Made by a program: the position numbers and the translations under genes
Notes under the pieces: model-generated
Told to the model about the DNA's origin: nothing
Database searches by the model: none
What the model saw: the letters and a program-made list of their open reading frames with translations, nothing else
Shown here: piece after piece, positions 1 to 64,000 of the stretch
How the letters are laid out: every line of letters starts with the position of its first letter
Position numbering within the stretch: the first letter of the stretch is position 1
NCBI GenBank assembly: GCA_013335095.1
Contig: JAAXWF010000002.1
Location: 80,516 to 144,515 of the forward strand
DNA length: 64,000 nt
Direction of reading: 5' to 3'
From: a candidate division WWE3 bacterium
GTDB lineage: Bacteria > Patescibacteriota > 4484-211 > GCA-002791395

Positions 1-541
1 AGATTCTATCACTGATACATTCTTTGCATTCAAAGTGCTTCTCAACGATAAAAGATTCAAACAGTTACCTATTTATATCCGGGGAGGTAAAAAACTAACC
101 CACACTGTAACAGAAATTGCCATTGTATTTAAAAATGCCGAAGACAGATTGTTCGCTACTTTTCCGAATGGGCGACTTCCAAACGTGTTAATTTATCGTA
201 TACAACCGAATGAAGGAATTGTGTTACGGCTTATTACTAAGAAACCAGGGCAGTTATCCGAATTAGAAGAAACATATATGCAATTTTGTTACAAACTCTA
301 TCGTCCGAGCTTGCCTGATCCCTACGAGCGATTGATTTTAGATGCTTTTCATGGAGATCAAACATTCTTTATTGATGCTCATGAAGTTGAAGCACAATGG
401 GGTATAACAGATCCATACTCCCAGAAAAAGGCTCCGTTTATGTATGAGGCAGGGACCTGGGGACCACAAGAAGCAGACGAATTAATCAAAGCAGATCATC
501 GAGAATGGCTCGAACCGTCATTAGCGTTTTGCACGCTATAG
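1..541 (+). CDS. zwf: glucose-6-phosphate 1-dehydrogenase, C-terminal portion (5'-partial; gene begins before the window)
   Basis: ORF 35..541 translation contains the G6PD C-terminal domain signature '...YERLILDAFHGDQTFFIDAHEVEAQW...' (cf. canonical YERLLLDxxxGDQTLF). The frame is open back to position 1, so the in-window Met is not the true start. Stop TAG at 539-541. Confidence 0.75.
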   Translation, partial: DSITDTFFAFKVLLNDKRFKQLPIYIRGGKKLTHTVTEIAIVFKNAEDRLFATFPNGRLPNVLIYRIQPNEGIVLRLITKKPGQLSELEETYMQFCYKLYRPSLPDPYERLILDAFHGDQTFFIDAHEVEAQWGITDPYSQKKAPFMYEAGTWGPQEADELIKADHREWLEPSLAFCTL

Positions 542-542
542 A

Positions 543-1439
543 TTATTTTTCAACGCTATGACCGCCAAATTGGCCGCGTAATGCAGATACAACTTTATTC
601 CTGAAGAGTTCTTCTTGTGTGTGGGACTTAATACGAACATCAAAAGATTTTTCAATAATTGGAACCTCAACACCCAATTCATTAGCGGTTTCAATCGTCC
701 AGAGACCTTCACCCGTATGTGAAATTTGTGAAGAGATATGAGCAAGTTTCGGATCATCCTTAAAGGCCTGCTCGGCCCAACCGACAAGGCGTGATTCAAT
801 GACAGAACGTTGATTATATAAGTTAAAAACTTGTTTTAGATCTAAATTAAATGGTGCTTCTTTTAAGACCGCGGCGCCTTCAGCAATTGCCTGCATCATT
901 CCGTATTCAATTCCGTTATGGACCATTTTGACAAAGTGACCAGATCCAACTGGTCCGACATGAGCAAAGGCATTTTCTGCAGCAATTTTAAGAAGCAAAG
1001 GAGTTATTGTATCGTAATCGTCTTTACGACCACCAACCATTAAGCATGCGCCAGTACGTGCGCCCGATGGTCCGCCTGATACACCAATATCCATAAAATT
1101 GATTCCATACGTAGCAAGCTGCTCTGATCTTCTTATTGCATCCTTATAAAATGAATTAGCTCCATCAATAACTAAATCTCCAGGTTCTAAGAATGGTATT
1201 ATTTGATCCAATATCGTTTGAGTAACTTCACCTTGGGGTAGCATTAACCAGATAATTCGCGGAGTTGTAAGAATTTGAGTAATTTCTTCGAACGTGTTCA
1301 AACGGATTGCGCCAGCCGCACATACTTCATCGACAGGATCTTTAGATCTATTCCATGCGACAACCTCAACACCTTGCTCAAGCAATCGCAACACCATATT
1401 TTTACCCATTTTACCTAGTCCAAAATAACCAATCCGCAT
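543..1439 (-). CDS. gnd: 6-phosphogluconate dehydrogenase (decarboxylating), short ~300-aa form
   Basis: N-terminal Rossmann motif 'MRIGYFGLGKMGKNMVLRL' and 6PGDH-like NAD-binding and C-terminal helical domain (…GDLVIDGANS…GVSGGPSGARTGACLMVGG…). The ORF track offers 1475 as an alternative start; the Met at 1439 (MRIGYF) fits family N-termini better. The stop overlaps the zwf stop (convergent). Confidence 0.8.
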   Translation of the reverse strand: MRIGYFGLGKMGKNMVLRLLEQGVEVVAWNRSKDPVDEVCAAGAIRLNTFEEITQILTTPRIIWLMLPQGEVTQTILDQIIPFLEPGDLVIDGANSFYKDAIRRSEQLATYGINFMDIGVSGGPSGARTGACLMVGGRKDDYDTITPLLLKIAAENAFAHVGPVGSGHFVKMVHNGIEYGMMQAIAEGAAVLKEAPFNLDLKQVFNLYNQRSVIESRLVGWAEQAFKDDPKLAHISSQISHTGEGLWTIETANELGVEVPIIEKSFDVRIKSHTQEELFRNKVVSALRGQFGGHSVEK

Positions 1440-1535
1440 AGTAACTATCATAGTATATTTTAGTAAAAAACGCACTCTTTAAACTTATAGTGTATAATTA
1501 TCACATTATCGAGGCTACTCACAGGAGGAGCACCT

Positions 1536-1901
1536 ATGTTCCATATCGAGGACGAGAAGTATCTGAGGTATATGGGCTTTACCATAACCAGAACTCAATG
1601 TGTTAGATGCGGCACAATTGGATGCCAGGTCACCGGAATAATTAATGCCGGCGAGACTGGCCCCGGAGATGCTGAAACGCTTATGAGTACATCGGGGTGG
1701 CGGATATCTATTAGTAGAGCGCCACGACAAATACACCCCCACGAATGTAGAGAACATCAATATGATACCTATCGTCCGGCTGGCAGGATCGTTGATCAAC
1801 GTCTGCAGCATGGTACGCCCAACCGCCTAAAATGGATGAGGCGATTTGGTATCGGCGATAACACGATAGCGACTATTTGCCGAATAATCATCCGGCAATA
1901 A
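1536..1901 (+). CDS. hypothetical protein (121 aa) in an unusually GC-rich ~450-bp segment
   Basis: ATG at 1536 is preceded by a strong SD (aggagg at 1524-1529) and a TATAAT-like box (gtgtataatt ~1490-1497). The translation has no recognisable family and is arbitrated against an overlapping antisense ORF (1515..1811). Local GC is clearly above that of the flanking genes. Confidence 0.25.
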   Translation: MFHIEDEKYLRYMGFTITRTQCVRCGTIGCQVTGIINAGETGPGDAETLMSTSGWRISISRAPRQIHPHECREHQYDTYRPAGRIVDQRLQHGTPNRLKWMRRFGIGDNTIATICRIIIRQ

Positions 1902-1964
1902 AGCGCGCCCCAACTTATCGTAGGCAATACGGCGCTGGTTTAACCAATCAGCGCCCTTTTAAGG

Positions 1965-1970
1965 TATAAT
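1965..1970 (+). promoter_or_regulatory. -10 box (TATAAT) placed 7 nt upstream of the metG ATG; implies a leaderless or near-leaderless metG transcript
   Basis: Sequence aaggTATAATcctgattATGaatgag; no SD between the box and the ATG. A candidate -35 ttaacc sits at ~1940-1945 with a 19-nt spacer. Confidence 0.35.
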
Positions 1971-1977
1971 CCTGATT

Positions 1978-3675
1978 ATGAATGAGACAAAACAAAATAT
2001 ATTAATAGGCGTTGCATGGCCATATGTAAATGGGAATCTGCATATCGGTCATCTAGCAGGATACTTATTAGCTGCTGACATCGAAGCACGTTATCAGAGG
2101 CTTAAAGGAAATGAAGTACTGATGGTTTCGGGTTCTGACTGTTATGGAACACCAATTACGGTTGAAGCAGATAAGCGCGGTAAAACACCAAAGGGAATTG
2201 CTGATGAATACCACGCCAAAGATATTGAACTCTTTCAACAAACACTCGGATTAACGTATGATCTGTATACACGGACAGACACTCAGCACCACGCTAAGAT
2301 TACTCAAGATTTTTTTATCAGAATGATTGAGCAAGGATATATTTTTATTGGTACAACCGAACAATATTTTTCAGCGACACAGAATCGTTTTCTGCCTGAC
2401 AGATATATTCAAGGGACTTGTCCACATTGTGGATTTCTTGAGGCTCGGAGTGACCAGTGTGATAACTGTGGTAAATTGTTGGATCAGGGTGAGGTTATAA
2501 ATCCAATTAGCAAATTAACAAAAGATCCGGTCGAACTAAAAGAAACGCAACATTACTTCATTGACTGGCCGAAACTACAGCCGAAGTTAGTTGAATACGT
2601 AGATAACGTATCACCGAAGTGGAAAGAATGGGTTAGAAATGAAACCAAAGGATGGTTACATGAGGGATTAAAACCGCGGGCCATTACACGTGATTTAGAT
2701 TGGGGAGTTCCAATACCGATAGATCGAATACCGAAAGAACTTCAGATTAGCGACTATGAAAACAAGCGTATTTATGTATGGTTTGATGCGGTAATTGGGT
2801 ATTTCTCGGCATCACTGTTATGGTCATCAATAAATAATAAAGACTGGAAGCCCTTCTGGTATGGTGATAATACATACCATTATTATTTCATGGGAAAAGA
2901 TAATTTAGTGTTTCATACGCTTTTCTGGCCAGGACAGCTAATGAGCTATGATGAAAAAGCACATCTGCCTGACAATGTCAGCATAAACATGTTCTTAAAC
3001 TATGACGGTAAGCAGTTTTCTAAAAGCCGGGGAGTATCAATAGATATCGATTACATTGTAAAAAAATACGGCAATGATATTGTTCGGTTCTATTTAGCAT
3101 ACGTAATGCCAGAAAAAAAGGATGCCAGCTTCACATGGCAAGACTTTCAAGAAAGGATCAATTCGAGTCTTATTGGAACATTAGGTAATTTTATCCATCG
3201 AGTACTAACTATTGGTTATGGGGTTGAACGTCTGAAAGATCCCAAAATATCCGAAGATGTACAATCAAAGATACTAAGTTCTTTTAGTACTTCAAAAGAT
3301 GCCCTGGAGAAAACTGAATTCCGATTATATGTCGATTCCATATTGCAACTTGCAGCTCATGGCAATCAACTCGTTGATCATAGTAAATTGTGGGAACTTA
3401 AAAAATCAGATTTACCCAAATTCCAACGAATAATAGAGGATTTGTATGCAATAATAGCTGCACTCACGTTTCTAATCGAACCATTGTTACCATCTGCTTC
3501 AGAGTCACTCAAACAAATACTTTCTATTGAACGAAATATTGAATCGCCCTGGGAAAAAGACGATGTGGTATCGCGAATCATTAAAGAAGCGCAATCAATT
3601 AATTTAAATCAAAAGCCAATTCCTCTATTTCAAAAGATAACTGACGAACAAATACAAGAGGAAAGTATTATTTAA
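1978..3675 (+). CDS. metG: methionine--tRNA ligase (class I aaRS, core form without C-terminal tRNA-binding extension)
   Basis: 'PYVNGNLHIGHLAGY' (HIGH motif), 'KFSKSRG' (KMSKS motif), Zn knuckle 'CPHCGF…CDNCG', and an anticodon-binding helical C-domain. Confidence 0.9.
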   Translation: MNETKQNILIGVAWPYVNGNLHIGHLAGYLLAADIEARYQRLKGNEVLMVSGSDCYGTPITVEADKRGKTPKGIADEYHAKDIELFQQTLGLTYDLYTRTDTQHHAKITQDFFIRMIEQGYIFIGTTEQYFSATQNRFLPDRYIQGTCPHCGFLEARSDQCDNCGKLLDQGEVINPISKLTKDPVELKETQHYFIDWPKLQPKLVEYVDNVSPKWKEWVRNETKGWLHEGLKPRAITRDLDWGVPIPIDRIPKELQISDYENKRIYVWFDAVIGYFSASLLWSSINNKDWKPFWYGDNTYHYYFMGKDNLVFHTLFWPGQLMSYDEKAHLPDNVSINMFLNYDGKQFSKSRGVSIDIDYIVKKYGNDIVRFYLAYVMPEKKDASFTWQDFQERINSSLIGTLGNFIHRVLTIGYGVERLKDPKISEDVQSKILSSFSTSKDALEKTEFRLYVDSILQLAAHGNQLVDHSKLWELKKSDLPKFQRIIEDLYAIIAALTFLIEPLLPSASESLKQILSIERNIESPWEKDDVVSRIIKEAQSINLNQKPIPLFQKITDEQIQEESII

Positions 3676-3693
3676 ATTTTTTGGAATTAAAAA

Positions 3694-4416
3694 TTATTTA
3701 CGATCGAAGCCAACGTAGACAGCAATATCAGAATTAGGATTAGATTCTTCTGCAGGTAATTTTGCTATTTGTGCACCTAATACTTTAGCAATTTTTTCAG
3801 CAACACTTCTTGAATTTTCATTCATTGAAACAACGATCGTCTGATCATAATATCTGTTACCTTTATAACTTTCATTTATAACTGGATTTACTTCACCAAC
3901 ATTACCATTAGCAATTAACTGATTAATCTCAGCGGCCACTCCCTGTCTATCTGTTGTGTTAAGAATGGAAACTGTCGTTTTTTTTTCCGTTTTCGCGCCC
4001 TGGGTAGAACCCTGTTCGTTTGATTTCGGATCCTGCTGAATACCATCCTGGTTAGCTGGATTTACTGGTTGTGAGATGTTCACAGGCACAACGTCAATTA
4101 TGCGATCTGATGCAGGACGATAGAGAACCGCTCGACGCGCTTGAGTAAATATGAATACTTTATCACCATTTTCAGCACCTTGGAAAAATGGCTGACCTTC
4201 TAACTTACTTTTATCGGTAACAGTAGCAAGAGTTGGTTCTTCAGCTGGGAGGACCATATGAGTAGCTAATTTTACTTTAAGATCTTGGACTTCAGCTTGG
4301 GCATTATTCTTAATAGATTCTTGATAACGCATATAGAAAAAACCGGCAGCTCCAAGGCTGGCTAACAATGCAATTGATAAAATAGTAATGACTAATGTTC
4401 TTCCGTTAAATTTCAT
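3694..4416 (-). CDS. membrane-anchored LytR_C (LytR/CpsA/Psr C-terminal) domain protein
   Basis: N-terminal TM helix (LVITILSIALLASLGAAGFFY), then a C-terminal '…VSILNTTDRQGVAAEINQLIANGN…IVVSMNENSRSVAEKIAKVLGAQI…DIAVYVGFD' typical of LytR_C domains. Confidence 0.55.
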   Translation of the reverse strand: MKFNGRTLVITILSIALLASLGAAGFFYMRYQESIKNNAQAEVQDLKVKLATHMVLPAEEPTLATVTDKSKLEGQPFFQGAENGDKVFIFTQARRAVLYRPASDRIIDVVPVNISQPVNPANQDGIQQDPKSNEQGSTQGAKTEKKTTVSILNTTDRQGVAAEINQLIANGNVGEVNPVINESYKGNRYYDQTIVVSMNENSRSVAEKIAKVLGAQIAKLPAEESNPNSDIAVYVGFDRK

Positions 4417-4596
4417 AAGACTCTCACTATTTTTAACGATTTGACCATTATTGTAAAGAGCTACAAATTCGTTATCACATCAACCAATACTTAGCACGCT
4501 CGACACAGTATTCGTTTTTCCCTTCTACAGAGAGGTAAAACTACACGCAACAATTTATTGTTGCTCTCATATATAGTTTAGAGTAATCTTAATGGT

Positions 4597-5631
4597 ATGC
4601 CTTATCAAAACAGAACATTACAGAATGAACGACTTACGTTTCTTTTTTCAATTGTTGGAATCCTCTCATTTTTGAGTCTCGCAACCGCTGCGCCAATAAC
4701 TTCGTCAAATAATATTTTTAATATGTTGTTTCCAAAAACTTCGGCAGATGCAAAGTCGTCAAATAATCTTAGTGCATTTTTTAGTACAAAAAATATTAAT
4801 GATGTAGCAAATGAAGATGGGCAAACACTATCAATTCCACAAGTTATTCAAGATGTGTCTTGGATTGGTTCGGGTGATACAGTGGATGATTCGTATGCTG
4901 GATTTATATTTCACCGCAAGGGATTACCGCTAAACGCATCGATTCAATCAGCATTTCTGGTATTAAAATCATCCGAAACAAATTCGACGCCCATCTCGGT
5001 AGATATATATGCTGAATCAGACAAACAGCCAGAACAATTCTCTTCTTCAAGTAAGCCGTCAGATCGGATTATAGGAACAGATGTAATAACGTATACAACC
5101 ACAAAAACATGGCGGAAGGATGAGGTTGTACTTATTAATGTAACACAAGTAATTGATCAAGCACTCACTGCCAATCCCGAGTTGCAGTCAATCTCCCTGA
5201 TAATGAAAAATACTTCTTCAGTAGCAAAACAGAGGCGGTTCTTTTATGGAAAATCAAACACGATAAAGTCACCTCGACTATTCGTTAGATACAGAATGAA
5301 TGACGTACGCACCGATAGTAATGTCACAATTCCGCCATCTTCAACGAAATTGCCGACAAGGATCCCAACCTCAATTAACATAACACCGACTCCTTATCCG
5401 ACCATAACATCAGCACAACCCATTACTGCTATACCGACACAAAGACTAAACAACTGTATTATTACTGGTTGTAGCGGGCAAATTTGTAGCGATCAAGAGA
5501 TGTATACAACATGTGAGTACAAGGACGAATATGCGTGCTATAGAAATGCGAAATGTGAACGTCAATCAAACGGGAAATGTGGCTGGACGATGGATAATAG
5601 TCTAAGTCAATGTCTCAGTTCGACACGGTAA
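4597..5631 (+). CDS. secreted hypothetical protein: signal-anchor, Thr/Pro-rich linker, C-terminal 10-Cys module
   Basis: Hydrophobic N-terminus (LTFLFSIVGILSFLSLATAAP). It is followed by 'LFPKTSADAK', a variant of the FPKKESSA motif shared with two other proteins here. There is a PT-rich linker (PTRIPTSINITPTPYPTITSAQPITAIPT) and a Cys-rich C-terminus (CIITGCSGQICSD…CEYKDEYACYRNAKCERQSNGKCGW). Confidence 0.5.
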   Translation: MPYQNRTLQNERLTFLFSIVGILSFLSLATAAPITSSNNIFNMLFPKTSADAKSSNNLSAFFSTKNINDVANEDGQTLSIPQVIQDVSWIGSGDTVDDSYAGFIFHRKGLPLNASIQSAFLVLKSSETNSTPISVDIYAESDKQPEQFSSSSKPSDRIIGTDVITYTTTKTWRKDEVVLINVTQVIDQALTANPELQSISLIMKNTSSVAKQRRFFYGKSNTIKSPRLFVRYRMNDVRTDSNVTIPPSSTKLPTRIPTSINITPTPYPTITSAQPITAIPTQRLNNCIITGCSGQICSDQEMYTTCEYKDEYACYRNAKCERQSNGKCGWTMDNSLSQCLSSTR

Positions 5632-5648
5632 TTAATGAATAACGATCA

Positions 5649-8579
5649 ATGAAGAATAGTAATACAAATAAAAACTATTTAGCTGTTATTGTTGTAGCAA
5701 CGGTATTAATGGTAACTTCAATTATAGGAATATCAACATATTATCCACCAACTAAAGGCTCCCTTTCTACTATATTTCCCAAAAAAGAATCTTCGGCACA
5801 AACCGGAACTCTTCAGGTTAGCAACAACTTAATCCTGAATCAAAATAACGAACGTTTTATCTTTAAAGGCGTCAATTTGGAATTTTACCGAGACATGAAT
5901 GTCAGTAATGTAACGTATACCGGTTGGGAAAAAAGAAATCAGATTGTTTCAAAACTAAAATCACTAGGAATAAATGCCGTACGTGTGAACTATAGATCAG
6001 ACAGTATCAAATCGACGGCAAATGGACATACAGAGAACGGAAACATCTCTCAGCTACTTGATATGCTAAAACTCTTTTCTGATAATGGTATTTATGTTAT
6101 GCCGAGTGACCACATCTTTACCGGCAATGACATAGCAAATAAAGAGAATCTTTCATTCCCAAATTTCAAGAAAGTAATTGATGATTCACGAGCTCGGGGA
6201 TATGAACACATGCTAATAATGAATCCTTACAATGAACCATATAATAACGAAAACTGGTCTGCATGGGCAAGCGAAAATAAATCTACGTTAGATTACTTGC
6301 GGTCAACGCTTCAGTTTAAGGGTCTTATAATCTTAGACAATCCATTATGGGCAGGAGCTATAAACGTAGACCAAGCAAAACAACTCCTAGCATATGACAA
6401 AACGTTACTTGGTGGCTCTACCGAATTAGCCTTTTCAAATCATTATTATCCCAATTGGGGATTAGATGGACCCAATCAAGTGATGACATCAGCAAAGTCA
6501 ATCCCTTTAATTTTAGGAGAGCTCGGCCAATGGTCTTCACAAGGATCTAATCCCAACTATGTAATATCAGTACTCGATTTACTGGTTAAGACAGGCATTC
6601 CAAATGGTCATAATGGTTTGTTCCCATGGATCTGGAATTGGAGTGATGCAAATACGATGACGAGTTCAGATCAGCTAACATTAAATAGTCATGGAGACTT
6701 ATTTGTTAATAACTATTATTCCAAAATTGTATCTAATTCGAATACTCCCGTTCCGTCTGCTGTAATAAATCCGACATCAACGCCAGTCACCGGAAACCAA
6801 TTATCCAATATCCCCTCAACAATATTAAATGGACTTCGTGAAGGTGGGGTAAATCTTGTATTTGGTTGGTGGGATCCACATGGATATGCTCCGACGGAAT
6901 TCGACGATGATCTACCAATAATAAAAGCAAAAGGTGGAGGACATATCAGACTACCTGTAAGTTCTGACTTAATTGAGGAAGGTACAACTGGTAAGGTAAA
7001 GGAAAGCACTTGGCAAGAATTAAAAACATTTATCGAAAAAGCAAAGAGCAATGGCTTAGTCACAGTAATTGATTTGCATCACCTCGGCGTATTTTCTTTA
7101 GATTACTATCAAGGGAAGTCAACTGATACAAGCTGGACTGATTTTATGGATAAAATAAGATACACAGATTGGGCAGCCCGACATATATCATTATCTGAGG
7201 ACATTGCGAAACATATTAACAGAGATTTAGATAAAAGTTGGGTTGTTTTTCAACCTGCAAATGAACCAATATTTACCGGAAACAATGAACCGCAGATTTG
7301 GTATAACCACCAAAATAAACTAATACCTGCAATTCGTCGCGGTTGCAGCGACTGCACTATCTTTATCATGTCGCACTCCTGGCAAAGCATTGGTGCAACC
7401 GTAGATAATATGAACTTCTCTCAAATGCAATGGTGGGACAATAAGATGATCATTGACATGCATTACTATTCACCACTAGACCTAACGCATTGTGGATATA
7501 CTTCGAGTACGAATAATTGTGCTGGAAAACAATGGCCGGGAACATATACAGGTTGGACGACATTCGGTACTGAACATAACGGCACATGGGATAAAACATT
7601 TCTTGAAAGAGAATTTAAGCGGGTGTGGGATTATCAACAGAAAAACCCTGGTGTAGTAGTGCATTTTAGCGAGATAGGAACTCACTCGGGGCTAGAAGAT
7701 ATAACTCGATCTGCATATCTACGCGATGTGACATCAATACTAAGCGCCAATGGAGTTGGCTGGTCATGCTGGGAGTGGGATAAGAACTTTGGAATCATTA
7801 ATCATCCCAAAACGATTGAAGCATGTTTAGGTACAACCGGAATGTCGGTATCGCCATATCCAACATCGCAAGCTTCAATCACACCTACTCCGACATTACA
7901 TGTAAGCAATTCACCGACCCCGTCAACAACGCTTGCTCCAACTCAAACTCCTAGTGCTGGTTTTTATAGAGGAATCAATCTTGGTGGTACAGATATAGCA
8001 ATTAACGGAAACACCTGGTCTGGTGAAGCTACTGCTAATATAAGCGCACTTGGAACGTCAAAGTCAAACCAGTGGTTGAATTTAAATCCATCTGCTGACG
8101 CACAAATGACAAAAATGCTGCAAGACTGGCAAGAGCACTGGAATCATGAGATTACTATTAATAATATTGCTCCTGGTAAATATCGTTTATATGTTTATGG
8201 AGTAATGGATTGGAATGATTCAAATGCACAAACAATTACAAGCTATGTAAATAATCAGAGAATAGGAGAGTGGAAACCAGCTACGAGTGGATCATGGGTT
8301 AAGATGGGACCATGGGATGGGTTAATAACTAATGGAACGGCAACGATTACGACTAGTGCAACTAATAACAAACTTGCTGGAATAGAGATTTATCGTCTTT
8401 TAAGAGCTGATATAAATAACGATGGGATTGTTAACATTTTTGATCTTGGATTACTTTCAGTACATTATGGCGAGCAGTTAACAACATCCAGTGACGCTAT
8501 TGTTCGTAACTGCGATATTAATCAAGATAATGTAATTAATGTTTTCGATGTATCAATCCTAATACAAGAATATAAATAG
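5649..8579 (+). CDS. secreted multidomain glycoside hydrolase: two GH5-like (clan GH-A) catalytic domains, a putative carbohydrate-binding beta-sandwich, and a C-terminal type-I-dockerin-like module
   Basis: Signal-anchor (LAVIVVATVLMVTSIIGI). Domain 1: 'FKGVNLEFY…GINAVRVNY…IMNPYNEPYNNENW' (NEP acid/base) and 'ILGELGQWSS' (GExG-type nucleophile context). Domain 2: 'GHIRLPVSSD…VIDLHH…VFQPANEPIFTG…VHFSEIGTHSG'. The C-terminus 'DINNDGIVNIFDLGLLSVHYGE…CDINQDNVINVFDVSILIQEY' has two Ca-binding-loop-like dockerin segments. Confidence 0.75.
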   Translation: MKNSNTNKNYLAVIVVATVLMVTSIIGISTYYPPTKGSLSTIFPKKESSAQTGTLQVSNNLILNQNNERFIFKGVNLEFYRDMNVSNVTYTGWEKRNQIVSKLKSLGINAVRVNYRSDSIKSTANGHTENGNISQLLDMLKLFSDNGIYVMPSDHIFTGNDIANKENLSFPNFKKVIDDSRARGYEHMLIMNPYNEPYNNENWSAWASENKSTLDYLRSTLQFKGLIILDNPLWAGAINVDQAKQLLAYDKTLLGGSTELAFSNHYYPNWGLDGPNQVMTSAKSIPLILGELGQWSSQGSNPNYVISVLDLLVKTGIPNGHNGLFPWIWNWSDANTMTSSDQLTLNSHGDLFVNNYYSKIVSNSNTPVPSAVINPTSTPVTGNQLSNIPSTILNGLREGGVNLVFGWWDPHGYAPTEFDDDLPIIKAKGGGHIRLPVSSDLIEEGTTGKVKESTWQELKTFIEKAKSNGLVTVIDLHHLGVFSLDYYQGKSTDTSWTDFMDKIRYTDWAARHISLSEDIAKHINRDLDKSWVVFQPANEPIFTGNNEPQIWYNHQNKLIPAIRRGCSDCTIFIMSHSWQSIGATVDNMNFSQMQWWDNKMIIDMHYYSPLDLTHCGYTSSTNNCAGKQWPGTYTGWTTFGTEHNGTWDKTFLEREFKRVWDYQQKNPGVVVHFSEIGTHSGLEDITRSAYLRDVTSILSANGVGWSCWEWDKNFGIINHPKTIEACLGTTGMSVSPYPTSQASITPTPTLHVSNSPTPSTTLAPTQTPSAGFYRGINLGGTDIAINGNTWSGEATANISALGTSKSNQWLNLNPSADAQMTKMLQDWQEHWNHEITINNIAPGKYRLYVYGVMDWNDSNAQTITSYVNNQRIGEWKPATSGSWVKMGPWDGLITNGTATITTSATNNKLAGIEIYRLLRADINNDGIVNIFDLGLLSVHYGEQLTTSSDAIVRNCDINQDNVINVFDVSILIQEYK
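8397..8576 (+). other. dockerin type-I-like duplicated Ca2+-binding segment (C-terminus of the GH5 protein)
   Basis: Two copies of D-x-N-x-D-G/N-x-V-N-x-x-D followed by hydrophobic helices (DINNDGIVNIFDLGLL / DINQDNVINVFDVSIL). Confidence 0.6.
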
Positions 8580-8613
8580 TTAGACCTTTTCTTTAAAATA
8601 ATAGTTAACAAAC

Positions 8614-11600
8614 TTAAGGACTTCCGGTTACTGGTGCAATCCTCAAAGTACCGCCATCGTTCATTACTGTTTTTACTTGGGTAGCAGTAAGGCCATAATT
8701 ATACAGACGGACATCATCAAAGATAGAGTCTGCATACGTAGTACCTTCTCGCCCGATATATAAATTCAGGGGGTTTGCGCTTAAAGTTTCACCCATGGTG
8801 GTCTGATTATCTCTCGCACCATTAATATAAAATGCATAATTTGTTCCTTGATGTACAAATGTTATGTGAGTCCATACGTTTTGAGGGATTGTCGATGTCG
8901 AGGCAAAGTAACCGGTACTCTCGTTATAAAATTCGACACGGTTATCGTTTAAGATATACAAAGAGTAATCCCATAACGTAGTTCCATTAGTCTTTAACAC
9001 AAGTGGTTCATAGCCAGAACCTGAACGCTTAATCCAAAATGCAATACTGAGATCTTTTGTAATATCCAATTTCGGATTATAGGGAACTTCAATATATTGT
9101 GATGAGGCACTACTAAAGGATAACCCATTATTTAGTTTTCCGTCAACAATTGCTGGCGAATTATAAATTGTACCGGTGAGACCATTATTTGATGAATCAT
9201 AAGCGGTAGATCCAGAAGCTTCATCAAGCTTCCAATGGGCAAATGGAGCTCCACGATTATAATCCCATGCAACTTGAGCAGATGTTCTAGCATAATCGTA
9301 TATCCGTATATTATCTAGTTTTGAGTTGCTATATTGAGATTGGTCATCATATCCTCCGAATTGAAGGATGCGGGAGCCTGCCCCAGCCGTTGTGTACGGG
9401 ACATTTGACGTAGTACCAGAAGCGACAAGCAGACCATTCCGATAAATTGACATGGTATCAGTAGCATTATTAAATGTGCAAGTTACGTATTGCCATTCAT
9501 TTAATGTCATTGAACTATCTGCGGCCAGCTCATAATAACCACCTGAATTATTGTAAAAAAATCCACAATCAAGACCTGATGATGATTTAAGCTCAAAATA
9601 ATAATTAGCGGTTCCGCCATCTGCGTATTTATTAATGAATGAATCATTACCTGAGGATGGCAATCTTCGGGGGTATATCCATGAAGACAGTGTAAAACTC
9701 GTTAATCGTAAACTTGTAGAATCTGAAATAGTAACTTGGTCATTAGTTCCGTCAAAATCGAGCGATTTACCTAATTTACCAGTAACCCAATCCGCCGCAT
9801 CCATCGTAGAATCAATAGTTCCGTTAAAATCATTTCCAGACGTATCAACAACAGTCGTCGTCGGATCCATATCAAATTGCCATTCTCCAACAGGTGGGTT
9901 ACACGTACTGGTATCTCCTGGAACACAATATTCCCGAGACGAGCTTCTTGATGCTGTTGTGCCATCAGACTCAGTAGACAATGATCCCAATACAATTGCC
10001 TTACCTGTATTATATTCAGTCAGTACGTCGCTGTCCGATAAAGCCGCATTGTATATTTTTATTTCATCTAGTTTCCCAGGGTAATAATACTCATATGGGG
10101 TCCCATTATTTGATCGACCAATGTTTAGATTTGAGCTATTAGATATAGATAGGGTCGAAGATGTTAACGCATTAGCTAGTTTACCGTCTTCATATGTTTT
10201 CAATATCGAACCATTACGTTCAAATACAATATGATGCCAGCTTCCATCTGCAATATCTGATCGACCATATAGAAAGTATTCGGTACCGTTTACATAAACA
10301 GAACTGTACCAACGACTGTCATCCGTACTATCATGTAAACCAATTTCATATCCATACCTGGGTGCCGATGATACTTTGCTAATCATTATAAAGTAATTAT
10401 TGAAAACAGAAGCTTGAGTAGAATTTACCCACAAGCTGATTGAAAAATCAGCATTATCACCGAAATCAATACTATTATTATCCGTTACAGTTACGACATC
10501 AGAGCCATCAAAGGATACCGATTTACCTATTTTCCCATCGTTACTCCAAGCGGGTTTTTCTGAAGAGGTACCAAAATTAGCATCGAGCGAACTTCCTTGA
10601 ACTGTATTATTATGCGCAACAGATCCATATCCTTCATCCAGCTTCCAATAACCCACCGGTCCCGATACCGGAGTTCCAACTAGCGGGTGGTTCGCATTCA
10701 TATCTTGAATTATTTGGGATGGGGTACGGGCATAGTTGTATATTTTTAAATCATCCAGAGTACCATCTAGAGAACTGTTAGCACCAGCGCCACCCATTTG
10801 AACGGTGCCAGTCGAGTTCAATAGTGATCCAGTCGCATCACTAATAGCACCAGGGAGAAGATTTCCATTAAGATAAATTGACATATTAGTACCGCTCTTT
10901 ATCGCTGCGATGTGATACCACTGATTAGCGACAAGAGCAGATCCAGCGCCTGGAAAGACAAAGAACTCTGAACTTGAATTTGACCATGAAAAAACCGGTT
11001 GATTATCTGTTCCATTAATATAGAGTCGATATGACTGCCAAGGAGATGCACTATGTGACTTCCAGAACATTGTTGCCGCCTCTCCGGATTTATTAGTTGG
11101 CAAAACATCGAGCTTTATCCACCCCATTAACGAAATATCTGATGAAGGTTCCAATATACTATTATCTGTAGCTTCTATGTAGTCATTACTGCCATCGAAA
11201 TCAAGACCCTTACCATATTTCGCAGTTTTCCATAACGCTTGGGTGATCGTCGCACTAGTACTATTGCCACTGGTATCATTGGCTATAGCCCCTGATCCCT
11301 CGTCCATTTTCCAATATCCAACGGGTCCAGGTGCAAAGGCATTGAGCTTACTTACCTCACTCGCGGTTAAGGCACGATTATATACTCTAACTTCATCCAG
11401 ACTGCCATTAAAGTCCATAGCACTATCGCCATTACCATGATGACCAATCCATGTATTTGTTCCTAATCCTGAACACGAAATTGTTGTAGTAATTGATTCA
11501 TTAGCAACCTGCATGCCATCGATATAAAGACTGTGATAACTAGCGGATTTCACAACATACGCATAATGATGCCAACCAAAGCCAGCTACAAACAAACCTG

Positions 11601-14085
11601 TATTCACACCACTCCAATCGCTTCCATCATAATTGAAGCCAGTTACTCCGGCAGAAGAAAATGGATCATCTAACCGTAATCCGACGCAGTCGCCTAATGA
11701 AATTAATTCGGAACCATTACTATCAGCACTGGTTAAGTTTGCCCACCCTGATAATGTCACCTCGGAAAGATTGCCCATAAGCCCACTAATCATAATGCTG
11801 TCATCTGTACCATCAAAAGATGTACCATTTCCAAATTTTCCTGATGTATAGGTAGAATTACCATTCCAAGCACCATCACGCCCATTACCTGATCGATCGC
11901 ATGAATCATTAGCGCCGCCAGAACAGGTATTCGCCGCGGCTTCATCCATTGGCCAATAACCAATTAGTCCATCTGAAATAGATTCATTACTCGAAGAACC
12001 TAAACTAACACTAATAGTTTCACCAGAACTACTTAATGTAGAGAGTCCAGCAACTTCGCGTGATGTTTTTTCTTTTTTATATACCTTAAATTCATCTAAA
12101 TATCCGTGATAATTTGCTGATGATGATCCTCCTAATAATAAATCGTTTGAATCACTCGCTGGAGATCCGACACCGTTTGTGCTCGTAGCAGCCAGGCGCC
12201 CATCTACATATACTGATATCTCATCATCTGCGTCATCAGAATATGTAACAGCAATGTGCTGCCACCGATTAAGACGCAATATATCTGGAACCGAAACACT
12301 TGCATCAGTAGTTGCAAGATCGAGTGATACTTCTAAATCCATTAATCCATCAGACCCTTCATTCGTTGTACGAATATATGTATTCGTGCCTTTTTGAATT
12401 ATTTGGCCAACATTATTTTCGCCATCAGACAACGTCTTTACCCAAGTGGAAAGGGTAAATCCGCTTGATAACATTTTATCGAGGTCGATAGAATCATTAT
12501 TTGTTAACGTCGAAACATTGCTTGAACCATCAAATAAGATACATGAATTTGCAATACACAGATCCTCACTTTTCCAGCTTGGGCCAGTAATTGAATACGT
12601 AACACGGACTTCAAGTAGATCAATACCCACTCCTGATGCAGGCGGATCAAATAAGTAATTATTTACCCAATAGTTATTAAAAGGCTCATTTGCCTTAACA
12701 GTGTAAACATCAAAATCACCTTGTTCTACGTTAATCGAAAGAACTGGTACCTCTGATATCTGCCTGTCTATTTCGTGTAATACGATGTCACCGACCTCTA
12801 AGGTATCGACACGAATCCATTCAAATGCGCTTTGTCCGCTTTTCTTCGCATAAATAAGCTCATCATTTGTAGCTTTCACATCATCGTTAATCGTATAGAT
12901 TTCTTTTTTAGGAGACGTAATGATCGATCTTAGGGTATTAACTTTAAATTCATGCGTATCTGTATTTAAACTCAAGATTTGATCGCCTGGGGAAAATGAT
13001 TCTATTGGACGATAAACACCGTTACCATCAAGCAATAAACTCCCAGTAGGAAATGAGAATGTGTCGATCTGTGCATTCACTCGTACACGAAAATTAGTAT
13101 TATCTAGCTCAGAAGCGACCCATGTTCTACCCCACGTATCACTAGTACTACCAGCCGTAAATGTAGCATCAGTACTCGATAAGGGTCCTACACTTGTATA
13201 TGATGAAGCATACGTGGTCCCGCCATTATGCGAAAGACGAACACCTATACCATCGCCGGCAAACGTATCACATCCGGTACAACTAGATGCCTCCATTCTT
13301 ACTTCAATACCTAATATGGTTGCGGAAGATGGAATACTGAAGCCAAACGAATAATAATCTTGCATATCTAGGTTTGTTGCTTCGTATGCATATGCATTAT
13401 TGCTCGTATAAGCATTAGCCGGAGTAGTCCAAGAATTATAGTCTTCACCTGAATGTGTTGGTGCAACAAATCCTGTATCTGCCGTTGATGTCAACGGTGC
13501 GCTGTTTGAATTATTACTAAGGTCATGCGCGGTACTTCCATAGCCTTCATCAAATGATAAATAGGTAACCGGTGCTGTACCAATTTCTTCTGTATTCAAT
13601 GAAGCTGAACCACCACTCGGAGTTAACGAAGTTACATTAGTCACCGAACTATCACTTTTTGTTGAGACGCTTCTATTTCCATAGTACATATATGCATTGT
13701 TTACACCATTAATAATTTCTGAATATGCGACATAATAAGTTGTCGTAGAAGTATTACATCCGGAAACAAGCTGATAGCGATATCTTTTTCCTTCACTATT
13801 TGTAAATCGTGTATCATCGCAATCTGATTGCATTTTTCCCGAAGATATTAATGTTGAGGTATTAACTGTTATGGTAATTCTTCGTTCAGATAGTGAAGCA
13901 TTATGAGTGAAAGTGATCGATTGTCGATAACTAAAGGTATCATCGTACCAGGCATATGCTCCTTTTGGCTGGTTGAAAAATACTAAATAAGACAGACCGA
14001 TGGTAATAAGTATTCCGATAATTAGTCGAATACGTTTATGTAAAGTTTCACCAATCATCAGCGTTTTAAAATTAATAGTATTCAT
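8614..14085 (-). CDS. giant surface protein paralog 1 (1823 aa): signal-anchor, DUF2341-like N-domain, embedded Hint/BIL-like module, multiple LamG/ConA-like jelly-roll repeats
   Basis: TM helix (LIIGILITIGLSYLVFF). The N-domain 'AWYDDTFSYRQSI…DDTRFTNSEGK…MYYGN' aligns with the N-domains of paralogs 2, 4 and 5. Repeated LamG-type linker motifs are 'GYWPMDEAAANTCSGGANDSCDRSGNG', 'GYWKLDEGYGS', 'REYCVPGDTSTCNP' and 'IYNYARTPSQIIQDMNANHPLVGTPV'. Confidence 0.8.
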   Translation of the reverse strand: MNTINFKTLMIGETLHKRIRLIIGILITIGLSYLVFFNQPKGAYAWYDDTFSYRQSITFTHNASLSERRITITVNTSTLISSGKMQSDCDDTRFTNSEGKRYRYQLVSGCNTSTTTYYVAYSEIINGVNNAYMYYGNRSVSTKSDSSVTNVTSLTPSGGSASLNTEEIGTAPVTYLSFDEGYGSTAHDLSNNSNSAPLTSTADTGFVAPTHSGEDYNSWTTPANAYTSNNAYAYEATNLDMQDYYSFGFSIPSSATILGIEVRMEASSCTGCDTFAGDGIGVRLSHNGGTTYASSYTSVGPLSSTDATFTAGSTSDTWGRTWVASELDNTNFRVRVNAQIDTFSFPTGSLLLDGNGVYRPIESFSPGDQILSLNTDTHEFKVNTLRSIITSPKKEIYTINDDVKATNDELIYAKKSGQSAFEWIRVDTLEVGDIVLHEIDRQISEVPVLSINVEQGDFDVYTVKANEPFNNYWVNNYLFDPPASGVGIDLLEVRVTYSITGPSWKSEDLCIANSCILFDGSSNVSTLTNNDSIDLDKMLSSGFTLSTWVKTLSDGENNVGQIIQKGTNTYIRTTNEGSDGLMDLEVSLDLATTDASVSVPDILRLNRWQHIAVTYSDDADDEISVYVDGRLAATSTNGVGSPASDSNDLLLGGSSSANYHGYLDEFKVYKKEKTSREVAGLSTLSSSGETISVSLGSSSNESISDGLIGYWPMDEAAANTCSGGANDSCDRSGNGRDGAWNGNSTYTSGKFGNGTSFDGTDDSIMISGLMGNLSEVTLSGWANLTSADSNGSELISLGDCVGLRLDDPFSSAGVTGFNYDGSDWSGVNTGLFVAGFGWHHYAYVVKSASYHSLYIDGMQVANESITTTISCSGLGTNTWIGHHGNGDSAMDFNGSLDEVRVYNRALTASEVSKLNAFAPGPVGYWKMDEGSGAIANDTSGNSTSATITQALWKTAKYGKGLDFDGSNDYIEATDNSILEPSSDISLMGWIKLDVLPTNKSGEAATMFWKSHSASPWQSYRLYINGTDNQPVFSWSNSSSEFFVFPGAGSALVANQWYHIAAIKSGTNMSIYLNGNLLPGAISDATGSLLNSTGTVQMGGAGANSSLDGTLDDLKIYNYARTPSQIIQDMNANHPLVGTPVSGPVGYWKLDEGYGSVAHNNTVQGSSLDANFGTSSEKPAWSNDGKIGKSVSFDGSDVVTVTDNNSIDFGDNADFSISLWVNSTQASVFNNYFIMISKVSSAPRYGYEIGLHDSTDDSRWYSSVYVNGTEYFLYGRSDIADGSWHHIVFERNGSILKTYEDGKLANALTSSTLSISNSSNLNIGRSNNGTPYEYYYPGKLDEIKIYNAALSDSDVLTEYNTGKAIVLGSLSTESDGTTASRSSSREYCVPGDTSTCNPPVGEWQFDMDPTTTVVDTSGNDFNGTIDSTMDAADWVTGKLGKSLDFDGTNDQVTISDSTSLRLTSFTLSSWIYPRRLPSSGNDSFINKYADGGTANYYFELKSSSGLDCGFFYNNSGGYYELAADSSMTLNEWQYVTCTFNNATDTMSIYRNGLLVASGTTSNVPYTTAGAGSRILQFGGYDDQSQYSNSKLDNIRIYDYARTSAQVAWDYNRGAPFAHWKLDEASGSTAYDSSNNGLTGTIYNSPAIVDGKLNNGLSFSSASSQYIEVPYNPKLDITKDLSIAFWIKRSGSGYEPLVLKTNGTTLWDYSLYILNDNRVEFYNESTGYFASTSTIPQNVWTHITFVHQGTNYAFYINGARDNQTTMGETLSANPLNLYIGREGTTYADSIFDDVRLYNYGLTATQVKTVMNDGGTLRIAPVTGSP
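12646..13041 (-). other. Hint (Hedgehog/intein) -like / bacterial intein-like (BIL) module, aa ~349-480 of paralog 1
   Basis: 'SLLLDGNGVYRPIESFSPGDQILS…' matches intein block A (C/S-L-x-x-D/E-T-x-V…I-E-x-L-x-x-G-D-x-V-L), with Ser in place of Cys1. Downstream it continues through 'EIYTINDDVKATNDELIYA' (a block-B-like T-x-x-[H->E]), 'WIRVDTLEVGDIVL' and 'FDVYTVKANEPFNNYWVNNYLF' (a block F/G-like VY…NF…VNN terminus, cf. intein VHN). This is a manual alignment to the Ssp DnaE mini-intein. Catalytic positions are degenerate. Confidence 0.5.
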
Positions 14086-14102
14086 TTAATATCACCGTCA
14101 AC

Positions 14103-17100
14103 TTATTGTACAAATTCAATAGCTGAATTGTTATTCATTAACGTTTTAATTTGTGTACGATTAAGCGCGTAAGTGTAAAATCGGACATCGTCAATAACCC
14201 CATTGAATAGATACCAACAATCAGTTGACATACATCCTGCGATCATAGGCTGAAAATCGTAGTTAAAATTAGAATTATAGGTGGTGGTACTTTCCATATT
14301 CCCATCTACATAGACGCTTAATGCATTTGCTCTATTATCCCAACTGCCCAACACGTGGTACCATCTGGTACCTCCGGACCTTAAGTCGGTAGTACCTGTA
14401 ACTGTAGCAGTTCCGTCGTTAACAGAAAGAATAAGCTTTCCTGCATTATCTATCACCAGGTTAAATACATCTTGTCCTCCAGCTGTTCTTGAAATAATAG
14501 GGTAGGGCCCACCAGAAGATGAATTCACCTTTATCCATGCAGCTATACTCCAGGACTCGTTTGTAACACTACCACCATAGGGCATACCAAAAGCGTCATA
14601 ATCTGCCAGATAAGCATATTGATCAGTACTCCCATCAAATGTTAATGCGCCGTTATATTTACCTGATGTGGTGCGAGTTGGGGAACCGACAAGATTACCA
14701 TGTGTATTATTGCCCGAAGAGTCATACACTGTGGTACCCGAAGTTTCATCAAAGGTCCAATGCCCAGCAGCGCCGCCCCGATCGTAGTTCCAAGCCACTT
14801 GAGCGGATGACATGGCAAAATCAAAAATCTGGACACGATCAATGTTACCAATAAACTCGGTAGTAGAATTATAACGCCCAATACTAACACTTGAGTTAAT
14901 GTAACTTATTGAATCCATAGTCGCAGACGAATTCATTAAATCCCCATCGATATAAATCGACTGTATGTTATTTGTATCGTCAATTACGTACGCAACATAG
15001 TGCCAGGTACTATCATTAAGATCGATATTTGAATCGATCTGATCATATTGACCAGCACCATAGTGAAAATACCCGCTCATACCAGTAGTCCCTCCATCTT
15101 CAAACAATCCGTAACTATCACCGCGATAGCTAATAATATTTACACCGTTTGAATCTTCACCAGTTTGGCGTACCCATGCAGTAACAGTTACGTTTGAATT
15201 ATTAGTTGTATTTGCCGTTCCAGATAAATAGTCACCAGTACCATCGAAACGGAGACTTGAACCGAGTTTACCACGCGACCATACAGGATTACCGTTTATA
15301 GTTAAAGAAGAGTTCCCCGTTGAATCAGATACGGTAGACCCAGTATTTTCATCAAACTGCCATTCCTGAAATACAGGATTACACGTTCCAGTATCTCCCG
15401 GAACACAATATTCACGAGAAGAACTTCGTGAAGCCGTTATACCATCAGATTCAGTTGAGAGGGCGCCCATAACTACGGCTTTGCCTGTATTGTATTCAGT
15501 TTGAATATCTGATAGGTACATTACTGCTCGGTAGATCTTTAATTCATCTATATCACCAGTAAATTCACCGAGATTATTAACGGCATCATTGTCGGCGACG
15601 ATCAATGCGCCGTCATTTGCAAGTGAGCCGTTTTCTGAAAGTGAGTTATCTTGTGCAATCAAACGCCCGTCAACATATAAGCTAATTGAGGATGTATTTT
15701 GTTTAACAAATGTATAATAATGCCACAATCCGTCATACATATCTGCAGTAGTTGAAATACTTTCAACAGAAACATCAGTATCATCATTAATTGCAAAGCG
15801 TACGGCGCCTGTATTTTCAAAACTCATAGCATAACCAAGATTAGATGTAGAAGTATCTACTTTATTAAGTATTATTTCTCGCGTTGCAGGATTTGATGAA
15901 CCATCTGATTTCGCCCATAACGAAATCGCAAAATCATCAGATGCAACAAAATCATAATCACTATCATCAGCCCGAGAGAGCCAACGGGCACCATTCCCAT
16001 CCCATGCTTTATTAAATTTTCCACTATTTGTCCACGCAGCGGCACTTAAAGTTAAGTCATTATCATTCGGAGTACTATCTTGAGCAGTAGTTCCATATCC
16101 TTCATCAAATTTCCAATACCCCACAGATCCCGATACCGGAGTTCCAACAAGCGGATGATTCGCATTCATATCTTGAATAATCTGCGTAGCTGTACGAGGA
16201 TAGTTGTACAATCTGACATCATCGACCGATCCTTCATATGAAAAAACCGAAGGGTCAGTGAACGATTCACCCGAACCAATCAAAAATGGATTAGCAGTAT
16301 TTGCGAAACTACCACTCAAAGTATCGGTATCAACAAGTACACCATTAACATAAAACTTGACTGTCGATCCATTCCACGTGCCTGCAAGATGGTACCACTG
16401 ATTGTAAGACATACTTGGACCCGTAAGGTAGGCCTCTGTACCCGTACTATTTGTTAGTGAAAAATCCCAGATGTCAAAACCATTAGGTTTACTGATATAA
16501 AAATGATGAACATTACTGTTCCCACTACCACGGCTCACAACTGTTCCACCGTTATTGTACTGACTGCCGGTATATCTGGCCCATGCTTCGATAGTAATCT
16601 GATTGGTTAAATCAAATATCGAATTATCGGCAGCTGAAATGTAATCACCGGTCCCATCAAAATACGTACCCCCACCAAATTTACCAGCCGACCATTTAGC
16701 CTGATTATATAAGGTACCCGGTAGCCCCGAAGTACTCACATCATATGCCGTCGATCCGGTATGTTCATCAAGTTTCCAATATCCGATAGGACCAGGTGCA
16801 AAGGCATACAGCTTACGAACTTCACTCGCTGTTAATGCTCGATTATAAAATCGGATATCATCAAGTCGGCCATTTAGAGTGATATCAGTACCTGAATTAC
16901 GGTTACCAATCTTTGCTGATTCGCCCCCGAAAGTAGGTGTTTGAGTTTGGGCGGCCTCCGCTTCAAGGACGCCATTAACATAAACCCGGACATTTTGTCC
17001 ATCCACGGTACCGGTGACATGATACCAAGCGTTGGTATTTATAGTTGTAGTACCTGTTACTTCCTGTAGTCCATCACGAAGGCTCAATCTAAGCTTATAC

Positions 17101-19130
17101 CCACCACTATCAACAACCTCCAATGAATAACCGATATTGCCAGTCATTCCTTTTGAGAAGACAGGACAGTTTGAAAACTGACAGGTTCCAGCACGATATA
17201 TCCATCCACTAATCGTAAACGTAGAAATTTCATAACCACTCTGATCTCCCAGATCAATCACATCAGCGTTGGGTCCAGCGCCTCCATCAAAACTAGCAGC
17301 ACTTCCATACATACCAGTAGCCCACGTAGCGCCGTTTGCAAGTGTACCAGTAACACCGTTTCCACTTCGATCAGTCGTACTTGTTCCGGTATTTTCATCC
17401 ATTGGCCAATACCCAACAAGCCCATCAGATAAATTAACCTGGCTATTACTTCCAAGTGATACCGCGGCCATGTTGCCATCACGAGAGTTGTATAACGATT
17501 GGATTTGAGATTGACTCAGTTGCGTTGAATAGAGCTGGAATTCATCCATAAACATCTGGCCGTAATTGGTCGAGATTTGTCCGAGCTTTAATGCCGATGC
17601 CGAGATGCCTGTCCCGGTAGTCACCACTACAAACTGCCACCGATTGGCCGCAAGAGTAGAGGAGATCCGACCATTTACATAAATAGTCGGCGAGGTAAAT
17701 CCTGTAGCCGAGATTGTCCCAGAACTTGTTTGGATATATGCGGAACCATTTAGATCAATAAACTGCTCTGATGTGGTGAGCGGTTTGACCCAAAACGCGA
17801 CCGATTTGACACCACTGGTTACCCCTGCTGTAGTAATGACATCGTTACTCCCATCAAAATACAAACATTTATTCATCACACACAGATCTTCGGTGCGCCA
17901 GATTGCTCCACTAATCACGCCGCTATAGTTATTCGTACCAGCACTATTTAATGTCGTCCCATATCCTTCATCCATCCGATATAGAACGTCTGGGATTACC
18001 TGACTGCTTCCTTGAGCTGCACTTACACTCCTGAAGAAGGTAGAAGGACTGTTCTGATTAGCATACTCTGTGGCAATCCAATCGGCAGTTAGGACCGAAG
18101 TATTTAATCGGATTTCATCTAACTTCCCAGTAAAAAAGTTCGATGCAGAACCCCAGTTATACGCAGCAAGATATAACGTTCCAGTACTTCTACTAAAGGT
18201 TGTTTCCCAGGAAGAATCTGTTGAAGATAATGCGCCATCGATATAAACATAAATCACATTACTATTCCAGACGAATGTAGCCTCATGCCAAGTGTTGTTT
18301 GTAAAGGAATTATCACCACTCGAATAATCACCTGCCCCAGCATTATAAGCTTGCAATCCACCTGTTTGCCCTAGATATAATAGAGGATTATTACCCTCAA
18401 ACCCTAAAAAACCTGTATATGATTGCAGAGTCGACTCATTAAACCAAAATGACACGGACCCAGTCTCACCAAGAAACGTGGTGCTGGCTGGAAAATTAGA
18501 GATACTAACGGTATCATCAACTCCATCAAAATCAAGAGAATAGCCGATTTTTCCGGATACTCGATCAGCGGTATTCATTGAACCAGCGGCATCAGCATGA
18601 TAAGCATTGGACGTAGAATCACACACCTCTCGAGTTGTATTACAAGTGGTGGATGGATCTTCCTTCAGATGCCAGATGGCTTTATAGTTAGAATTCCATG
18701 TTGCAGTCACATTTTGCTGAGTTGATGCAGCAGAGTTTCCATAATACATAAAAATAGTCGTGTCATCGTTGTAATCGAGCGTAGGGATTCGAACCCATGC
18801 GATTAATTCTCCGGTCGAAGAATCATACTTTTCTATTTCATGGTCAAGTTTTGTCGAACCATCACTTGAAGTAAACAAAATATCATCGGCATCCGTTTGT
18901 GCATACGCTCGTAAGTCATCGTCAAGGCGCGAAACTAGCACCGGAAAATTTGTTAGATCCGAACTACCAGATACTTTGCTTTCATCAATAACTAACTTTT
19001 TTCGAAACGACCATGATGAGTTGTACCAAGCAGCGTCAGCATTTTTAGGATGTAAAAGGAAATATGAACCAAGAATAAAAAGGAAAACAGTTAAAAATGT
19101 TACGATAACTCTAGACAGTTTTTTATGCAT
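14103..19130 (-). CDS. giant surface protein paralog 2 (1675 aa): signal-anchor, DUF2341-like N-domain, LamG/ConA-like repeats
   Basis: TM (VIVTFLTVFLFILGSYFLL). 'AAWYNSSWSFRKKLVIDESKVSGSSDLTNFPVLV…MYYGN' is near-identical to paralogs 4 and 5. Shared motifs are 'GYWPMDENTG', 'GYWKLDEHTGSTAYD', 'REYCVPGDTGTCNP' and 'LYNYPRTATQIIQDMNANHPLVGTPV'. Confidence 0.8.
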   Translation of the reverse strand: MHKKLSRVIVTFLTVFLFILGSYFLLHPKNADAAWYNSSWSFRKKLVIDESKVSGSSDLTNFPVLVSRLDDDLRAYAQTDADDILFTSSDGSTKLDHEIEKYDSSTGELIAWVRIPTLDYNDDTTIFMYYGNSAASTQQNVTATWNSNYKAIWHLKEDPSTTCNTTREVCDSTSNAYHADAAGSMNTADRVSGKIGYSLDFDGVDDTVSISNFPASTTFLGETGSVSFWFNESTLQSYTGFLGFEGNNPLLYLGQTGGLQAYNAGAGDYSSGDNSFTNNTWHEATFVWNSNVIYVYIDGALSSTDSSWETTFSRSTGTLYLAAYNWGSASNFFTGKLDEIRLNTSVLTADWIATEYANQNSPSTFFRSVSAAQGSSQVIPDVLYRMDEGYGTTLNSAGTNNYSGVISGAIWRTEDLCVMNKCLYFDGSNDVITTAGVTSGVKSVAFWVKPLTTSEQFIDLNGSAYIQTSSGTISATGFTSPTIYVNGRISSTLAANRWQFVVVTTGTGISASALKLGQISTNYGQMFMDEFQLYSTQLSQSQIQSLYNSRDGNMAAVSLGSNSQVNLSDGLVGYWPMDENTGTSTTDRSGNGVTGTLANGATWATGMYGSAASFDGGAGPNADVIDLGDQSGYEISTFTISGWIYRAGTCQFSNCPVFSKGMTGNIGYSLEVVDSGGYKLRLSLRDGLQEVTGTTTINTNAWYHVTGTVDGQNVRVYVNGVLEAEAAQTQTPTFGGESAKIGNRNSGTDITLNGRLDDIRFYNRALTASEVRKLYAFAPGPIGYWKLDEHTGSTAYDVSTSGLPGTLYNQAKWSAGKFGGGTYFDGTGDYISAADNSIFDLTNQITIEAWARYTGSQYNNGGTVVSRGSGNSNVHHFYISKPNGFDIWDFSLTNSTGTEAYLTGPSMSYNQWYHLAGTWNGSTVKFYVNGVLVDTDTLSGSFANTANPFLIGSGESFTDPSVFSYEGSVDDVRLYNYPRTATQIIQDMNANHPLVGTPVSGSVGYWKFDEGYGTTAQDSTPNDNDLTLSAAAWTNSGKFNKAWDGNGARWLSRADDSDYDFVASDDFAISLWAKSDGSSNPATREIILNKVDTSTSNLGYAMSFENTGAVRFAINDDTDVSVESISTTADMYDGLWHYYTFVKQNTSSISLYVDGRLIAQDNSLSENGSLANDGALIVADNDAVNNLGEFTGDIDELKIYRAVMYLSDIQTEYNTGKAVVMGALSTESDGITASRSSSREYCVPGDTGTCNPVFQEWQFDENTGSTVSDSTGNSSLTINGNPVWSRGKLGSSLRFDGTGDYLSGTANTTNNSNVTVTAWVRQTGEDSNGVNIISYRGDSYGLFEDGGTTGMSGYFHYGAGQYDQIDSNIDLNDSTWHYVAYVIDDTNNIQSIYIDGDLMNSSATMDSISYINSSVSIGRYNSTTEFIGNIDRVQIFDFAMSSAQVAWNYDRGGAAGHWTFDETSGTTVYDSSGNNTHGNLVGSPTRTTSGKYNGALTFDGSTDQYAYLADYDAFGMPYGGSVTNESWSIAAWIKVNSSSGGPYPIISRTAGGQDVFNLVIDNAGKLILSVNDGTATVTGTTDLRSGGTRWYHVLGSWDNRANALSVYVDGNMESTTTYNSNFNYDFQPMIAGCMSTDCWYLFNGVIDDVRFYTYALNRTQIKTLMNNNSAIEFVQ

Positions 19131-19190
19131 AATTACCCTTTATCTATTATAGATTATTTTCTGGAAATGGATGCTAAATTACACCGGTAA

Positions 19191-22100
19191 CTATTGGGTA
19201 AATTTCACGGCAGAGTTCTGGTTCATGACCATCTTTATCTGCTCGGAGGTGAGCGCATAATTATAAATCTGAACATCGTCGATAGTACCATCAAAATATC
19301 CTGTTGCTGGTGTAAACATACCGATTGTGGCTGGTCCGGTATTTTCGCTAATTATTCCGGTAGCACTCTCGGTTGCATCCAGTTTACCGTCAATATAAAT
19401 CTTAACCGCAGATCCATCATAGGTCACTGTTATAAAATACCATGTATTATTGTTAAGCGAGGTTGTTGAATCAGTCATATCAGAAGTTAAATCTGAAGAA
19501 CGAAATCGCACCAATTTGTTATAAATAGCTACATAAAACCCTGCAGTATCTTTTGAATAAATAAATCGATAATCATTTACCGGAAGATTAGTTCCCTTAA
19601 CCCAAGCTGATATAGACATGCTCGTAAATGTTTGCAATAAAGCAGGGTTGCCCAAGGTAATATAATCATCAACACCATCAAATAATATTCCGCTATTAAA
19701 TTTACCCGATGTAGTCCGAGTAGGGGAGTTAGTCAATGTTCCGTTCAAACCATTTCCAGTAGAATCATATGCTGTAGAACCAGAAGTTTCATCAAACTCC
19801 CAATGAGCGAGTGGCGCTCCATGATTATAGTCCCAGGCAATCTGTTCAGGAGTTCTTACATATGAATACAGTGTGGTTTTATCAATAACTCCCTTAAAAT
19901 AATCGCCACCATAATATCCCGCATCAATCTGATCGCCAAAAAGGATATGATCTGTTGTACCACCCAGATCATATGTACCAGTAGCTGTACAATCAAGGAC
20001 TCCATTTAAGTACCCTGTATGCGCACGTCCGGTCGCGTTATATGTCATTGTTGCATAATACCAACGATTAGAGGTCAATGTGCTCCCATCACAGCCACGA
20101 GTACCGCCCTCATACGTTTGATAGCTAATACGATCACTATTTGTTACCAACATTGCATAATGAGTACTACCACTATTATTAGCCGGACCTTTTGTAACAA
20201 TCCACCGAGTAGTACCTTCATTACCGGTGATATAAAACCAAGTAGATAAGGTGTAACTAGCTGGATTTAGTAACGCGTTGTGGGTTACCTGCATTCGGTC
20301 ATCCGTACCATCGAATAGAACAGCGTTACCAATTTTACCAATACCCCATGATGGGCTGCCTAATAAGGACCCGTTAAATGCGTTTCCGCTCAAATCATTA
20401 ACAGTCGTACCGGATTTCTCATCAAAGTTCCACACTGCAACCGGAGGATTACACGTTGAGGCATCACCGGGAACACAATATTCACGTGCAGCTGAGTTAT
20501 CTGGTGTTTTGCCATCTGACGCGGTACTTGTTGCACCAAATGTTTGTACTTTTCCTGAATTATATTCGCTCAGGATATCGGTTTGAGTTAAATCAGTTAA
20601 ATAAATCTTAACCTCGTCAATTGATCCATTAAAATATTCACCTCCATCATATGAATTACGACCGATATCAAGGTTACTTCCGCCAATGTAATCAGACGAG
20701 GTCGTATCTGATGCAACTACTTTTCCATCCATGTATAGCACCCGCGCTTTAGTCGTCGCATTGTACGAACATGCAACATGATGCCAATTTGAATCTGTAT
20801 ATGTTGCAGTTGAATAAATGTCATTAGCGTAGAATCCGCAATGGAGCGTATTATTTGGATTGAATCGAAAATCGAGCATTCGATTAACTAATTGTTGTGT
20901 TCCAGAAGAAATTATCGTAGTTGCGATTCCGCTGGCCGCGCGTTTTACCCATGAACTTAACGTAAAAGATGAATTTGCTAATGCCAGCCCACTACTGACA
21001 TTTATATAATCATTCGATCCATCAAACTTTATGCCTTTGTAATACTTTCCATCATTCGTCCATCCCGAGGTTGAGGTAGCGGGGGATGCCATATTTGTTA
21101 ATGTACCATTTAGAGTAGAACCGCCAGTACCGATATTGTTAGCCGTAGTACCATACCCCTCATCAAAATTCATATGGAGTGCCGCGCTGCCGACTGGAGT
21201 ACCGACCAATGGATGCCCGGCGTTCATATCTTGAATGATTTGAGAAGGAGTACGAACGTAGTTATACAAGCGGACGTCGTCCATATTTCCACCCCAAGAA
21301 TGATTCCCGATCTCAAGAGTTTGTGAAGAATCATCTTCACGAGAACCCGAAGCATTGCCGCCTGTGAATGGTACTGATGTACCATTATAATAAATTTTTA
21401 TCCCTGCAGTAGTTGAACTTCCATCCCATGTAACGGCAACGTGATACCATTTACTAGGGTCATACGTACTATTGGCCGAACCATCATTACCTGCAGTTGA
21501 TGCATACAAATTAGAGGTAGAGTAACCGACTTCAAACTGGATATCATCGTCTTTATAGTTATTAACACCCCATCCGGATGATCCGTGACTAGCATTTTTA
21601 CCAATTGCTTCGTCGTCTGAACCATTTTTGTTTTGCGTCCAATATGAAATGGTTAGCGCAGATAAGTTATCAAAGGCGGCAGGAGAACCGGCACTAACGA
21701 CATCATTCACACCGTCGATAGTTAATGCCTTTCCATATTTCCCATTTGTCCATTGAGCGCTCCCGGTAATTGACCCATCGTACCCTCGACCACTAGAGTC
21801 GTTTGCGGTAGAACTACTCCCTTCATCAAACTTCCAATACCCAATGGGACCAGGAACCCAATTATATAGTCGGGATATTTCTGCTCCATCTAGGGCTCGA
21901 TTGTAAATCCGAAGGTCATCAATATATCCATTAAATCCACTGGTACCTGAACTAAGCGCCCCAATTGCAGTTGCACTAGAATTACCAACAGGAACGGAGG
22001 TATCGACGGCAGTTTCAACAAGAACTCCATTAATATATAAACTTGCAAGATTTTTACCTTCATCAAATGATGCAGCAAAATGATACCATTTGTTCTGTTC

Positions 22101-25100
22101 ACTTGAACCAATCCATGTATCTAGAGAGTTTGTAGACCAACCAATGGCATGCCCAAATGAGATCTGACCATAACCAATAGCCACATAGTAAGGTACATCG
22201 GCCTCTGCATATAAACTACCTTTTGCTATCAAAAATTGCCAATCATGACTCGTATTGGCATTTGTATCGTAAAACCACCCCGAAATAGTGTAATTATTCG
22301 TTAAGTTGAGTGATGCTGTATTGGGTATAGCAATATAGTCACTAGTACCATCAAATGCCGTACCTAATCCATATCGCCCATTAACAGATGTCGTATTGCC
22401 ATTCCACGCACCATCAACACCATTTCCCGATTTGTCACATGAATCATTAGTACCTCCAGTACAACTATTTGCTGCAGTTTCATCCATAGGCCAATACCCA
22501 ACGAGACCATCTGATAAAGAAATTGCCGCATCACTCCCCCCAAAGGATGCCGAGATTCCAACATCATTGTTTTTACTACGAAAATCACCTAAAACCAAGT
22601 TATTCAAACGAGCGTAGTTATAAAATTTAACCTCATCAATTGATCCAGTCCAATAATTTTCTACACTAGTTCCGTTATATCCAGCGCCAACATACAGCGT
22701 AGGGGATGAACCTGAAATTGACCCAGTCGCACTGATACCTCCCTGTTGATCGACAAGCATGCCGTCAACATACAAAGAGAGCGTTGAAGTTCCATTTTTC
22801 ACCATTTCAACAAAATGCCATTTTGAATCGGCATACGATGCAGTCGAGCAGGCATCATCTTCAGGAAACGAGGTTGCGTCGTCATCGATACCAAAACAAA
22901 TCGTACCACTGCTATTCATATATGCTTTGTATCCGCCACTCGCATATCGAGTAATGAGCGTATCTGTACCACTAACTACACTTGGATGTCTAAACCACAT
23001 TGAAACGGTAAAGCTTTCGGTGGATGGATTTAGTTCAGTATCGGAAGAATATGTCCTTGAAACAACATCATTTGTACCGTCAAACAGTAGACATTTATCA
23101 GAAGCGCATAAACTCTCATCTTGCCACACGGGACCGTTTAACACCGCTGAATTAAGGCTACTTGTCGCATCATTAATAGTAGTACCAGTACCTTCGTTAA
23201 GAGGATAATACAAAGTGGCGGTACCATCAGTAATACAACTTGATACAAACTTCCAATTAGTGTTACTTACCGACGTAGAAGAATATGCAGTGACCTTACC
23301 ATTCTGATCTCTTACCGATACATCGAATATTTCAAAGGAACCATTACCTGACCACGTCCGAGCAGAACCATTTGTAGTGGAAGTAATTGCAATAGCATCA
23401 GATCCACCACATCCCGACATTGTTCCAAATAACATCGCGCCACTATTTGTGACACCACTAGATCCAACAGTCATATCCCCAGTTGAACTATTCTTCCATA
23501 CCCCCGTAGTTGTAATCGTGTATGAGCCAGAATTTATTGAAGAATCGAATTGATTGAACTGACCAGAAACAGTTGTAACATCATCAACGGTCAATGTATA
23601 TGCGCCAGATAAGTTAAATACAGAGTCGACAGATACAATAAAGTCCTGGCCCGTTCCATCCAAAGAAAGATTTGAGCTAAGAATAAATTTACCATCTGAC
23701 TTATTTACCGTAAAAGTGCCGTCAGGTAACTCGCCACCACTCGATGAAAACGTTTGATCTTTATTTCCTAATATCTTTATTGGAACGTTTCCACTAGTAC
23801 CATTGTTTGCAATCGTAATATTACCCGAGACTGCGAGTATTCCTGGTCCATCTACGTATCCAGATCCACACCCACCGCTGTCAAAAGTCAAAGTACCGTC
23901 TATCGTTAAGGTTGTGCCTGAAGCGACCGCCAAATTATCGTTGCATGATAATACCGTAAAGTTATAAAAACTTTGACTTCCGGTTATTACACCAGTCCAA
24001 TCGTACGATGAGGTAAACAGCACCGTACTGGTACCAAAGTTTAGAGTACCACCTGTATACGTGTAATCGTTTGTAAAACGTATTGTTCCGCTAAATATAA
24101 GTACTCCGCTCGATTTGTTTACTACAATCGAAGGAAACGCAGCTGTACTGCTATCACCGGAAATAGTCTGATTACCTACACCATTTATAGTTATAACTCC
24201 ATCTCCTGTAATACCGTTACTTGTTGAGGTAATATCTCCATTTGCAATTATCGAACCGGGTCCCTCTAATACTCCACTTCCACACCCATGACTGTCCAAG
24301 GTTAATGTACCATCTACTGTAATTGTTGTACCTGATGCAATTGATAGATTATCTTGGCACGAATATATCGTAAAGTTATAAAAACTTTGACTTCCGGTTA
24401 TTACACCAGTCCAATCGTACGATGAGGAAAAAAGTACTGTACTAGTACCTACACTTAAAGTACCTGCTGTATACGTGTAATCGTTCGGAAAACGCATCGT
24501 TCCACTATATGTAAGAATTCCACTAGGCTTATTTACTACAATTGAAGGTAAGGATGCGGAACTGCCATCTCCTGAAATAGTCTGATTCCCGGTACCACTT
24601 ATAGTTATAACTCCATCTCCTGTAATACCGTTACTTGTTGAGGTAATATCTCCATTTGCAATTATCGAACCGGGTCCCTCTAATACTCCGCTTCCACACC
24701 CATGACTGTCCAAGGTTAATGTACCATCTACTGTAATTGTTGTACCTGATGCTATCGATAAATTATCGGCACAGGAATAAATCGAAAAGTTATTAAAATT
24801 TCGAGATCCACTTACAACGCTGTAATAATCATCTGATGCGGTTATACGAACAGTTCCTGAATTTGTATTAAAGGTACCACCTGATATCGTCCAGTTATCA
24901 TATTCTGATAGGATCCCGCCAGTAGAGGTAAACGTTCCTCCCGATAGTAAAAAGTCGCCGCCATATTGAATAGTTATGTCTCCAGAACTCGCTCCAGTAA
25001 ATGTACCGCCGCGCTGTTCGAATCCCAGTGAGCCGATATAAAAAGACACACCCGAACCTTGAGTAACCGTCCCTGAGTAGTTTGTTTCAATTAATATGCC

Positions 25101-25421
25101 ACCACCAGTATCATCTGGATCATTGAATCCTGAGTTTATCGTTACATTTTTATTTGGAGTACCAGTAGTACACGTCGGACCTCCAAAGATAGCCCGATCG
25201 GTGTTGGCAGGTACAGTATTTCCAGCCCAATTTGCTCCTTCGGTCCAATTATTCGTACTACCCTCACCATCCCAACATTTATCAGCCGCCATCGAGACAT
25301 TGGGCGAAGACAACGAAATAATCCATAAAACAAATATAGTAATGACAATACGTACCCCTTGGAGTGAAAATAAATTTTGAGCAGTCATAAATAAACTATT
25401 TCTCATTCGACGAAATATCAA
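19191..25421 (-). CDS. giant surface protein paralog 3 (2076 aa): signal-anchor, Gly/Thr-rich beta-helix-like N-region containing ~140-aa tandem repeats, then LamG/ConA-like repeats
   Basis: TM (VITIFVLWIISLSS). The N-region 'CWDGEGSTNNWTEGANWAGNTVPANTDRAIFGG…' and the repeats '…SGTTITVDGTLTLDSHGCGSGVLEGPGSIIANGDITSTSNGITGDGVITISGTGNQTISGD…' have no DUF2341 N-domain. The C-terminal 1200 aa carry the same LamG linker motifs as the other paralogs (GYWPMDETAANSCTGGTNDSCDKSGNG, YNYVRTPSQIIQDMNAGHPLVGTPV, REYCVPGDASTCNP). An alternative start lies a few codons inside. Confidence 0.8.
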   Translation of the reverse strand: MIFRRMRNSLFMTAQNLFSLQGVRIVITIFVLWIISLSSPNVSMAADKCWDGEGSTNNWTEGANWAGNTVPANTDRAIFGGPTCTTGTPNKNVTINSGFNDPDDTGGGILIETNYSGTVTQGSGVSFYIGSLGFEQRGGTFTGASSGDITIQYGGDFLLSGGTFTSTGGILSEYDNWTISGGTFNTNSGTVRITASDDYYSVVSGSRNFNNFSIYSCADNLSIASGTTITVDGTLTLDSHGCGSGVLEGPGSIIANGDITSTSNGITGDGVITISGTGNQTISGDGSSASLPSIVVNKPSGILTYSGTMRFPNDYTYTAGTLSVGTSTVLFSSSYDWTGVITGSQSFYNFTIYSCQDNLSIASGTTITVDGTLTLDSHGCGSGVLEGPGSIIANGDITSTSNGITGDGVITINGVGNQTISGDSSTAAFPSIVVNKSSGVLIFSGTIRFTNDYTYTGGTLNFGTSTVLFTSSYDWTGVITGSQSFYNFTVLSCNDNLAVASGTTLTIDGTLTFDSGGCGSGYVDGPGILAVSGNITIANNGTSGNVPIKILGNKDQTFSSSGGELPDGTFTVNKSDGKFILSSNLSLDGTGQDFIVSVDSVFNLSGAYTLTVDDVTTVSGQFNQFDSSINSGSYTITTTGVWKNSSTGDMTVGSSGVTNSGAMLFGTMSGCGGSDAIAITSTTNGSARTWSGNGSFEIFDVSVRDQNGKVTAYSSTSVSNTNWKFVSSCITDGTATLYYPLNEGTGTTINDATSSLNSAVLNGPVWQDESLCASDKCLLFDGTNDVVSRTYSSDTELNPSTESFTVSMWFRHPSVVSGTDTLITRYASGGYKAYMNSSGTICFGIDDDATSFPEDDACSTASYADSKWHFVEMVKNGTSTLSLYVDGMLVDQQGGISATGSISGSSPTLYVGAGYNGTSVENYWTGSIDEVKFYNYARLNNLVLGDFRSKNNDVGISASFGGSDAAISLSDGLVGYWPMDETAANSCTGGTNDSCDKSGNGVDGAWNGNTTSVNGRYGLGTAFDGTSDYIAIPNTASLNLTNNYTISGWFYDTNANTSHDWQFLIAKGSLYAEADVPYYVAIGYGQISFGHAIGWSTNSLDTWIGSSEQNKWYHFAASFDEGKNLASLYINGVLVETAVDTSVPVGNSSATAIGALSSGTSGFNGYIDDLRIYNRALDGAEISRLYNWVPGPIGYWKFDEGSSSTANDSSGRGYDGSITGSAQWTNGKYGKALTIDGVNDVVSAGSPAAFDNLSALTISYWTQNKNGSDDEAIGKNASHGSSGWGVNNYKDDDIQFEVGYSTSNLYASTAGNDGSANSTYDPSKWYHVAVTWDGSSTTAGIKIYYNGTSVPFTGGNASGSREDDSSQTLEIGNHSWGGNMDDVRLYNYVRTPSQIIQDMNAGHPLVGTPVGSAALHMNFDEGYGTTANNIGTGGSTLNGTLTNMASPATSTSGWTNDGKYYKGIKFDGSNDYINVSSGLALANSSFTLSSWVKRAASGIATTIISSGTQQLVNRMLDFRFNPNNTLHCGFYANDIYSTATYTDSNWHHVACSYNATTKARVLYMDGKVVASDTTSSDYIGGSNLDIGRNSYDGGEYFNGSIDEVKIYLTDLTQTDILSEYNSGKVQTFGATSTASDGKTPDNSAAREYCVPGDASTCNPPVAVWNFDEKSGTTVNDLSGNAFNGSLLGSPSWGIGKIGNAVLFDGTDDRMQVTHNALLNPASYTLSTWFYITGNEGTTRWIVTKGPANNSGSTHYAMLVTNSDRISYQTYEGGTRGCDGSTLTSNRWYYATMTYNATGRAHTGYLNGVLDCTATGTYDLGGTTDHILFGDQIDAGYYGGDYFKGVIDKTTLYSYVRTPEQIAWDYNHGAPLAHWEFDETSGSTAYDSTGNGLNGTLTNSPTRTTSGKFNSGILFDGVDDYITLGNPALLQTFTSMSISAWVKGTNLPVNDYRFIYSKDTAGFYVAIYNKLVRFRSSDLTSDMTDSTTSLNNNTWYFITVTYDGSAVKIYIDGKLDATESATGIISENTGPATIGMFTPATGYFDGTIDDVQIYNYALTSEQIKMVMNQNSAVKFTQ
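23935..24790. repeat. direct tandem repeat, unit ~420 bp, ~2 near-identical units plus a diverged third copy upstream (to ~23770), inside paralog 3 coding sequence
   Basis: The + strand runs 24188-24360 and 24608-24780 are nearly identical base for base (…ccgttacttgttgaggtaatatctccatttgcaattatcgaaccgggtccctctaatactcc…). Likewise 23940-24130 matches 24360-24550 (…cgtaaagttataaaaactttgacttccggttattacaccagtccaatcgtacgatgagg…). Confidence 0.8.
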
Positions 25422-25830
25422 TAATAGTATCGTTTACCGGATCATATACAATACTCATTGTTTCAAAAAGTAACACAACATTACCTTCACTTACTTTAGT
25501 GATTTTTTTTAAACGTTTAAGTGATTCTACGTCTTTTACCACACCAACAGTTGCCGATGAGTTTTGTGGTATCTGAATTGTTTTTTCAATTTCATGTACA
25601 TATTCATTCTTTTCAACTTGATCAGCTTGTAGTGTATTAATATTTTTTAAGTATCGATCTACGCGGCGATCCAAGTAGACGATAAGAAAGCACAGTAAAG
25701 GAAGCATGACCATAGAGGTAACAAAAAACATACGGTACTTCCTTAGCAATGGATAATCTAAAACGATTGTGTGAGTCTTTTTCTGTAGCAAATTTAGACG
25801 ATCCTTTATTCTATTTATTAATTGATTCAT
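25396..25830 (-). CDS. small single-pass membrane protein (144 aa), hypothetical, embedded between giant paralogs 3 and 4
   Basis: One TM helix (MFFVTSMVMLPLLCFLIVYL) and no recognisable domain. The stop overlaps the annotated start of paralog 3 by ~25 nt on the same strand. Confidence 0.45.
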   Translation of the reverse strand: MNQLINRIKDRLNLLQKKTHTIVLDYPLLRKYRMFFVTSMVMLPLLCFLIVYLDRRVDRYLKNINTLQADQVEKNEYVHEIEKTIQIPQNSSATVGVVKDVESLKRLKKITKVSEGNVVLLFETMSIVYDPVNDTIIDISSNEK

Positions 25831-25860
25831 ACAGGTTCATTATAGTCAAACGACGCTCCG

Positions 25861-28800
25861 CTAGAAACGCACCGATGCATTGTCATTTAGGGCCGTCTGT
25901 ACTTGCAGTTGTGAAAGGGGATAATTATAAATCCTAACATCATCGATAGTTCCGGTAAACGTGCGATCAGTGGCGGATCGACTTCCAATTATTACATCGC
26001 GCGAAGAGTCATCACTGGCCGATGTTGCCGGAGTATTATTTTCAGTCGTCGAAACAAGCTTGCCGTTGATATAAAAGATTGGATCGTTTGAAGCACTGGA
26101 TCGATTATAGACAACCGCGACATGAGTCCATTGAGATAAAGAGATCGAATTTGTCGGAGTAGACCACCATCCCCAATTCGCACCGCCAAAATTTATGAAA
26201 AATCCTAAGCTATTGTTGTTGCACAGAATACCGCCATCACTACACACAAATAGTCCCCATCCGCTCGACGAAACAGGATCAGTTCCTTTATCTACGATCC
26301 GTCCAAATCCGCCTTCACCATAACTAGTTGGATTAATCCAAGCCGCGACAGTCACCATATTCAAATTATCTAATGCAGTTGGAGACCCTGCATTTATGTT
26401 ATCGTCAATTCCATCAAAAGTTACGGCACTTGAGATATGCCCCAAAGTCGTTCGTGTTGGTGTATTCGTAAATGTACCGTTAAATGCATTTCCCGAAGCA
26501 TCATATGCAGTACTGCCGGATGTTTCATCAAGTTTCCAATGAGCTACAGGAAGACCTCGATTATAATCCCATGCAACTTGAGCGGGCGTGCGCGCATAGT
26601 CATATAACAGGACGTTGTCTAAAGATCCCGATAAGGGGAAAATCCCTCCGGAACCGTGATTAAACAATGAATTAACGACTAATGAGGTAGTACCATTACT
26701 TAGTGTTTGGGTAGATCCTTGCATCACACCATTTACGTAAAAGGTAACCGAACTGGACTGGCGAGCAATTTCTAAGTGATACCATCGATTTGCAGTAAAA
26801 CCTGAATGTGAAACCGCAACAGCTTCTCCCAAAGCCGGACTATAATAAATATTCCCCGAACTTCCAATACTATCGATATAAACGCCATATATACCTGGTG
26901 AGTTTCCCACAAGAACGGCGTCATTATTCGAAGATTCTTGATGCTTAAACCATAGACTTATGGTATTGCTAGTACCTAAATTCAAATTGCTAAATGTAGC
27001 AACATCGGCGGAATCATTGCCTGCCATTGTATACGTTTTTCCGATCTTTCCCGGCTCCCATTGTCCAACTGTTGAGCTATCAACGAGAGTTGCATCACGA
27101 TTGTTGCCGGAACGATCTTTAATGCTGCTACCGGTACCATCATCAAAACTCCATACTGCAACCGGAGGATTACAGGAAGCCGCATCACCTGGAACGCAAT
27201 ATTGGCGGTCAGATGAATTAGATGTCGTCGTTCCATTACTGGCGGTAGACAGAGATCCTAAAGTTAATGAACTTGACTGATTTCTAAGGTTTTTTACTTG
27301 ATCTGATGATAGGGGTGAATTGAAAATATGTACGTCATCAATCGTACCGTCAAACTCATTATCAGCGCCATCGCTACGACGGCCAATATCAACCGTCGAA
27401 CTACCATTTGACATACTATATGCAGGAGTGGTATCGGTATATCGGAGTTCACCATCGAGATAAATGTCCAATCGGACATCACTAATAATTACGCACGTTA
27501 AATTATGCCAAGATCCAGTAGTGACATTTACCCCTGTAATATAGCCCTCACCACCACCGGCTCCAAGATGATTATTACCACCTGCCGTCCACGCTTCACA
27601 GTACGCATTACTGGTGCCGTAAAAACCTAAGCCCCATTCATAATTATCAGTAGTCCCTTTAGTTACCAAGTATGTTCTCGAACCGCTTGCAATCGAGTCG
27701 GCATTAAACCACGCTGAGACGGTTAGTCCTTCATTCCATGATGGGGAAAAAATATCTCGATCGGGGATGGAAATATAATCATCGACGCCATCAAACTTCA
27801 ATGCTTTATCAAATTTGCCTGAATTAGTCCAACCAGAAGAAGCACTGGCAGGAGATGAGAATCCATTTAGCGATCCATTAATTGATGATCCATCAGAACC
27901 GCTATTATTGGCAGTTGTACTATTTCCTTCATCGAATTTCCAATAACCGGCAGATACGGGAACAACAGGATCATTCGTCGATGCACCGTGCATATCTGCC
28001 AAGATTTGATCATACGTTTGAGCATAATTATAAATACGGACATCATCAATAATGCCTGGAATAACCATAGTAGGAGACCAAGGTTCAGCGCCAAACCATA
28101 AATTTGAAGCACCAACGTAGGAGATAGCACCTGTATAGTTGTTAGTACCTGATAATATTCCGTCTACATAAATATTAACTGTAGATCCATCATAAGTTCC
28201 CGTAAGGAAATACCAAGTATCTGGTAACAACGTTGCACTAACGGCGGTAGTTGATCCAGAACCATAAAGTACACGAAACCGGGCAAAAGTACTTGTACCA
28301 CTTCCATCAGTATTCAGATGCAAAGAATAACCTGCCTGATTATTCCAATCTTGATCAGAAATAATTCCAGCTTCTTTCCAAGCAGTATGCATTGATGAAT
28401 CAAATTTGATCCATGCCGAAACGGTTAATCGCTGAGGACGAAGCAAGGCATTGTTATTTACAACAATACGATCATCTGAACCCGAGAATTGAACTCCCTT
28501 ACTAACCTTCGATGATACCCATGGATCTGCAGGAAGATTCGTTAAGGTCCCATCATTCGCATTGCCTGACAAATCTTGAGCGACAGTTCCACTACCATCA
28601 TTTAAGTTCCAATATCCGATTGGTCCAGGGGCAAAATGATATAAAGCCATTACATCATTTGAAGTCAAAGCTCTATTATAAATGCGTAGTTCATCAAAAT
28701 TAGCTGATGTCGGAGTACCTATTAGACTATCTCGGCCAATGAATAATAGATTGCTCGAATAATTTCTAGATTCTGATGCAGTATGTTCTGCTATACCATC

Positions 28801-30930
28801 TATGTAAATCGTTTGGGTGTTATTATTAACGACATAAGTCACTGCATGCCAATTATTGTCATTAATATCACTTACCGATGTAGCGGATCCGTTTGAAGAT
28901 CCATCAATCGAGCAATTAATTTTATTTAAAGAGACACCATCTATCCGACAATACAACTGATCAAAGCTTATGGGAATACCTGAAGTTGCCGCTGTCTTAA
29001 TCCAAAAGTGAATAGTCAAAAAGTTAGATGTTAAATCAAATTGATTCGAAGAAACTAGGTAATTCGAATCATTTCCATCTGTACTTATAGCATTTCCATA
29101 ATTACCAGGACTATAAGAAGCCGAGCCTTGTAAACCGCCATCGATCCCATTTCCTGATTTATCACACGTATCATTAATCCCACCGGTACAGCTATTAGCT
29201 GCAGTTTCATCCATCGGCCAATATCCTACAAGCCCATCAGAAAGTGATTTGTTCGATCTTGATCCCATCGTCACTCCGCTTAAATTAGTACCGCCGGAAT
29301 CATACAATGCAACTATTTGAGCAGGTGAGAGAACGGCAGAATATAATTGGACCTCATCAAAGAAGCCTTGCCCGTAATTTGAGCTTATTTGTGCTATTTT
29401 TAACGCTGTTGCGTTTATCCCTGTAGCTGTAGTAACAACAACATGATTCCAACGATTCGTTTGAATTGTCGATGAGATTTTTCCATTCACATAAATGGTT
29501 GGAGAAATAAAACCAGTTGCAGACAGGGTCCCTGAAGATGATTGAATGTAGGCTGAACCATTCAAATCAATAAACTGTTCGGATGCAGTCATTGGACGAA
29601 CCCAAAAGGCCGCAGTTTTAACACCAGATGTTGTTTGTGCCGACGTAACGACATCATTACTACCATCAAAATATAAACATTTTCCCGAAACACACAGATC
29701 TTCTGATTGCCATGTGGCACCATTAATTGAACCCACCACATTATTTGAACCAGAGTTATTCACCGTAGTCCCAAATCCTTCATCAAATGACAGTCGAACT
29801 TCTGGATCAGTTGGGGATTGTGGAACCGAAACCGTTTTAATAAATGACGATGGGTCGTTTTGATTGGCGTATTCAGTCGCAACCCAATCCGATGACAGTT
29901 GATTATTAGAAACCCGTACTTCATCTAACTGACCATCAAAGTTCCAACCACTATAAAACATAATTGCTCCAATCCGAGCCGCACCTGAACCGATGTAATC
30001 GGACGGCGCAGTATCAGATGCAACCGAAACACCGTCTCGATAAATATTTCTTGCATTTGTTGCTGCGTTGTAGGTGCAATTCCAATAATGCCAATTTGTA
30101 TCTGTATACGTTGGGGTATCTAAATCGTTCGAGTAAAAAGCAAATGTAAATGTATTTGAGTTTCGAAATCCTATGTGAAGAGAGCCGTTTGTGACAATAC
30201 TGGCAACTTGACCAACAACAAAATCATAGTCATTAATAATGTCTCTTTTTGCCCAAAAGCTAATTGAGAATGAATTACTCGCAACATTGATTGCTGAAGA
30301 ATCGTTTATTTCGTCATCACTGCCGTCTAGATTTAGACCGTTACCAACTCTCGCTGAAACAAGTTGCGATGACAACATAGATCCTGAAGTCGTACCATCA
30401 TTATTTTGTGATGTAGAATCCTGCATTTGGGGTGCCGTTCCACCTGGATCTTCCTTTAAATGCCAAACGCTTAAGTACGAATTATTCCATGTTGCAGATA
30501 TGCTCTGCTGATTTGTAGCATTTGCATTACCATAATACATATAGATAGTAGTGTCATCGTTATAATCTAGGGTCGGTACCTCAACCCAGGCAATAAGTTC
30601 ACCGGTTGATGCATTGTATGATTCAATCTCATGGTCTAGTTTTGTAGAACCATCGCTTGAAGTAAAGACGATATCATCGCCATCTGATTGAGCTGAAGAT
30701 TTGAGATCACCATCAGTTCTATTTATTAAAACGGGAAAATTTATTAAGTCAGCAGATCCAGAAACCTTACTTTCGTCAATAACTAACATTTTTCGATATG
30801 ACCATGAGGAGTTATACCATGCAGCCTGTGCTGATTTAGGCGTAAAAAGAAAATATACTCCTGTTGCAATAAAAAGGATCAGAGAAAAAATAAAAAATAT
30901 TTTTGAAAACTTTTGTTTCATATTAGACAA
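25861..30930 (-). CDS. giant surface protein paralog 4 (1689 aa): signal-anchor, DUF2341-like N-domain, LamG/ConA-like repeats
   Basis: TM (IFFIFSLILFIATGVYFLF). The N-domain 'AAWYNSSWSYRKMLVIDESKVSGSADLINFPVLINR…IYMYYGN' is ~90% identical to paralog 5 over the first ~130 aa. Motifs are 'GYWPMDETAANSCTGGINDTCDKSGNG', 'GYWNLNDGSGT' and 'RQYCVPGDAASCNP'. Confidence 0.8.
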   Translation of the reverse strand: MSNMKQKFSKIFFIFSLILFIATGVYFLFTPKSAQAAWYNSSWSYRKMLVIDESKVSGSADLINFPVLINRTDGDLKSSAQSDGDDIVFTSSDGSTKLDHEIESYNASTGELIAWVEVPTLDYNDDTTIYMYYGNANATNQQSISATWNNSYLSVWHLKEDPGGTAPQMQDSTSQNNDGTTSGSMLSSQLVSARVGNGLNLDGSDDEINDSSAINVASNSFSISFWAKRDIINDYDFVVGQVASIVTNGSLHIGFRNSNTFTFAFYSNDLDTPTYTDTNWHYWNCTYNAATNARNIYRDGVSVASDTAPSDYIGSGAARIGAIMFYSGWNFDGQLDEVRVSNNQLSSDWVATEYANQNDPSSFIKTVSVPQSPTDPEVRLSFDEGFGTTVNNSGSNNVVGSINGATWQSEDLCVSGKCLYFDGSNDVVTSAQTTSGVKTAAFWVRPMTASEQFIDLNGSAYIQSSSGTLSATGFISPTIYVNGKISSTIQTNRWNHVVVTTATGINATALKIAQISSNYGQGFFDEVQLYSAVLSPAQIVALYDSGGTNLSGVTMGSRSNKSLSDGLVGYWPMDETAANSCTGGINDTCDKSGNGIDGGLQGSASYSPGNYGNAISTDGNDSNYLVSSNQFDLTSNFLTIHFWIKTAATSGIPISFDQLYCRIDGVSLNKINCSIDGSSNGSATSVSDINDNNWHAVTYVVNNNTQTIYIDGIAEHTASESRNYSSNLLFIGRDSLIGTPTSANFDELRIYNRALTSNDVMALYHFAPGPIGYWNLNDGSGTVAQDLSGNANDGTLTNLPADPWVSSKVSKGVQFSGSDDRIVVNNNALLRPQRLTVSAWIKFDSSMHTAWKEAGIISDQDWNNQAGYSLHLNTDGSGTSTFARFRVLYGSGSTTAVSATLLPDTWYFLTGTYDGSTVNIYVDGILSGTNNYTGAISYVGASNLWFGAEPWSPTMVIPGIIDDVRIYNYAQTYDQILADMHGASTNDPVVPVSAGYWKFDEGNSTTANNSGSDGSSINGSLNGFSSPASASSGWTNSGKFDKALKFDGVDDYISIPDRDIFSPSWNEGLTVSAWFNADSIASGSRTYLVTKGTTDNYEWGLGFYGTSNAYCEAWTAGGNNHLGAGGGEGYITGVNVTTGSWHNLTCVIISDVRLDIYLDGELRYTDTTPAYSMSNGSSTVDIGRRSDGADNEFDGTIDDVHIFNSPLSSDQVKNLRNQSSSLTLGSLSTASNGTTTSNSSDRQYCVPGDAASCNPPVAVWSFDDGTGSSIKDRSGNNRDATLVDSSTVGQWEPGKIGKTYTMAGNDSADVATFSNLNLGTSNTISLWFKHQESSNNDAVLVGNSPGIYGVYIDSIGSSGNIYYSPALGEAVAVSHSGFTANRWYHLEIARQSSSVTFYVNGVMQGSTQTLSNGTTSLVVNSLFNHGSGGIFPLSGSLDNVLLYDYARTPAQVAWDYNRGLPVAHWKLDETSGSTAYDASGNAFNGTFTNTPTRTTLGHISSAVTFDGIDDNINAGSPTALDNLNMVTVAAWINPTSYGEGGFGRIVDKGTDPVSSSGWGLFVCSDGGILCNNNSLGFFINFGGANWGWWSTPTNSISLSQWTHVAVVYNRSSASNDPIFYINGKLVSTTENNTPATSASDDSSRDVIIGSRSATDRTFTGTIDDVRIYNYPLSQLQVQTALNDNASVRF

Positions 30931-30937
30931 ATGAAAG

Positions 30938-33900
30938 TTACTTAAACTTTACCGCTGAACCTTCATTCATAACCAGTTTAACCTGTTCGGCAGTCAATGC
31001 ATAGTTATACATACGAACATCATCGATTGAACCTTCGGATAATGCTTTATATGTTGCATCGGTTGGCACGAATGCTCCTATATTCATGTTTGATGATGTA
31101 TCTTCCATACCGTTATATGTGCCTTGGGATGATGTACTAAGAACCTGATCCTTACCATTTACATATAAAGCTATTCCCCCCCCATTGTTACTACCATCAT
31201 AAGTTGCAGCGAGATGCGTCCATTGATTTTGATAGTTTGATAAATTACTCGTGGTATATGCAAAGATTTGATTGGCACCGGATGTATCGAATAATGCCAA
31301 CTCCAGCTCCCCAGAAATACCTGGTGATGATGGGGCCGTGTCAAAAGACCACTCCAAATTGCTGGTAGCATTATCTCCTTTACTTGCAATCACAAAATCA
31401 GAGGTATCTCCCATATAAACCCATGCTGTTATAGAAAAAGGTCGATCATCTGACCCATCTCCAAACGACAAAAGATTACGATCACCGATAAGTACATAAT
31501 CGTTAATCCCATCAAATGAGATGGCACTGTTGTACCTACCCGATGTTAATCGTGTCGGCGAATTAGTCAGTGTGCCATTTGAACTGTTGCCCGAAGCATC
31601 ATATGCCGTAGTTCCAGACGCCTCATTAAATTTCCAATAACCAACAGGATCACCTTGGTTATAATCCCAAGCGATTTGAGCTGGAGTACGGACATAGTCG
31701 TACACTCTTACCGAATCAATTAAACCATCAAAATGACGAGTAGCCTCGTTCGGACTATTTCCAATATCCCACGTGTCCGTCGAATTTGATAAACCTCCGC
31801 TCCCATGAACAAAGTTGAAGCCGACAGGCCGACCATTTACATAAAACATTCCCGAACTGGTGCCATTGTTATAAACCATCGTTACGTATTGCCATTGGTT
31901 AAGAACCACTGAGTTAGCATCTGAATTGAAAGAATGCGCTGGTCCTAAATTAACTCTTAAGCTGTCGTTATAATAGGTTCCGTCATCAAGAATAAAACTT
32001 GGTCCGACACCCCAACCGGGAGAAATAATGAATCCAAACCCACCGCCACCAAATGTGCGTGGATAAATCCAGGCACTCATCGTTATTTGGCCTGATCCAC
32101 TCGCAATATTTCGCAATGAAGTGGTCATATTGGTAATATCAACATGATCTGCGGCCGACTCTCCAGTAAAGTTGCCCGCTTTACCAACCTTGCCTGGTAA
32201 AAATCGAGGTGAACCACTACCGGTCCAGGTACCGTTGCTCCCTCCTCCAGTAATGTCGTTAACAACAGATCCCGTACCTTCATCAAAACGCCATTCGGCT
32301 ATCGGAGGGCTACATGTTGTAGTATCTCCAGGGACACAATACTCCCGCGAAGAGCTGTTTGATGCCGTTGTTCCTGTTGATGTAGTAGAGCTTGACCCCA
32401 TCGAAATTGCTGATCCACCTCGAAATTCTTCCATAATTTGATCTACGGTTAATAGCGAACGATATACCTTTATTTCATCAACATCACCAAAAAATTCGTT
32501 ACCATCATCAACTCCAGTGCGATCACCAATCACCAGTGACGTTGAGTTTGCTAACGTACCCGTTGCAGAAATCGAAGTATCTTCACTAATAAGTCGTCCA
32601 TCAATAAAGATCTGAATTTTAGACGTACCATTTTTCATTGCGACGACATGATGCCAGTTTCCGTCATAGATATCGCGTCCGACATCACCAGCGCTATCAT
32701 CGGGTGACCAGGTCGCATCATCATCAATGCCAAACACTAAATCGCCATCAGTTTGAAAATATAATGCATATCCTTGAGTTGTTCCGTTTGATTTACTCAG
32801 CAAATATTCTGTCGAGGCGGGGTTTGTTGCGCTATCTGATTTAAACCATGCACTAATCGCAAGATCTTCTGCAGCCGAAAAGTCAAAATCATTATCATCG
32901 GCACGAGATACCCAATTAGCGCCAGTTCCATTCCATGATTTACCCAGTTTCCCATCCATTGCCCACGATACGTTAGAGAGTGTTAAATCGTTATCAAGAG
33001 AACTCGAGTCATTTGAGGTTGTGCCATACCCTTCGTTAAATTTCCAATACCCAGCAGTTCCGGCTCCACTTCCTGTAATCGGATGTCCAGCATTCATGTC
33101 TTCAATTATTTGCCGAGCTGTTCGTGCATAGTTATAGATTTTGACGTCATCAACGATTCCATCAAGATCACGGCTACCATCGGCACGTTCACCAATACGT
33201 ACTTGTGCAGTACCGTTTGTATACGATCCAGATGGGGTGGTACCAGTTGCAATGTTTACGCCGTTTACGTACAACCGAAGCTCCGGAATAGATAAATTAG
33301 CAGTCATAGCGATATGGTTCCATGCCCCGACTGTAAATGTATTCGATGTGCCCAGAGCTGTTAAGTAATCTGCACCCGATGACGTTGTAAGGTATGCCCT
33401 TACTGAGTTATTACTGTTATCAACACGGATAAACCATTCATAATTACTGCCAGCCCCTTTGCTGATCGGTTCAATCAGCGAGGTTAATGAATCAACATAT
33501 ACCCATCCCATTACGCTAAGTTGGTTTGTAGTATTCACCGAAAAGGCATCATTATCAGCAATGCTCACGCTATCGTTTACCGCATCAAAGTCTAAGGCAG
33601 CTCCATATTTGCCCGTGACCCAATCGTCCGATGAAAGACTATTCATCGTACCGGTAAATCCGTTTCCCGAAGAGTCATACACACTTGTCGTACCGGTTTT
33701 TTCATCAAGTTTATAATAGGCGATGGGGTCAGGGGCCCAATTATAAAGCTGTTTGGCTTCAGCAGAAGACAGGTAGCGATTATATATCCGTAGTTCATCC
33801 AGATCCATATCGTAATTACCCCAGGCACCATCATTTCGACCACTGACTGATAATGAAGCCGTATTAGCTATTGCGGCAGCTAATCCATCACCAGAATCCC

Positions 33901-36130
33901 AAATACCATCTTGAACTTCCCCATTAACATAAAAATGAGCACTGTTAGGATTGCCAAATTCATTTGTAAAAACAACAAAGTACCAAGTGTTTAAATTTGC
34001 AATTGGGTCTGATGTAGTCAAATATTTATGGTAATCTGCACCATCGTAATAAGAAAATTCAATATTCTCATAATCAGGTGATAATGAATAGTTAATTGAA
34101 GCATCCCATCCTTTGTATAAATAGTGTGACATTGGAGTACCGTCGCTCCCTCTCCTCAACCACATTGCCAGGGTAATTTCCTGCGTGATATCTAAAGAAT
34201 TACTATCAGGAAATACCAGACTATCACCAGAGCCATCGAAAGAAGTACCATTTCCATACTTTGCTGAAAAGGGAGCAGCACCTCCATTCCAATAGCCATC
34301 ATTCAAATTTCCAGAAACATCGCATGTATCATTTACTCCGCCAGTACAAGTATTCGCCGAAGTCTCATTCATCGGCCAATACCCAACTAAACCATCCGAA
34401 AGCGCGGTGGCATCTTTTGCTCCGAATTGTGTAGAAGCAGTACTACCATTTAATGAAGAATACAGTGCTTTAACCTCTCCAGCCGAAAGGACTGAAGGAA
34501 ATAAAGAGATTTCATCAAAAAAGCCTTGTCCATAGTTACTACTAATCTGACCTATTTTAAATGCAGTGGAGTTAATACCTGTATTAGTCGTAACAACTAT
34601 ATGATTCCATCGGTTGGCCGATATCGTAGTTCCTGGCTGACCGTTTATATAAATCGTTGGAGAAGTGAATCCCGTCGCTGATACAGTTCCAGATGACGAT
34701 TGGATATATGCCGAACCATTCAAATCAATATATTGTTCCGATGTTGTTGAAGGTCGAACCCAAAACGCCACACTTTTTACTCCCGAGGTTGTGGTTGCGG
34801 TAGTTACAACATCATTAGTACCATCAAAATATAAACATGAACCTGAAAGGCATAAATCAGAAGAACGCCAAGAAGCGCCACTTATTGTTCCGATAATTCC
34901 ATTCGTGCCAGAGTTATAAACCGTTGTTCCGTTCCCTTCATTAAAAGAAAATCGAAGTTCGGGATCGTTTGGCATTTGCACATCTGAAACCGATTTAAAG
35001 AAACTGGTAGGATCACTTTGATTAGCGTATTCGGTTGAAATCCAGTCAGCTGAAAATGCAGTATTCGTGACGTGGAGCTCATCAATACTTCCGTCCAATT
35101 CTTCGCCTCCCGAGCTTACAACTTGTCCAATATTGTAACTAGTAGCACCAGATTCATCATCCCAAAAAGTAGTCGATGATGCTGAACCCGATTCATAACT
35201 GACCGATTGGGCAACTCCATTAACGTAAAATGTATTACCCGTGCCATTTACCACATAAGATACGTAGTACCATCTATTTGCCAATATAGGAGTAGTCGTA
35301 GCAGAACCACGAAGGCCATCACTTGACCAAATATGAAAATTCCCCTGATAAATTCCGAACTCGAACCAATTCGGAGATGGTCCAGACGAAAAAATTCCGT
35401 GCATTTTGTTTAATGGGCCTTTTACATAAATCCATGCCGAAATGGTTCCTTGAGAAAGGGCATCGTACGCATTCCCATTTTCCAGGTCAATGTAATCAGT
35501 TCCACTAGCATCAAAGTCTATCGCGTTTCCAATTTTACCTGTAATTAAATCACCTGATGTTAATCCAGAAATTGCATTCCCATCGTTGCTGGTTGAAGTA
35601 CTATCTTTCATTTCGGGAGAACTTCCAGTCGGGTCTTCCTTAAGATGCCAGACACCAGCATAATTTGAATTCCATGAACCAGTACTATTTTGCTGGTTAC
35701 TCACCGACGAATTCCCATAATACATATACACGGTGGTGTCGTCGTTATAATCCAATGTTGGTACCCTAACCCAAGCAATGAGTTCGCCTGTTGATGAGTT
35801 GTACGATTCGATTTCATGATCAAGTTTTGTCGATCCATCACTCGAGGTAAAAACAATATCATCACCATCAGATTGAGCATTAGATTTTAAATCGGTATCT
35901 ATTCGTGAAACCAGCACCGGAAAATTTATAAGATCAGATGATCCCGAAACTTTTGATTCATCAATAACTAACTTTTTTCGAAACGACCAGCTAGAGCTAT
36001 ACCACGAAGCTTCGGCTCGATCCGGGGTAAAAAACATATAAATACCGGTGGCGAAAAAACCAACCAAACAAATGATAAAAAATATTCTTTTTATAATCGG
36101 TGGGAAAAAACGTTTGACCATAGTAGGCAA
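30938..36130 (-). CDS. giant surface protein paralog 5 (1730 aa): signal-anchor, DUF2341-like N-domain, LamG/ConA-like repeats
   Basis: TM (IFFIICLVGFFATGIYMFF). N-domain 'ASWYSSSWSFRKKLVIDESKVSGSSDLINFPVLVSR…VYMYYGN'. Motifs are 'GYWPMNETSANTCTGGVNDTCDVSGN', 'YNYARTARQIIEDMNAGHPITGS', 'REYCVPGDTTTCSP' and 'GYWKFNEASGTTAYDASGN'. It is separated from paralog 4 by only 7 nt. Confidence 0.8.
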   Translation of the reverse strand: MPTMVKRFFPPIIKRIFFIICLVGFFATGIYMFFTPDRAEASWYSSSWSFRKKLVIDESKVSGSSDLINFPVLVSRIDTDLKSNAQSDGDDIVFTSSDGSTKLDHEIESYNSSTGELIAWVRVPTLDYNDDTTVYMYYGNSSVSNQQNSTGSWNSNYAGVWHLKEDPTGSSPEMKDSTSTSNDGNAISGLTSGDLITGKIGNAIDFDASGTDYIDLENGNAYDALSQGTISAWIYVKGPLNKMHGIFSSGPSPNWFEFGIYQGNFHIWSSDGLRGSATTTPILANRWYYVSYVVNGTGNTFYVNGVAQSVSYESGSASSTTFWDDESGATSYNIGQVVSSGGEELDGSIDELHVTNTAFSADWISTEYANQSDPTSFFKSVSDVQMPNDPELRFSFNEGNGTTVYNSGTNGIIGTISGASWRSSDLCLSGSCLYFDGTNDVVTTATTTSGVKSVAFWVRPSTTSEQYIDLNGSAYIQSSSGTVSATGFTSPTIYINGQPGTTISANRWNHIVVTTNTGINSTAFKIGQISSNYGQGFFDEISLFPSVLSAGEVKALYSSLNGSTASTQFGAKDATALSDGLVGYWPMNETSANTCTGGVNDTCDVSGNLNDGYWNGGAAPFSAKYGNGTSFDGSGDSLVFPDSNSLDITQEITLAMWLRRGSDGTPMSHYLYKGWDASINYSLSPDYENIEFSYYDGADYHKYLTTSDPIANLNTWYFVVFTNEFGNPNSAHFYVNGEVQDGIWDSGDGLAAAIANTASLSVSGRNDGAWGNYDMDLDELRIYNRYLSSAEAKQLYNWAPDPIAYYKLDEKTGTTSVYDSSGNGFTGTMNSLSSDDWVTGKYGAALDFDAVNDSVSIADNDAFSVNTTNQLSVMGWVYVDSLTSLIEPISKGAGSNYEWFIRVDNSNNSVRAYLTTSSGADYLTALGTSNTFTVGAWNHIAMTANLSIPELRLYVNGVNIATGTTPSGSYTNGTAQVRIGERADGSRDLDGIVDDVKIYNYARTARQIIEDMNAGHPITGSGAGTAGYWKFNEGYGTTSNDSSSLDNDLTLSNVSWAMDGKLGKSWNGTGANWVSRADDNDFDFSAAEDLAISAWFKSDSATNPASTEYLLSKSNGTTQGYALYFQTDGDLVFGIDDDATWSPDDSAGDVGRDIYDGNWHHVVAMKNGTSKIQIFIDGRLISEDTSISATGTLANSTSLVIGDRTGVDDGNEFFGDVDEIKVYRSLLTVDQIMEEFRGGSAISMGSSSTTSTGTTASNSSSREYCVPGDTTTCSPPIAEWRFDEGTGSVVNDITGGGSNGTWTGSGSPRFLPGKVGKAGNFTGESAADHVDITNMTTSLRNIASGSGQITMSAWIYPRTFGGGGFGFIISPGWGVGPSFILDDGTYYNDSLRVNLGPAHSFNSDANSVVLNQWQYVTMVYNNGTSSGMFYVNGRPVGFNFVHGSGGLSNSTDTWDIGNSPNEATRHFDGLIDSVRVYDYVRTPAQIAWDYNQGDPVGYWKFNEASGTTAYDASGNSSNGTLTNSPTRLTSGRYNSAISFDGINDYVLIGDRNLLSFGDGSDDRPFSITAWVYMGDTSDFVIASKGDNATSNLEWSFDTAPSSPGISGELELALFDTSGANQIFAYTTSNLSNYQNQWTHLAATYDGSNNGGGIALYVNGKDQVLSTSSQGTYNGMEDTSSNMNIGAFVPTDATYKALSEGSIDDVRMYNYALTAEQVKLVMNEGSAVKFK

Positions 36131-36260
36131 TACAAAACGACTAAATTAACTATAGCACAATTTATAGAGATGAAGTGGGATAATTGGCTTTCATCTCGAT
36201 AAAAAGTCACCTACCAACATTTCAAACCGATGGTAATCAAAACTGCTACAATAATTAAAT

Positions 36261-38480
36261 ATGACGCCACCTCGGATAGAAAGATTTAAGCCCGATGACG
36301 AATTTGAACCCGGTGAGCAAGAGGCTAAAGAACGAGAAGTTGGCGGTGAGGAAAGACGATCTCCAGTAGAAGGTGTTGATATACACGAAGAAGAAATATT
36401 AAACGATCAAATAGCACAGCAAGAAGACCGACTTGAATTATTGCAGCAGGAAGCCCATACAACCGAGGACCGACTCGCCGCGGCAAGAGCAGAACTGGGA
36501 ATAGAAACAGCTGACCCCATAACGAATCGAACAAATGCCGAGATCAATCATATTCAAGAGACATTAAAACTACTTAGATATAAACTACTAACCGTAAGAC
36601 TACGAAAACCAGAACAAACACCAACACGGGATGAAAAAGAGAAAGAACCGCGCTTACCAAAACAACCAGTAGCAACAGAAAAAGAACTTTATGCAAATCT
36701 TGGCCGAATATTAGATGCAAAACAACGAATAATATTCAATCAAATTTATCGAAGAACTCTAGGTTGGCCAACAGAAAAAAATCTCGAAGCAATGGCAGGA
36801 TTGGAGAATTGGCAATCATTAGGGTGGGAATACTATGTACTATCCGGGCGGGAAGGTTTATACAAAATGAACTTTCCGATGGTTATTGAACGTGATCCCG
36901 GAAAAACAACGCCTGTTGATAGAGCAAGTAGCTTGGCGTCTGGTGCATTAGAGTTTGCTCATCAAGTTAGAACCGGAACACTACCGCAGGAAGTAATACC
37001 GGCAACATCAACATCCCCCGAAACACCACTCGATGAAACTCAATACGCAAGAATATTTGGATCATCACGAATGCCAGGAGAACGAGTAGATAGCATCCAA
37101 CTTTCTAAAAATAATCCGACTCATTTTTTGGTTAAGGTTAAAGGTCATTATGTCAGGATCGAAGGATTCCGTGATGATGAACCAATTCCTGCTGAAGAAG
37201 TAAGGGCACAAATTGCTGCAGCGGTCGAATCAATCAACGATTTACCAGACGCACCACCAATCGGTGCGATCACCGCGGGGAACCGAAAACGAAACTTTGA
37301 ATTTCGACAACGAATACAGAGCTCGACGGCGAATCAGGAACTCCAAGATGAAATTGACCAATCACTTTTTGTCGTATGTATAGATCCCGAATCGAAACCA
37401 GATACGCTTGCCGATGAAATGGCCGAAGTAAGAGACAGCAAAGGGAAAAACCTAGGAAATCGAGAGTATAATAAAGGACTTCAAATTATTGTCAGCGGAT
37501 CGGATGAAAGAGGAGCATCAGCTGGATTTTCATTTGAACATGCACTTGTAGATGGAACTGTCGGTGGACGATTTGCTGTAGATGTATCACGAATGGCCCG
37601 ACGTATCGAGTATCAAGGAGAACCACAACGAGCAGAACAAATTGAAATTAAAGATTGGGAATCGTCTCCTCAACTCGCTGAAATGGCTCAAGCAGCACAG
37701 GCTGAGGTAGAAAAAAAATTGGAAAACAGTGATGAAACGACCTTTGAACTTGAGGGTGATTGGCTAGAGCGTTGTAAACAATTTGGTATAAAAGGTGATA
37801 CGGCATTTCAGATGGCGCTCCAAATTGCAGAGTATATGAAATATCGAAAGCCGATCTCGAATTCTGAACAAGTTAGTCTGCGAGCGTTTGAAAAAGGTCG
37901 GATTAATCCAACAGGCGTGACAACTCATGGGGTCAAAGAATTCTTGCGTGATTTTGGTGAAGTAATATCAGCAGTAGAACACGTTGAAGAAGACGGGGAC
38001 GTTGAAAAAGCCATACGCCAACCAGCATATGCAAAGCGCCTCGGACAGGCTCTGGCCAAAGCAATTCAAGATCATGAGAAAACTATCGATCTTGCCAAAT
38101 CCGGAAAAGGCGTAGAAACTCACTTAATGGCTCAATGGGCGGCATTAAACCCTAGCAATCCGAGTCTAAACGCCGAGGCTCAAACCGCAGCAGATAACCT
38201 TTTTCGAAATCCCGCGATGGGTGTACGTTCATTCCTACAACCTATTTTAGTTAGTTCAAACTTAAGACCACGTTCCGATCGTGGAGAGGTGGTTGCGGCA
38301 GGGACAAAGCCTTCTCGAAGTAAAAGAGGAAATCTGTCATTAGGATATTTATTACAAGGTAGAAAAATCTCGGTAAATGCCCGCACCGAGGGTAAGATGA
38401 AGGATCATGCCGAAGATATTAGCCACTATCTTGAATCGGCGCTTAATATTGTCGCTGAACTTGCTCCATATACTCAATAA
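36261..38480 (+). CDS. choline/carnitine O-acyltransferase family (Carn_acyltransf-like) protein with ~150-aa acidic coiled N-extension
   Basis: 'YARIFGSSRMPGERVDSIQLSKNNPTHFLVKVKGHYVRIEGFRDDEPIPAEEVRAQI' parallels the family region '…Q..kiFstcRiPg...Dsi.....+.p.HivV..rg.fy.l.v...dG.pl...ei..Ql'. 'GFSFEHALVDGTVGGRF' matches the catalytic-His motif hEHxxxDG of carnitine/choline acyltransferases. GC is visibly higher (~45%+) than the flanks. Confidence 0.55.
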   Translation: MTPPRIERFKPDDEFEPGEQEAKEREVGGEERRSPVEGVDIHEEEILNDQIAQQEDRLELLQQEAHTTEDRLAAARAELGIETADPITNRTNAEINHIQETLKLLRYKLLTVRLRKPEQTPTRDEKEKEPRLPKQPVATEKELYANLGRILDAKQRIIFNQIYRRTLGWPTEKNLEAMAGLENWQSLGWEYYVLSGREGLYKMNFPMVIERDPGKTTPVDRASSLASGALEFAHQVRTGTLPQEVIPATSTSPETPLDETQYARIFGSSRMPGERVDSIQLSKNNPTHFLVKVKGHYVRIEGFRDDEPIPAEEVRAQIAAAVESINDLPDAPPIGAITAGNRKRNFEFRQRIQSSTANQELQDEIDQSLFVVCIDPESKPDTLADEMAEVRDSKGKNLGNREYNKGLQIIVSGSDERGASAGFSFEHALVDGTVGGRFAVDVSRMARRIEYQGEPQRAEQIEIKDWESSPQLAEMAQAAQAEVEKKLENSDETTFELEGDWLERCKQFGIKGDTAFQMALQIAEYMKYRKPISNSEQVSLRAFEKGRINPTGVTTHGVKEFLRDFGEVISAVEHVEEDGDVEKAIRQPAYAKRLGQALAKAIQDHEKTIDLAKSGKGVETHLMAQWAALNPSNPSLNAEAQTAADNLFRNPAMGVRSFLQPILVSSNLRPRSDRGEVVAAGTKPSRSKRGNLSLGYLLQGRKISVNARTEGKMKDHAEDISHYLESALNIVAELAPYTQ

Positions 38481-38510
38481 AAAACCGCCAAAGAAGGCGG
38501 TTTGGCAAAA
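38481..38510. terminator. bidirectional rho-independent terminator between convergent genes
   Basis: A perfect hairpin aaccgcc-aaagaa-ggcggtt (38483-38502) is flanked by A-run upstream and T-containing tract downstream. Read on the - strand it is followed by TTTTTTATT, which is strong for the - gene 38520..39179. Confidence 0.5.
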
Positions 38511-38519
38511 TAACGGCAG

Positions 38520-39179
38520 CTATTTTGCAATTTGGTCGATACGTTGTCTTATTCCTGCAATTCGTCGACTGAGTTGATCACGTCGGCGTCCGAGATCTCG
38601 TGATTCTAACATCAGTTGAAGGCGTTGAGTGTCGATCTCGATACGTTCCTGTAGTAGGGCTTGATAATTAGGTTCGGCATCGGGGCGTTGATCCTGACGT
38701 GATTGCATAAGCGACACGATATGCTCCGGGGATAGAGCAATGATCTCACACGAAGAGACCTGCTGTTTCGTAAGATGATGCTCATAACCTCCTTTGACTG
38801 AATTCCATCGGATCCAGGTATGAGCTCCCACGACTTTGTGCCCCAGACCGAAAAAAGGTTCCCGCCACGAAATCCCAACGCCAACACGCAGCATTATCCG
38901 CTGATAGGCAATAATCAATCGGAATTGGTTGTGCAGATAAGCCGCGCTTCCAAAAGCATGACTCATCTCATGGAGCACAACCGGCCACAACTGCCATTCA
39001 CCCAATACAAGAAAGTCACCGAGATATGTTGGATGTTGGAAGGTAAAAAGCAAAGATCGACGGGCTGATGGCCCAGACAATTTCTGGCTTTCAAATACGA
39101 CCAAGGGCTGTTGCGTGATGTAGGGAATCCGGGCGACGATAGCATGTACGATTTGTGGATCAGACATACGATCCTCCAT
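38520..39179 (-). CDS. HExxH-motif putative zinc metallohydrolase (possibly DUF45/YgjP-like) with C-terminal coiled-coil tail
   Basis: 'VLHEMSHAFGSAAYLHNQF' is H-E-x-x-H plus a third His spaced as in YgjP/DUF45-type metal sites. The C-terminal 60 aa are R/Q/L-rich heptad-like. No TM. Family assignment is tentative. Confidence 0.45.
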   Translation of the reverse strand: MEDRMSDPQIVHAIVARIPYITQQPLVVFESQKLSGPSARRSLLFTFQHPTYLGDFLVLGEWQLWPVVLHEMSHAFGSAAYLHNQFRLIIAYQRIMLRVGVGISWREPFFGLGHKVVGAHTWIRWNSVKGGYEHHLTKQQVSSCEIIALSPEHIVSLMQSRQDQRPDAEPNYQALLQERIEIDTQRLQLMLESRDLGRRRDQLSRRIAGIRQRIDQIAK

Positions 39180-39308
39180 AGATACAATGTGCCAATACGC
39201 TTCGCTGAGTGAATGCTATCAAAGTTTTAAGTTTTTCTCAAATTGAATTGAAAGTAAAAAGAATCAGGAGCCAGCATCCAGCCGGCTCCTGTGATTTATG
39301 CGTACAAA

Positions 39309-40460
39309 CTATTCCGCCGAGACCTCCTCAGCGACTTCTGCTGGCCCCTCGGCCAGGCCGTCCTCAGCCTCCGTTTCTGCGGGCTGCGCCACGGCAGCCT
39401 TGCCCGGAGCCTCCATCGCTCCGACGCAGTCACGAAGAAGTTGGATGGCCGGATCCAGTCGAATCTTGGTGCGAAGATCAGGCCGGTCCTGGGGGATCGG
39501 CGATGTCCTACTGCCATTCAGCAGATGTGGTACGTATGGATTCCCCCCCTTGGTCGGAGTGACCAAGTGAGCAAACCACACACCAACCATCTGCAGCGCC
39601 TCGGCCTCCTCGTCGGTCAGATCCTGACCCCGCAGCCGAGCTTCGGTCTTACGAACCGATGCAATGAGCCCCGGAACCTCGCGCAGGTCCCGAATGCCGC
39701 ACGCCAGAATACCAAAGTGCCCCTTGTCGATGACGACACTAAGGGCAACATCGACCTTGGCCTTTGCCGCAGTCCTCCGAAGTGGGCTAGCCAAATTGTC
39801 AGGGGTGACAATCAGACCGATACGCCGACCGTTCGGCAGCACTTCAACCAGAATCAGTGGCTCCGCAGTGTTAGAAGGGCGCTTGATCTGGCTAACGACG
39901 AGCGGACGCACCAGGGCCGCCTGGTTTTGGCGGCGGGTGTTCGCCCGAATTGAATCGACATAGGTGCGAGCGAATTGGAGAACCTCATCATCTGAGGAAT
40001 CCTCCATACCCAAAATCGCCCCAGCCAGAGTCGCCCAGCGGCTATGAAGTTCACCGGTGTCCGATAGGGTGGCCAGGTTCACGACATCCCGGTAGTCGCC
40101 CAGGGGTGACTGAGGATGGGTAAACATATTCCGCGTCAGTCGGTTGAACTTGGCTGCCGCCGACGGGTCTTTCCCATCGTGGTGATCGAGTTTAGAATCA
40201 GGACCACCGCAGTCACAGAACCAATAGGCGACGAAGTTCACCATCGTATAGTATCCATCCGGCCGAGGCCTGATGACTTTACCATTCGACAGACGGTACT
40301 CCGTACCCTGCGGAATAAGCCGAAGCTCGATCGGCCCCTCAAATCGGAGCTGCTCACGAATGAAGTCCTGAGCCATCAGCATAGTGATGATGGCATCGGC
40401 ATCTCTGTGCCCCAAAAGCACGTGACGCTCAATCCTTCCGGCACCATTCACCGGGGGCAT
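39309..40460 (-). CDS. hypothetical protein (383 aa) in a ~60% GC segment; acidic Ala/Glu-rich C-terminal tail
   Basis: Longest ORF in a region where high GC produces many overlapping shadow ORFs on both strands. It has a strong SD (aaggaggg) 4 nt upstream of the ATG at 40460. No family recognised. Confidence 0.5.
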   Translation of the reverse strand: MPPVNGAGRIERHVLLGHRDADAIITMLMAQDFIREQLRFEGPIELRLIPQGTEYRLSNGKVIRPRPDGYYTMVNFVAYWFCDCGGPDSKLDHHDGKDPSAAAKFNRLTRNMFTHPQSPLGDYRDVVNLATLSDTGELHSRWATLAGAILGMEDSSDDEVLQFARTYVDSIRANTRRQNQAALVRPLVVSQIKRPSNTAEPLILVEVLPNGRRIGLIVTPDNLASPLRRTAAKAKVDVALSVVIDKGHFGILACGIRDLREVPGLIASVRKTEARLRGQDLTDEEAEALQMVGVWFAHLVTPTKGGNPYVPHLLNGSRTSPIPQDRPDLRTKIRLDPAIQLLRDCVGAMEAPGKAAVAQPAETEAEDGLAEGPAEVAEEVSAE

Positions 40461-40559
40461 GGCTCCCTCCTTATTGCGTCGTTATCAAGACGCAAACATA
40501 TTGGATGTGCGAAACAGAATAATTATAGCAAAATAATGCAAAGAAATAAACTATAGGAT

Positions 40560-40598
40560 AACAACTATAAACGCCACTGATAATAAACCAGCGGCGTC
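40560..40598 (-). terminator. probable rho-independent terminator downstream of the RRM-protein gene
   Basis: Hairpin acgccactg / cagcggcgt (9 bp with one G·U-compatible position on the - strand transcript), loop ataataaac, followed on the - strand by a T-rich tract ttatagttgtt. Confidence 0.35.
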
Positions 40599-40614
40599 AT
40601 AGTTTGATAGGTTG

Positions 40615-40887
40615 TTACTCACCGTTGTTGTTTTGGTTACGCTCAGGACGAGCTTCATTAACAACCAATGGGCGACCACCAAAATCCTTCTCATGAAACA
40701 TTTGAATAGCTGCTTGAGCAGCTTCTGGAGTTGCCATTTCAACAAACCCAAAACCGCGACTTCTTCCAGTATCACGATCAAGAATAACTTTAGCTGACTT
40801 TACTTCACCAGCTGCTGAAAAAGCTTGCATGAGCTCTTCATCAGTAGTCGAAAACGGCAGATTACCAATATATAGTCGTAAATTCAT
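40615..40887 (-). CDS. RNA-binding protein, single RRM domain (glycine-poor short form)
   Basis: RNP-2 'LYIGNLPF' and RNP-1 'RGFGFVEM' at canonical spacing. Confidence 0.85.
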   Translation of the reverse strand: MNLRLYIGNLPFSTTDEELMQAFSAAGEVKSAKVILDRDTGRSRGFGFVEMATPEAAQAAIQMFHEKDFGGRPLVVNEARPERNQNNNGE

Positions 40888-41147
40888 CGTTGATCACCCC
40901 CTTTCGGGCAGCAATACTCTATCTAAGATTTGAAAAGAAGTCACGGAGAAACCATCGAAAGTAAGGTTAATTACGTCAATCATCGAAACCAAATAACAAC
41001 ACTCTTAAACAATAGTCTTATTATAGCGCACATACATATTTCAATCTAGTCAATCTCAAAAGTGCTCACACATACACAAGAAAAAACAACGCGCGATTAA
41101 AATATTTTAAAAATCATGAAACATTCTTTCGCTTCAGTAATTACACT

Positions 41148-41756
41148 CTACGTGATCAAATTTCTAAATAGATCCAAAAATTTGGGATAATTAATATAGT
41201 AGATAAATCCAGTAAAAAGCATCAACCCGGGGAATATCACCGATTTTTCAAACATACCACCGGCTTTAACTCGTAGAGCTTTAACTGGGGGGAACCCAAA
41301 ATTCCATGGCAAGGGAAAGAGTAGCGGAACGCCTTCCTTGGTAAACGTGTCCATAAAAATATGCGAAACGAGTCCGATCATAAACGCCCACCACACCACA
41401 TTCATATCGACTACTAAAATATGCGCAATAGAACTTAGCAGCCATTGCATACCGATGCCAATAATAACTATTCCGACAATAGAGTGAGCGATCATTCGAT
41501 GTCCTCCAAAGAGTGGACTTAGAATTCTCCCCCAAATACTGCCCGCAGGAATACGCCGCCAGAGGTCAGAGGTGGGTTGATCAAGATCAGGGGCTAACCC
41601 GCCAATAAAATTAGCCGCCAATGAAACCAGCATTGTCGCCATGGTCATTTGAGGAAGGGGAGTATAAGCAGCAACGATGCTTAAGGTCGTAAATGCCGCT
41701 AAATCATGAGTTCGGGCTACCATACCATTTAGTCTAGCATAAATAATACGTGACAA
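41148..41756 (-). CDS. membrane-bound metal-dependent hydrolase, YdjM/DUF457-like
   Basis: Polytopic membrane protein with 'GGHRMIAHS' and 'SHIFMDTFTKEGVPLLFPL', characteristic of the LexA-regulated inner-membrane hydrolase family. Confidence 0.5.
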   Translation of the reverse strand: MSRIIYARLNGMVARTHDLAAFTTLSIVAAYTPLPQMTMATMLVSLAANFIGGLAPDLDQPTSDLWRRIPAGSIWGRILSPLFGGHRMIAHSIVGIVIIGIGMQWLLSSIAHILVVDMNVVWWAFMIGLVSHIFMDTFTKEGVPLLFPLPWNFGFPPVKALRVKAGGMFEKSVIFPGLMLFTGFIYYINYPKFLDLFRNLIT

Positions 41757-41842
41757 AATTTGCTTTTTTAATTGAGGATATCGGTGTTTAAGTGAAAAGT
41801 ACCCCGGACTTATCGCCAGGGGTACAGGGAACTATATTGCTC

Positions 41843-43033
41843 CTACAGGGTTCGAGGACGCATTAATGCGAGCATGGCTTCGTTTCCCTGATGCTCTCTC
41901 CGGCGTTCCTCATCACACTCCTGAGTACGCTGATTGTAAGCAGTAATCGCAATTCGAATTGCATCAAGGGTTGCAACCGCCCAATCTTCAGACAGCATGC
42001 GCTGAGCTGCTGATAGCATCCGTTCGTCATACACGCCGAATCGACTCAGATTGGTAACAGCAATGCTGGATTCGACTAATTGACGACGAATAGATGATAA
42101 CTCAGGACGATCGGCTGCATACAGATAGACCGAAGCAACCGTATGGGTATCGATAAAACGCACCCCATCAGGCCACTCTAGTTCCAGTAGAAACGCGATC
42201 TGTGCCATTATCAGTTCCCAGTCATACCGGGAACCATCAGTACGATCGACCGACCTTTCCAGCGTGTATATAAACCACGGCAAAATGAGTTCATCATCAC
42301 GTGGCAAGATTCCGTTGTAAGACAACTGCTCAACGATCAACTGCTGAACGTGCTGATTTGCCCGAGCCCTCCATTCACGAGGGGTGAGAGGATCAAGCAT
42401 AAGATCCTCAAACGGCCACCACATATCTTCCATCCCGCCATACACGGGTGTGCCCAAATCATATACAAGAAACATCCTCTCGGCTAACTCAGGATTAGCA
42501 CGAGAATGAATGCCTCGTATTATCTGGCTATACCGAATCAATAGCCAACGAGCCCGATCTCCAAATCGCTCGGGATGCTGATGAACCCATCCCGCGAAGA
42601 GCTCAATTAAGACCGCACACCACCCAATCAAACGATCGGGGATTTTGCTGCAGTCAAGCGAGTAATACGTTAAGAGACTTTCCGACGCCCCATATTGGGC
42701 AATGTCCCAATTTACGAAGGGCTGAACGAGATTCAAATCTGGTGCGAGCAATAGTAACAATGCCCGCGCACCAAACCCGACATCATACCGATCTGGCTGA
42801 CTATATAAATCAACCAGGTCGTGTAGGCTACGTGACTTATGCAAAAGCCAGCGGCGCCAAATTGAATGTTGGGTCTTAAGGATCAATTGTTCCTTAAGTG
42901 CATTACGCCAAAGAGCAACAAGCTGCTTATACACAGCGCGATCCCGTTGTGGTAAGACCCATCCCTGAAGAACCAACCGGAAGTCAGTACCCGAATGCAT
43001 GCGAAGCATAGCTCCTCCTTGTCCTAACACCAA
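41843..43033 (-). CDS. hypothetical cytoplasmic protein (396 aa), Trp/Arg-rich, moderately GC-elevated
   Basis: Long uninterrupted ORF with no recognisable motifs; composition differs from neighbouring low-GC genes. Confidence 0.45.
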   Translation of the reverse strand: MVLGQGGAMLRMHSGTDFRLVLQGWVLPQRDRAVYKQLVALWRNALKEQLILKTQHSIWRRWLLHKSRSLHDLVDLYSQPDRYDVGFGARALLLLLAPDLNLVQPFVNWDIAQYGASESLLTYYSLDCSKIPDRLIGWCAVLIELFAGWVHQHPERFGDRARWLLIRYSQIIRGIHSRANPELAERMFLVYDLGTPVYGGMEDMWWPFEDLMLDPLTPREWRARANQHVQQLIVEQLSYNGILPRDDELILPWFIYTLERSVDRTDGSRYDWELIMAQIAFLLELEWPDGVRFIDTHTVASVYLYAADRPELSSIRRQLVESSIAVTNLSRFGVYDERMLSAAQRMLSEDWAVATLDAIRIAITAYNQRTQECDEERRREHQGNEAMLALMRPRTL

Positions 43034-43125
43034 CCAGAATGGAACAATATGCGCATTCTAACACGGCTTGCTTATATTTGGACGGGATGTTGTACAATAG
43101 AGCCTGGCCGAGAGGCCGTTTTTTT

Positions 43126-44970
43126 ATGATTGATCCGAAAACAATACGAAACATCGCCATAATAGCTCACGTCGACCACGGTAAAACGACTTTGGTAGAC
43201 GGATTACTAAAGCAGTCGAAGATATTCCGTGAGAATGAAGCCGAAATGCAACAGACAACAATACTCGATTCAAATACCCTTGAACGCGAACGAGGAATCA
43301 CTATCTTGGCTAAAAATACTGCAGTTGAATGGAATGGCGTAAAAATTAACATCATCGATACTCCCGGACACGCAGATTTCAGCGGTGAGGTTGAACGTGT
43401 TTTAAATATGGCTGATGGTGTACTTCTTATAGTTGATGCCGCAGAAGGGGTAATGGCACAAACAAGGTACGTACTAAAACTTGCCCTTGAAGCTGAACTA
43501 ACTCCGATTGTTGTGGTAAATAAAATCGATCGTAAAGACCAAAGAATCGCTCAAGTTCGCCAAGAAGTCGAGAATCTTTTCTTGGAGCTGGCAAAAAATG
43601 AAAGCCAACTCAACTTCCCATTACTCTATTCGATTGGCCGAGATGGCATTGCTGGCCACACGGTTCAACCTGATCATGATGGGGCATTACAAATAATTGA
43701 TAGTACCGATTTAACCCCATTATTTGAAACAATCATCGATGTAATACACTCACCCGAGGGCGAAGTCGATAAACCATTCCAGATGCAAGTCACCAGCCTC
43801 GATTATGATGACTACAAGGGTAAGTATGTTATTGGGAGAATTCGTCGCGGAGTAATACGAAAAGGCGAACCGCTTGCAGTAGTCAATGATACGGGTATTA
43901 CAGAGCAGGGGAAATGTGATTATTTGTTCACCTATAAAGGCCTCCATAAACAAGAAACCGAAGAAGCCGGAATCGGCGATATAATCGCGATAGCGGGTTT
44001 ATCAAAGGCAAATATCGGCGACACGATAACGCTCAAGGATACTCCAGAACCCTTAGAGACCCTTCATATCAGCGAACCTACGGTAAAAATCGGAATGTGG
44101 GTCAACACCTCTCCTTATGCAGGTAAAGAAGGACAATTCACCACATCACGACAAATTCGCGCACGACTTGATAAAGAATTAGAAACAAATGTGAGCCTAC
44201 AGGTTTCTGATAGTGAACAAGGTGAAGGGTTTATTATTGCCGGAAGAGGCGAGCTTCATCTATCAATATTAATCGAAACCATGCGACGTGAAGGCTATGA
44301 ATTTGCGGTTTCGAGTCCAGAAGTTATTCTTAAAAAAGATGATTCAGGAACACTTACCGAACCGTTTGAAATGCTCTTTATTGAAGTACCAACCGAACAT
44401 GTTGGTGCAATTACCACAGAAATGGGACTTCGAAAAGCACGATTGATTAACATGATTACCGAAGGTGATAAGGTCAAATTCGAATATGAAATTTCTACCC
44501 GAAATTTACTAGGATTTCGCAGCCGTGTCGTAACACAAACCTCAGGCAGAGCACTCGTAAACAGTTTATTCCTGGGCTATCAACCAGCCGGAGAATTATC
44601 ACAAATCGAGCGCAACGGAGTACTAATTGCGGGAGATACCGGAGTATCGACAACATACAGTTTAAACAACGTACAAGAACGTGGTGAAACAATAATTGGA
44701 CCAAGCGTTGATGTGTATACGGGAATGATCGTTGGGATAAATAACAAAAAAGAAGATTTGGTAATTAATGTGACCAAAGAGAAAAAACTCACCAACACCC
44801 GGAGCTCTACTGCCGACATGGCCGTAAAACTAAGCCCACCGCGAGTTTTAACGCTCGAACAGATGTTAAACTTTTTGGCTAAAGACGAGCTTCTTGAAGT
44901 AACCCCGCTAAATCTGAGACTTCGTAAAAGACTTCTCGATGAAACACAACGTCGTCGAAACAAACAATAA
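43126..44970 (+). CDS. typA: translational GTPase BipA/TypA
   Basis: 'IAIIAHVDHGKTTLVD' (G1), 'DTPGHADF' (G3), 'NKIDR' (G4). EF-G-like domains II, III, V and the BipA-specific C-terminal domain are present. Start set at the Met of MIDPKTIRNIAIIAH (43126), not the upstream ORF-track Met (43039). Confidence 0.88.
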   Translation: MIDPKTIRNIAIIAHVDHGKTTLVDGLLKQSKIFRENEAEMQQTTILDSNTLERERGITILAKNTAVEWNGVKINIIDTPGHADFSGEVERVLNMADGVLLIVDAAEGVMAQTRYVLKLALEAELTPIVVVNKIDRKDQRIAQVRQEVENLFLELAKNESQLNFPLLYSIGRDGIAGHTVQPDHDGALQIIDSTDLTPLFETIIDVIHSPEGEVDKPFQMQVTSLDYDDYKGKYVIGRIRRGVIRKGEPLAVVNDTGITEQGKCDYLFTYKGLHKQETEEAGIGDIIAIAGLSKANIGDTITLKDTPEPLETLHISEPTVKIGMWVNTSPYAGKEGQFTTSRQIRARLDKELETNVSLQVSDSEQGEGFIIAGRGELHLSILIETMRREGYEFAVSSPEVILKKDDSGTLTEPFEMLFIEVPTEHVGAITTEMGLRKARLINMITEGDKVKFEYEISTRNLLGFRSRVVTQTSGRALVNSLFLGYQPAGELSQIERNGVLIAGDTGVSTTYSLNNVQERGETIIGPSVDVYTGMIVGINNKKEDLVINVTKEKKLTNTRSSTADMAVKLSPPRVLTLEQMLNFLAKDELLEVTPLNLRLRKRLLDETQRRRNKQ

Positions 44971-45041
44971 TACGCGTTCCAGACCGGATTCATTTGTGGT
45001 AGCATAAACGACAGATAGATTTTTCTTTCAAAATTATTACC

Positions 45042-46406
45042 ATGGCAAAAGCATCAATGACTGTTCTTACGATACGAGAAGCGGAAATATTCGCCCATCA
45101 GTACAATCAGGACGGACATGAAATACAAACTGTAGAGATACCGATTGAAGCAGGAAATATCGCAGAAGCGTTCACCCGCTTAAAAAAAGAGCTGTCGTTT
45201 CATCATGCCCGGGTATTTTTACCAGAAGATAAGACATTTCTTATTACCACCCACGTTGATTTTAATACCGAAAATATCCGAGAGATTATAAACAAACAGC
45301 TTACCGAGACCGTAACTGAACCGATCGATAATTTGATTTACGATTATCAAACCGTCGGCAAGAATAGTCAGGGATTAGTTATTCAAGCCATAGTAACGGT
45401 TAAAAGTTATTTGCACGAACTAGAAGATGCTGCCGCCACCGCCGGATTTGACATCGAAAAAACCGAACCGATGTCATTTGCCCTAGCTCGAGAAACCTCG
45501 GATTCACCGTCACCCCACCTAATCGTTTACGTTGATTCACAAGTTCACTTAGCGGTAGCTCATGGCGGTCGGGTATTCACATCGCTTGCCACGTATTCAT
45601 ATAAATATTTGGTGCAGCAATGCCATGACCTAATCTCGTTTACCCAAAATCACTACAATGTTGAGATAAAAAATCTAATAACGAACCGCAATCGCCCCGA
45701 GATTCAACAAGTCGCCGAAGCACTACAATTAACAATTTCTACACACAATTTTGAACCTGCACAAAGCCTAGCTCAAAGTGGAAAAGAGGAAAAACGAGAA
45801 GATGCAATGCCATTTGACCTTAAAAACGCCACAGATGAAGAAAAAGCAAAAAAAATTAAATCCGCAAAGATCTCAAAACGTACATACTACCCACCCCATA
45901 AACCGAAGAAGTCGTATTCTGGAGGAGTTGTTACCAGTGCTCTTGCCTTTTTAATTGGAGCCGGACTGATGTTTTCTGGTGGTGTATTTGTATATGACAC
46001 ATTTTTCGATAAACCAGAACAAATCCCATCGGTGTTGTCGGCCCAACCTACCGAAAAAGCAACAGTAACACAGCCGACATCACTACCAACCGCCACACCA
46101 ACCCTGACCCCGACGCCTATTCCAAATCGAACCGAACTCCATGTTAAAGTTCTTAATGGAAACGGCGGTGTAGGAATCGCAGCCAAAGCAAAACAATTAT
46201 TACTATCTAAAGGGTATACCTCAATAGAAACGGGAAATGCCGGTCGCTATGATTATCCTAAAACCGAAATACAGTTAAAACCCTCAAAAGCGTATTATTA
46301 CCAGACGATAGCACAGGACTTAAGCGGTACATATGAAGTGACCCAAGGAACACCCTTAGATACCAATAATTCAGTTGATGTCGTTATTATTATTGGGGAA
46401 AAATAA
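45042..46406 (+). CDS. bitopic membrane protein: cytoplasmic N-domain of unknown function, TM, PT-rich linker, C-terminal LytR_C domain
   Basis: TM 'VVTSALAFLIGAGLMFSGGVFVY', linker 'PTSLPTATPTLTPTPIP', C-terminus 'LHVKVLNGNGGVGIAAKAKQLLLSKGYTSIETGNA…VDVVIIIGE' (LytR_C signature). Confidence 0.55.
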   Translation: MAKASMTVLTIREAEIFAHQYNQDGHEIQTVEIPIEAGNIAEAFTRLKKELSFHHARVFLPEDKTFLITTHVDFNTENIREIINKQLTETVTEPIDNLIYDYQTVGKNSQGLVIQAIVTVKSYLHELEDAAATAGFDIEKTEPMSFALARETSDSPSPHLIVYVDSQVHLAVAHGGRVFTSLATYSYKYLVQQCHDLISFTQNHYNVEIKNLITNRNRPEIQQVAEALQLTISTHNFEPAQSLAQSGKEEKREDAMPFDLKNATDEEKAKKIKSAKISKRTYYPPHKPKKSYSGGVVTSALAFLIGAGLMFSGGVFVYDTFFDKPEQIPSVLSAQPTEKATVTQPTSLPTATPTLTPTPIPNRTELHVKVLNGNGGVGIAAKAKQLLLSKGYTSIETGNAGRYDYPKTEIQLKPSKAYYYQTIAQDLSGTYEVTQGTPLDTNNSVDVVIIIGEK

Positions 46407-46407
46407 T

Positions 46408-46719
46408 CTATCTCAAATCAAAATCTTCATCAAAAGAGGTCGGGGAAGTAGTTTCTGTTTGTTCTTTTGTAGTTACCGTAGGAGCTTCAAGTGTTTGGAC
46501 ACGTACAACTGTGCCATCTTGTAACATTACTTTAATTCCACGCGGATGAAACGGTTTACTGGTTAATATCCGCTGAACAGTACCGCTAGTCAAAACACCT
46601 GATGCATAGTTCCTCTTTTCGAGGCCCCACACGGTGGTTCCAATCGCGATAGCACTGCGAGGAGGAACAGAGGCGGCTTGTTCTTGTTTATCTCTATACA
46701 ACATAAGAGTAGTGATCAT
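46408..46719 (-). CDS. YwbE-like small protein (DUF2196)
   Basis: 'GVLTSGTVQRILTSKPFHPRGIKVMLQDGTVVRVQTL' matches the YwbE family core (…ILTSSPTHPHGIKVRLQDGQVGRVQ…). Confidence 0.5.
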   Translation of the reverse strand: MITTLMLYRDKQEQAASVPPRSAIAIGTTVWGLEKRNYASGVLTSGTVQRILTSKPFHPRGIKVMLQDGTVVRVQTLEAPTVTTKEQTETTSPTSFDEDFDLR

Positions 46720-46768
46720 TATATATCGTAAAACATTAAGATAACTATATGTACGGTAAAATAAAAAT

Positions 46769-47662
46769 ATGAACGATGATCATCGCTTAATATTACTTAT
46801 AATTAACCCCAATTCAGGCAGTACCGATCCCTCAAAATTAGAGCACCTTGCCGATGAATATCGGCAAAGATATTCGAGAAAAATTCGAACATTACACTTA
46901 AAAGATGATACAGATCTCAAAGGGGTAGTTACTGAATATAAACAGAATGGCTACCACGAATTCTGGGTTGCTGGGGGAGACGGGACAATTGATTCGGTAG
47001 CAAGTGTGATAGACCCACAATCAGATCTAATTGGAATAATTCCCGGTGGAACCGGGAATATGATTGGCAAAGTTCTAAAGATCCCCGAAAACCCTAAAGC
47101 CGCAATGGAAATATTGCTGAATTCAAAAAAAACAATACTACTCGATGCAATGAATGTAAACGGTAAGGTGGGTTTTCTACAAGTCAGTTGTGGACTTAGC
47201 TCAAAAGCGATCCGACAAACTTCCAATACGGATAAAAGTCGACTAGGCATCCTCGCCTATATCTGGGCAGGATTGAAAGCATTTAAATCAGTCCGACCAC
47301 AAACGTATATGCTTTCGATTGATGGGAAAAAACAATCAATCAAAGCAATAGAAGTAGTAATTGCCAATATTGGATCAATCGGAGATTCGAATGTTACATT
47401 TACCGAAACCGTCGATCCAACTGATAAAAAACTAGATATTTTTATTGTTCCGGATCAACGCATAAATACAATAACTCGAGCGATTCACGGATTGTTTGAT
47501 AAACAGAGTACGTACTGGAAGTCTTATTCGCTCGGTCAATCAAAATCGATAACTATTAATTCCAAGGTAACAATTCCCGTACAGATGGATGGAGATGAGA
47601 TCGGTCAAACACCTATTTCAATACAAATAAGTTCCCAACAATATCGCTTTATCGCCCAATAG
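46769..47662 (+). CDS. diacylglycerol-kinase-catalytic-domain lipid kinase (YegS/BmrU/DagK family)
   Basis: 'LLIINPNSGS' N-terminus and 'WVAGGDGTIDSV' (GGDG motif), 297 aa. Confidence 0.8.
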   Translation: MNDDHRLILLIINPNSGSTDPSKLEHLADEYRQRYSRKIRTLHLKDDTDLKGVVTEYKQNGYHEFWVAGGDGTIDSVASVIDPQSDLIGIIPGGTGNMIGKVLKIPENPKAAMEILLNSKKTILLDAMNVNGKVGFLQVSCGLSSKAIRQTSNTDKSRLGILAYIWAGLKAFKSVRPQTYMLSIDGKKQSIKAIEVVIANIGSIGDSNVTFTETVDPTDKKLDIFIVPDQRINTITRAIHGLFDKQSTYWKSYSLGQSKSITINSKVTIPVQMDGDEIGQTPISIQISSQQYRFIAQ

Positions 47663-47680
47663 AGAATCCACAAACGGAAG

Positions 47681-48112
47681 CTATGGCGTAGGTGAAGTAC
47701 CAGAACAGGTTAATACAAATTCACCAGTACTTGTATGATATGTCCAATACTTGGTACCTGATTGCCCAGATGGGCATGTTTCTTTTTGAGAGGTGAGTCG
47801 TACATATGCGATAGCAGTGGCACCACTCCCATCGACCTCAATCGTAACGTCGGTTAATGCATTTTTTAAATGTCGACTATTCACTAATCCAGCCATTGAA
47901 AGCCCTGCATAAGAAGCTCCATTACTAAAATAATAAGTGCTCATCGCACTCGCGACCTGACCTAGATCGCTTTTTCGATCAGCATCATTGGCATTAGCAA
48001 ATTTCTCAACCGGATCGATTGCGATAAGAACGACTGCGGCCATAATACTGCCAACAGCAATCACGACCATAAGTTCAATTAAGGTAAAACCGCTGCGATT
48101 AATACCGATCAT
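47681..48112 (-). CDS. type IV pilin / pseudopilin (class III signal peptide)
   Basis: Prepilin cleavage/methylation motif 'RSGFTLIELMVVIAVGSIMAAVVLIAI' (G|FTLIE). The C-terminal region carries a Cys pair. Confidence 0.8.
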   Translation of the reverse strand: MIGINRSGFTLIELMVVIAVGSIMAAVVLIAIDPVEKFANANDADRKSDLGQVASAMSTYYFSNGASYAGLSMAGLVNSRHLKNALTDVTIEVDGSGATAIAYVRLTSQKETCPSGQSGTKYWTYHTSTGEFVLTCSGTSPTP

Positions 48113-48182
48113 CAGTATCTCAAGTATCGTATGTTTTTAGGCAGATGTCAAAAAAATCAAGCAATAATGGTATACTTTTTTT

Positions 48183-48797
48183 ATGATCAGACTGATGATT
48201 GTAGACTTGGATGGTGTCCTTTTGTACGGTAGATATTTTTCTGATCGACTTGGGGAGAAATATGGAATCCCACGGACTGAGATTGTTGAAGTATTAAAAA
48301 CATCGATAAATAATGCGAAAAAAACCAATGAACCAACCTTTCGAATGTGGGAACCGTATCTAAAAAAATGGCATGTACCGTTATCAGAGAATGACTTCTT
48401 TTCTTTATGGTTTGAAGGTGATCTTGAGATTCCAGAAAATATTGCTTTTTTTTCTAATTTCGTGCTGAGCATCGAAAATGTTGTAGTTCTCGCAAATAAT
48501 TTTAGAGAACGAAGTGAGTATATTAAACAACGAGTTACATCGCTTCAGACATTTGATGCCGTTTATTTTTCAAATGAAATAGGTTTTACTAAAGATGAGC
48601 CCCAATGCTTTACGTATGTGATGGATCACTACGGTGTAAGTGTAGATGAAACAGTCGTCATAGATAGTTCCGAATTAGTGATAAAGACAGCTCAACAATT
48701 AGGAATACATACTATTCAATATGAAAATTTGAATAAAGTTTCGGTACAACTACGTGAATTTGGGCTTTATACCGAGCTAAATACTACTCATTTATAA
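48183..48797 (+). CDS. HAD-superfamily hydrolase
   Basis: Motif I 'MIVDLDGVLL' (DxDGV[LT]), with the downstream Ser/Thr and Lys…DD positions of a HAD fold. Confidence 0.6.
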   Translation: MIRLMIVDLDGVLLYGRYFSDRLGEKYGIPRTEIVEVLKTSINNAKKTNEPTFRMWEPYLKKWHVPLSENDFFSLWFEGDLEIPENIAFFSNFVLSIENVVVLANNFRERSEYIKQRVTSLQTFDAVYFSNEIGFTKDEPQCFTYVMDHYGVSVDETVVIDSSELVIKTAQQLGIHTIQYENLNKVSVQLREFGLYTELNTTHL

Positions 48798-48817
48798 TAT
48801 GCTATAGTAAGCTAATC

Positions 48818-49444
48818 GTGGCTCGTTTATCTTTCGTATCAACGATTAATCGAATCAAGGCATCGGGATTAACTCAGATTTATCTTTTAGGTGGAATTGT
48901 CTTACTTATTGTAATAAACGAATACATCGGTGACGTATTATTTTTCCTCATAAGTAACCAATCAATAGAACGACTTTTATCCAGTGCTTTTAATATAGCT
49001 CTACCATTTCTATATTTTCCCTTATTAACTTTATTGATTATCAAATTGATCCAGAGAGATTTCATGATCGGATTAATAACGTTTATCAGTGGAATCGTTT
49101 TATTCAGTCGAAGTTTTATAATTCATGACTTAACCGCAATCTGGATTACAATATTGGTCCTCGCCGTTACAACCGGGTGGGGAACATATTTAATACGAAT
49201 CAATAAACCTCTCGTACTAAATCTACCCAGCATTCGTTATATGGACTTATTGAAAAAATCACTTAGTAACGCAGTAATCATCATATTCGTATGCATTTTC
49301 ATAATTATGTATTTACATCATAGTTTTGCATTCTCAAGAACAGCAAAAAATCTAATCGGGTTATTAGAAGCAGCTCCGACGATTTACATACTATTAATGT
49401 ATTATAAAGAAGTGTTTGTGAATCGTTCTTCTGACCCTTCATAA
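48818..49444 (+). CDS. polytopic membrane protein, hypothetical
   Basis: 5-6 predicted TM helices; no motif recognised. Confidence 0.45.
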   Translation: MARLSFVSTINRIKASGLTQIYLLGGIVLLIVINEYIGDVLFFLISNQSIERLLSSAFNIALPFLYFPLLTLLIIKLIQRDFMIGLITFISGIVLFSRSFIIHDLTAIWITILVLAVTTGWGTYLIRINKPLVLNLPSIRYMDLLKKSLSNAVIIIFVCIFIIMYLHHSFAFSRTAKNLIGLLEAAPTIYILLMYYKEVFVNRSSDPS

Positions 49445-49474
49445 ATTCAATGAACTTCGGCGTATTTTTTCATA

Positions 49475-50803
49475 ATGATTAAGAGGTATATAATACTAAT
49501 TATTAGTGCGGTTTTATTGTTAGGGGGATTGTATGTACGATGGTCAAACTTGTTTCATGTCGGATTTTACTATGACACTGTAGACTACTTTTATCGATGG
49601 GGTAATACGGCTCGAGAATGGGGATTTGCCAATTTCTGGAAGAATTACACTGGAGAGATGGATTATGTTCCTGGAAGTTTGTACCTATTAACCGGAATAA
49701 GTTTCATCAGTACGTACTTTAAGAATAGTAGTCCAGAAGCGTTTGTAGCAACGTTAAAAATAGTTCTGTTTATAGCCGACATATGTTTATCCTATGTCTT
49801 CTACGTAATTCTTCGACTTTTTGCCAAGACATCAAAACAAGTCGCACTTCTTGTCGCGAGTATCATATTTGTAATACCCCCGCTATGGTTTGTTTCAGGT
49901 GTGATAGGACAGATCGATACGCTCGTTTCACTCTGTGGTATTGCGGGTATCGTATGTTTCTACATTGCTGATACGAGCATACTCTCAAAGCGTGATTACC
50001 GTTTCTGGGCATTGATATCAGGCATCTTAATCGCACTAAGTTTTTGGCTAAAGATGCTCATCATCCTAATTGCACCAGCCGCGTTTGTATTATTCATCAC
50101 GGTTAAAAACAAAAAGGTGCTTGGATACGCCTTATTATCGTTCTTAATTACAACCCTTCTTATTCTAGCGATCCCATTCCAATCAAACCCAACAAGAGTA
50201 ATGAGTACCTTATTAGTTCCTCAGACTCGGTTTAATACCACAACAAATGGAGCGTCTAATTTCTGGGCAGCGATAGGATATTTTGGCGACTCCCGTCACG
50301 TCATCTTTCAAACAAAGAGCATCTCACTTCGTCCCGATAATATTGGGTTAATAATCTATGTAACGACTTCATTGCTGTTGATTGCATTAGCATTACGGTC
50401 GTATATAACGTCAAAGGAAAAAGTAACAATCTCGTTTCATAACTTCTGCTGGATAACATCGGTTACATCATTTGCGTTTTTTTTATTTATGGTGAAAGTA
50501 GCGGCACGATATCTTCATATCACGGCGTTATTTATTATTATTACGATGGTATTAACCAAATCAAGTAAAGAAAAATTTACACTATTGATTTTAACTGCAA
50601 TTCTGGAAGGAACATATTTTCTCAATTTAATCGGAGGTTATACATGGTGGAAATACACCCAACCATTGTGGCCGAGTCTATTATTCCAGTCACTGCATTT
50701 CGATGTAGCAAGAGTTTGTGCTCAGATAAATGTAGCGTTGTTTATTACAGTGCTTGCAATTGGTATAAAACATTTTCTGCAAACTATGCAAACAAATAGA
50801 TAG
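49475..50803 (+). CDS. polytopic membrane protein (~11 TM), possibly a GT-C-type glycosyl/mannosyltransferase-like protein
   Basis: Multi-TM topology with an acidic/aromatic first loop 'YYDTVDYFYRWG' reminiscent of GT-C first-loop DxD/DE motifs. Assignment is weak. Confidence 0.4.
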   Translation: MIKRYIILIISAVLLLGGLYVRWSNLFHVGFYYDTVDYFYRWGNTAREWGFANFWKNYTGEMDYVPGSLYLLTGISFISTYFKNSSPEAFVATLKIVLFIADICLSYVFYVILRLFAKTSKQVALLVASIIFVIPPLWFVSGVIGQIDTLVSLCGIAGIVCFYIADTSILSKRDYRFWALISGILIALSFWLKMLIILIAPAAFVLFITVKNKKVLGYALLSFLITTLLILAIPFQSNPTRVMSTLLVPQTRFNTTTNGASNFWAAIGYFGDSRHVIFQTKSISLRPDNIGLIIYVTTSLLLIALALRSYITSKEKVTISFHNFCWITSVTSFAFFLFMVKVAARYLHITALFIIITMVLTKSSKEKFTLLILTAILEGTYFLNLIGGYTWWKYTQPLWPSLLFQSLHFDVARVCAQINVALFITVLAIGIKHFLQTMQTNR

Positions 50804-50808
50804 TCAAA

Positions 50809-51450
50809 TTACTTTTTTACCGTAGGAGTTGGAGAGGGCACGCTTTGCATAAATGAATTGATGTTTTTCAAAACGTCATCAATAGATCCAGAGGAACTTC
50901 CAACGATAGGGGTCGGGGAGATCGAATTCTTCGTAGAACTTTTTAATGGATATTTTGATGCAAAATAACCTAAATCATACACATCAATCTTTTTATTATC
51001 ATCAAAATCAGCTGCAGTGAACGTTGAATCTGGATTGGCTGATTCGGACTTATCATAATACGAGGCAAATAAGCCAACGTCATAAACATCAATTTCGCCA
51101 TCTCCATCAATATCCCCAGTTCCTTTTAACTCACTTCCAGCATCACCAGATGGTGTCGGAGTTAATGACGCTGCCGAAGATTCTTTTTTAGGAAACAATG
51201 TGTCTAGCTGGGTATTAATGAATGGTGCAACAGCCGCTATGGTTACGGCGAGACCAATCGTCGTTATTGAAATAACCATTGGAATACCAGTAAATTTTAT
51301 TTCACTTAACTTAGAAAAAGTCCGCAAAAATTTTTTATCCTTAGTGGGGTAAATCGGAGCATCATCGAGTGGCTGTGCATTAAAAAGATCAAGGGATTCA
51401 TTATTGGCCTGATTAATCCACAAGCTATTATTTGTATTATTATCCTGCAT
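50809..51450 (-). CDS. small membrane-anchored protein carrying a type-I-dockerin-like module and the FPKKESSA motif
   Basis: TM 'GIPMVISITTIGLAVTIAAVAPFI', then 'DTLFPKKESSAA', then dockerin-like duplicated segments 'DIDGDGEIDVYDVGLFASYY' and 'DFDDNKKIDVYDLGYFASKY' (nt ~50950-51117), with a PT-rich C-tail. Confidence 0.6.
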   Translation of the reverse strand: MQDNNTNNSLWINQANNESLDLFNAQPLDDAPIYPTKDKKFLRTFSKLSEIKFTGIPMVISITTIGLAVTIAAVAPFINTQLDTLFPKKESSAASLTPTPSGDAGSELKGTGDIDGDGEIDVYDVGLFASYYDKSESANPDSTFTAADFDDNKKIDVYDLGYFASKYPLKSSTKNSISPTPIVGSSSGSIDDVLKNINSFMQSVPSPTPTVKK

Positions 51451-51619
51451 AGAATGATCATATTAAGACAATGTTTTACCTTTTTGTCAACGTAATACAA
51501 TCTCCCCAACCAAAAGACCCAATACGTTTTACTATAAGCAGTTCTTTTGATATTATATACCCACGGTTTCAAACCTTTTATGGAAGCCTCAATAGAGGCT
51601 CAAAAGAAAGGACCAGCGT

Positions 51620-52084
51620 ATGCCTGGGATTATCATCCCTCAGGTGGAGCAGATGGACGGCGACGACATTGTCGAGCATTGTCGGGCTGGTGATCTCTTG
51701 GGCGACATCGTCTCGGCAATCGCCCATATGGACCAGGGCGGCTATGGTCCGATTAATTCAGAAATGGGCTGTGGAATCGCCATCAGTGTGATTCCACCGT
51801 TCATTGCTCACAACGTGGAATTGTATCGGGTGTACCGTCTGGTGATGTTCGGGCCAAAACGCAAAATCGGCATCTTAGCCGAATACCAGGCCACCATCGC
51901 TGGCTCGGGCGATAAGCCTGGACCGTTCCCCGGTCTCACCGAGGGTCGGCGGTTCTTCAGTGGTATCAGCCTGGGACTCAGCTCAGGTGTCTCCCTGGAG
52001 ATGGGTGCCGAGCGATTCATGTCAATCGCACACATCGCGAGGGACGCCATCGCCCAGGCATCCCAACGCCTTGGCATTGATTAG
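51620..52084 (+). CDS. hypothetical protein (154 aa) in a short GC-rich (~58%) segment
   Basis: Longest of several overlapping ORFs in a compositional island of about 500 bp; no family recognised. The upstream hairpin agcctc-aata-gaggct (≈51583-51598) may be regulatory. Confidence 0.35.
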   Translation: MPGIIIPQVEQMDGDDIVEHCRAGDLLGDIVSAIAHMDQGGYGPINSEMGCGIAISVIPPFIAHNVELYRVYRLVMFGPKRKIGILAEYQATIAGSGDKPGPFPGLTEGRRFFSGISLGLSSGVSLEMGAERFMSIAHIARDAIAQASQRLGID

Positions 52085-52119
52085 CTAGTGCTTGTCGGCA
52101 TATCTTCCGGGTAACAGAA

Positions 52120-53097
52120 ATGTTACCCGGCTTATTAAATAACTCCAATCTTGACAAAGATCAACCAAACAGCAATAGTAAGTGTATGGAAAATGTGCCG
52201 ATTTCGGACACTCAGCCGCAAACACTTCCTCAAACGAGTCAAGTACCATCACAAACAGTACCATCACAAACAGTACCATCGAAACCAAATGTTTTTAAAT
52301 TCACTTTATGGCTTATACCTGCATTGATTATTATTTTAGTAGTTGGTATCTTTTGGGCATTACAAATATTCAAGCAACAAACAGATATTAAAGACACAAG
52401 CAGTGTCGGTCCCCATATAGCTGAGATAAAACAACGAGGAACCTTATTGATTGGAACAGATGCAACATTTCCTCCAATGGAATACCTTGATGATACCAAT
52501 GTACTGACTGGTTATGATATTGATTTCGGCAATCGAATAGCTGCGGAGCTCGGGGTTACGGCAGAATTTAAAAATATTGTTTGGGACGATTTATTCCTGG
52601 CACTCGAAAATAAAGAGATTGATGTAATAATTTCCAGCGTAACTATTACCGATGAACGAAAAAATCTCTATTCATTTTCAGAACCATATATTAATGCCGG
52701 TCAAGTCATTATTACCCAAAAGACGAATAGCACGATTAGCAGAACAAGTGATCTGAATGGTAAAAAAATCGGAGTACAAAAAGAAACAACCAACGAGCAA
52801 GAAGCAATAAAATATACTCCCGATAAATATGTTGTTCGTTACGATGATTTCCAGGCCGCTACGCAGGCATTGATTGATGGCGCAGTTGATGCAATCTTTT
52901 CTGACTTAACAAATGCCAAAGGAATCGTTAAATCATATCCAGATCTTAAGATTGCAAGTGACCCATTCACCTCTGAGTTCTATGGAATCGTTATGCGTCA
53001 AAATGAAGAAGACCTTGGTACTGAACTAGATCGGGCCGTTGGACTATTACAACAAAGAGGTATTTTGACACTCCTCAAACAAAAGTGGCTCGACTAA
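52120..53097 (+). CDS. solute-binding protein family 3 (amino-acid ABC-type periplasmic binding fold) with N-terminal membrane anchor and P/Q/T-rich linker
   Basis: 'LLIGTDATFPPMEYLDDTNVLTGYDIDFGNRIAAELGV…IDVIISSVTITDERKNLYSFSEPYINAGQVII…KIGVQKETTNEQ…' is the canonical SBP_bac_3 layout. Confidence 0.75.
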   Translation: MLPGLLNNSNLDKDQPNSNSKCMENVPISDTQPQTLPQTSQVPSQTVPSQTVPSKPNVFKFTLWLIPALIIILVVGIFWALQIFKQQTDIKDTSSVGPHIAEIKQRGTLLIGTDATFPPMEYLDDTNVLTGYDIDFGNRIAAELGVTAEFKNIVWDDLFLALENKEIDVIISSVTITDERKNLYSFSEPYINAGQVIITQKTNSTISRTSDLNGKKIGVQKETTNEQEAIKYTPDKYVVRYDDFQAATQALIDGAVDAIFSDLTNAKGIVKSYPDLKIASDPFTSEFYGIVMRQNEEDLGTELDRAVGLLQQRGILTLLKQKWLD

Positions 53098-53109
53098 AAC
53101 CACTCGCCC

Positions 53110-55272
53110 ATGAAACTTAGCATTCGTTCAAAATTAATTATCGGTTTTACAACCGTATTATTTTTATCATTTCTTGTTCAAACCGTATTGTTTAATATGG
53201 TCGAGAATTACATATTCTTGCAAGTTAAAGATATACAGCATGAAAAGGTAGAAGAAACCGCCTATCAAGTTAATGACTTCATCACCACAACTCATCTTCG
53301 ACTACTCGCACTAGGGCAGCAGTATGCTCAATATGAACAAAACGCATCGTCGACAGAATTCATCATGCTTGCGAAGCTAGCGATGTCGGAGCTTGACTAT
53401 ATTGAACAAATCTCGGTCTTATCGCCCGCAGGTAGGGAACTAGTCAAATTAGATAAATATACGGTCGCACAATCTGATGACCTTACTTTCGAAATTCCGA
53501 CCACACCATTCCAGTCTGCTCTTAAAGGAGAAGCAGATGTCTCAAAAGTCTACTTTCCGCAGGGGAGTTCAGTTGCGACGATTAACTTTTACACACCAAT
53601 AATATCTCCCGACAAAAAGATTATCGGAGTCATCCAAGCTCAAATAAAACTCACTCGGGTACAAAATATAATTGAACAAGATCAGTTTGGCGCTGACGGT
53701 ATTGCATATTTACTCGATGATGAAGGTCGATTAATTGCCCACCCTGATACTACTTTAGTAGCCGATGCTCCTAACTTTTCAACCCGTAAATTGATCTACT
53801 CATATTTGTTTGGCGATCCGGACACCCTAACAAATGATGATTATTTTTATGTGAATCAAAAAGACAAACGAGTATTTGCTCAGGCGATACGACTACCGGA
53901 TACAAAATGGCTCATGGTAGTAGAACAACCCGACACTGAAGCATTTTCTTTTCTAAACTTCATACGAACATTCTTTTATACAACAGGCGCAGGCTCAGCC
54001 GTATTGCTCATTGTTATTTCTTTATTCTTAAGCCGGAATATTTCAAGCCCAATACTTAAATTGCGTGAATGGACCAAGGCGATCACTCAGCGTAACTATA
54101 ATAGCGAACCGAATATACAAAGCGGAGATGAAATAGAAAATTTAGCTGCTTCGTTTAAACAAATGACTCAAGAAATTCGATCACGAGAACATAAAATCGA
54201 AACAGAAAAACAACAAATGGAGCGATTATTAGAATCAATGACCGAAGGGGTGATAGCGATAAATGCCAAAGGTACAATACTTCTGTTTAACCGAGCGGTT
54301 ACCTCGATCACGGGAATAACATCAAAAGATGCAATTGGTAAGCACATTGATAAGGTTATTCAATTATTTGCCGATACTGACCAAGTTCGATTATCAATTT
54401 ACTCAGAACTACCTGATCAATTAAAGAATGAATATGAAGAAAAGGGATTGTATATTTATACTCTCCGGGGAAGAATTACTGTTTCGGTAAAGGTTGCACC
54501 AGTCCAATTTGATGAACCAGACAGCAACGGGTGGATATTAACCATACACGACATCACCATGACTCAAAAGCTAGAAGAAATGAAATTGGATTTCGTCGCC
54601 ATGGCCGCGCATGAATTGCGAACCCCGTTAACCGCAATCCGGGGATACTTAGACATACTATCAGAAGATCTCAAAGATCGGCTGAGTGATCAGGAAAAAA
54701 TGTTCTTAAGTAGAACCACATTGAGTGCAGCAGAATTAGCCTCATTAGTTGAAAACCTATTAACCGTATCACGAATAGAAAAAGGTAATATGTCTCTTGA
54801 TCTAAAGCTCTATTCGCTTGAAGAAGTTGTTGGTCAGGTATGTAACAATTCAATGGATTTATCAAAAGAAAAAGGTATTACATTAACCCTCGTACCACCA
54901 ACGCAACCGATACCTCAAATTTACATGGATAGATTTAGGATAGCCGAAGTGATTAGTAATCTAGTCTCAAACGGAATAAGCTACACCCAGCCAGGAGGAA
55001 AAGTGACAATCGAGATGTCATCAGCAGATGGATATGTCATGGTTAAAGTCTGTGACACTGGCCAAGGCATCCCCGCAGAAGCTATTCCTCATTTATTTAC
55101 TAAATTCTATCGAGTATCACGAACCTTGGAACAAGGTTCAAAGGGAACCGGATTAGGGCTATTCATTTCAAAAGCAATAATAAAGGCTCACAAGGGCTCA
55201 ATTTGGGTAGAAAGCAAAGTTAAACAGGGAACATCATTCACGTTTAAACTTCCACTCGATCCAAGAAATTAA
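53110..55272 (+). CDS. sensor histidine kinase (extracytoplasmic Cache-like sensor, HAMP, PAS, HisKA, HATPase_c)
   Basis: Two TM helices flank a ~270-aa extracellular domain. H-box 'MAAHELRTPLTAIRGYLD', N-box 'VISNLVSNGISYT', G-boxes 'DTGQGI' and 'GTGLGLFISKAIIKAHKGSIWVES'. Confidence 0.85.
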   Translation: MKLSIRSKLIIGFTTVLFLSFLVQTVLFNMVENYIFLQVKDIQHEKVEETAYQVNDFITTTHLRLLALGQQYAQYEQNASSTEFIMLAKLAMSELDYIEQISVLSPAGRELVKLDKYTVAQSDDLTFEIPTTPFQSALKGEADVSKVYFPQGSSVATINFYTPIISPDKKIIGVIQAQIKLTRVQNIIEQDQFGADGIAYLLDDEGRLIAHPDTTLVADAPNFSTRKLIYSYLFGDPDTLTNDDYFYVNQKDKRVFAQAIRLPDTKWLMVVEQPDTEAFSFLNFIRTFFYTTGAGSAVLLIVISLFLSRNISSPILKLREWTKAITQRNYNSEPNIQSGDEIENLAASFKQMTQEIRSREHKIETEKQQMERLLESMTEGVIAINAKGTILLFNRAVTSITGITSKDAIGKHIDKVIQLFADTDQVRLSIYSELPDQLKNEYEEKGLYIYTLRGRITVSVKVAPVQFDEPDSNGWILTIHDITMTQKLEEMKLDFVAMAAHELRTPLTAIRGYLDILSEDLKDRLSDQEKMFLSRTTLSAAELASLVENLLTVSRIEKGNMSLDLKLYSLEEVVGQVCNNSMDLSKEKGITLTLVPPTQPIPQIYMDRFRIAEVISNLVSNGISYTQPGGKVTIEMSSADGYVMVKVCDTGQGIPAEAIPHLFTKFYRVSRTLEQGSKGTGLGLFISKAIIKAHKGSIWVESKVKQGTSFTFKLPLDPRN

Positions 55273-55279
55273 ATATAAA

Positions 55280-55618
55280 TTACTCAGTTAAGGGTATACA
55301 TTGACCAGAAGCATCTGGATAGTTATTTTCAAGTTGGCACATATATCCTATCGGGCATTGAATATTAGCAATGCCACCACACATAAACTCACGAGGAACT
55401 GGGATGCTATCTATATCTGTAGGTTCAGGATTTTGAGTTATATAGATTGGGAAGGGGGTCGCAGTAATTGAAATATAATGATCTGAGGGTGTTGGAGTAG
55501 GAGAAGTTACATTAGTTTGTTGATTCTTGTGCCATAGCCACCAAGCGCCGCTCAACAAGCCTAAAATCATAATCGCAATTAATAAATGCACAAAAGTATA
55601 TCCACGATTATTGCCCAT
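55280..55618 (-). CDS. small secreted/membrane-anchored hypothetical protein (112 aa), 4 Cys in C-terminal third
   Basis: N-terminal TM 'FVHLLIAIMILGLLSGAWWLW', PT-rich linker, Cys-containing C-terminus. Confidence 0.4.
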   Translation of the reverse strand: MGNNRGYTFVHLLIAIMILGLLSGAWWLWHKNQQTNVTSPTPTPSDHYISITATPFPIYITQNPEPTDIDSIPVPREFMCGGIANIQCPIGYMCQLENNYPDASGQCIPLTE

Positions 55619-55663
55619 ACATTGAAGTTAACACGAATCTAAAATTTGAACAAGCATAAAAGA

Positions 55664-55694
55664 GGTCTTCTGCCGCTAACGTGCGACAGAAGAC
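55664..55694 (-). terminator. probable rho-independent terminator after the methyltransferase gene
   Basis: Perfect 8-bp stem gtcttctg / cagaagac with a 13-nt loop. On the - strand it is followed by ctcttttatg (T-rich). Confidence 0.4.
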
Positions 55695-55730
55695 TGTTAA
55701 TTCAACAATATGGAACGGCCACTGACATTC

Positions 55731-56546
55731 TCATGTCCGTTGACACAAGAATAGCATCTTCATGCCGTGGCCGGTACCAAATGGGGTGCCGTCATAATCA
55801 GACCAGCGATCGATAATCGTAAACCCTGCATCTGCTAGAAGAAGTTCCCATTCAGCCGGGAAGATCATCCGCATCGTTGTTTGGGAGCGATAACACCGAT
55901 TGGCAATAAGCCGGCCAATAGCATCATAAAAGTTGTAGAAGTACGTTACTTCGAGCAACTGTGTCGCAGGATGATAGCGAGTAGTGTAGCTACGTACTAG
56001 ATTATAGCCATCCGCAAGCTGAGCCTCGCGCTCAATGATAGGAGCATGCCGAGTAAGGCCATGGGCTAACTTTGCCGGATCGGGTAAAAACACATCAGCC
56101 ACAAAGTGGCCACCAACCTGCAGATGGTTGTGACAGTTATGTAATGCGGCGCGCTGGTCGTGTGTAGTGAGCAGGTGCGCGAAGCTATGAAACGGGACAA
56201 GGACGAGGTTATATCGCTCGATACCTGCATTGACCGTGCGCATATCACCTTCTATCAACTGCAATTGTGATTGTAGGCTCGGGTCCTCGGCGGCTACTTT
56301 CGCACTTGCCCGAGAAAGCATATCTGGTGATAAATCAACACCAGTGACCCAATACCCAAGCTGCATTGCCTGCCAAGCGATGGGCAAGGTTATACGTCCG
56401 GTTCCGCACGCCATTTCAAGTACATGACCTCCCCGCGCATACATCCGGCAAAGACGTTTACTCCAGGCGATATCCGCTGTTAGATCCGCATATTCCGCAT
56501 CGTAATCAGGCGCATGTCGATAGAAATCGACGACCGAAGTGTCCAT
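55731..56546 (-). CDS. class I SAM-dependent methyltransferase
   Basis: Motif I 'VLEMACGTGRITLPIA' (hh[DE]hGxGxG), motif II region 'YNLVLVPF'. GC is moderately elevated. Confidence 0.7.
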   Translation of the reverse strand: MDTSVVDFYRHAPDYDAEYADLTADIAWSKRLCRMYARGGHVLEMACGTGRITLPIAWQAMQLGYWVTGVDLSPDMLSRASAKVAAEDPSLQSQLQLIEGDMRTVNAGIERYNLVLVPFHSFAHLLTTHDQRAALHNCHNHLQVGGHFVADVFLPDPAKLAHGLTRHAPIIEREAQLADGYNLVRSYTTRYHPATQLLEVTYFYNFYDAIGRLIANRCYRSQTTMRMIFPAEWELLLADAGFTIIDRWSDYDGTPFGTGHGMKMLFLCQRT

Positions 56547-56645
56547 AGGTCCACCTCCATGGATCAGATAAGAAACGTCCGGACTATGCTAGCATACTTA
56601 ACACAGCAACGCAACCCATAGTAAATTTTTATTAATCCGTATGAT

Positions 56646-57155
56646 ATGCTTAAAGCAATGAAGTTTAAAAACTTAAACATGGACTATGCCAGAAGTATCA
56701 CGTTTGGATTCGAAGATGCGTTAGTGTCAACTACTGGAGTTGTAGTTGGAATCGCAGTTGGTACAGCTCAAAGAGATGTGATAATCTTGGCTGGAATTGT
56801 CACCATAGCTGTAGAAGCCCTTTCGATGGGGGCCGGCCAATACCTTAGCGAACGAACAGTACACCAGATGGATGTAAATCACACTCATACCGATAGTTTA
56901 TATCTCGGAGCAATCTTTATGTTTCTTGCCTATATGATTGGTGGAATGGTTCCACTATTTCCGATGTTTGTTATGCCGTTTCCGTCGGCAATCTATGCAA
57001 CAGTTATTTCTGCATTTATTGGACTTTTCCTATTAGGTTATGTAAAAGGAGCGATTATTGGAGTACCTAAGTTAAAAAGTGCTCTTGAGATATTTGTTGT
57101 AGGTGGAATGGCAACCATACTTGGATTAGTTGTCGGGTTATTATTAAAGATTTAA
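56646..57155 (+). CDS. VIT1/CCC1-family (DUF125) membrane protein, putative Fe/Mn transporter
   Basis: 'ITFGFEDALVSTTGVVVGIAVG' (GFxDGLvtt-type motif), 'ALSMGAGQYLS', and 4-5 TM helices. Confidence 0.5.
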   Translation: MLKAMKFKNLNMDYARSITFGFEDALVSTTGVVVGIAVGTAQRDVIILAGIVTIAVEALSMGAGQYLSERTVHQMDVNHTHTDSLYLGAIFMFLAYMIGGMVPLFPMFVMPFPSAIYATVISAFIGLFLLGYVKGAIIGVPKLKSALEIFVVGGMATILGLVVGLLLKI

Positions 57156-57160
57156 AAGTA

Positions 57161-57192
57161 ATAAAAAGCGGGGAGTAGAGTACCCCCCGCCC
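57161..57192 (-). terminator. rho-independent terminator for the flotillin-like gene (between convergent genes)
   Basis: GC hairpin gcgggg-N10-cccccgc (57168-57190). On the - strand it is followed by TTTTTATT (complement of ataaaaa at 57161-57167). Confidence 0.45.
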
Positions 57193-57211
57193 GTCAATCC
57201 CGATAGTATAG

Positions 57212-59269
57212 CTACTTCGCTACAACCGGAATTGTTTGAATGTCGACTGAACGATTTGAGCCGTTTTCGTTCAGATTGAGTCCGAGCAACGACAGAATCC
57301 CTCCAATTGGAATTGAACCAATCAGTTGGAAGTTTGCCCGCTCACGAATCCGATTTATCGCCGAAACGACATCGGTCTCACCCTGCATAAGCTGTTCGAC
57401 CTGCTCCAAGGCATCAGCCAGGCTGAGATTCGAGAATACCCTTGGATCAATCTCACCAAGAACACCCCGTACCCGAGCCATGATCGAGACAAGACTCGAC
57501 CAAAGTTCGGTCGATTCAGGACTACCTCCACTACCAAAAAGATTACCGATTACTGGGATTTCATGCCCAACAACCGAAGCACCTTCGGATAGTGAAAGCA
57601 GCTGATTAATCAGCTGACTCATCTGACCGCCATTACCAAACAGCCTGACGTCCAGCTGAGGAGCCAGAGCTTTGAACGCCTCAAGTCGGGTTTCAGCCTG
57701 TAGCCGTGCCAGTTCGAGCTGAAGCGTATGATCCATACGAATCCGCTCAAGATCGACCAGTACGGGAGCCTCGGCGTATAGAGTAGCCAAGAGCCGCTGA
57801 GCTTCGATACTAGCGGCTTGCCTCGCCCTGTCGATCTCGACCTGGGCAAGACCTTCGGCACGAACGACCTCAACGCGCTTCTGGTCTACCGCGACCTGAG
57901 CTGCAGCAATTTCGGCAGCAGCCAAGCCTGATGCAGCTTCACGTGCTCGAGTTGCATTAGCCTCAACCAACGCAGCCTGTGCGGTGATCGTTGCCGATTC
58001 AGCCTGCGCGCGTGCCTGAGCAAGCTGAGCCTCAGTTTGTGCTCGAGTTGTAATACTCTGAGCCACGGCTTGTGATTCAGCGGCAATCCGCTCTGTTTCG
58101 GCGGCACTACCAGCAGAAATTAGCCGGACTTCTTTCTCACGCTCGGCAGCGGCTAAATCGCGTTGCCGGTCAATTGCAGTCTGCGCAGTTGTAGCTTCGC
58201 TCTGAAGCTGGATTTGAGCTGTTTGAACAGCCCGGTCCTTTTCAGCATCAGCTACGGCGCGACTCCGCGCGAGTTCAATATCTCGAGTCTGCTGAGCTGT
58301 AAGTCGCTCACCATCGAGGGCTATTTGAGCAAGCGCAGCGGAATGCTCACGCTGAGCGACGGTTTGATCACGTTCAACCTGAGCCAGGCGCAACTGGTGA
58401 GTTGCGGCGGCCAATGATTCTCGTTGATCATTCGTTGCCGTCTCAACATCGCGTTGAGTACGAAGCTCTCGCTGTTTAACATCCAGCGTTGTAGCCGTAG
58501 TCAATTCAGACTCACGGCGTGTTCTGGCATTATCGTCCTCAATGCGTGTTAATTCAGCGGCATTGATACCGATGGTCGTCTGAGCAGTAACCTCAGCCGT
58601 CGCTTGTCGAACGATTTGATCGTAGGCGTCACCGGCTAACCGGATTACACGCAAAAACGCCAAATCATAACCAAGCTCGGCCAGAGTCGTATTGACCCGG
58701 TCGGTCGCAACATCACCAAGACGTTGCATATTCGCAATAATCTCGTCGAGGGACATCGAGGCAGCCGCAACAATCAGCTGAGTCGTTGTTTCGGAGATAA
58801 TCGAGTGTACAAGACCCGACACGTCCGTACCGACACGCTGAGCAGCCACCAAGGCCTTTGACGAATCCAATTTAGCTTCGACATGAGCCCAGGCCCTAAA
58901 AGAGACCCGGTGCTTATCGAGGAGCTCAATGCCTCGCTCACCTTCACCAGAAATCTCAACGGTAAAGCTGTATGTTCGAAGCTTTACCACCTGAGCATTG
59001 GCGTTAAGCCAATAGATTGATGGCGCACCAGCGGTCTGACCGAATACGCTGGTTTCTTTACTCGGTGCCCAACTGTGAATCCCGTGGCCTACAACCACAT
59101 GGACTTCATCGGGCCGAACAATTACTCGATTACCAAAGCCAAATATGCGCCAAAATCCGCGCACGCGATCGGCTTCGGTCGAAAGAGAGGCCATAACTTC
59201 GGTGACCGACTGACCACGCCCACCCTGTGACGTATTCACGAATGATGCTCCTTCACTGTACGAATACAC
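57212..59269 (-). CDS. flotillin-like SPFH/band-7 domain protein with long Ala/Glu/Gln-rich coiled-coil
   Basis: N-terminal SPFH fold (…VKLRTYSFTVEISGEGERGIELLDKHRVSFRAWAHVEAKL…MSLDEIIANMQRLGDVATDRVNTTLAELGYDLAFLRVI…). It is followed by ~250 aa of AEAxRExE-type flotillin repeats. Distinctly GC-rich (~55%). Confidence 0.55.
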   Translation of the reverse strand: MYSYSEGASFVNTSQGGRGQSVTEVMASLSTEADRVRGFWRIFGFGNRVIVRPDEVHVVVGHGIHSWAPSKETSVFGQTAGAPSIYWLNANAQVVKLRTYSFTVEISGEGERGIELLDKHRVSFRAWAHVEAKLDSSKALVAAQRVGTDVSGLVHSIISETTTQLIVAAASMSLDEIIANMQRLGDVATDRVNTTLAELGYDLAFLRVIRLAGDAYDQIVRQATAEVTAQTTIGINAAELTRIEDDNARTRRESELTTATTLDVKQRELRTQRDVETATNDQRESLAAATHQLRLAQVERDQTVAQREHSAALAQIALDGERLTAQQTRDIELARSRAVADAEKDRAVQTAQIQLQSEATTAQTAIDRQRDLAAAEREKEVRLISAGSAAETERIAAESQAVAQSITTRAQTEAQLAQARAQAESATITAQAALVEANATRAREAASGLAAAEIAAAQVAVDQKRVEVVRAEGLAQVEIDRARQAASIEAQRLLATLYAEAPVLVDLERIRMDHTLQLELARLQAETRLEAFKALAPQLDVRLFGNGGQMSQLINQLLSLSEGASVVGHEIPVIGNLFGSGGSPESTELWSSLVSIMARVRGVLGEIDPRVFSNLSLADALEQVEQLMQGETDVVSAINRIRERANFQLIGSIPIGGILSLLGLNLNENGSNRSVDIQTIPVVAK

Positions 59270-59428
59270 GCTCCATAACGATTAAGCTCACGTTATGATG
59301 ATGCGATAGGCATCTCCTGATGGATTAATCAACACAGCCGCGATTGGCTATGAAGGTCGTCGCAATTATAATTGAAATAAACCTAATGTCAAAATTTATA
59401 AGATATAGTTAAAAATAGAGTAAAGATA

Positions 59429-59923
59429 CTAACGCTTCAAGCTAAAATACGCAATCAACCGATAATTATCGCCTTCTTTAAAATAACTCTTTCCGATCAG
59501 AGCGTTCTCGTCTATCTGAACGACTTCATCTATCGCAGGATGAAAAATTTGAGGATCGGGGATTGGATCGTACGTTAGTTTTAGTACGTCCATGTCATTC
59601 TCAATAGACCGTTCAACTGCATATTTAAACGGCCAAACATGGATACCAGCAGCATCAATCTTAGGTTTAATTTTATGCCCGAATACCCGAAGCAAAGATA
59701 GATACGAAGTAGATATGACATTATCCCCGGAGGATGTTGAACTATCGAACACTACACCCTTCCACGGACTCCAGAGAGTAGTTAGTGGATCACCGATCTT
59801 TTCATAAATAGTTTTTGGGATAAGTAATGCAATTTGACTTTTAAAATACCCATCAACACGATCGGGAACGGATCCAGTTTGAAAAGCCCGTTCGAGAAAA
59901 CCGATTTCCGAAAGTCCAGCCAT
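59429..59923 (-). CDS. hypothetical protein (164 aa)
   Basis: ORF with no recognisable motif; low-GC native composition. Confidence 0.4.
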   Translation of the reverse strand: MAGLSEIGFLERAFQTGSVPDRVDGYFKSQIALLIPKTIYEKIGDPLTTLWSPWKGVVFDSSTSSGDNVISTSYLSLLRVFGHKIKPKIDAAGIHVWPFKYAVERSIENDMDVLKLTYDPIPDPQIFHPAIDEVVQIDENALIGKSYFKEGDNYRLIAYFSLKR

Positions 59924-59964
59924 TGTACTATTGTACCGATTATCTTCTAAAGCGCAAAGAAAAG

Positions 59965-61368
59965 TTAGGGTAATTTTGATTTAGGTGTTTTTTTTCTACT
60001 TGGGGAGCGACCTTTTTTGTTTTCATTCAATAAACCAATTCGCTTTATAAAGTACGGTGTTAGTGGTGGCTCAACGACCAAGGTCAATAGAATAACCCAC
60101 ATTCCGATTCCAATGGCAAATTCGGAATTAATGATATCTTCCTGTGCCGAAATTATAAGAAGTATAGCCGAAATGATACCGGTTTCTCGAATAAAACTTA
60201 GGAATAAGGAATCTTGAATCGTCAGTGTTTTATCCCACATCCACGGAATAAGTGAAATAAATACAACCAGTGGCCGTAGAACAAACATGAATAATAGTGC
60301 ACTAACAAGTCCAAGAGGGGCAAGCGCCATCAACGTCGAAAAAGGTACCAACGCACCTAACAAAATGAATATAAACGGTTCAATCAAGTGATTTAGTAAA
60401 CTCTCATAAAAATGGGAGACTTTCTTTAATCCACCTTCGATATCGGAGAAAAGACCACTAATAAATGCCGCTAAAAATCCAGCACCACCCAAAACATTAC
60501 CTAATGCAAAAGTATAAATCGGGACCGTTAAAAGCAGCGCGGGGTCGGCTTCCTGATCTTGCGCTTCGGTGTAATAAAACTTTTTAATTAGCACATACCC
60601 TAAATATCCAACGATGATTCCGGTAATAATCTGAAGTCCCAGCGCATCATAACTAGATTTATCAAATAGAGGGAAAAAGTAGGACACAATCGACCGGTCT
60701 GAGGAGGTCAAGCTAGAAGCCAAAAACGCGACAAGTAAGAACCGAGTTAAGATACTACCACTCACATCAGTTAAAGCACTTTCGGATATCGCAATCTCCT
60801 TTAAGAAGGGGTGGCGCAGTTTGATATTCTTTAATGTCGGTATGATTGCCGTGCCTTCGGTCGAGGCAAGCGCAGCACCCAGTACTAATAAAGAGGGTAT
60901 TAGTCCAGGTTCAAAAAAACCAAATGAAGAAGCTAATAGATACAAAATAACAGTAAATCCCATCGATGAGATCAAAACGCCTATAAGTGACAATGATGTT
61001 ATTGGGAAAAACCATTTTTTAAAATTTCGAAACGGAATCTCTAGACCGCCAGAAAATAGAATAATGGCGCCGATAACTTCGAGCGCAAGCGCTAAACCTC
61101 TTAGATTACTTGTATATAGCCCCAATAATGGCTGCATCGCCATACCCGCAAATATTGCCCATACAAATGACGGAATCGCCGTTCGTGGGGCAATTCGGTT
61201 AATAAAATAGCCCATGAATAAAATGCTACCCAAGATAAAAATCTGCACATCTTCTTCAAGAAAAAGATCTGGCATACGATCAAAGAGATATCTCGAAAGA
61301 ATTGATATTGTTAACAGGAAAATAATTAAAAGAACATAGGAGACCGGTATACGCTTAAGCTTAAACAT
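59965..61368 (-). CDS. cation:proton antiporter, CPA1 / NhaP-type Na+(K+)/H+ exchanger
   Basis: Polytopic protein with the family signatures 'ALASTEGTAIIP' (cf. ATDPVAV) and 'YESLLNHLIEPFIFILLG' (cf. GESLLND), plus a basic C-terminal tail. Confidence 0.6.
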   Translation of the reverse strand: MFKLKRIPVSYVLLIIFLLTISILSRYLFDRMPDLFLEEDVQIFILGSILFMGYFINRIAPRTAIPSFVWAIFAGMAMQPLLGLYTSNLRGLALALEVIGAIILFSGGLEIPFRNFKKWFFPITSLSLIGVLISSMGFTVILYLLASSFGFFEPGLIPSLLVLGAALASTEGTAIIPTLKNIKLRHPFLKEIAISESALTDVSGSILTRFLLVAFLASSLTSSDRSIVSYFFPLFDKSSYDALGLQIITGIIVGYLGYVLIKKFYYTEAQDQEADPALLLTVPIYTFALGNVLGGAGFLAAFISGLFSDIEGGLKKVSHFYESLLNHLIEPFIFILLGALVPFSTLMALAPLGLVSALLFMFVLRPLVVFISLIPWMWDKTLTIQDSLFLSFIRETGIISAILLIISAQEDIINSEFAIGIGMWVILLTLVVEPPLTPYFIKRIGLLNENKKGRSPSRKKTPKSKLP

Positions 61369-61414
61369 GTATACAGTATTTATACTCTGCCATACACAAG
61401 CTGGTAAAGAGTGA

Positions 61415-62143
61415 TTAATTATGAGAAAACGCTTGAGGAATTATGTTTATCTGTTGACCGGCAGATACAAAAAAATCACTAACAGTATGAGCAAATGATG
61501 ATTGTGTACGCTTAGCTAAAACGGTGATGGCGCTACTATCGACAAAGTTCTTTGCATCGGTCGGATTATTAAACGACATTACATATTGAACAGAACGACT
61601 CGATATACTCGCGGTCGGCAGCAAGTTTAGTGAATTTAGTTGATATAAGTCTCTGGTTGCGTGATTCTGGGCAAAAAAGTCAGTATAACTACTCAGATCA
61701 GTTTTCGAAGGCAATTCAACGATCACGGTAGAATCATCAAAAGGCTGAAGCGACACAAAATAATCAAGGGCTTTTACTGTACTTCCGGCGGCGACTTCTT
61801 TACCAGATACAATTGATTCAGCCGGACTTATCACATATATTTTATTATTCTCAATACGGTACATAGCTGAATTGATTGTTGGTAATGGATTTTCAGTATC
61901 GGTAATAGGTGTGATTACTGCAATTATCTGATTTTTATGGATAAGTTGGCCATCATATATGGGCAATTCTTCAACGATACCGTACACCGGAGAGGAGATC
62001 CGTAACTCTTTTTTCTCTATGGTTCCAGTTAATTGATCCATTCCTTGCCTTAGATTGGCCGCATTAACAATGACCATGATTACTCCGAGTGAAACAATCA
62101 TAATGATAAAGAATGTAATAATCTCGCGAATAAGTAATCTCAT
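61415..62143 (-). CDS. membrane-anchored HlyD/biotin-lipoyl-like (membrane-fusion-type) accessory protein
   Basis: N-terminal TM, then 'KELRISSPVYGIVEELPIYDGQLIHKNQIIAVI' (biotin-lipoyl-like hairpin typical of HlyD-family partners). Start overlaps the GT2 stop (ATGA), indicating an operon. Confidence 0.45.
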   Translation of the reverse strand: MRLLIREIITFFIIMIVSLGVIMVIVNAANLRQGMDQLTGTIEKKELRISSPVYGIVEELPIYDGQLIHKNQIIAVITPITDTENPLPTINSAMYRIENNKIYVISPAESIVSGKEVAAGSTVKALDYFVSLQPFDDSTVIVELPSKTDLSSYTDFFAQNHATRDLYQLNSLNLLPTASISSRSVQYVMSFNNPTDAKNFVDSSAITVLAKRTQSSFAHTVSDFFVSAGQQINIIPQAFSHN

Positions 62144-63639
62144 AACATTTTATTACGAACATAAGTATACCTATAAGAGTCAATTAGTACAACGCTGATA
62201 ATTAAGACATTAATTGCCATCCACCCGATGTACCAGGCTGTCTCGACCCTGGCCGTTAAGTATCCCATAAAAGTTAAACTAAGTACGGATACGGCAGCGA
62301 CTACATAAAATAATAGAGGTACGATTCGCTGGGCGATAATTTCACGAGTAATAAAGTTTGTTTCTTTCCAATGAAACGAAGACTGTAAGACCGCAGCGAG
62401 AAGTGCCGTTACATATGGTACAAACGAAATCAATCCAAGCATCATTGTTTCAATTCGATTTTTCTCGATTAAAATAATAAAAAAGCCCAAATTTGTAACA
62501 AAATAAAGCGCATACACTGACAACCATTGCGAGAAAAACTCCGGATCAATGGCCTTAATATTCAAAAAGATTCCAATTAACGGACTAAATAAATATATCG
62601 CTACGGCAATTCCTGACAAATAAAAAAGATTAGAAAATGCGTATTGGATCTTTTGGTCAAAATTCAGGCGGTTGTCGCGTAGTGGATTACGGCTAAAAAG
62701 CATAGTAAATCCACCGAGTGCCCAACGGAACTGCTGGTTAAAGAATGATATCAATGTAGTAGGAGCCAGTCCCACAGCCAGCTGTTTATCGAGATAAAAT
62801 ACACGGTAGCCGTTTTCGGCCAATGAGAGTGAAGTAAATAAATCTTCTGAGTGATTTATGTTGGTTATTCCACCTACTTGTCTCAAAGCACTCGCCCGAT
62901 ACACAACGTTCGTACCGACAATAAATGAACTCCCAAGCATATGTTTAGCCGGCATAATATAACGATAAAATAGATTTTCGATATACTTCATTCCACGAGC
63001 AAATATCGTGTCTTCGTTGTAGTAACCTTGGGGAGTCTGAACAGCTCCAACAGTCAGATCGCTAAAAAGGGGAAGGGTCGAGCTTAAAAACTCAGGATGG
63101 GGAAGGTAATCAGCATCAAATACGGCAATAAACTCAGTCTTAACTTTTGAAATACCAAAATTTAGGTTTCCGGCTTTGAAAAAATCACGGACATTTCGGC
63201 GATGATAATAAATATCTTCATTTTCGGCCAATCGCTTTAATTCGTTTCGTTGTCCATCATCCAGTAAATGAACTTCAAAACTTCCATGGATTTTTTTTAC
63301 TGCCGCGATTGTCTGCTTTATAATTCCAAGTTCCTCATTAACGATCGGTATTAATATCGCTGTTTTTACCTTAGCGAGCTTTCGCCCATTTGTCGAAAGC
63401 GTTTCGATCTCCTGATAATAACGATATTTAAAAAGCTCAAAGTATAAAACAGTTCCCCATGTTAAGGTAAAGATACAAAGCATAATGACGTCAGCCACCG
63501 CATTCAATAAGAAATAATAGGTGTTACCCCAGTGGTTAGGATTTAGTAAAAACAACCCGTACTGGATATCAGCAAGAATAGCCAAGATAAAAAGAAACAA
63601 TTTTATTAAGCTCGAATGATTCAGTGCTTTTATTTCCAT
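62140..63639 (-). CDS. processive family-2 glycosyltransferase (cellulose/chitin/hyaluronan-synthase-like) integral membrane synthase
   Basis: 'LLDDGQ' (D), 'VFDADY' (DxD), 'NHSEDLFTS' (TED) and 'QQFRWALGG' (QxxRW), with N- and C-terminal TM bundles. Confidence 0.75.
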   Translation of the reverse strand: MEIKALNHSSLIKLFLFILAILADIQYGLFLLNPNHWGNTYYFLLNAVADVIMLCIFTLTWGTVLYFELFKYRYYQEIETLSTNGRKLAKVKTAILIPIVNEELGIIKQTIAAVKKIHGSFEVHLLDDGQRNELKRLAENEDIYYHRRNVRDFFKAGNLNFGISKVKTEFIAVFDADYLPHPEFLSSTLPLFSDLTVGAVQTPQGYYNEDTIFARGMKYIENLFYRYIMPAKHMLGSSFIVGTNVVYRASALRQVGGITNINHSEDLFTSLSLAENGYRVFYLDKQLAVGLAPTTLISFFNQQFRWALGGFTMLFSRNPLRDNRLNFDQKIQYAFSNLFYLSGIAVAIYLFSPLIGIFLNIKAIDPEFFSQWLSVYALYFVTNLGFFIILIEKNRIETMMLGLISFVPYVTALLAAVLQSSFHWKETNFITREIIAQRIVPLLFYVVAAVSVLSLTFMGYLTARVETAWYIGWMAINVLIISVVLIDSYRYTYVRNKML

Positions 63640-64000
63640 AAATAGTAGAAGGTTCGCGGGATATACTCAGAGTCACGTTGATCTGGAAGAAGTTCTCCAC
63701 CAACATGATTTATCTTCTTTACATATTCGAAGTAATTGATGAATCCAGTCCCGGCATTTTGAGCAAATTTAGGTTCAAAGTAGGATCGGAGTGCTGAAAG
63801 CTTTGTTTCAGAAAACTTTAGAGACACCGCACTTGAGGGTGAGAGTGGAAGAAGTTGTATGCCTAATATTTTGTCGTCTTGAGCGCTAAACCAGGTCGCA
63901 TAATCGAACTTTCCACCCCAGATAATTGATGCGATAGGAGCAGTGTAGCGATCATTGGGGTAATTAATACCGTCAAAGAACCAATAGGTATTACGCCCTA
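63630..64000 (-). CDS. hypothetical protein, 3'-portion (gene starts beyond window end); first gene of the GT2 operon
   Basis: The - strand frame is open from position 64000 down to the stop at 63630 (…GRNTYWFFDGINYPNDRYTAPIASIIWGGKFDYATWFSAQDDKILGIQLL…YLWK*). The ORF-track entry 63630..63827 is only its GTG-initiated tail. It overlaps the GT2 start by 10 nt. Confidence 0.45.
   Translation of the reverse strand, partial: GRNTYWFFDGINYPNDRYTAPIASIIWGGKFDYATWFSAQDDKILGIQLLPLSPSSAVSLKFSETKLSALRSYFEPKFAQNAGTGFINYFEYVKKINHVGGELLPDQRDSEYIPRTFYYLWK

Follow-up and report, generated by a model that had tools for sequence, protein, structure and literature searches.

The enzyme gene and its neighbourhood

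Within the window, by which we mean the whole 64,000-nucleotide (64-kb) stretch of DNA analysed here, a gene for a large modular enzyme lies between a gene for an envelope protein and a series of genes for giant surface proteins. The features discussed are:

4597..5631, + strand: gene for the upstream 344-aa envelope protein, ending 17 nt before the enzyme gene
5649..8579, + strand: whole enzyme coding sequence, 976 aa, ATG start (helix, GH5, GH5, malectin-like CBM, dockerin)
5676..5741, + strand: N-terminal hydrophobic helix, aa 10-31, as read from the sequence
5775..5795, + strand: FPKKESS motif, aa 43-49, 12 residues past the helix
5814..6728, + strand: GH5 domain 1, aa ~56-360 (Pfam, 61 bits)
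6825..7883, + strand: GH5 domain 2, aa ~393-745 (Pfam, 72 bits)
7953..8402, + strand: malectin/CBM57-like beta-sandwich, aa 769-918, starting FYRGINLGG
8406..8576, + strand: type-I-like dockerin, aa 920-976 (Dockerin_1, 33.1 bits)
8614-36130, - strand: five giant surface proteins, each with DUF2341 and six Laminin_G_3 domains
50809..51450, - strand: second dockerin-like protein, 213 aa (Dockerin_1 18.7 bits, E 0.002, below the cut-off)

The product of the 976-aa open reading frame is 100% identical to the NCBI protein [quoted passage not shown], and the identical protein is also encoded in an independent Logan assembly of SRR11449211. An earlier note on this DNA had raised the possibility of a reduced-genome episymbiont; the host is indeed a CPR bacterium, carried by NCBI under the name candidate division WWE3. 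All parts of the enzyme belong to known kinds. The hydrophobic helix at aa 10-31 would act as a signal peptide or signal anchor and is the single feature from which secretion of the enzyme is predicted. The FPKKESS motif that follows it is common to two further envelope proteins of the window.

The upstream 344-aa gene is probably co-transcribed with the enzyme gene. Its product consists of a helix, an LFPK motif, a beta-rich domain of no known type and a C-terminal domain with eight cysteines, the last being the only part that its homologues match. On the other side, the first of the giants is convergent with the enzyme gene and lies 34 nt from its stop codon, and all five giants carry signal peptides. 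A promoter scan around the enzyme gene returned 16 sites against 17.0 expected in shuffled sequence and hence no excess, while terminator-like sites numbered 7 against 2.9 expected in shuffles, with none at either end of the enzyme gene. Elsewhere, the high-GC stretch at 38-43 kb gave no Rfam match that would point to a hidden RNA gene.

Two GH5 domains and a malectin-like module

From its NEP and GE.G/SEIG motifs the protein had been thought to contain two clan GH-A/GH5 domains, and profile searches bear this out. Pfam Cellulase (PF00150, cut-off 23.5 bits) matches twice, with 61.0 bits over aa 86-332 in domain 1 and with 72.1 bits over about aa 423-713 in domain 2, and each domain carries the eight conserved residues of the family. 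In domain 1 these are R112, H155, N195, E196 (the acid/base), H265, Y267, E291 (the nucleophile) and W327/W329, which are invariant in a 13-sequence family alignment (A1) and were aligned to 1bqc, 3wsu and 4fk9. Their counterparts in domain 2 are R433, H477/H478, N538, E539 (acid/base), H605, Y607, E675 (nucleophile) and W708/W710. The motifs themselves, NEP at 195-197 and 538-540 and the nucleophile contexts GELG at 290-293 and SEIG at 674-677, line up with the catalytic Glu residues of GH5 enzymes of solved structure; in domain 2, NEP and SEIG fall on LNEP and GEFG of 3amc.

With the A1 profile, the best solved relatives of domain 1 are GH5 beta-mannanases (1bqc at E 3.6e-18, then 4fk9 and 3wsu), and those of domain 2 are T. 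maritima Cel5A (3amc, E 1.2e-9) followed by CelC (1cec) and FnCel5A (3nco). The same eight signature residues are found in the beta-mannanases (T. fusca Man5, 1bqc; Streptomyces 4fk9 and 3wsu) and in the endoglucanases (3amc; 1cec), to which the relationship is distant (single-sequence E 3e-4 for domain 1 and 1e-9 for domain 2). Given the complete residue set in each domain, each should hydrolyse beta-1,4-linked glycans. Because domain 1 is nearest to beta-mannanases and domain 2 to Cel5A/CelC, our best guess for the substrate, made from these distant relatives, is mannan, glucomannan or beta-glucan.

The expression "tandem GH5" in the earlier note had hinted at a duplication, which does not hold, as the two domains come from different GH5 lineages and share about 20-25% identity. 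At one related locus, L011, the domain 1 and domain 2 types are encoded by separate neighbouring genes. The domain 1 family forms a rare separate clade, present at 8 loci (7 genome assemblies) among 185,579 species-representative genomes.

Between the catalytic domains and the C-terminus lies the stretch of some 150 residues previously taken for a beta-sandwich-like putative CBM. AlphaFold2 supports this, modelling aa 769-918 as all beta with a pLDDT of around 90, and the predicted fold is of a carbohydrate-binding type, namely the malectin-type beta-sandwich. The assignment is one of fold, since the sequence profile of the module returned noise against solved structures (transferrin-binding proteins, E 0.12). 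Compared with Xenopus malectin (2k46), FERONIA (6a5e) and the C-terminal domains of the Bacteroides GH2 beta-glucuronidases 6d50 and 6ed1, the module shares 12-16% sequence identity with malectin/CBM57 domains. Neither its sequence profile nor its closest fold assigns it to CBM6 or CBM35. Pfam Malectin (PF11721) matches none of six modules at E <= 1, and we therefore call the module malectin-like in fold and do not file it as a member of CBM57/malectin. A homology search that took the 206-aa C-terminal fragment (module plus dockerin) as its query found no protein at all, the source protein included; the module family was later recovered by an exhaustive search of representative genomes. An uncatalogued malectin-like module accompanies a rare GH5 clade in one enzyme.

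The dockerin tail and the search for a cohesin

The C-terminus had been described as a type-I-dockerin-like domain, and it passes the Dockerin_1 threshold (PF00404, cut-off 22.9 bits) with 33.1 bits when the C-terminal fragment is searched and 30.1 bits for the protein as a whole. It contains the duplicated loop of type I dockerins: two intact Ca2+ loops, DINNDGIVNIFD (921-932) and DINQDNVINVFD (956-967), lie 35 residues apart, each with D/N at positions 1, 3, 5 and 9 and Asp at position 12. Each loop is followed by a helix in the AF2 model, which is of low confidence here (mean pLDDT 62.9). Across the six frames of the 64 kb, the only matches to a regular expression for the dockerin Ca loop are these two loops.

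The overall plan, with glycoside hydrolase, CBM and C-terminal dockerin, is that of the cellulosomal type-I dockerin enzymes of Clostridia (C. thermocellum and C. cellulolyticum GH5/GH9/GH48), with which the protein also shares the duplicated 22-residue Ca2+-binding dockerin. The second loop, DINQDNVINVFD, is closely like the segment DVNLDNEVNAFD of the C. cellulolyticum Cel5A dockerin. At positions 10-11 the WWE3 loops have hydrophobic residues (IF and VF), unlike the Ser-Thr pair that is typical of C. thermocellum. In further contrast to the Clostridia, the host is a small-genome CPR bacterium, the window holds just one enzyme-borne dockerin, and the searches of the 64 kb yielded neither a scaffoldin nor a cohesin.

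Several searches for a cohesin in the window agree with the earlier note, which had seen no obvious one. Pfam Cohesin (PF00963) matches neither the giants nor the likely-gene open reading frames of at least 100 aa, the best matches of a profile built on the cohesins of a relative, run over all six frames, are noise (E 0.7-2.8), and hhalign of a cohesin profile against the two genes adjoining the enzyme gene was negative. The 344-aa upstream protein was considered as a cohesin and rejected, having no Pfam Cohesin match and an hhalign probability of 0.1%. No LPXTG protein was found in the window either. A second dockerin-like module, besides the one on the enzyme, is carried by the 213-aa protein. 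This protein combines a TM helix and the motif LFPKKESSAA with a duplicated Ca-loop module and a tail rich in S/T/P, and is without an enzyme domain. A local dockerin profile matches this protein, which is itself among the six sequences from which that profile was built.

What is new comes from a relative. At locus L007 (contig CAZGEA010000002.1), three small cohesin genes stand immediately downstream of the gene for a homologous GH5-GH5 protein that ends in half a dockerin. With Pfam Cohesin they reach 21.3, 37.8 and 45.6 bits, the lowest of these falling short of the cut-off of 24.1. A Dockerin_1 module (30.2 bits) is present in the second cohesin as well, and the third has LPDTG and a TM helix at its end, the signal for sortase anchoring. 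A profile of the three matches the CipC cohesin 2vn5_A (E 4.5e-4). The label of this record, "Gammaproteobacteria", is doubtful because a protein of a "Pseudomonadales" MAG is 82% identical to a Woesebacteria protein. L007 and the WWE3 locus have in common a GH5 of the domain 1 family, a dockerin-type Ca loop at the end of the enzyme, an organism of low GC and small envelope-anchored proteins. They differ in that the L007 enzyme contains the domain 1 family of GH5 twice and lacks the domain-2-type GH5 and the malectin-like module, and in that three cohesin genes, one of them sortase-anchored, lie downstream in L007 and none in the WWE3 window. Since the L007 cohesins stand beside a homologous enzyme gene, a cohesin partner encoded elsewhere in the WWE3 genome is plausible by analogy.

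Three other relatives belong to the comparative case for a cohesin partner. Their loci, L010, L011 and L012, encode two to four neighbouring proteins with dockerin-like tails, which in L010 and L012 form runs of two to four carbohydrate-active enzymes and in L011 include separate homologues of domain 1 (43% identity) and domain 2 (51% identity). These are mostly local-profile calls: P0006 in L010 apart, the tails were called solely by the small local profile, and P0006, P0016 and P0018 were among the sequences used to build it. The Pfam searches made on these loci found no Dockerin_1 match at or above the cut-off (12.1 bits in L012 and only EF-hand traces in L011). The enzyme homologues of L011 are preceded by a 179-aa TM protein with sub-threshold similarity to Cohesin (15.2 bits, E 0.025), and the cohesin-like matches in L010 are likewise below threshold. 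When metagenomes were scanned with the L007 cohesin profile, 497 pattern matches yielded no confirmed cohesin.

A probable tethered glycanase and its alternatives

We lean towards reading the 976-aa protein as an envelope-exposed, modular and probably bifunctional beta-glycanase of WWE3 (Katanobacteria, CPR) that its dockerin tethers to a partner. The N-terminal helix would carry the enzyme across the membrane or anchor it there. The GH5 domains would then cut beta-1,4-linked glycans by the retaining double-displacement mechanism of clan GH-A, using the catalytic pairs E196/E291 and E539/E675, and the malectin/CBM57-like module, judged by its fold, may keep the enzyme on its glycan. At the C-terminus, the dockerin would bind two Ca2+ ions and tether the enzyme to a partner protein, the likeliest candidate being a small protein with a single cohesin, anchored in the membrane or wall and encoded beyond the window, as in L007. 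Sugars would in this way be released at the surface of a cell with very little biosynthetic capacity of its own.

It is conceivable, if rather improbable, that the dockerin works independently of any cohesin, as a Ca2+-dependent module for adhesion or stabilisation, binding host-surface glycans, proteins or another dockerin; the enzyme would then belong to the surface with which an episymbiont attaches to its host and harvests host glycans, and not to a scaffolded complex. The lack of a cohesin in the window fits this idea, and the second dockerin-like module, whose small TM carrier protein lacks an enzyme, has more the appearance of a general surface module. The literature offers precedents as well. 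PMC10066038, citing Peer et al. 2009, describes non-cellulosomal dockerins as adhesin-like modules, and microbial species are reported to be commonly enriched in just one of the two classes of module (bioRxiv 10.1101/680553), so that the view of the earlier note, by which dockerins imply a cohesin partner, was too strong. In Saccharibacteria, an essential dockerin-domain envelope protein is known (SEML1_0315 of Southlakia epibionticum), and it is speculated to target host glycans (PMC10633639). Against a cohesin-independent role stand the genuine cohesins that can adjoin homologous enzymes (L007) and the two Ca loops with hydrophobic positions 10-11, which resemble cohesin-binding dockerins such as 2vn6_B; moreover, no ligand other than a cohesin can be named here for the dockerin. 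The idea of a cohesin partner gains comparative support from the three genes in L007.

That the tail is a generic EF-hand-type Ca2+ site, serving for stabilisation and having no docking role, is very unlikely. Foldseek with the low-confidence model of the tail finds nothing at E <= 0.001 and ranks caltractin first (E 0.023) and the dockerin 4fl4_J second (E 0.046), and so does not tell the two kinds apart. By profile, the segment exceeds the curated Dockerin_1 cut-off and no EF-hand Pfam family matches the 976-aa protein at E <= 1. By sequence, the solved dockerins are matched at E 2.4e-5 to 5e-3 (2y3n_B as the best, then 4fl4_A and 2vn6_B, so that the best solved matches are all dockerins), whereas calmodulins reach E values of at least 0.18. 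The tail also has Asp at loop position 12, where EF-hands usually have Glu, and no entering helix, both of which are generally known as traits of dockerins.

That the five neighbouring giants are the anchors bound by the enzyme's dockerin, as had been proposed from their adjacency, is highly improbable: their position and their signal peptides speak for it, but they combine DUF2341 and Laminin_G_3 domains with no Cohesin match at E <= 0.1, the six-frame cohesin profile finds noise, hhalign gives the adjacent giant a probability of 0.1%, and, being on the opposite strand, they are not in the enzyme's operon.

A tethered glycanase would also be less of an anomaly in its lineage than the earlier note supposed. 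Dockerin-like or cellulosome-related genes had already been noted in the CPR phyla SR1 and OD1 (PMC3812714), Saccharibacteria have their dockerin protein (PMC10633639), and GH5 genes are frequent in CPR genomes (PMC12153355). For WWE3 itself, we found no paper reporting a dockerin or GH5. The WWE3 enzyme resembles the reported CPR dockerin proteins in its CPR host, its envelope location and its proposed binding or degradation of glycans, a likeness of description; those proteins belong to other phyla and are known by annotation only. The earlier interpretation stands in its domain identities and in the absence of a cohesin from the window, and it is unsupported or overstated in its ideas of anchoring giants, of a necessarily implied partner, of an unusual lineage and of a duplication.

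Beyond the tethered glycanase, we suggest very tentatively, as something we consider doubtful, that WWE3 and related ultra-small bacteria possess a minimal cohesin-dockerin surface system. In such a system, TM- or sortase-anchored single-cohesin proteins would hold a few dockerin-tailed glycanases, two enzymes that are separate in relatives would be fused here, and the dockerins, including that encoded at 50809-51450, could also dock onto a host. If true, this would be the smallest known cellulosome-like apparatus and a possible device of episymbiosis.

With its rare GH5 clade and uncatalogued malectin-like module, the enzyme is a reasonable target for biochemical characterisation. Should a cohesin partner exist here, as next to the L007 homologue, the system would represent a very reduced cohesin-dockerin assembly, which would be useful for understanding the origin of such systems and would provide small building blocks for engineered enzyme complexes. 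The genomes of CPR bacteria are tiny, and these organisms are thought to depend on other cells or on public goods. That one of them encodes so large a modular glycanase, equipped with a docking module, would mean that some CPR bacteria devote resources to keeping the breakdown of polymers at the cell surface.

A modular enzyme with two GH5 domains

The open reading frame at 5649-8579 (+) is real, and its 976-aa product is identical to an NCBI protein on the 358,632-bp contig; the same protein is encoded in an independent Logan assembly of run SRR11449211. Its sequence is that of a genuine GH5-GH5-CBM-dockerin enzyme, intact and modular, from a member of WWE3 (Katanobacteria), a CPR lineage; Pro/Thr/Ser-rich linkers connect the modules.

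Layout of the 976-aa protein
aa 10-31, hydrophobic helix, followed 12 residues later by FPKKESS
aa ~56-360, GH5 domain 1, Pfam Cellulase 61 bits
aa ~393-745, GH5 domain 2, Pfam Cellulase 72 bits
aa 769-918 (window 7953-8402), beta-sandwich, no Pfam family
aa 920-976, Dockerin_1, 33 bits against a cut-off of 22.9

The two GH5-like catalytic domains proposed in the earlier note were borne out by these Pfam matches and by the presence in each of all eight GH5 signature residues (R112, H155, N195, E196, H265, Y267, E291 and W327/329 in domain 1; R433, H477/478, N538, E539, H605, Y607, E675 and W708/710 in domain 2). These residues line up with catalytic positions in solved enzymes, and those of domain 1 show no variation across 13 family members. 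An origin of the two domains by duplication was rejected, as each is only ~20-25% identical to the other's relatives. Domain 1 belongs to a well conserved and rare clade whose members are 39-47% identical to it; a search of 185,579 species-representative genomes found the clade at only 8 loci, spread over 7 genome assemblies. The clade profile is closest to GH5 beta-mannanases (1bqc, E 3.6e-18, then 4fk9, 3wsu and 2whl), while domain 2 is closest to the Cel5A enzymes of T. maritima and F. nodosum and to C. thermocellum CelC. L011, the locus of one relative, has two separate genes side by side, one for P0016, a homologue of domain 1 (43% identity), and the other for the best domain 2 homologue (51%), an arrangement that makes the WWE3 protein look like a fusion of two enzymes.

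Records of the domain 1 clade are labelled Woesebacteria, Saccharimonadia, Omnitrophota and Acidimicrobiaceae, along with several doubtful labels. The taxonomic labels of these third-party MAG records, including 'Gammaproteobacteria' on the loci L002, L005 and L007, are probably unreliable. Protein P0012 (L004, from an 'uncultured Pseudomonadales' MAG) and P0010 (L003, 'Candidatus Woesebacteria') share 82% identity over 1488 aa.

The malectin-like module and the dockerin

The beta-sandwich-like module suspected after the GH5 domains was recovered in an AlphaFold2 model of aa 769-918, built from a six-sequence alignment, which is all-beta and confident (pLDDT around 90 across residues 4-152). 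Foldseek placed CBM35 and CBM6 modules at the top (E around 1e-5). As modelled, the module is malectin/CBM57-like in fold; the Malectin sequence profile gave no match to it. An exhaustive search found it in 1049 representative clusters (50% identity) at E <= 0.001, commonly in two to five tandem copies. Among 56 sampled module-bearing proteins, 17 have a type IX secretion tail, and others have GH26, GDSL esterase, apiosidase-like or GH5 domains. A putative carbohydrate-binding role can reasonably be inferred, and the module is a candidate new CBM family. The Pfam copy used holds no model for this family (window 7953-8402, proteins P0148-P0294; ~1049 clusters).

The C-terminus had been described as dockerin-like, which agrees with its Dockerin_1 score and with two intact 12-residue loops, DINNDGIVNIFD and DINQDNVINVFD, whose starts are 35 residues apart and whose Ca2+ ligands lie at positions 1, 3, 5, 9 and 12. 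In a sequence search against solved structures the best matches were dockerins only (2y3n_B, E 2.4e-5, then 4fl4_A, 2vn6_B and CelD), calmodulin-type EF-hands first appearing at E 0.18, and no EF-hand Pfam family was seen on the 976-aa protein. A model from a five-sequence alignment shows loop-helix, linker helix, loop-helix; at its low confidence (pLDDT 63), Foldseek ranked an EF-hand (E 0.023) next to a dockerin (E 0.046). From these sequence comparisons the module is accepted as a type-I-like dockerin.

Neighbouring genes and the search for a cohesin

Genes of the window considered here
4597-5631 (+), 344-aa protein, unknown beta-rich domain and C-terminal eight-cysteine domain
8614-36130 (-), giants, five tandem paralogues of 1675-2076 aa
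36261-38480 (+), 739-aa protein, match to choline/carnitine O-acyltransferase PF00755, 232 bits
50809-51450 (-), enzyme-free dockerin-like protein, 213 aa, Dockerin_1 18.7 bits (below cut-off)

The earlier impression that no cohesin is obvious in the window held: Pfam Cohesin had no match in the giants or in likely-gene ORFs of at least 100 aa (shorter and some overlapping ORFs were left out), and a profile of cohesins from the relative locus L007 found nothing in the window. The suggestion that the giants are candidate anchors was not supported, as they are DUF2341/Laminin_G_3 proteins without cohesin similarity. Four of the five have DUF2341 and six Laminin_G_3 domains, and the third has six Laminin_G_3 with no DUF2341 match; together they occupy 27 kb, 43% of the window. 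Between the third giant and the fourth lies the gene of a 143-aa TM protein. The upstream 344-aa protein, whose gene is probably co-transcribed with the GH5-GH5 gene, was rejected as a cohesin since it is not cohesin-like. Hundreds of small proteins contain its eight-cysteine domain (TIGR04289-like), and several carry the names of CPR groups such as Yanofskybacteria, Taylorbacteria and Staskawiczbacteria.

The sole recognisable module of the 213-aa protein, a duplicated Ca loop of dockerin-like type (GDIDGDGEIDVYDVGLF... and ADFDDNKKIDVYDLGYF...), lies outside a single TM helix; a membrane-anchored dockerin without an enzyme is odd. A TM helix and, 10-15 residues further on, the motif [LI]FPK[KT]xS[SA] are common to three envelope proteins; the motif is a possible lineage-specific signal for processing or sorting. 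The giants instead have ordinary AxA signal-peptide sites.

Occurrences of the motif
window 4726, ORF 4597-5631, MLFPKTSADA
window 5772, ORF 5649-8579, TIFPKKESSAQ
window 51198, ORF 50809-51450, TLFPKKESSAA

The G+C of the window is 35-51% per 2-kb block and ~40% around the GH5-GH5 gene; a tRNA and Rfam scan of the window gave no match. The choline/carnitine O-acyltransferase family is mainly eukaryotic. The 739-aa protein has no NCBIfam name, and its gene borders a stretch of raised G+C at 38500-43050 (0.45-0.51 versus about 0.40 elsewhere). Three of the four long ORFs there (38520-39179, 39309-40460, 41843-43033) had no Pfam match, the fourth (41148-41756) encodes a YdjM membrane protein, Rfam matched nothing in the stretch, and the one ORF tested, 39309-40460, had no solved relative. 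The stretch may have a foreign origin or be non-coding. In a second such stretch (0.48-0.49), the ORFs 57212-59269 (-, 684 aa) and 59429-59923 (-, 163 aa) had no Pfam match.

Cohesins and dockerins in relatives

At L007 (GC 0.36), a GH5-GH5 protein of the domain 1 clade has one dockerin-type loop at its end, and three small cohesin genes directly follow its gene. The first encodes a TM segment and a cohesin whose 21 bits fall short of the 24.1 cut-off, the second a cohesin-dockerin adaptor (cohesin 37.8 bits, Dockerin_1 30.2 bits), and the third a cohesin (45.6 bits) with LPDTG and a TM helix, a sortase signal. A profile of the three has a match in the CipC cohesin 2vn5_A. The compact cluster lies at 8801-13614 with tRNA genes on its flanks. 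At L011, two GH5 genes with dockerin-like tails come after a gene for a TM protein whose cohesin similarity is sub-threshold; at L010 the order is a pectate-lyase-like protein (precomputed weak Dockerin_1 match), P0006 and a weakly cohesin-like gene; and L012 has a run of four proteins with dockerin-like tails. The L011 and L012 tails were called by a small local profile, itself partly built from P0016 and P0018, and Pfam, where run, gave no confirmation of them.

Genes described as dockerin-like or "cellulosome-related" have been noted in the genomes of SR1 and OD1 (PMC3812714), and CPR genomes contain many GH5 genes (PMC12153355). In a cultivated Saccharibacterium a dockerin-domain envelope protein is essential, and host-glycan targeting was speculated (PMC10633639). 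A passage in PMC10066038, citing Peer et al. 2009, views non-cellulosomal dockerins as possible adhesins, and enrichment in one of the two module classes without the other is reported to be common (10.1101/680553). We found no paper on such a dockerin-tailed GH5 enzyme in WWE3. Every part of the enzyme falls within known kinds. What is distinctive is the host lineage, the two fused GH5 lineages and the uncatalogued malectin-like module, together with a hint, from the comparison with relatives, that related uncultured bacteria may have very small cohesin-dockerin systems.

Follow-up and report, generated by a model that had tools for sequence, protein, structure and literature searches.

Why should two exported proteins that are otherwise unrelated carry the same eight residues, FPKKESSA, close to their N-termini, encoded by almost the same 24 nucleotides? 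This question is raised by a 64,000-nucleotide stretch of DNA from a candidate division WWE3 bacterium, analysed here in full and referred to as the window. For CPR bacteria, which include WWE3, a life attached to other cells is generally assumed, and how they achieve it has to be read mainly from the proteins that they secrete or display on the surface. A signal shared by such proteins could act at the level of the peptide, or at that of the DNA or the RNA.

The repeat, its carrier genes and the leader family

The sequence TTTCCCAAAAAAGAATCTTCGGCA at positions 5775-5798 (+ strand) recurs with one mismatch at 51172-51195 (- strand). The first copy (TTT CCC AAA AAA GAA TCT TCG GCA) encodes residues 43-50 of a 976-aa product and the second (TTT CCT AAA AAA GAA TCT TCG GCA) residues 86-93 of a 213-aa product. 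Both copies of the string reported in the initial annotation were thus confirmed, with 23 of 24 nucleotides identical and the third base of the Pro codon as the sole difference. They are in frame and N-proximal in the two proteins, inverted relative to each other, 45 kb apart and both located in 5' coding regions. In 100 shuffled sequences, the DNA pattern for FPKKESSA was matched 0.01 times on average, and two matches were never reached.

FPKKESSA represents the final eight residues of a leader of approximately 50 residues. Twelve proteins, encoded by a small number of related organisms known from metagenomes, were found to carry this leader. It comprises, in this order, a charged n-region, an h-region of about 20 residues, a first box (box 1), a polar spacer and a second box (box 2). 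Box 1 is a canonical small-x-small motif followed by Pro-Phe, [AST]-x-[AS]/P-F, where the slash stands between positions -1 and +1, and the Pro after it is present in 12/12 leaders. Counted from this Pro to the final Ala, the spacer measures 18 residues in 9 leaders and 19-20 residues in the remaining 3. The consensus of box 2 is [LI]-[FYN]-P-K-x-x-[SA]-x-A, with Pro at -7 and Lys at -6 in all 12 aligned leaders.

Three of the carriers are encoded in the window. The 976-aa protein (NTV30964.1; 5649..8579, + strand) contains two GH5 cellulase stretches (PF00150, E = 2e-35) and a C-terminal dockerin (PF00404, 30 bits). Its 50-residue leader (5649..5798, + strand) is composed of the n-region MKNSNTNKN, an h-region of ~20 aa, TYY/PP, an 18-aa spacer and FPKKESSA, which occupies positions -8 to -1 of the putative site SSA/Q. 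The 213-aa protein (HGA91_03350, NTV30985.1; 50809..51450, - strand) is dockerin-like, with a sub-threshold match of 18.7 bits against a cut-off of 22.9, and has a syntenic orthologous locus (L029). Its leader (51172..51450, - strand) starts with an N-terminal tail of 55 aa, followed by the h-region, AVA/PF, an 18-aa spacer and FPKKESSA/A; a tail of 40-55 residues is conserved between this protein and its orthologues. An AlphaFold2 model of the protein, based on 3 sequences, had a mean pLDDT of 44 and was therefore set aside. The 344-aa protein (HGA91_03240, NTV30963.1; 4597..5631, + strand) ends in a domain resembling an eight-cysteine cluster, the match being under the curated cut-off. Its 52-residue leader (4597..4752, + strand; TAA/PI, 20-aa spacer) scored 66.7 bits with the leader profile. 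The earlier descriptions of these products as GH5-dockerin, dockerin anchor and secreted Cys-rich proteins hold, two of the domain matches being sub-threshold. Box 2 starts about 8-12 residues past the hydrophobic segment in all three.

In the Cys-rich protein, box 2 (4729-4752, + strand; TTT CCA AAA ACT TCG GCA GAT GCA) reads FPKTSADA/K and is in register with F-P-K-x-x-[SA]-x-A. It had previously been regarded as a deleted variant, which is probably wrong, since the ungapped FPKTSADA fits the pattern of the 12 members. A 6-nucleotide deletion was rejected, as the gapped nucleotide match (17/18) was no higher than the shuffle null.

A 49-column leader profile was compared with 1.84 billion representative proteins and gave 10 matches at E<1e-3, corresponding to the 3 window proteins, 6 further leader carriers and 1 repeat protein (P0041) without the leader. 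One more member adjoins a member found with the profile. The GH5-dockerin leader scored 75.5 bits in the library search and 70.6 bits locally. With the leader HMM, members reached 69-83 bits, versus at most 11 bits for five giant secreted proteins of the window, which have ordinary signal peptides and lack this leader. The leader thus marks a subclass of the secretome and not the whole of it. In the initial annotation, absence of the motif from other secreted proteins had been named among the results that would speak against the proposal; such an absence was indeed found for the five giants, but the leader is present on other cargo. Except for a frequent dockerin-like module, the mature parts of the carriers are unrelated, and those of the Cys-rich protein, L028b and P0038-P0040 match no other member.

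Approximately 100 kb of sequence from this clade was inspected; for the source genome, this covered the window, ~6 kb beyond it and one 10.6-kb piece elsewhere. A profile of the three window leaders, which is a weak query, yielded 20 word-sharing candidates in an index of 5.8 billion proteins, none with E<=10. A protein-guided scan with the alignment of P0001, P0002 and P0003 resulted in 253 pattern matches, of which tblastn confirmed 0. In the 11 proteins scanned, the leader had no match in Pfam (E<=0.1) or NCBIfam (E<=1), and searches of the literature did not bring up a comparable leader described for WWE3 or for any other CPR bacteria. The leader is discrete and confined to a small group of uncultured WWE3 (Katanobacteria, CPR) bacteria. 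It flags a part of the secretome and has no model in Pfam or NCBIfam. With so long an h-region and so distant a cleavage site, it may be mistaken for a transmembrane anchor by standard predictors. Localisation calls in these genomes would improve with an explicit leader model, which would also help to trace components for processing or sorting that co-evolve with the leader.

Box 2 as a putative signal peptidase I site

All of the 12 aligned leaders have Ala at position -1, and 11 have Ser at position -3, where the remaining one has Ala. Position -2 varies freely between S, N, H, Y, Q, F and D. The residues seen at +1 are Q, A, K, L and S, and never Pro. Signal peptidase I follows the -3/-1 rule, and a Pro at +1 prevents cleavage. 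By this established rule, cleavage by signal peptidase I should be blocked at box 1, which is directly followed by Pro. GH5 homologues with short signal peptides have their predicted cleavage sites at ...IFAQ/SPGLRVQG and ...VFAA/GPLRT, 17-23 residues before the RF[IV]xGxNxE anchor of the catalytic domain. In the GH5-dockerin protein SSA/Q lies 18 residues before the same anchor (RFIFKGVNLE). The n-regions carry K/R, Kyte-Doolittle means over 17 residues peak at 2.3-2.7 in the three proteins of the window, and this n-region/h-region layout holds across all 12 leaders. None of the 12 contains a Cys, and a lipobox for SPase II is accordingly absent.

The five giant secreted proteins end their signal peptides in ...TPKSAQA/AW, ...HPKNADA/AW, ...TPDRAEA/SW, ...QPKGAYA/W and ...SPNVSMA/AD. 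Pro-Lys, or in one case Pro-Asp, precedes the small-x-Ala box in 4 of the 5, so that this feature recurs in the cleavage regions of the organism.

Box 2 most likely marks the point at which the leader would be removed, as judged from the residues around it and from its position in the GH5 protein. Among the roles considered in the initial annotation, that of a site with a function of its own, for example in processing or sorting, gains support from the -3/-1 signature of box 2, from its location at the cleavage position of the GH5 homologues and from the retention of the peptide in orthologues, paralogues and unrelated cargo. We consider it probable that the leader is of an extended Sec type, specific to its lineage and with a likely signal peptidase I site, and that the constraint acts on the peptide. 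The leader would target the protein to the Sec machinery, the membrane-proximal box 1 would be uncleavable, and a type I signal peptidase would cut after the S-x-A of box 2 and thereby free the mature protein, often bearing a dockerin.

The leader resembles Sec class I signal peptides (LepB/SipS substrates) in its n/h/c layout, in the small uncharged residues that flank a variable -2 position, in the absence of Pro from +1, in a helix-breaking Pro a few residues upstream, and in a box placed where the mature catalytic domain begins. In contrast to these, it has ~50 residues, an h-region of transmembrane length, a first box apparently disabled by Pro at +1, a conserved 18-20-residue spacer of fixed length and a near-invariant F-P-K, none of which generic recognition needs. 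The h-region usually has 7-15 residues and the c-region typically 3-9, whereas the putative site lies 18-20 residues past the end of the h-region instead of within a short c-region.

Four observations count against a Sec-type leader cleaved at box 2. The putative site is far past the h-region, and how a peptidase at the membrane surface would reach it is unexplained. The h-regions (~20 aa) have the length of transmembrane segments. The 40-55-residue tail of the 213-aa family fits a retained anchor better than a disposable signal peptide. Finally, a signal peptidase gene is absent from the window. The spacer was also considered as an interfacial amphipathic helix that would return box 2 to the membrane, which was rejected, since its hydrophobic moments were no higher than those of shuffles (median shuffle fraction 0.61).

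Retained anchor or dedicated sorting signal

In the main alternative, signal peptidase I does not cleave at all, which the Pro after box 1 would ensure, and the leader is a permanent type II signal-anchor, the spacer and LFPKxxSxA forming a juxtamembrane stalk or sorting motif. We regard this as possible but doubtful. Such an anchor might well consist of a hydrophobic segment of ~20 residues, with an invariant Pro and a fixed-length spacer coming after it, and the conserved tail of the 213-aa family would then be cytoplasmic. The invariance of F, P and K also goes beyond the needs of a generic signal peptidase site. On the other hand, small residues at -3 and -1 with a variable -2 are a specific signature of signal peptidase I, and the box of the GH5 protein ends exactly at the cleavage position of its homologues. 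The recogniser of the motif might, with the same degree of doubt, be a CPBP/Rce1-type or rhomboid-type protease, a glycosyltransferase or a partner in the cell envelope. A gene for a PMT_2-type glycosyltransferase adjoins the gene of the 213-aa protein, an arrangement that is syntenic in L029, and an Rce1-like/CPBP gene, identified by a weak Pfam match, lies 1.3 kb from the paralogue P0003; these neighbours are circumstantial, with one instance each. A co-occurring peptidase, which the initial annotation had proposed to look for, was not found within the window.

Rather unlikely, in our estimate, is that the leader constitutes an undescribed dedicated sorting signal of a WWE3 subclade, routing a subset of mostly dockerin-bearing exports. 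A specialised peptidase might release these proteins from the membrane with a delay or under regulation, or they might be handed over to a cohesin-like assembly at the cell surface. In both cases the leader would correspond, within the CPR, to sorting signals of the YSIRK or exosortase type. Conserved motifs inside signal peptides are represented by YSIRK-G/S (PF04650), KxYKxGKxW (TIGR03715) and ESPR (PF13018), which are thought to select the secretion route or its timing. As in WWE3, they are lineage-restricted, occur on unrelated cargo and coexist in one genome with surface proteins that have ordinary signal peptides. They show no sequence similarity to the WWE3 leader and are located further upstream, within the n-region or where it meets the h-region, the WWE3 motif being in an extended c-region; their cargo is of the LPXTG or autotransporter type, that of WWE3 of the dockerin type.

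Type IV prepilin leaders (N_methyl, PF07963) are also encoded in the window, at 47681-48112 and 55280-55618, indicating that more than one class of leader is in use in this organism. The site of prepilin peptidase, G/F-T-L-I-E, precedes the hydrophobic segment. The leader described here does not contain this motif, and its conserved box comes after the hydrophobic segment.

Peptide constraint and the origin of the nucleotide identity

The orthologue P0002 has LFPKDESSA, with the codons TTT CCA AAA GAT GAG TCT TCT GCG from the Phe onwards, the paralogue P0003 has LFPKDQSNA (TTT CCA AAA GAT CAA TCA AAC GCT), and the more distant syntenic orthologue P0035 has YPKKESNA (TAT CCA AAA AAA GAA TCG AAC GCC). 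The peptide [FYN]-P-K-x-x-[SA]-x-A is kept among orthologues and paralogues, and the codons vary freely. The constraint therefore acts on the peptide and not on a DNA or RNA element.

The nucleotide identity between the two window genes had been called unexpected, and it is mildly so. Given the amino acids and the codon usage of the window, in which AAA, GAA and TTT each account for 72-77% of their codon family, the probability of at least 7 identical codons out of 8 is p = 0.007. It becomes p = 0.03 (10 codons) when the conserved L and T upstream, both with synonymous differences, are added. The 23/24 identity would thus be a coincidence within one genome, aided by codon bias, and a very short conversion tract would be less likely; the codon identity is somewhat above what coincidence predicts. 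As a general point, a constrained peptide combined with codon bias can yield short exact DNA repeats between genes.

The excess over codon bias leaves room for a recent intragenomic transfer of a short tract, by micro gene conversion or by template switching between the inverted copies, on top of peptide conservation. Allowing up to 1 mismatch, an all-against-all comparison of 24-mers in the window returned repeats among the giant paralogous genes and the FPKKESSA pair, which is the only such repeat joining non-paralogous genes; moreover, two leaders in L028 that are clearly recent duplicates agree at only 18/24 nucleotides of box 2. Against such a transfer, there is no flanking homology. The local alignment of the 5' regions of the GH5 and 213-aa genes (score 21.5, versus a null of 9.9 +/- 1.1) spans exactly 24 nucleotides, and identity ends abruptly on both sides, the upstream L and T codons being different. 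The tract itself holds a mismatch, the copies are far apart, the statistic is post hoc and concerns a single pair, and a recombinase gene was not found in the window. We consider this transfer improbable. The recent exchange of a leader cassette, as initially suggested, is not supported in this form, the leaders being dissimilar in DNA outside these 24 nucleotides.

That the 24-mer is itself a nucleotide element, namely a target of an sRNA or riboregulator, a recombination or inversion site, or a slippery site AAAAAAG, is largely refuted and in our view highly improbable, in spite of the inverted copies at 5' coding positions and of the A AAA AAG-like and UUCG sequences within the string, since synonymous positions change freely and neither a shared or stable fold nor a recombinase nearby was detected. 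The mRNA-level element of the initial annotation is not supported either: at the three motif sites, folding was no better than for shuffles (z of +0.2 to +0.5), and Rfam gave 0 matches at the gathering score in the window. The exact 24-mer was not found in JGI metagenomes, and a degenerate DNA pattern for FPKKESSA gave ~22 chance-level hits in 185,579 species genomes (the source genome not being among them), all out of frame or without a hydrophobic segment upstream. A programmed frameshift at AAAAAAG was rejected, as the reading frame does not place the heptamer in the X XXY YYZ register, the alternative frame terminates after ~20 codons and the string lacks conservation.

Site-specific inversion in the vsa, vsp and vpma loci of Mycoplasma takes place at a short DNA box that is conserved within the 5' coding region. 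The two systems have in common a near-identical short string just past the signal-peptide code of several surface-protein genes, and the WWE3 copies are inverted. The codons of the WWE3 box differ among orthologues and paralogues, and neither the scanned proteins of the window nor the Pfam hits of L023 included a recombinase domain. In contrast to the Mycoplasma loci, both WWE3 genes are complete and have a start and a leader of their own, and housekeeping genes lie between them.

The FPKKESSA octamer and its leader family

The near-identical 24-nt string reported in the initial annotation is present in two copies, TTT CCC AAA AAA GAA TCT TCG GCA at 5775-5798 (+) and TTT CCT AAA AAA GAA TCT TCG GCA at 51172-51195 (-), which match at 23 of 24 nucleotides. 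The first encodes residues 43-50 (FPKKESSA) of a 976-aa product with GH5 and dockerin domains (5649..8579, +), and the second residues 86-93 of a 213-aa product with a sub-threshold dockerin match (50809..51450, -). Shuffled sequence contained on average 0.01 matches to the repeat pattern and never two, and an all-against-all comparison of the window for 24-mer pairs with at most one mismatch returned only this pair and repeats within the set of five giant paralogues. Local alignment of the 5' regions of the two genes scored 21.5 (null 9.9 +/- 1.1) and spanned exactly 24 nt; similarity at the DNA level thus ends abruptly on both sides. A third, Cys-rich protein of 344 aa (4597..5631, +) has an eight-cysteine-like domain scoring under the curated cut-off. 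The proteins (NTV30963.1, NTV30964.1 and NTV30985.1; locus tags HGA91_03240 and HGA91_03350) belong to a candidate division WWE3 MAG, and the source DNA was assembled from SRR11449211 as well.

A search of 1.84 billion representative proteins with a 49-column profile built from five leaders gave 10 matches at E<1e-3. These were the three query-source proteins, six further proteins with the same N-terminal architecture (P0035-P0040) and P0041, a repeat protein which lacks this architecture. An additional member is encoded next to one of the newly found ones. Twelve leaders align cleanly, and where the n-region is short the whole leader measures 48-52 residues. After the n-region come a hydrophobic segment (~20 residues) and box 1, [AST]-x-[AS], then Pro (12/12) and mostly Phe. 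A spacer of fixed length leads to box 2, [FYN]-P-K-x-x-[SA]-x-A, to which the octamer corresponds; the distance from the Pro of box 1 to the last Ala of box 2 is 18 residues in nine leaders and 19-20 in three. In box 2, all 12 leaders have Pro at -7, Lys at -6 and Ala at -1, 11 have Ser at -3, and -2 is free to vary. FPKTSADA of the Cys-rich protein, initially described as a deleted variant, fits this pattern in register and ungapped, and its nucleotide match with a gap scores no better than the null; the deletion is thus probably an alignment artefact.

Members score 69-83 bits against an HMM of the 12 leaders, whereas no other ORF in the roughly 100 kb of sequence covered from the clade exceeds 11 bits; this holds for the window's five giant secreted proteins too, which carry ordinary signal peptides. 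No Pfam or NCBIfam model matches the leader, and no description of it was found in the literature. Once the leader is removed, a dockerin-like module is the sole shared element (GH5 protein, P0036 and the small proteins); the mature parts of the Cys-rich protein, of P0038-P0040 and of the product of L028b, a leader-bearing neighbour gene, match no other member. In a related organism, two adjacent genes (locus L028, 688-831 and 2976-3119) carry leaders about 70% identical (MKLNQSGA[AV]PLLVL…) on mature parts without detectable similarity to each other, a case in which this family's leader has been duplicated or shuffled.

Probable processing of the leader

The leader works like a signal peptide. 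It has the n/h organisation, -3/-1 residues and junction of a Sec signal peptide but not its short c-region, and it resembles the YSIRK, KxYKxGKxW and ESPR conserved-motif subclasses in concept, though not in sequence or position. Lipoprotein leaders, prepilin leaders, inversion boxes and RNA elements do not fit. It is best filed as a narrowly distributed signal-peptide-like class, whose recognition is useful mainly for annotating CPR secretomes. It seems unlikely that the leader is a sorting signal dedicated to dockerin-type surface proteins and served by a processing partner of its own.

Small residues at -3 and -1 of box 2, a free -2 and a +1 that is never Pro are characteristic of type I signal peptidase sites. 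In the GH5 protein, the SSA/Q junction lies 18 residues ahead of the conserved RFIFKGVNLE, and GH5 homologues with ordinary signal peptides have cleavage-type sites (IFAQ/SPGLRVQG, VFAA/GPLRT, AAAQ/S…) 17-23 residues ahead of this anchor. The signal peptides of the giant proteins end in …TPKSAQA/AW, …HPKNADA/AW, …TPDRAEA/SW, …QPKGAYA/W and …SPNVSMA/AD; four of the five have Pro-Lys (Pro-Asp in one) ahead of the small-x-Ala box, which makes Pro-Lys recurrent in cleavage regions of this organism. Together, these sequence features suggest that an extended leader of the Sec type would be cut by type I signal peptidase at the octamer, its putative cleavage region.

Caution is called for on three counts. 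The site lies 18-20 residues from the hydrophobic segment, as against the usual 3-9; box 1, close to the membrane, has Pro directly behind it, a residue that by the established +1 rule blocks signal peptidase I; and the family of the 213-aa protein has a conserved cytoplasmic tail of 40-55 residues. We therefore keep alive the alternative of a retained signal-anchor, with a juxtamembrane motif recognised by another factor. The tail precedes the hydrophobic segment in the 213-aa protein (51172-51450, -; 55 residues), in P0035 and in P0002, an orthologue of the 213-aa protein; its conservation in orthologues (SLWxNQANxESLxxFNAQ … KKFLRTFSKLS) is unusual in a signal peptide that is to be discarded. 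The geometry of the site was not accounted for by an interfacial amphipathic helix, hydrophobic moments not exceeding those of shuffles, and the AlphaFold model of the 213-aa protein was too poor for use.

Peptide constraint and nucleotide identity

Two relatives of the 213-aa protein came out of a sequence search, the orthologue P0002 from a different sample (57% identity) and the paralogue P0003 (HGA91_03700) elsewhere on the same contig. Both keep the peptide motif with changed synonymous sites: LFPKDESSA (TTT CCA AAA GAT GAG TCT TCT GCG) in P0002 and LFPKDQSNA (TTT CCA AAA GAT CAA TCA AAC GCT) in P0003. A more distant orthologue at a syntenic locus has YPKKESNA (TAT CCA AAA AAA GAA TCG AAC GCC). 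The three motif sites did not fold better than shuffles, an Rfam search of the whole window gave no match, and the exact 24-mer had none in the JGI metagenome collection; a degenerate scan of 185,579 species genomes gave about 17-22 matches, the chance expectation, all out of frame. Long-term constraint thus acts on the peptide, and the mRNA-level element proposed initially is not borne out.

The 23/24 identity, which had been called unexpected, is so only mildly. Codon usage in the window is strongly biased (TTT 77%, AAA 73%, GAA 72%), and at least seven of eight identical codons, given identical residues, has p=0.007. With two further conserved upstream residues (L and T, both synonymously different), 7/10 codons are identical (p=0.03). 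Even the recently duplicated L028 leaders have only 18/24 nt of box 2 in common. This excess would agree with a very short conversion tract, but there is no flanking homology to drive an exchange, a mismatch lies inside the tract, the copies are 45 kb apart and the test is post hoc on a single pair. Coincidence arising from peptide constraint and codon bias is more likely than conversion.

Neighbouring genes

A PMT_2-type (dolichyl-phosphate-mannose protein mannosyltransferase-like) membrane glycosyltransferase gene (49475-50803, +) lies tail-to-tail with the 213-aa gene, a pairing conserved at the syntenic locus L029 (3541-4908); the Thr/Pro-rich linker ASLTPTPSG after the motif could be a target for O-glycosylation. 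A gene for an Rce1-like/CPBP intramembrane protease (weak Pfam match; locus L024, 7676-8665, -) is located 1.3 kb upstream of the leader-bearing P0003, with a pilin-like gene and a gene for a Pro-rich secreted protein in between. Two type IV pilin-like genes with N_methyl leaders lie at 47681-48112 (-; GFTLIELMVV) and 55280-55618 (-; GYTFVHLLIA), the latter ending in a Cys-rich module.

Five consecutive giant genes (8614-36130, -; 1675-2076 aa) take up about 43% of the window; their products are secreted paralogues of the LamG/DUF2341 type with ordinary signal peptides, and four of them have the conserved mature N-terminus WYNSSWS[YF]RKK or a close variant. The same type of gene stands beside the leader-bearing genes at L028. 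By eye, residues ~350-480 of the 1823-aa product (8614-14085, -) look like a candidate Hint/intein-like insert (LLLDGNGVYRPIESFSPGDQIL … VYTVKANEPFNNYWVNNYLF). The 2076-aa gene (19191..25421) contains a direct repeat with a 414-bp period (23951-24732; 183 consecutive 24-mer matches), and thus two copies of a 138-aa module nearly identical in DNA. Finally, a 739-aa protein (36261-38480, +) has a full-length choline/carnitine O-acyltransferase domain (PF00755, E 1.3e-68), which is unexpected in a reduced CPR genome because this family is mainly eukaryotic.

Follow-up and report, generated by a model that had tools for sequence, protein, structure and literature searches.

A tandem array of five giant LamG-repeat proteins, probably exported and lectin-like, in a candidate division WWE3 bacterium

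The window (the whole stretch of 64,000 nucleotides that was analysed) comes from a metagenome-assembled genome of candidate division WWE3 (Katanobacteria; candidate phyla radiation, CPR), and the source organism therefore belongs to the ultrasmall type of bacterium that had been suggested from the letters alone. Positions 8614–36130 are filled by five giant co-oriented open reading frames, G1–G5 (Table 1). Their lengths are exactly those first reported, and they sum to 8993 aa, in agreement with the earlier figure of ~9000 aa of related sequence. The gaps between the listed frames are 17, 60, 30 (plus the small frame S) and 7 nt and grow slightly if G4 and G5 begin three codons in, at the ATG at codon 4 that is the likely true start of both. 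The NCBI name of G1 and G2 is 'DUF2341 domain-containing protein'. An exact-sequence look-up of the protein collection found G1 and G2 and did not find G3, G4 or G5, probably because the queries used TTG starts. Scanning the window for Rfam families and tRNAs gave no match and hence no taxonomic marker; the assignment to WWE3 was taken from NCBI protein names.

Table 1. Coordinates of the array genes and their main features in the window (LamG units counted with a custom profile).
Feature	Position	Strand	Description
G5	30938..36130	-	1730 aa: signal peptide, DUF2341, 7 LamG units; array's first gene
G4	25861..30930	-	1689 aa: signal peptide, DUF2341, 7 LamG units
S	25396..25830	-	144-aa ORF between G4 and G3; ORF list
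G3	19191..25421	-	2076 aa: signal peptide, beta-strand-repeat N-terminal region, 6 LamG units + one partial
G2	14103..19130	-	1675 aa: signal peptide, DUF2341, 7 LamG units; NCBI NTV30966.1
G1	8614..14085	-	1823 aa: signal peptide, divergent DUF2341, domain X broken by Hint domain, 6 LamG units; NCBI NTV30965.1; array's last gene
Export signal of G2	19032..19130	-	residues 1-33: basic N-terminus, 19-residue hydrophobic core, HPKNADA↓A
DUF2341 module of G2	18681..19031	-	residues 34-150
DUF2341 module of G4	30472-30822	-	Pfam
DUF2341 module of G5	35657-36007	-	Pfam
DUF2341 module of G1	13636-13950	-	divergent; Pfam
G3 beta-strand-repeat region	23112..25286	-	residues 46-770, ~725 aa
G1 domain X	13057..13593	-	residues ~165-343, unnamed beta-sandwich
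G1 Hint / bacterial intein-like domain	12658..13056	-	putative; residues 344-476, ~133 aa
G1 IDLLEVRVTY strand	12595..12624	-	residues 488-497; alignment, by inspection
Divergent intergenic region	36131..36260	.	upstream of G5, common to acyltransferase gene

From this arrangement we infer that the array may be co-transcribed as one unit. Its promoter is presumed to lie in the divergent intergenic region, since on the 5' side no other non-coding gap exceeds 60 nt. A consensus promoter scan upstream of G5 found none, and a promoter and terminator scan of the array gaps gave no site and no enrichment relative to shuffled sequence. A TGacTATAAT-like string stands directly before the S gene. The S product has one hydrophobic helix (residues 32–55), no match in Pfam, NCBIfam or PHROG and no homolog in 78 related loci.

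All five giants begin with the export-signal layout listed for G2, which holds the sole hydrophobic segment of each protein. The original prediction of one N-terminal helix in each was correct, but its reading as a signal anchor is disfavoured: a Pro..AxA pattern follows the helix in five of five (ADA↓A, AQA↓A, AEA↓S, AYA↓W and SMA↓A), so that a cleaved Sec signal peptide is the more likely interpretation throughout. Cell-wall anchors were searched for in the five giants, and no LPXTG motif, C-terminal helix, SLH domain or cohesin was found. Every C-terminus is the end of a LamG unit and is free of hydrophobic segments, and the sole LP.[TSA][GAN] match is internal (residue 1475 of G1); a sortase-anchored (LPXTG) adhesin was rejected on these two grounds. 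Should the signal peptide be removed, no recognisable anchor would explain how the giants stay on the cell, and they could be released. No N_methyl (PF07963) match at E <0.01 was obtained for G1–G5, whose N-termini end in AxA and not in the prepilin motif G-F-T-L-x-E.

The proteins are related to one another, as had been claimed, and align colinearly with 31–41% identity over 1400–1790 aa. Conservation is uneven along G2, G4 and G5, at 74–80% in DUF2341, 66–73% in the compact second LamG unit, 40–65% in the joints and mostly 19–35% in the LamG bodies. DNA repeats among the genes are 60–81% identical and at most 300 nt long. As judged from the sequences, the paralogs are old, and the array is not an assembly artefact given its 31–41% protein identity and a DNA identity of no more than 81% over no more than 300 nt. 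Window positions 1–19010 recur at 100% identity in an independent Logan contig, which thus reproduces G1 and most of G2 exactly. This contig does break at 19010, within the most similar repeat common to G2, G4 and G5, as a collapsed duplication might lead one to expect, but with five intact, colinear reading frames, copies this divergent in DNA and the same tandem habit in 26 other genomes, an artefact or collapse is exceedingly improbable. A scan of metagenomes for strain variants found none and returned just distant DUF2341-LamG proteins, with at most 53% identity over short segments.

The LamG/ConA-fold repeats at the centre of the original prediction were recovered in all five proteins by the Pfam profile Laminin_G_3, with 386–439 bits against a gathering score of 27.6 bits, E values of 1.2e-116 to 8.6e-133 and at least six stretches each. 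By the custom profile there are six or seven units per protein (Table 1), not the 6–10 first counted; the second unit of G2, G4 and G5 is compact (~130 aa). The conserved 'linkers' described earlier are mostly edge strands of the domain itself. GYWKFDE is the first and DDVRIYNY..T..Q the last strand of a Laminin_G_3 unit, and REYCVPGD..C.P occurs in one copy per protein, between units 5 and 6. Every unit keeps the G/D in FDG..D, two Trp and the D in DDVR; judging from the fold in general, the conserved Asp residues may serve as a Ca2+ or ligand site.

AlphaFold2 predicted G2 residues 34–360, with LamG1 as the sole LamG unit in the model, with a pLDDT of 89.3 and a pTM of 0.89. The model and its Foldseek matches, which are dominated by the LamG part, agree with a beta-sandwich jelly-roll fold. 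The best PDB matches (E 1e-7 to 9e-11) were the carbohydrate-binding domain of AbnA (domain 4; TM 0.78 on target), trans-sialidase lectin domains, the neurotoxin Hc-N domain and pentraxins. These ConA-fold domains share the fold of the LamG unit with only 12–19% sequence identity, and they are single modules on an enzyme or toxin, whereas the giants carry six or seven units and no catalytic part. Toxin_R_bind_N, Pentaxin, Sialidase and TS_C appeared as secondary Pfam matches in the giants. The catalytic E-x-D-x-x-E motif is absent from all five and no GH16 Pfam match was found; GH16-type glucanase activity was ruled out because this motif is missing. LamG domains can also be plain structural or protein-binding modules.

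The N-terminal heads differ. The DUF2341-like domain recognised earlier in four of the proteins (PF10102; COG name MJ1470) scored 44.3 bits in G2, 49.4 in G4, 44.5 in G5 and 28.3 in G1 against a gathering cutoff of 23.4 bits, which G1 passes marginally; G3 gave no Pfam match to it. No other part of G2, G4 and G5 is as well conserved as this domain, at 73–74% identity in DNA, and the motif string first given for it fits these three but not the G1 version, which is just 28% identical. In G3, DUF2341 and LamG1 are replaced by the beta-strand-repeat region, which contains an internal 138-aa duplication (23842–24141 and 24256–24555, 78% DNA identity). Its relatives include 'beta strand repeat-containing' proteins and type IX secretion (T9SS) sorting-domain proteins, and it resembles adhesin-type beta-strand repeats. 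In G1 a further domain, X, follows. It was modelled by AlphaFold2 (G1 141–510) with a pLDDT of ~80–90, has weak PDB similarity to the jelly-roll CBM4, CBM22 and CBM16 modules and is also found in secreted oxidases, peptidases and YD-repeat proteins.

Relatives, retrieved with the joint GL[VI]GYWPM plus the unit-edge motif DD[VL][RK][IL]YNY, occur at no fewer than 538 sites in species-representative genomes, mostly CPR. The closest (33–39% identity) come from Microgenomates, WWE3 and other CPR metagenome assemblies. Six or seven LamG units are present in 75 of 93 complete relatives (median length 1733 aa), and 26 of 72 related loci hold two to four copies, always co-oriented. For most units, comparison with 107 giants from the related loci gave the unit at the corresponding position as the most frequent best match, typically in 40–70 of the 107. 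We defined a hexa/hepta-LamG family of CPR giants operationally by a length of ~1500–1800 aa, six or seven units, positional matching and the once-per-protein joints GLVGYWPM and C.PGD..C.P, and by this definition the array proteins belong to it. The rapid diversification first proposed for the repeats holds for the domain bodies in so far as these have diverged, but the core of six LamG units is old and its architecture fixed.

The neighbourhoods were compared as well. Other giant fibrous or lectin-like proteins adjoin the relatives in 39 of 78 loci, and the six such neighbours that were scanned had collagen-repeat, H-type lectin, Peptidase_S74, Gly_rich_2 or CBM_11 matches. Pfam confirmed that the convergent neighbour of the array is a GH5 plus dockerin enzyme. 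No recurrence of a GH5 gene was seen near relatives in the 78 loci, so this neighbour is not a conserved partner, and the glycan-targeting surface locus proposed earlier on the basis of this one convergent gene was not supported. No cohesin match was found in the five giants or in the other window ORFs scanned; as nothing is present to take the dockerin, a cellulosome or scaffoldin link was rejected. The remaining Pfam matches of the window ORFs scanned are only to housekeeping or ordinary cellular families. A phage origin was likewise rejected, the PHROG matches all being to LamG units of virion or tail-fibre families and reflecting shared-domain similarity only.

On balance, we regard the array as probably encoding a tandem family of multivalent, fibre-like binding proteins of lectin type that the WWE3 bacterium exports by the Sec route. 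Six LamG beta-sandwich domains of the concanavalin-A fold would make up the fixed core of each protein, preceded by an exchangeable N-terminal head, this being DUF2341 with an extra LamG unit in G2, G4 and G5, a divergent DUF2341 with a jelly-roll and a Hint domain in G1, and beta-strand repeats in G3. The N-terminal signal would carry the protein across a single membrane. A common scaffold, and probably a shared attachment point on the cell's own envelope, would be made up of DUF2341, the joints between domains and the compact second LamG unit, and the strongly diverged LamG bodies would present many different sites for binding glycans or proteins, whether on partner cells or on polymers. With such bodies in five paralogs, one cell could command a repertoire of binding specificities. 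We infer surface retention, ligand binding and a role in attachment from these features; the giants probably bind surfaces or sugars, and attachment to a host, as first suggested, is plausible. CPR concanavalin-like proteins have already been speculated to mediate attachment (PMC12911398), and the literature searched for LamG or laminin G in CPR contains passing mentions only.

The same domains might instead serve nutrition, with the LamG units keeping polysaccharide close to the cell or to secreted enzymes, the neighbouring GH5-dockerin cellulase among them, and no host attachment involved. The best structural match, the arabinan-binding domain 4 of the GH43 arabinanase AbnA, the convergent GH5 plus dockerin gene and the weak likeness of domain X to CBM4 and CBM22 would all suit such capture scaffolds. 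We nevertheless consider them unlikely, since the dockerin lacks a cohesin partner, GH5 does not recur beside the relatives, the convergent orientation precludes co-transcription of the array with the GH5 gene, and the five giants have neither a catalytic domain nor the GH16 motif. Quite unlikely, too, is that the giants are not adhesins at all and form the cell's own surface layer or matrix, the paralogs being antigenic or phage-evasion variants. The sole sequence-level PDB match is to 4QVS, an 'S-layer domain-containing protein' (E 7.7e-7), but it spans one LamG unit only. A conserved scaffold with variable exposed bodies and the other giant fibrous proteins beside the relatives would fit a coat of this kind; against it, the giants lack SLH and any other domain known to anchor S-layers, and S-layer proteins are generally single genes with high expression.

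DUF2341 itself raises the question of type IV pili, on which it would dock the giants as accessory or tip proteins, as proposed for archaeal DUF2341 proteins. Such proteins occur in archaeal type IV pilus loci as proposed tip adhesins (PMC4858521), and a DUF2341 gene of the Methanococcus maripaludis epd pilus locus came up repeatedly in a transformation-defect screen (PMC10133366). Some DUF2341-LamG proteins carry the pilin N-terminal domains PF07963 or PF07790, and the window contains a pilin gene at 47681–48112. Yet the five giants have no prepilin motif or N_methyl match, pilus assembly genes are missing from the window, pilin-like ORFs appear in just four of the 78 related giant-gene loci and G3 is devoid of DUF2341. 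A pilus link is accordingly very unlikely, and it was set aside as the main reading on the grounds of the missing N_methyl domain and the 4 of 78 loci.

Among known systems, the array resembles the CPR DUF2341/LamG 'concanavalin A-like lectin' giants of NCBI and the CPR papers in domain set, size class, phylum and tandem habit, with no essential difference. It has five copies compared with at most four in the related loci (viewed over up to ~27 kb), and two of its copies have unusual heads, the beta-strand repeats of G3 and the Hint insertion of G1. The only NCBIfam model matched by the LamG units is TafC (NF052521), a LamG-bearing subunit modelled at the tip of haloarchaeal Tat-fimbriae (PMC11821415), in which the LamG domain faces outward on a surface structure as the proposed adhesive part. 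Membership in the TafC family, for which a whole-protein score of at least 410 bits that includes the N-terminal TafA-like domain is required, was rejected: no giant scores above 220.6 bits, G5 has no match, and the best-scoring stretches fall only within the LamG part of the profile (positions 128–365). TafC has one LamG unit and the array giants have six or seven, and none of the five N-termini shows a twin-arginine (Tat) signal.

A life attached to other cells is assumed for CPR bacteria, and to our knowledge very few of their surface proteins have ever been studied. In a small genome, an array of 27.5 kb is a large outlay for a single protein family, and it provides experimental targets in the fixed six-domain core, in the conserved DUF2341 head, which may be the anchoring point, and in the diverged LamG bodies, which may carry the binding specificity. 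The array proteins are typical representatives of a widespread family that had been annotated before, as had the genes themselves, and an adhesin role has been raised in the literature; our finding therefore adds detail and not a new kind of system.

Beyond what was first noted, G1 alone has a putative intein-like (Hint) domain within a jelly-roll domain. PT-HINT (Pfam) covers it over profile positions 8–135 of 137 with 23.6 bits (E 6.7e-5), below the cutoff of 27.7, and PDB entry 2LWY, a BIL domain, matches it at E 5.7e-4. The strand IDLLEVRVTY downstream of it aligns with LDWVPVKVHY, the strand that closes domain X in homologs, which places the Hint domain inside domain X. In the AlphaFold2 model of G1 141–510 the Hint part was not folded (pLDDT <50), because the alignment has no depth there. 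Like BIL domains, it lies in a secreted protein, has Ser at position 1 and keeps the block B Thr; it differs from them in its sub-cutoff Pfam score, in Glu for His in block B (TNDE for TxxH), in ending ..VNN (NN, not HN) and in the Tyr that follows in place of Cys, Ser or Thr. With Glu for His and Tyr at +1 the canonical set of intein catalytic residues is incomplete, and any activity would be non-canonical. It is possible but doubtful that the family as a whole is a surface fibre of six fixed LamG units, found throughout CPR and fitted with swappable N-terminal heads, of which one copy, G1, processes itself through the Hint domain in its jelly-roll. If so, a cut or splice at the Hint borders would rebuild the jelly-roll or yield two strand-complemented pieces, and G1 would be a releasable or force-sensitive adhesin.

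The five giant LamG-repeat genes G1–G5, of which G5 is the first and G1 the last on their strand, are listed in the table with the other features discussed. The ORF list gives exactly the five minus-strand giants of the original prediction, with gaps of 17, 60, 30 and 7 nt by the listed ORF ends; this observation was confirmed, whereas the interpretation attached to it was borne out in part only. NCBI names both G1 and G2 'DUF2341 domain-containing protein'. The true start of G4 and of G5 is probably an ATG three codons further in; the TTG start of G3 overlaps the end of S, the small membrane-protein ORF. Pfam, NCBIfam and PHROGs gave no match for S, which carries a single hydrophobic helix. 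The sequence TTGACTATAATG lies 8–19 nt ahead of the S ATG, within 25831–25860, and may be an internal −10-like element; a transcript of S and G3 starting from it would be near-leaderless. The GC content of the array (0.38–0.44) resembles that of most of the remaining window, and no other window ORF contains LamG units.

Table. Features of the array and its surroundings (window positions)
Feature	Positions	Strand	Details	NCBI protein
ORF upstream of GH5 gene	4597–5631	plus	344 aa; weak precomputed match to Heavy_Cys_CGP (PF27854)	
GH5 cellulase with type I dockerin	5649–8579	plus		NTV30964.1
G1	8614–14085	minus	1823 aa	NTV30965.1
Apparent Hint-in-domain-X arrangement of G1	12595–13593	minus		
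G2	14103–19130	minus	1675 aa	NTV30966.1
DUF2341 region of G2	18733–19032		most similar DNA repeat	
G3	19191–25421	minus	2076 aa	
S	25396–25830	minus	144 aa; between G4 and G3	
G4	25861–30930	minus	1689 aa	
G5	30938–36130	minus	1730 aa	
Choline/carnitine O-acyltransferase homologue	36261–38480	plus	739 aa; Pfam E = 1.3e-68	NTV30971.1
GC-rich region	38000–40600		GC up to 0.51 versus about 0.40 elsewhere	
Overlapping ORFs in GC-rich region	38520–39179, 39209–39562, 39291–39953, 39309–40460, 40116–40556	both		
Small prepilin-motif protein	47681–48112	minus	PF07963, E = 1.4e-8; about 12 kb from array	
Small ORF next to prepilin-motif gene	48137–48472	minus		

Laminin_G_3 (Pfam) matches all five proteins (E = 1e-117 to 1e-133). 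DUF2341 exceeds the Pfam cutoff in G2, G4 and G5, and marginally in G1; the Pfam search found none in G3. LamG units were counted using a profile made from the five proteins' own units, which gave six in G1, seven each in G2, G4 and G5, and six plus one partial unit in G3, rather than the 6–10 per protein proposed. The unit consensus starts with (F)DG..D and ends with DDVRIYNYALT..Q, and GYWKFDE.SG directly precedes it. Because these edges hold the motifs described earlier as conserved linkers, most of those motifs are LamG edge strands; REYCVPGD..C.P, GLVGYWPMDE and PAQVAWDYNRG occur once each per protein, at fixed joints. The AlphaFold2 model of G2 residues 34–360 (DUF2341 and the first LamG unit) was confident (pLDDT 89.3, pTM 0.89). 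Among PDB structures it is closest to ConA-fold binding domains, namely AbnA domain 4, the lectin domains of trans-sialidases, neurotoxin Hc-N and pentraxin, in agreement with the predicted ConA/LamG jelly-roll fold.

The paralogy originally proposed is real and old: G1–G5 align colinearly with 31–41% identity. DNA repeats among the genes are 60–81% identical and at most 300 nt long, and inverted repeats among the five are absent. A Logan contig (L080, run SRR11449211) matches window positions 1–19010 with 100% identity and stops inside the most similar repeat; this DUF2341-coding repeat is common to G2, G4 and G5 (73–74% DNA identity), and short-read assemblers evidently break there. Since the repeats are diverged and an independent contig is identical, an assembly artefact is very unlikely as the source of the array. 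G2, G4 and G5 are mutual closest relatives and represent a triplication inside the lineage. Neither G1 nor G3 is closer to these three than to proteins encoded in other genomes, where the best matches of G3 lie. Among G2, G4 and G5, identity is 74–80% in DUF2341, 66–73% in the compact second LamG unit, 40–65% in the inter-domain joints and mostly 19–35% in other LamG unit bodies (44% in one pair). This mosaic suggests that a scaffold or docking module is conserved and may bear diverged binding surfaces.

Relatives were sought in one genome per species; at least 538 were found and 78 loci were kept. Judged by record title, these are mostly from the candidate phyla radiation (CPR; Microgenomates groups, WWE3, Parcubacteria, Saccharibacteria) or metagenome assemblies with generic titles, and a few represent other lineages. 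Complete relatives have six or seven LamG units in 75 of 93 cases and a median length of 1733 aa, and the window genes are typical family members. Compared with 107 relatives, most window-protein units most commonly find their best match in the unit at the same position, so the architecture is judged from these alignments to be old and fixed. Within about 27 kb, 26 of 72 related loci hold 2–4 giant copies, always co-oriented and mostly with short gaps; five is the largest array among the loci compared, the related loci being limited to about 27 kb. The DUF2341–LamG head alone has a much wider distribution, including Asgard archaea, methanogens, Planctomycetota and Omnitrophota; in some cases it is joined to a pilin N-terminus or a T9SS sorting domain.

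Two heads are unusual. In G3, DUF2341 and the first LamG unit give way to beta-strand repeats of about 725 aa, which contain a 138-aa internal duplication; relatives of this head are unnamed, T9SS sorting-domain, 'beta strand repeat-containing' or 'autotransporter adhesin' proteins. In G1, a divergent DUF2341 is followed by domain X, an unnamed beta-sandwich (AlphaFold2 pLDDT about 80–90) with weak likeness to jelly-roll CBMs; secreted oxidases, peptidases and YD-repeat proteins carry domain X too. G1 residues 344–476 match a bacterial intein-like domain (PDB entry 2LWY; E = 5.7e-4) and, over 128 of 137 profile positions but with a score under the cutoff, Pfam PT-HINT (E = 6.7e-5). After this putative Hint insert, IDLLEVRVTY aligns with the last domain X strand of homologues (LDWVPVKVHY), and the Hint domain thus appears to sit within domain X in the manner of an intein. 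Ser at position 1 and the block B Thr are kept; canonical splicing would not be expected, because Glu replaces the block B His and Tyr follows the domain. The Hint part had no confident fold in the AlphaFold2 model. A protein of one related locus (L069) can be aligned with domain X and with the greater part of the Hint region.

Each of G1–G5 has one hydrophobic segment, which is N-terminal, as predicted; none has a C-terminal anchor or C-terminal LPXTG motif. After the helix, all five have a Pro and then a small-x-small motif (HPKNADA/A, TPKSAQA/A, TPDRAEA/S, QPKGAYA/W and SPNVSMA/A; slashes mark predicted cleavage). Judged by what is usual at signal peptidase I sites, this makes a cleaved signal peptide more likely than the signal anchor first proposed, although the long hydrophobic cores (15–19 residues) leave the assignment tentative. 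If cleaved, the proteins could be released from the cell.

The array is flanked by the convergent GH5–dockerin gene and the divergent acyltransferase-like gene. Other, non-LamG giants (1000–3300 aa) adjoin LamG giants in 39 of 78 loci, mostly on the same strand (including L001, L008, L010, L021, L030, L039 and L064). Six were scanned and showed collagen triple-helix repeats, H-type lectin, Peptidase_S74 (endosialidase chaperone), Gly_rich_2, CBM_11 or no Pfam match; those of L001 and L008 have MerR-type HTH matches at the N-terminus. Small Big_1 proteins and a downstream TPR protein also recur. A four-gene cassette encoding proteins of ~490 aa (no Pfam match), ~330 aa (WxLIP_PGBD-like), ~300 aa and ~140 aa (Big_1) lies directly upstream of LamG giants in about ten loci (L016, L021, L024, L027, L040, L055, L057, L067, L070) and is absent from the window. 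The non-LamG giants next to the LamG giants suggest surface-fibre gene islands in CPR genomes.

G1–G5 belong to a known, annotated family with a putative binding function; added here are the fixed six-unit core, the mosaic conservation, the absence of a conserved GH5 link and the apparent Hint insertion of G1. The family is best read as a set of exported, multivalent binding proteins of the lectin type, in which the scaffold is conserved and the binding domains have diverged. An attachment role has already been speculated for CPR concanavalin-like proteins (PMC12911398), and DUF2341 has been noted in giant CPR proteins (PMC11809585). TafC of haloarchaeal Tat-fimbriae offers an analogy, with a LamG domain at the filament tip (PMC11821415), but G1–G5 scored below the cutoff of the TafC family model.

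Polysaccharide capture by G1–G5 is unlikely. The GH5–dockerin neighbour had been taken as a sign of a glycan-targeting locus, whereas GH5 genes do not recur near relatives across the 78 loci; no cohesin for the dockerin was found among the window ORFs scanned. We consider an envelope coat slightly less probable again. A role as pilus accessory proteins is improbable. DUF2341 genes of archaea are located in type IV pilus loci (PMC4858521), one such DUF2341 gene was found repeatedly in a Methanococcus transformation-defect screen (PMC10133366), and the experimental handle on DUF2341 in the literature is archaeal only. The pilus link is weak because G1–G5 lack pilin features; only 4 of the 78 related loci contain pilin-like ORFs, and a search of the window for pilus assembly genes found none.

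The choline/carnitine O-acyltransferase family is mainly eukaryotic, and its homologue is therefore unexpected in a CPR bacterium. The protein keeps EHALVDG (residues 426–432), resembling the family's catalytic-His motif, and has a highly charged N-terminal extension of ~170 aa; the region 36261–38480 shows strong AT skew (0.27). In the GC-rich region, the two ORFs scanned (38520–39179 and 39309–40460) had no Pfam match and Rfam gave none; the region could be foreign or non-coding DNA.

Follow-up and report, generated by a model that had tools for sequence, protein, structure and literature searches.

A hypothetical protein of an uncultivated candidate division WWE3 bacterium (CPR/Patescibacteria), NTV30967.1, carries a 414-nt tandem repeat within its coding sequence, which is translated in frame into consecutive slices of a predicted parallel beta-helix rod preceding an array of LamG domains. 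We consider it probable that the two similar units of this repeat, U1 and U2, stem from an old duplication and were recently homogenised in patches by gene conversion. The repeat is the strongest internal one in the window, i.e. the whole 64-kb stretch of DNA that was analysed, scoring 588 bits against at most 233 bits for any pair of paralogues. The relevant features are as follows.

19191..25388, minus strand: repeat-bearing coding sequence ("paralog 3"), NTV30967.1, HGA91_03260, hypothetical protein, 2065 aa
25287..25388, minus strand: signal-peptide-like or membrane-anchor N-terminal segment, MTAQNLFSLQGVRIVITIFVLWIISLSSPNVSMA, read from the translation
24792..25286, minus strand: predicted beta-helix N-terminal cap and partial unit tail (BLASTP, AF2, family consensus)
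24378..24791, minus strand: unit U1, aa 211-348, 138 aa, 414 nt
23964..24377, minus strand: unit U2, aa 349-486; 87.4% DNA and 87% protein identity to U1
23550..23963, minus strand: unit U3, old diverged copy, aa 487-624
24599..24752, minus strand: tract A, U1 copy; partner 24185-24338; 154 nt with a single mismatch and exact runs of 91 and 62 nt
24185..24338, minus strand: tract A, U2 copy; partner 24599-24752
24428..24598, minus strand: diverged segment D of U1 (D1), 171 nt, about 76% identical to 24014-24184
24014..24184, minus strand: diverged segment D of U2 (D2); partner 24428-24598
24369..24427, minus strand: tract B, copy at the U1/U2 junction; identical over all 59 nt to 23955-24013
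23955..24013, minus strand: tract B, copy at the U2/U3 junction; partner 24369-24427
19194..23201, minus strand: C-terminal array of at least six Laminin_G_3 domains (PF13385; LamG / concanavalin-A-like lectin), upper boundary approximate

TRF delimits a tandem direct repeat at 23951-24798 with a period of 414, 2.0 copies, 87% matches, no indels and a score of 1319. The first-pass annotation had placed a strong tandem repeat at this position, which stands, with a period of 420 bp, which does not: self-comparison gives 80% identity at an offset of 414 and 31%, equal to background, at an offset of 420. Because the true period is 414, the second coordinates of the two segment pairs compared in that annotation were 6 nt out of register. 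By mismatch count, the first pair in the corrected register (24188-24360 and 24602-24774) is 94.8% identical, while the second (23940-24130 and 24354-24544) is just 82.7% identical. The units had been described as almost base-for-base identical; they differ at 52 of 414 nt (87.4% identity), and near-identity is confined to tracts A and B. This overall value stays above the 80% below which the repeat was to be given up, and the peptide that had been quoted from it agrees with the translation. The additional, more diverged unit that had been proposed also exists, as U3 shares 50% protein identity with U2 over the first 101 aa (E 6e-27) and is diverged in its tail; it occupies 23550-23963 and, since the gene lies on the minus strand, is downstream in the gene rather than upstream.

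The distribution of mismatches between U1 and U2 provides the main evidence for their history. None of 20,000 codon-position-preserving shuffles yielded a 154-nt window with at most one mismatch (maximum 106), indicating that the clustering of identity is not due to chance. Specifically, the proportion of synonymous differences (Nei-Gojobori pS) between U1 and U2 amounts to 0.025 for tract A and to 0 for tract B, whereas segment D shows a pS of 0.56 (dS about 1.0) and a pN of 0.12, with a dN/dS of about 0.13 that points to purifying selection. The first 13 codons reach a pS of 0.81, and U3 differs from U1 and U2 with a pS of 0.61-0.85. The contrast in synonymous changes between tract A and segment D is strong (Fisher's test, p = 7e-8). 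Since the diverged parts are almost saturated at synonymous sites, the U1/U2 duplication appears to be old; since a single change in 154 nt adjoins such saturated sites, the conversion appears to be recent, which in turn implies that recombination between units occurs on short time scales. An RNA element behind the nucleotide conservation of the tracts was also considered and rejected, as Rfam gave no meaningful match over 23000-25900.

These patterns suggest the following mechanism. An old unit duplication would have produced U1 and U2, after which recent non-reciprocal intragenic recombination (gene conversion) would have homogenised tracts of 154 nt and 59 nt. RecA-type unequal recombination could plausibly act on the exact tracts left behind (91, 62 and 59 nt) and would gain or lose whole units while keeping the frame. 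With the standard rise of 4.8 Å per beta-helix rung, each unit gained or lost would change the length of the rod by roughly 2.5-3 nm. Length variation of NTV30967.1 through recombination is thus plausible, and the gene may vary in length within its population; the rates may be low, given only two high-identity copies and a longest exact tract of 91 nt. Of the mechanisms put forward in the first-pass annotation, recombination between repeats agrees with two tracts of virtually no synonymous divergence adjoining a tract with a pS of 0.56. Slipped-strand mispairing is unnatural for a 414-nt unit present in two copies, for which homologous recombination fits instead, and on/off phase variation is excluded, because 414 = 3 x 138 and any change in unit number keeps the frame. 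Accordingly, the locus lacks the character of a phase-variable contingency locus, with 414 nt equal to 138 codons, 0 indels and a position inside the coding sequence.

The host protein is predicted to be a giant secreted or surface protein. Its open reading frame is listed as 19191-25421 and the product starts at the ATG at 25388; this exact product is present in the protein collection, on a 358,632-bp contig. A small ORF at 25396-25830 lies upstream of the gene. In the translation, ADKCW directly follows the hydrophobic N-terminal segment and an SMA/AD site is visible, so that the segment may be either cleaved or retained as an anchor. PF13385 matches the protein in 6 stretches (Pfam, E 2.6e-128, 424 bits versus a cut-off of 27.6), which cover the C-terminal two-thirds and exclude the repeat itself. 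An anchor motif was sought at the C-terminus and none was found. The protein is probably located at the surface, where the beta-helix may act as a stalk, spacer or adhesive rod. The N-terminal segment is the sole visible anchor, and the beta-helix could instead be the distal, functional end.

The AF2 model of the beta-helix region (pLDDT 91.0, pTM 0.86) confidently predicts that U1-U3 form one continuous right-handed parallel beta-helix. The predicted helix spans about 640 aa and consists of a cap and a partial unit followed by U1, U2 and U3. In the model, three-strand rungs stack into a right-handed solenoid, and the repeats build an elongated rod; each 138-aa unit would comprise roughly five to six rungs, a figure derived from DSSP strand counts rather than from coordinates. 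The model is also confident across the cap region (24792..25286), for which the family consensus is W..WN..ANWS...VPG..D.A.FDG, and aa 175-210 resemble the final 35 aa of a unit (BLASTP, 40% identity over 35 aa, E 3e-5). The top Foldseek matches are beta-helix proteins, none of them significant.

The unit is widespread, although it has no Pfam model. The N-terminal 669 aa of NTV30967.1 gave nothing but one chance-level match against Pfam at E<=10, the unit had no match in NCBIfam, and a profile search with the beta-helix module found no match among PDB sequences. Among the proteins listed, which were no longer than about 1,100 aa, did not include the query and may miss long relatives, 165 homologues were found. 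Copy number is 2-6 in the 103 homologues with at least two detected units; one protein (P0125) has 17 units, extending the family range to 2-17 per protein, and one 387-nt array (L001) has 12.5 copies. Units are nearly identical within some members (98, 97, 96 and 86%). At E<=1e-3, a family profile (A1) matches 30,399 cluster representatives. T9SS sorting domains occur in many homologues, and one (P0144) has a C-terminal TM anchor, which points to an extracellular use of the module in those proteins. NTV30967.1 itself is a singleton in 90% clustering; of 299 proteins retrieved, the nearest share about 40% identity with it. Neither a protein-pattern scan for close relatives nor a degenerate DNA pattern for GTLTLDSHGCGSG gave a match in GTDB genomes or JGI metagenomes, and the literature search on LamG in WWE3 or laminin G in CPR returned nothing relevant.

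Additionally, a change in unit number was observed in relatives. P0144 has 6 units while P0017 and P0143 have 4; all three fall in one 90% cluster with the same flanking genes, and come from short-read metagenome contigs of a phylum other than that of the WWE3 host. The difference is a clean in-frame indel of 258 aa (2 x 129). Its endpoints lie inside a stretch of some 270 nt whose identity at an offset of 774 is 84-100% and which includes exact runs of 73, 53 and 35 nt; the downstream DNA is 98.1% identical, whereas the upstream halves are only about 85% identical. Unit number thus changes by recombination in proteins related to NTV30967.1, and this pair is evidence of unit turnover in evolution rather than of rapid switching.

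The same tracts might be relics of rare past conversion in a static structural repeat, whose unit number is fixed and which has no role in variation. This reading fits the presence of only two similar copies with 87% overall identity, the failure to find any variant of the gene in GTDB, JGI or protein collections, and the family-wide median of about 49% for the maximum within-protein unit identity, which makes stable diverged arrays the norm. It accounts poorly for the recency of the conversion, and for a family in which units have repeatedly been duplicated in recent times and in which the 4 versus 6 unit polymorphism bears the marks of recombination, and we regard it as unlikely. It is less likely still that the MAG assembler gave rise to the two-copy array or to the near-identity of tracts A and B, whether by false duplication, by collapsing a longer array or by popping bubbles so that the copies were homogenised. 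The genome is indeed a metagenome-assembled contig, and tandem repeats are documented to cause assembly errors (PMC6868369). The Logan contigs, which come from the same run (SRR11449211) assembled independently at k=31, stop at tracts A and B and do not cross the region. The array may exceed two copies, with D1 or D2 re-used. Specifically, one contig ends at 24723, 30 nt (k-1) into tract A, and another starts at 23984, 30 nt (k-1) before the end of tract B. This bears out the earlier expectation that the repeat is hard to assemble; at the same time, breakpoints lying exactly k-1 inside the exact tracts indicate that the branching is present in the raw data, and de Bruijn assembly cannot invent shared 31-mers missing from the reads. 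Moreover, a false duplication would yield identical copies, while U1 and U2 differ at 52 sites, keep the frame and show a purifying pattern in D (pN 0.12, pS 0.56). The longest exact run is just 91 nt; final k-mers and reads are typically longer than this and can therefore connect the two sides of each tract. In homologues, 2-6 such units are usual.

Two further explanations were considered. An enzymatic beta-helix, i.e. a polysaccharide lyase, glycosidase or epimerase of the pectate-lyase type, is very unlikely: the best matches are adhesins and passenger domains, CAZy-type Pfam families gave no match even at E<=10, and interchangeable units of variable number suit a fixed active-site cleft poorly. 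In the alignment of 62 sequences, no column is invariant, and the 14 nearly invariant ones (ten Gly, two Phe, one Gln and one Ile) include no acidic or basic residue of catalytic type. Targeted hypervariation, in which the 171-nt segment D would be a variable block (DGR-like or under diversifying selection) amid recent identical duplicates, deserves almost no credence. The mosaic of identical and diverged blocks superficially resembles a template/variable repeat pair, and DGRs are frequent in CPR genomes. The mismatches nevertheless show no adenine bias and are spread evenly over the bases (T16/A13/C12/G11 in U1 and A18/T13/G11/C10 in U2), the changes in D are mostly synonymous, the opposite of diversifying selection, and no reverse transcriptase occurs among the part of the ORFs scanned with Pfam; a VR/TR pair was rejected on the substitution spectrum and dN/dS. 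We favor an old duplication followed by recent patchy conversion.

A broader proposal is that the multi-rung unit of about 130-140 aa serves as a recombination cassette common to several phyla, of which uncultivated bacteria, CPR episymbionts included, would gain or lose whole copies and thereby tune the length of a solenoid rod; we advance it tentatively and with considerable doubt. If it holds, unit number would alter the reach of the six-domain LamG lectin array in the WWE3 protein. If rod length varies in the population, this would be a simple and testable case of surface-protein length tuning in a CPR bacterium, a group whose cell-surface biology is almost unknown. In practical terms, the repeat region is one at which short-read assemblies are interrupted or may arrive at a wrong copy number, and the beta-helix unit represents a large family, uncurated by Pfam, for which a model could be built.

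Among known systems, the four neighboring LamG/DUF2341 paralogues in the window share with NTV30967.1 about six C-terminal Laminin_G_3 domains, the strand and a similar N-terminal hydrophobic segment, but start with DUF2341 in place of the beta-helix module; their mutual DNA identity is 66-80%, with no near-identical tracts. Type V autotransporter passengers (pertactin, Hap, TibA, Ag43) and TpsA proteins (EtpA, FHA, HMW1) have no sequence relationship to NTV30967.1. Pfam reported LamG-type families only in this protein and neither an autotransporter barrel nor a TPS domain; unlike these adhesins, it carries the LamG array where the translocator would be. CPR bacteria are not known to have an outer membrane.

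Like the intragenic tandem repeats whose copy number differs from strain to strain in Legionella pneumophila (PMC2639597), those of NTV30967.1 are coding, in frame and a possible source of length polymorphism, although polymorphism is documented there and none is documented for this gene; a review also covers such repeats (PMC3899988). The Periscope Proteins are variable-length bacterial surface proteins that include SasG, Rib/alpha C, Sgo_0707 and CdrA, with long, in-frame tandem repeats of high DNA identity, >50 aa in length and >=80% identical (Whelan et al. 2021, PMC8201768). U1 and U2 fall within these bounds, with 138 aa and 87% protein and 87.4% DNA identity, in two copies only. The resemblance extends to a large, predicted extracellular protein in which repeats form an elongated rod beside putative binding domains, to intragenic recombination as the process proposed to alter repeat number and, in relatives of the module, to repeat numbers that differ between proteins >90% identical. 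NTV30967.1 departs from Periscope Proteins in having just two high-identity copies with patchy identity, and in its unit, which is a multi-rung solenoid slice rather than a globular domain that sits on a linker and folds independently. Its orientation is inverted, with the rod N-terminal and the LamG domains C-terminal; no wall anchor was found in it, repeat-number variation was seen in distant relatives rather than in this gene, and its host is an uncultivated CPR bacterium, not a pathogen. The cassette proposal, if true, would carry the Periscope principle over to a solenoid, within a family that lacks a Pfam model although its profile matches about 30,000 sequence-cluster representatives. 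High-identity in-frame repeats of surface proteins that are gained and lost by recombination are already well documented, so that no general principle is changed, and the repeat of NTV30967.1 belongs to this ordinary, well-known kind.

The window carries one tandem array between 20 and 30 kb, located by Tandem Repeats Finder at 23951-24798 with a period of 414 nt, 2.0 copies, 87% matches, no indels and a score of 1319. The first-pass annotation had given a period of 420 bp, which is not borne out: an offset scan from 405 to 425 yielded 80% identity at offset 414 and 22–31% at all others, 420 included, so the second coordinate of each pair it listed lies 6 nt off register. The tandem repeat itself is real, though mis-measured, and self-BLASTN of the whole window ranks it as clearly the strongest internal repeat (588 bits, versus at most 233 for any pair among the five paralogous genes). 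It sits in an ORF at 19191-25421 on the minus strand; translation from the ATG at 25388 gives NTV30967.1, which is recorded as a hypothetical protein (2065 aa) from a candidate division WWE3 bacterium and is encoded on a 358,632-bp contig. A unit-like tail of 35 aa directly precedes three successive units:

Units of the repeat-bearing protein
24378-24791, minus strand: U1, aa 211-348
23964-24377, minus strand: U2, aa 349-486
23550-23963, minus strand: U3, aa 487-624

U3 corresponds to the more diverged third unit noticed earlier, with 50% identity to U2 across its first 101 residues (E 6e-27).

Searches of Pfam, NCBIfam and PDB sequences found nothing that matches the first 700 residues of the protein. 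AlphaFold2, run on an alignment of the query region with 61 homologues, returned a confident model (pLDDT 91.0, pTM 0.86) that consists almost entirely of short regular strands, and the beta-helix interpretation proposed from sequence was right. The model has about 16 DSSP strands per 138-aa unit, which would correspond to five to six rungs. The homologue alignment contains no invariant column; the 14 nearly invariant columns comprise ten Gly, two Phe, one Gln and one Ile, and the lack of any acidic or basic catalytic-type residue among them argues against an enzyme and for a rod with a structural or adhesive function. Additionally, each of U1, U2 and U3 (23550-24791, minus strand) keeps a cysteine pair at positions 7 (YSC) and 32 (HGCGSG) that is missing from the family consensus; since the two residues are 25 positions, or about one rung, apart, they might form a rung-to-rung disulfide. 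The N-terminus of NTV30967.1 shows a hydrophobic segment, which we infer to be a signal peptide or signal anchor, followed by SMA/AD, and the C-terminal two-thirds contain at least six Laminin_G_3 domains.

The two similar units are not the perfect repeats originally described. There are 52 differences across the 414 nt of U1 and U2 (87.4% identity), and they are strongly clustered along the unit, as seen from the following segments with their Nei-Gojobori counts:

Segments of U1 and U2 (minus strand)
24599-24752 (U1) and 24185-24338 (U2): tract A, 154 nt with one mismatch; pS 0.025, pN 0.009
24428-24598 (U1) and 24014-24184 (U2): segment D between the tracts, 171 nt, ~76% identical; pS 0.56 (dS about 1.0), pN 0.12
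24369-24427 (U1/U2 junction) and 23955-24013 (U2/U3 junction): tract B, 59 nt, perfect; pS 0, pN 0.025
First 13 codons of the unit: pS 0.81, pN 0.113

In none of 20,000 codon-position-preserving shuffles was a window with at most one mismatch longer than 106 nt, as against the 154 nt observed. At ~0.13, the dN/dS of segment D points to an old duplicate kept under purifying selection and speaks against diversification. No Rfam family accounts for the nucleotide-level conservation of the repeat, and a DGR template/variable pair was rejected because the bases at the U1/U2 mismatch sites are evenly spread. The simplest reading is that the unit duplication behind U1 and U2 would be old, and that the copies would have been re-homogenised recently in two patches, tracts A and B, through intragenic gene conversion. 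The mosaic is direct evidence of recombination between units, not of a change in unit number.

The 52 differences between the copies, and the selective pattern that they follow, make a false duplication by the assembler unlikely. SRR11449211, the run behind the window, was also assembled independently in Logan (k=31), where one contig is 100% identical to positions 24723-35986 of the window and a second equals 18981-23984; the start of the latter was predicted from the repeat map and confirmed when the partial protein expected from it was found by exact look-up. The ends at 24723 and 23984 each fall exactly 30 nt (k-1) within the exact-repeat tracts and mark their edges, which places the branching in the reads themselves and confirms the tract boundaries; these breakpoints bear on branching and boundaries, not on copy number. 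The remaining Logan ends (~19010, 18981 and 35986) lie in N-terminal regions of paralogues 2 and 5 that are common to both.

The repeat gene is the third of five large tandem genes on one strand (8614-36130, minus), whose products of 1675-2076 aa carry about six Laminin_G_3 domains each. DUF2341 starts four of these paralogues, and the beta-helix module starts only the third. The paralogues are 66-80% identical in DNA, with no near-identical tracts between them. Several neighbouring features were also observed:

5649-8579, plus strand: GH5 cellulase with a C-terminal type I dockerin domain, adjoining the LamG gene cluster
8614-14085, minus strand: first LamG paralogue, with a weak Pretoxin-HINT match between its DUF2341 and LamG parts (PF07591, aa 358-474, E 0.0035, below cut-off), possibly a degenerate insertion of Hint or intein-like type
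25396-25830, minus strand: 144-aa ORF between paralogues 4 and 3, without Pfam match, ending ~7 nt before the ATG at 25388 where the repeat gene is recorded to start; Logan calls it from a shorter start (111 aa)
36261-38480, plus strand: 739-aa protein matching choline/carnitine O-acyltransferase (PF00755, E 1.3e-68), in a region of unusually high AT skew (0.27); the match is unexpected in a WWE3 genome, as the family is mostly eukaryotic

A word-indexed protein search detected 165 homologues of the module, with at most 44% identity, from Bacteroidota T9SS proteins, Oligoflexia, Uhrbacteria, Omnitrophota and others; it listed only proteins up to ~1,100 aa, the 2065-aa query itself being absent, so long relatives may escape. 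With the alignment profile, which also includes the homologues' C-terminal parts, 30,399 cluster representatives were hit at an E-value threshold of 1e-3 and 4,606 at one of 1e-30; the proteins reach 6,738 aa in length. That so large a family of beta-helix units has no curated model is one of the two most useful by-products of the analysis. According to a unit HMM, the first-round homologues in which at least two units were detected (103 proteins) carry 2-6, long representatives up to 12 and one homologue (P0125) 17. At a high-GC homologue locus, L001, a 387-nt array of 12.5 copies (1918-6873, 78% matches) overruns the called 1031-aa gene on both sides; members of its 90% cluster vary in length between 318 and 2815 aa, a pattern suggestive of a far longer repeat gene that was frameshifted, fragmented or mis-assembled. 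The most similar pair of units in a protein is 49% identical at the median, and the near-identical units of several members (98, 97, 96 and 86%) point to recent and recurrent unit duplication or conversion.

Unit-number change is visible in one 90% cluster, in which P0017 and P0143 have 4 units each and P0144 has 6. Their alignment shows a single clean in-frame gap of 258 aa (2 x 129), and all three genes are flanked alike by a CoA-transferase gene and a luciferase-like gene. The 4- and 6-unit alleles are 98.1% identical in DNA downstream of the gap and ~85% upstream, and the gap endpoints in the 6-unit allele fall inside a ~270-nt tract where identity at offset 774 runs from 84 to 100% and stretches of 73, 53 and 35 nt match exactly. 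The gap is the footprint of unequal homologous recombination between units, and shows that the recombinational mechanism put forward in the first-pass annotation operates in this family. As P0017, P0143 and P0144 come from short-read metagenome contigs of another phylum, this represents evolutionary turnover, not rapid switching. By analogy, recombinational length variation of the WWE3 gene itself is plausible; phase variation in the on/off sense, also proposed initially, is excluded, since units of 138 codons keep the reading frame.

The fold is common to the WWE3 protein and the type V secretion adhesins, whose defining secretion domains are absent from it. Among known systems the Periscope Protein class comes nearest, surface proteins with stalks of long tandem repeats of high DNA identity, the number of which changes through intragenic recombination (PMC8201768). 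Unlike Periscope Proteins, the WWE3 protein has only two similar copies with patchy identity, an inverted orientation and units that are slices of one continuous solenoid instead of bead-like domains, and no length variant of its gene was observed. It does share with that class repeats longer than 50 aa that are at least 80% identical, the Periscope screening criterion, and a rod, likewise a Periscope criterion, is predicted for it.
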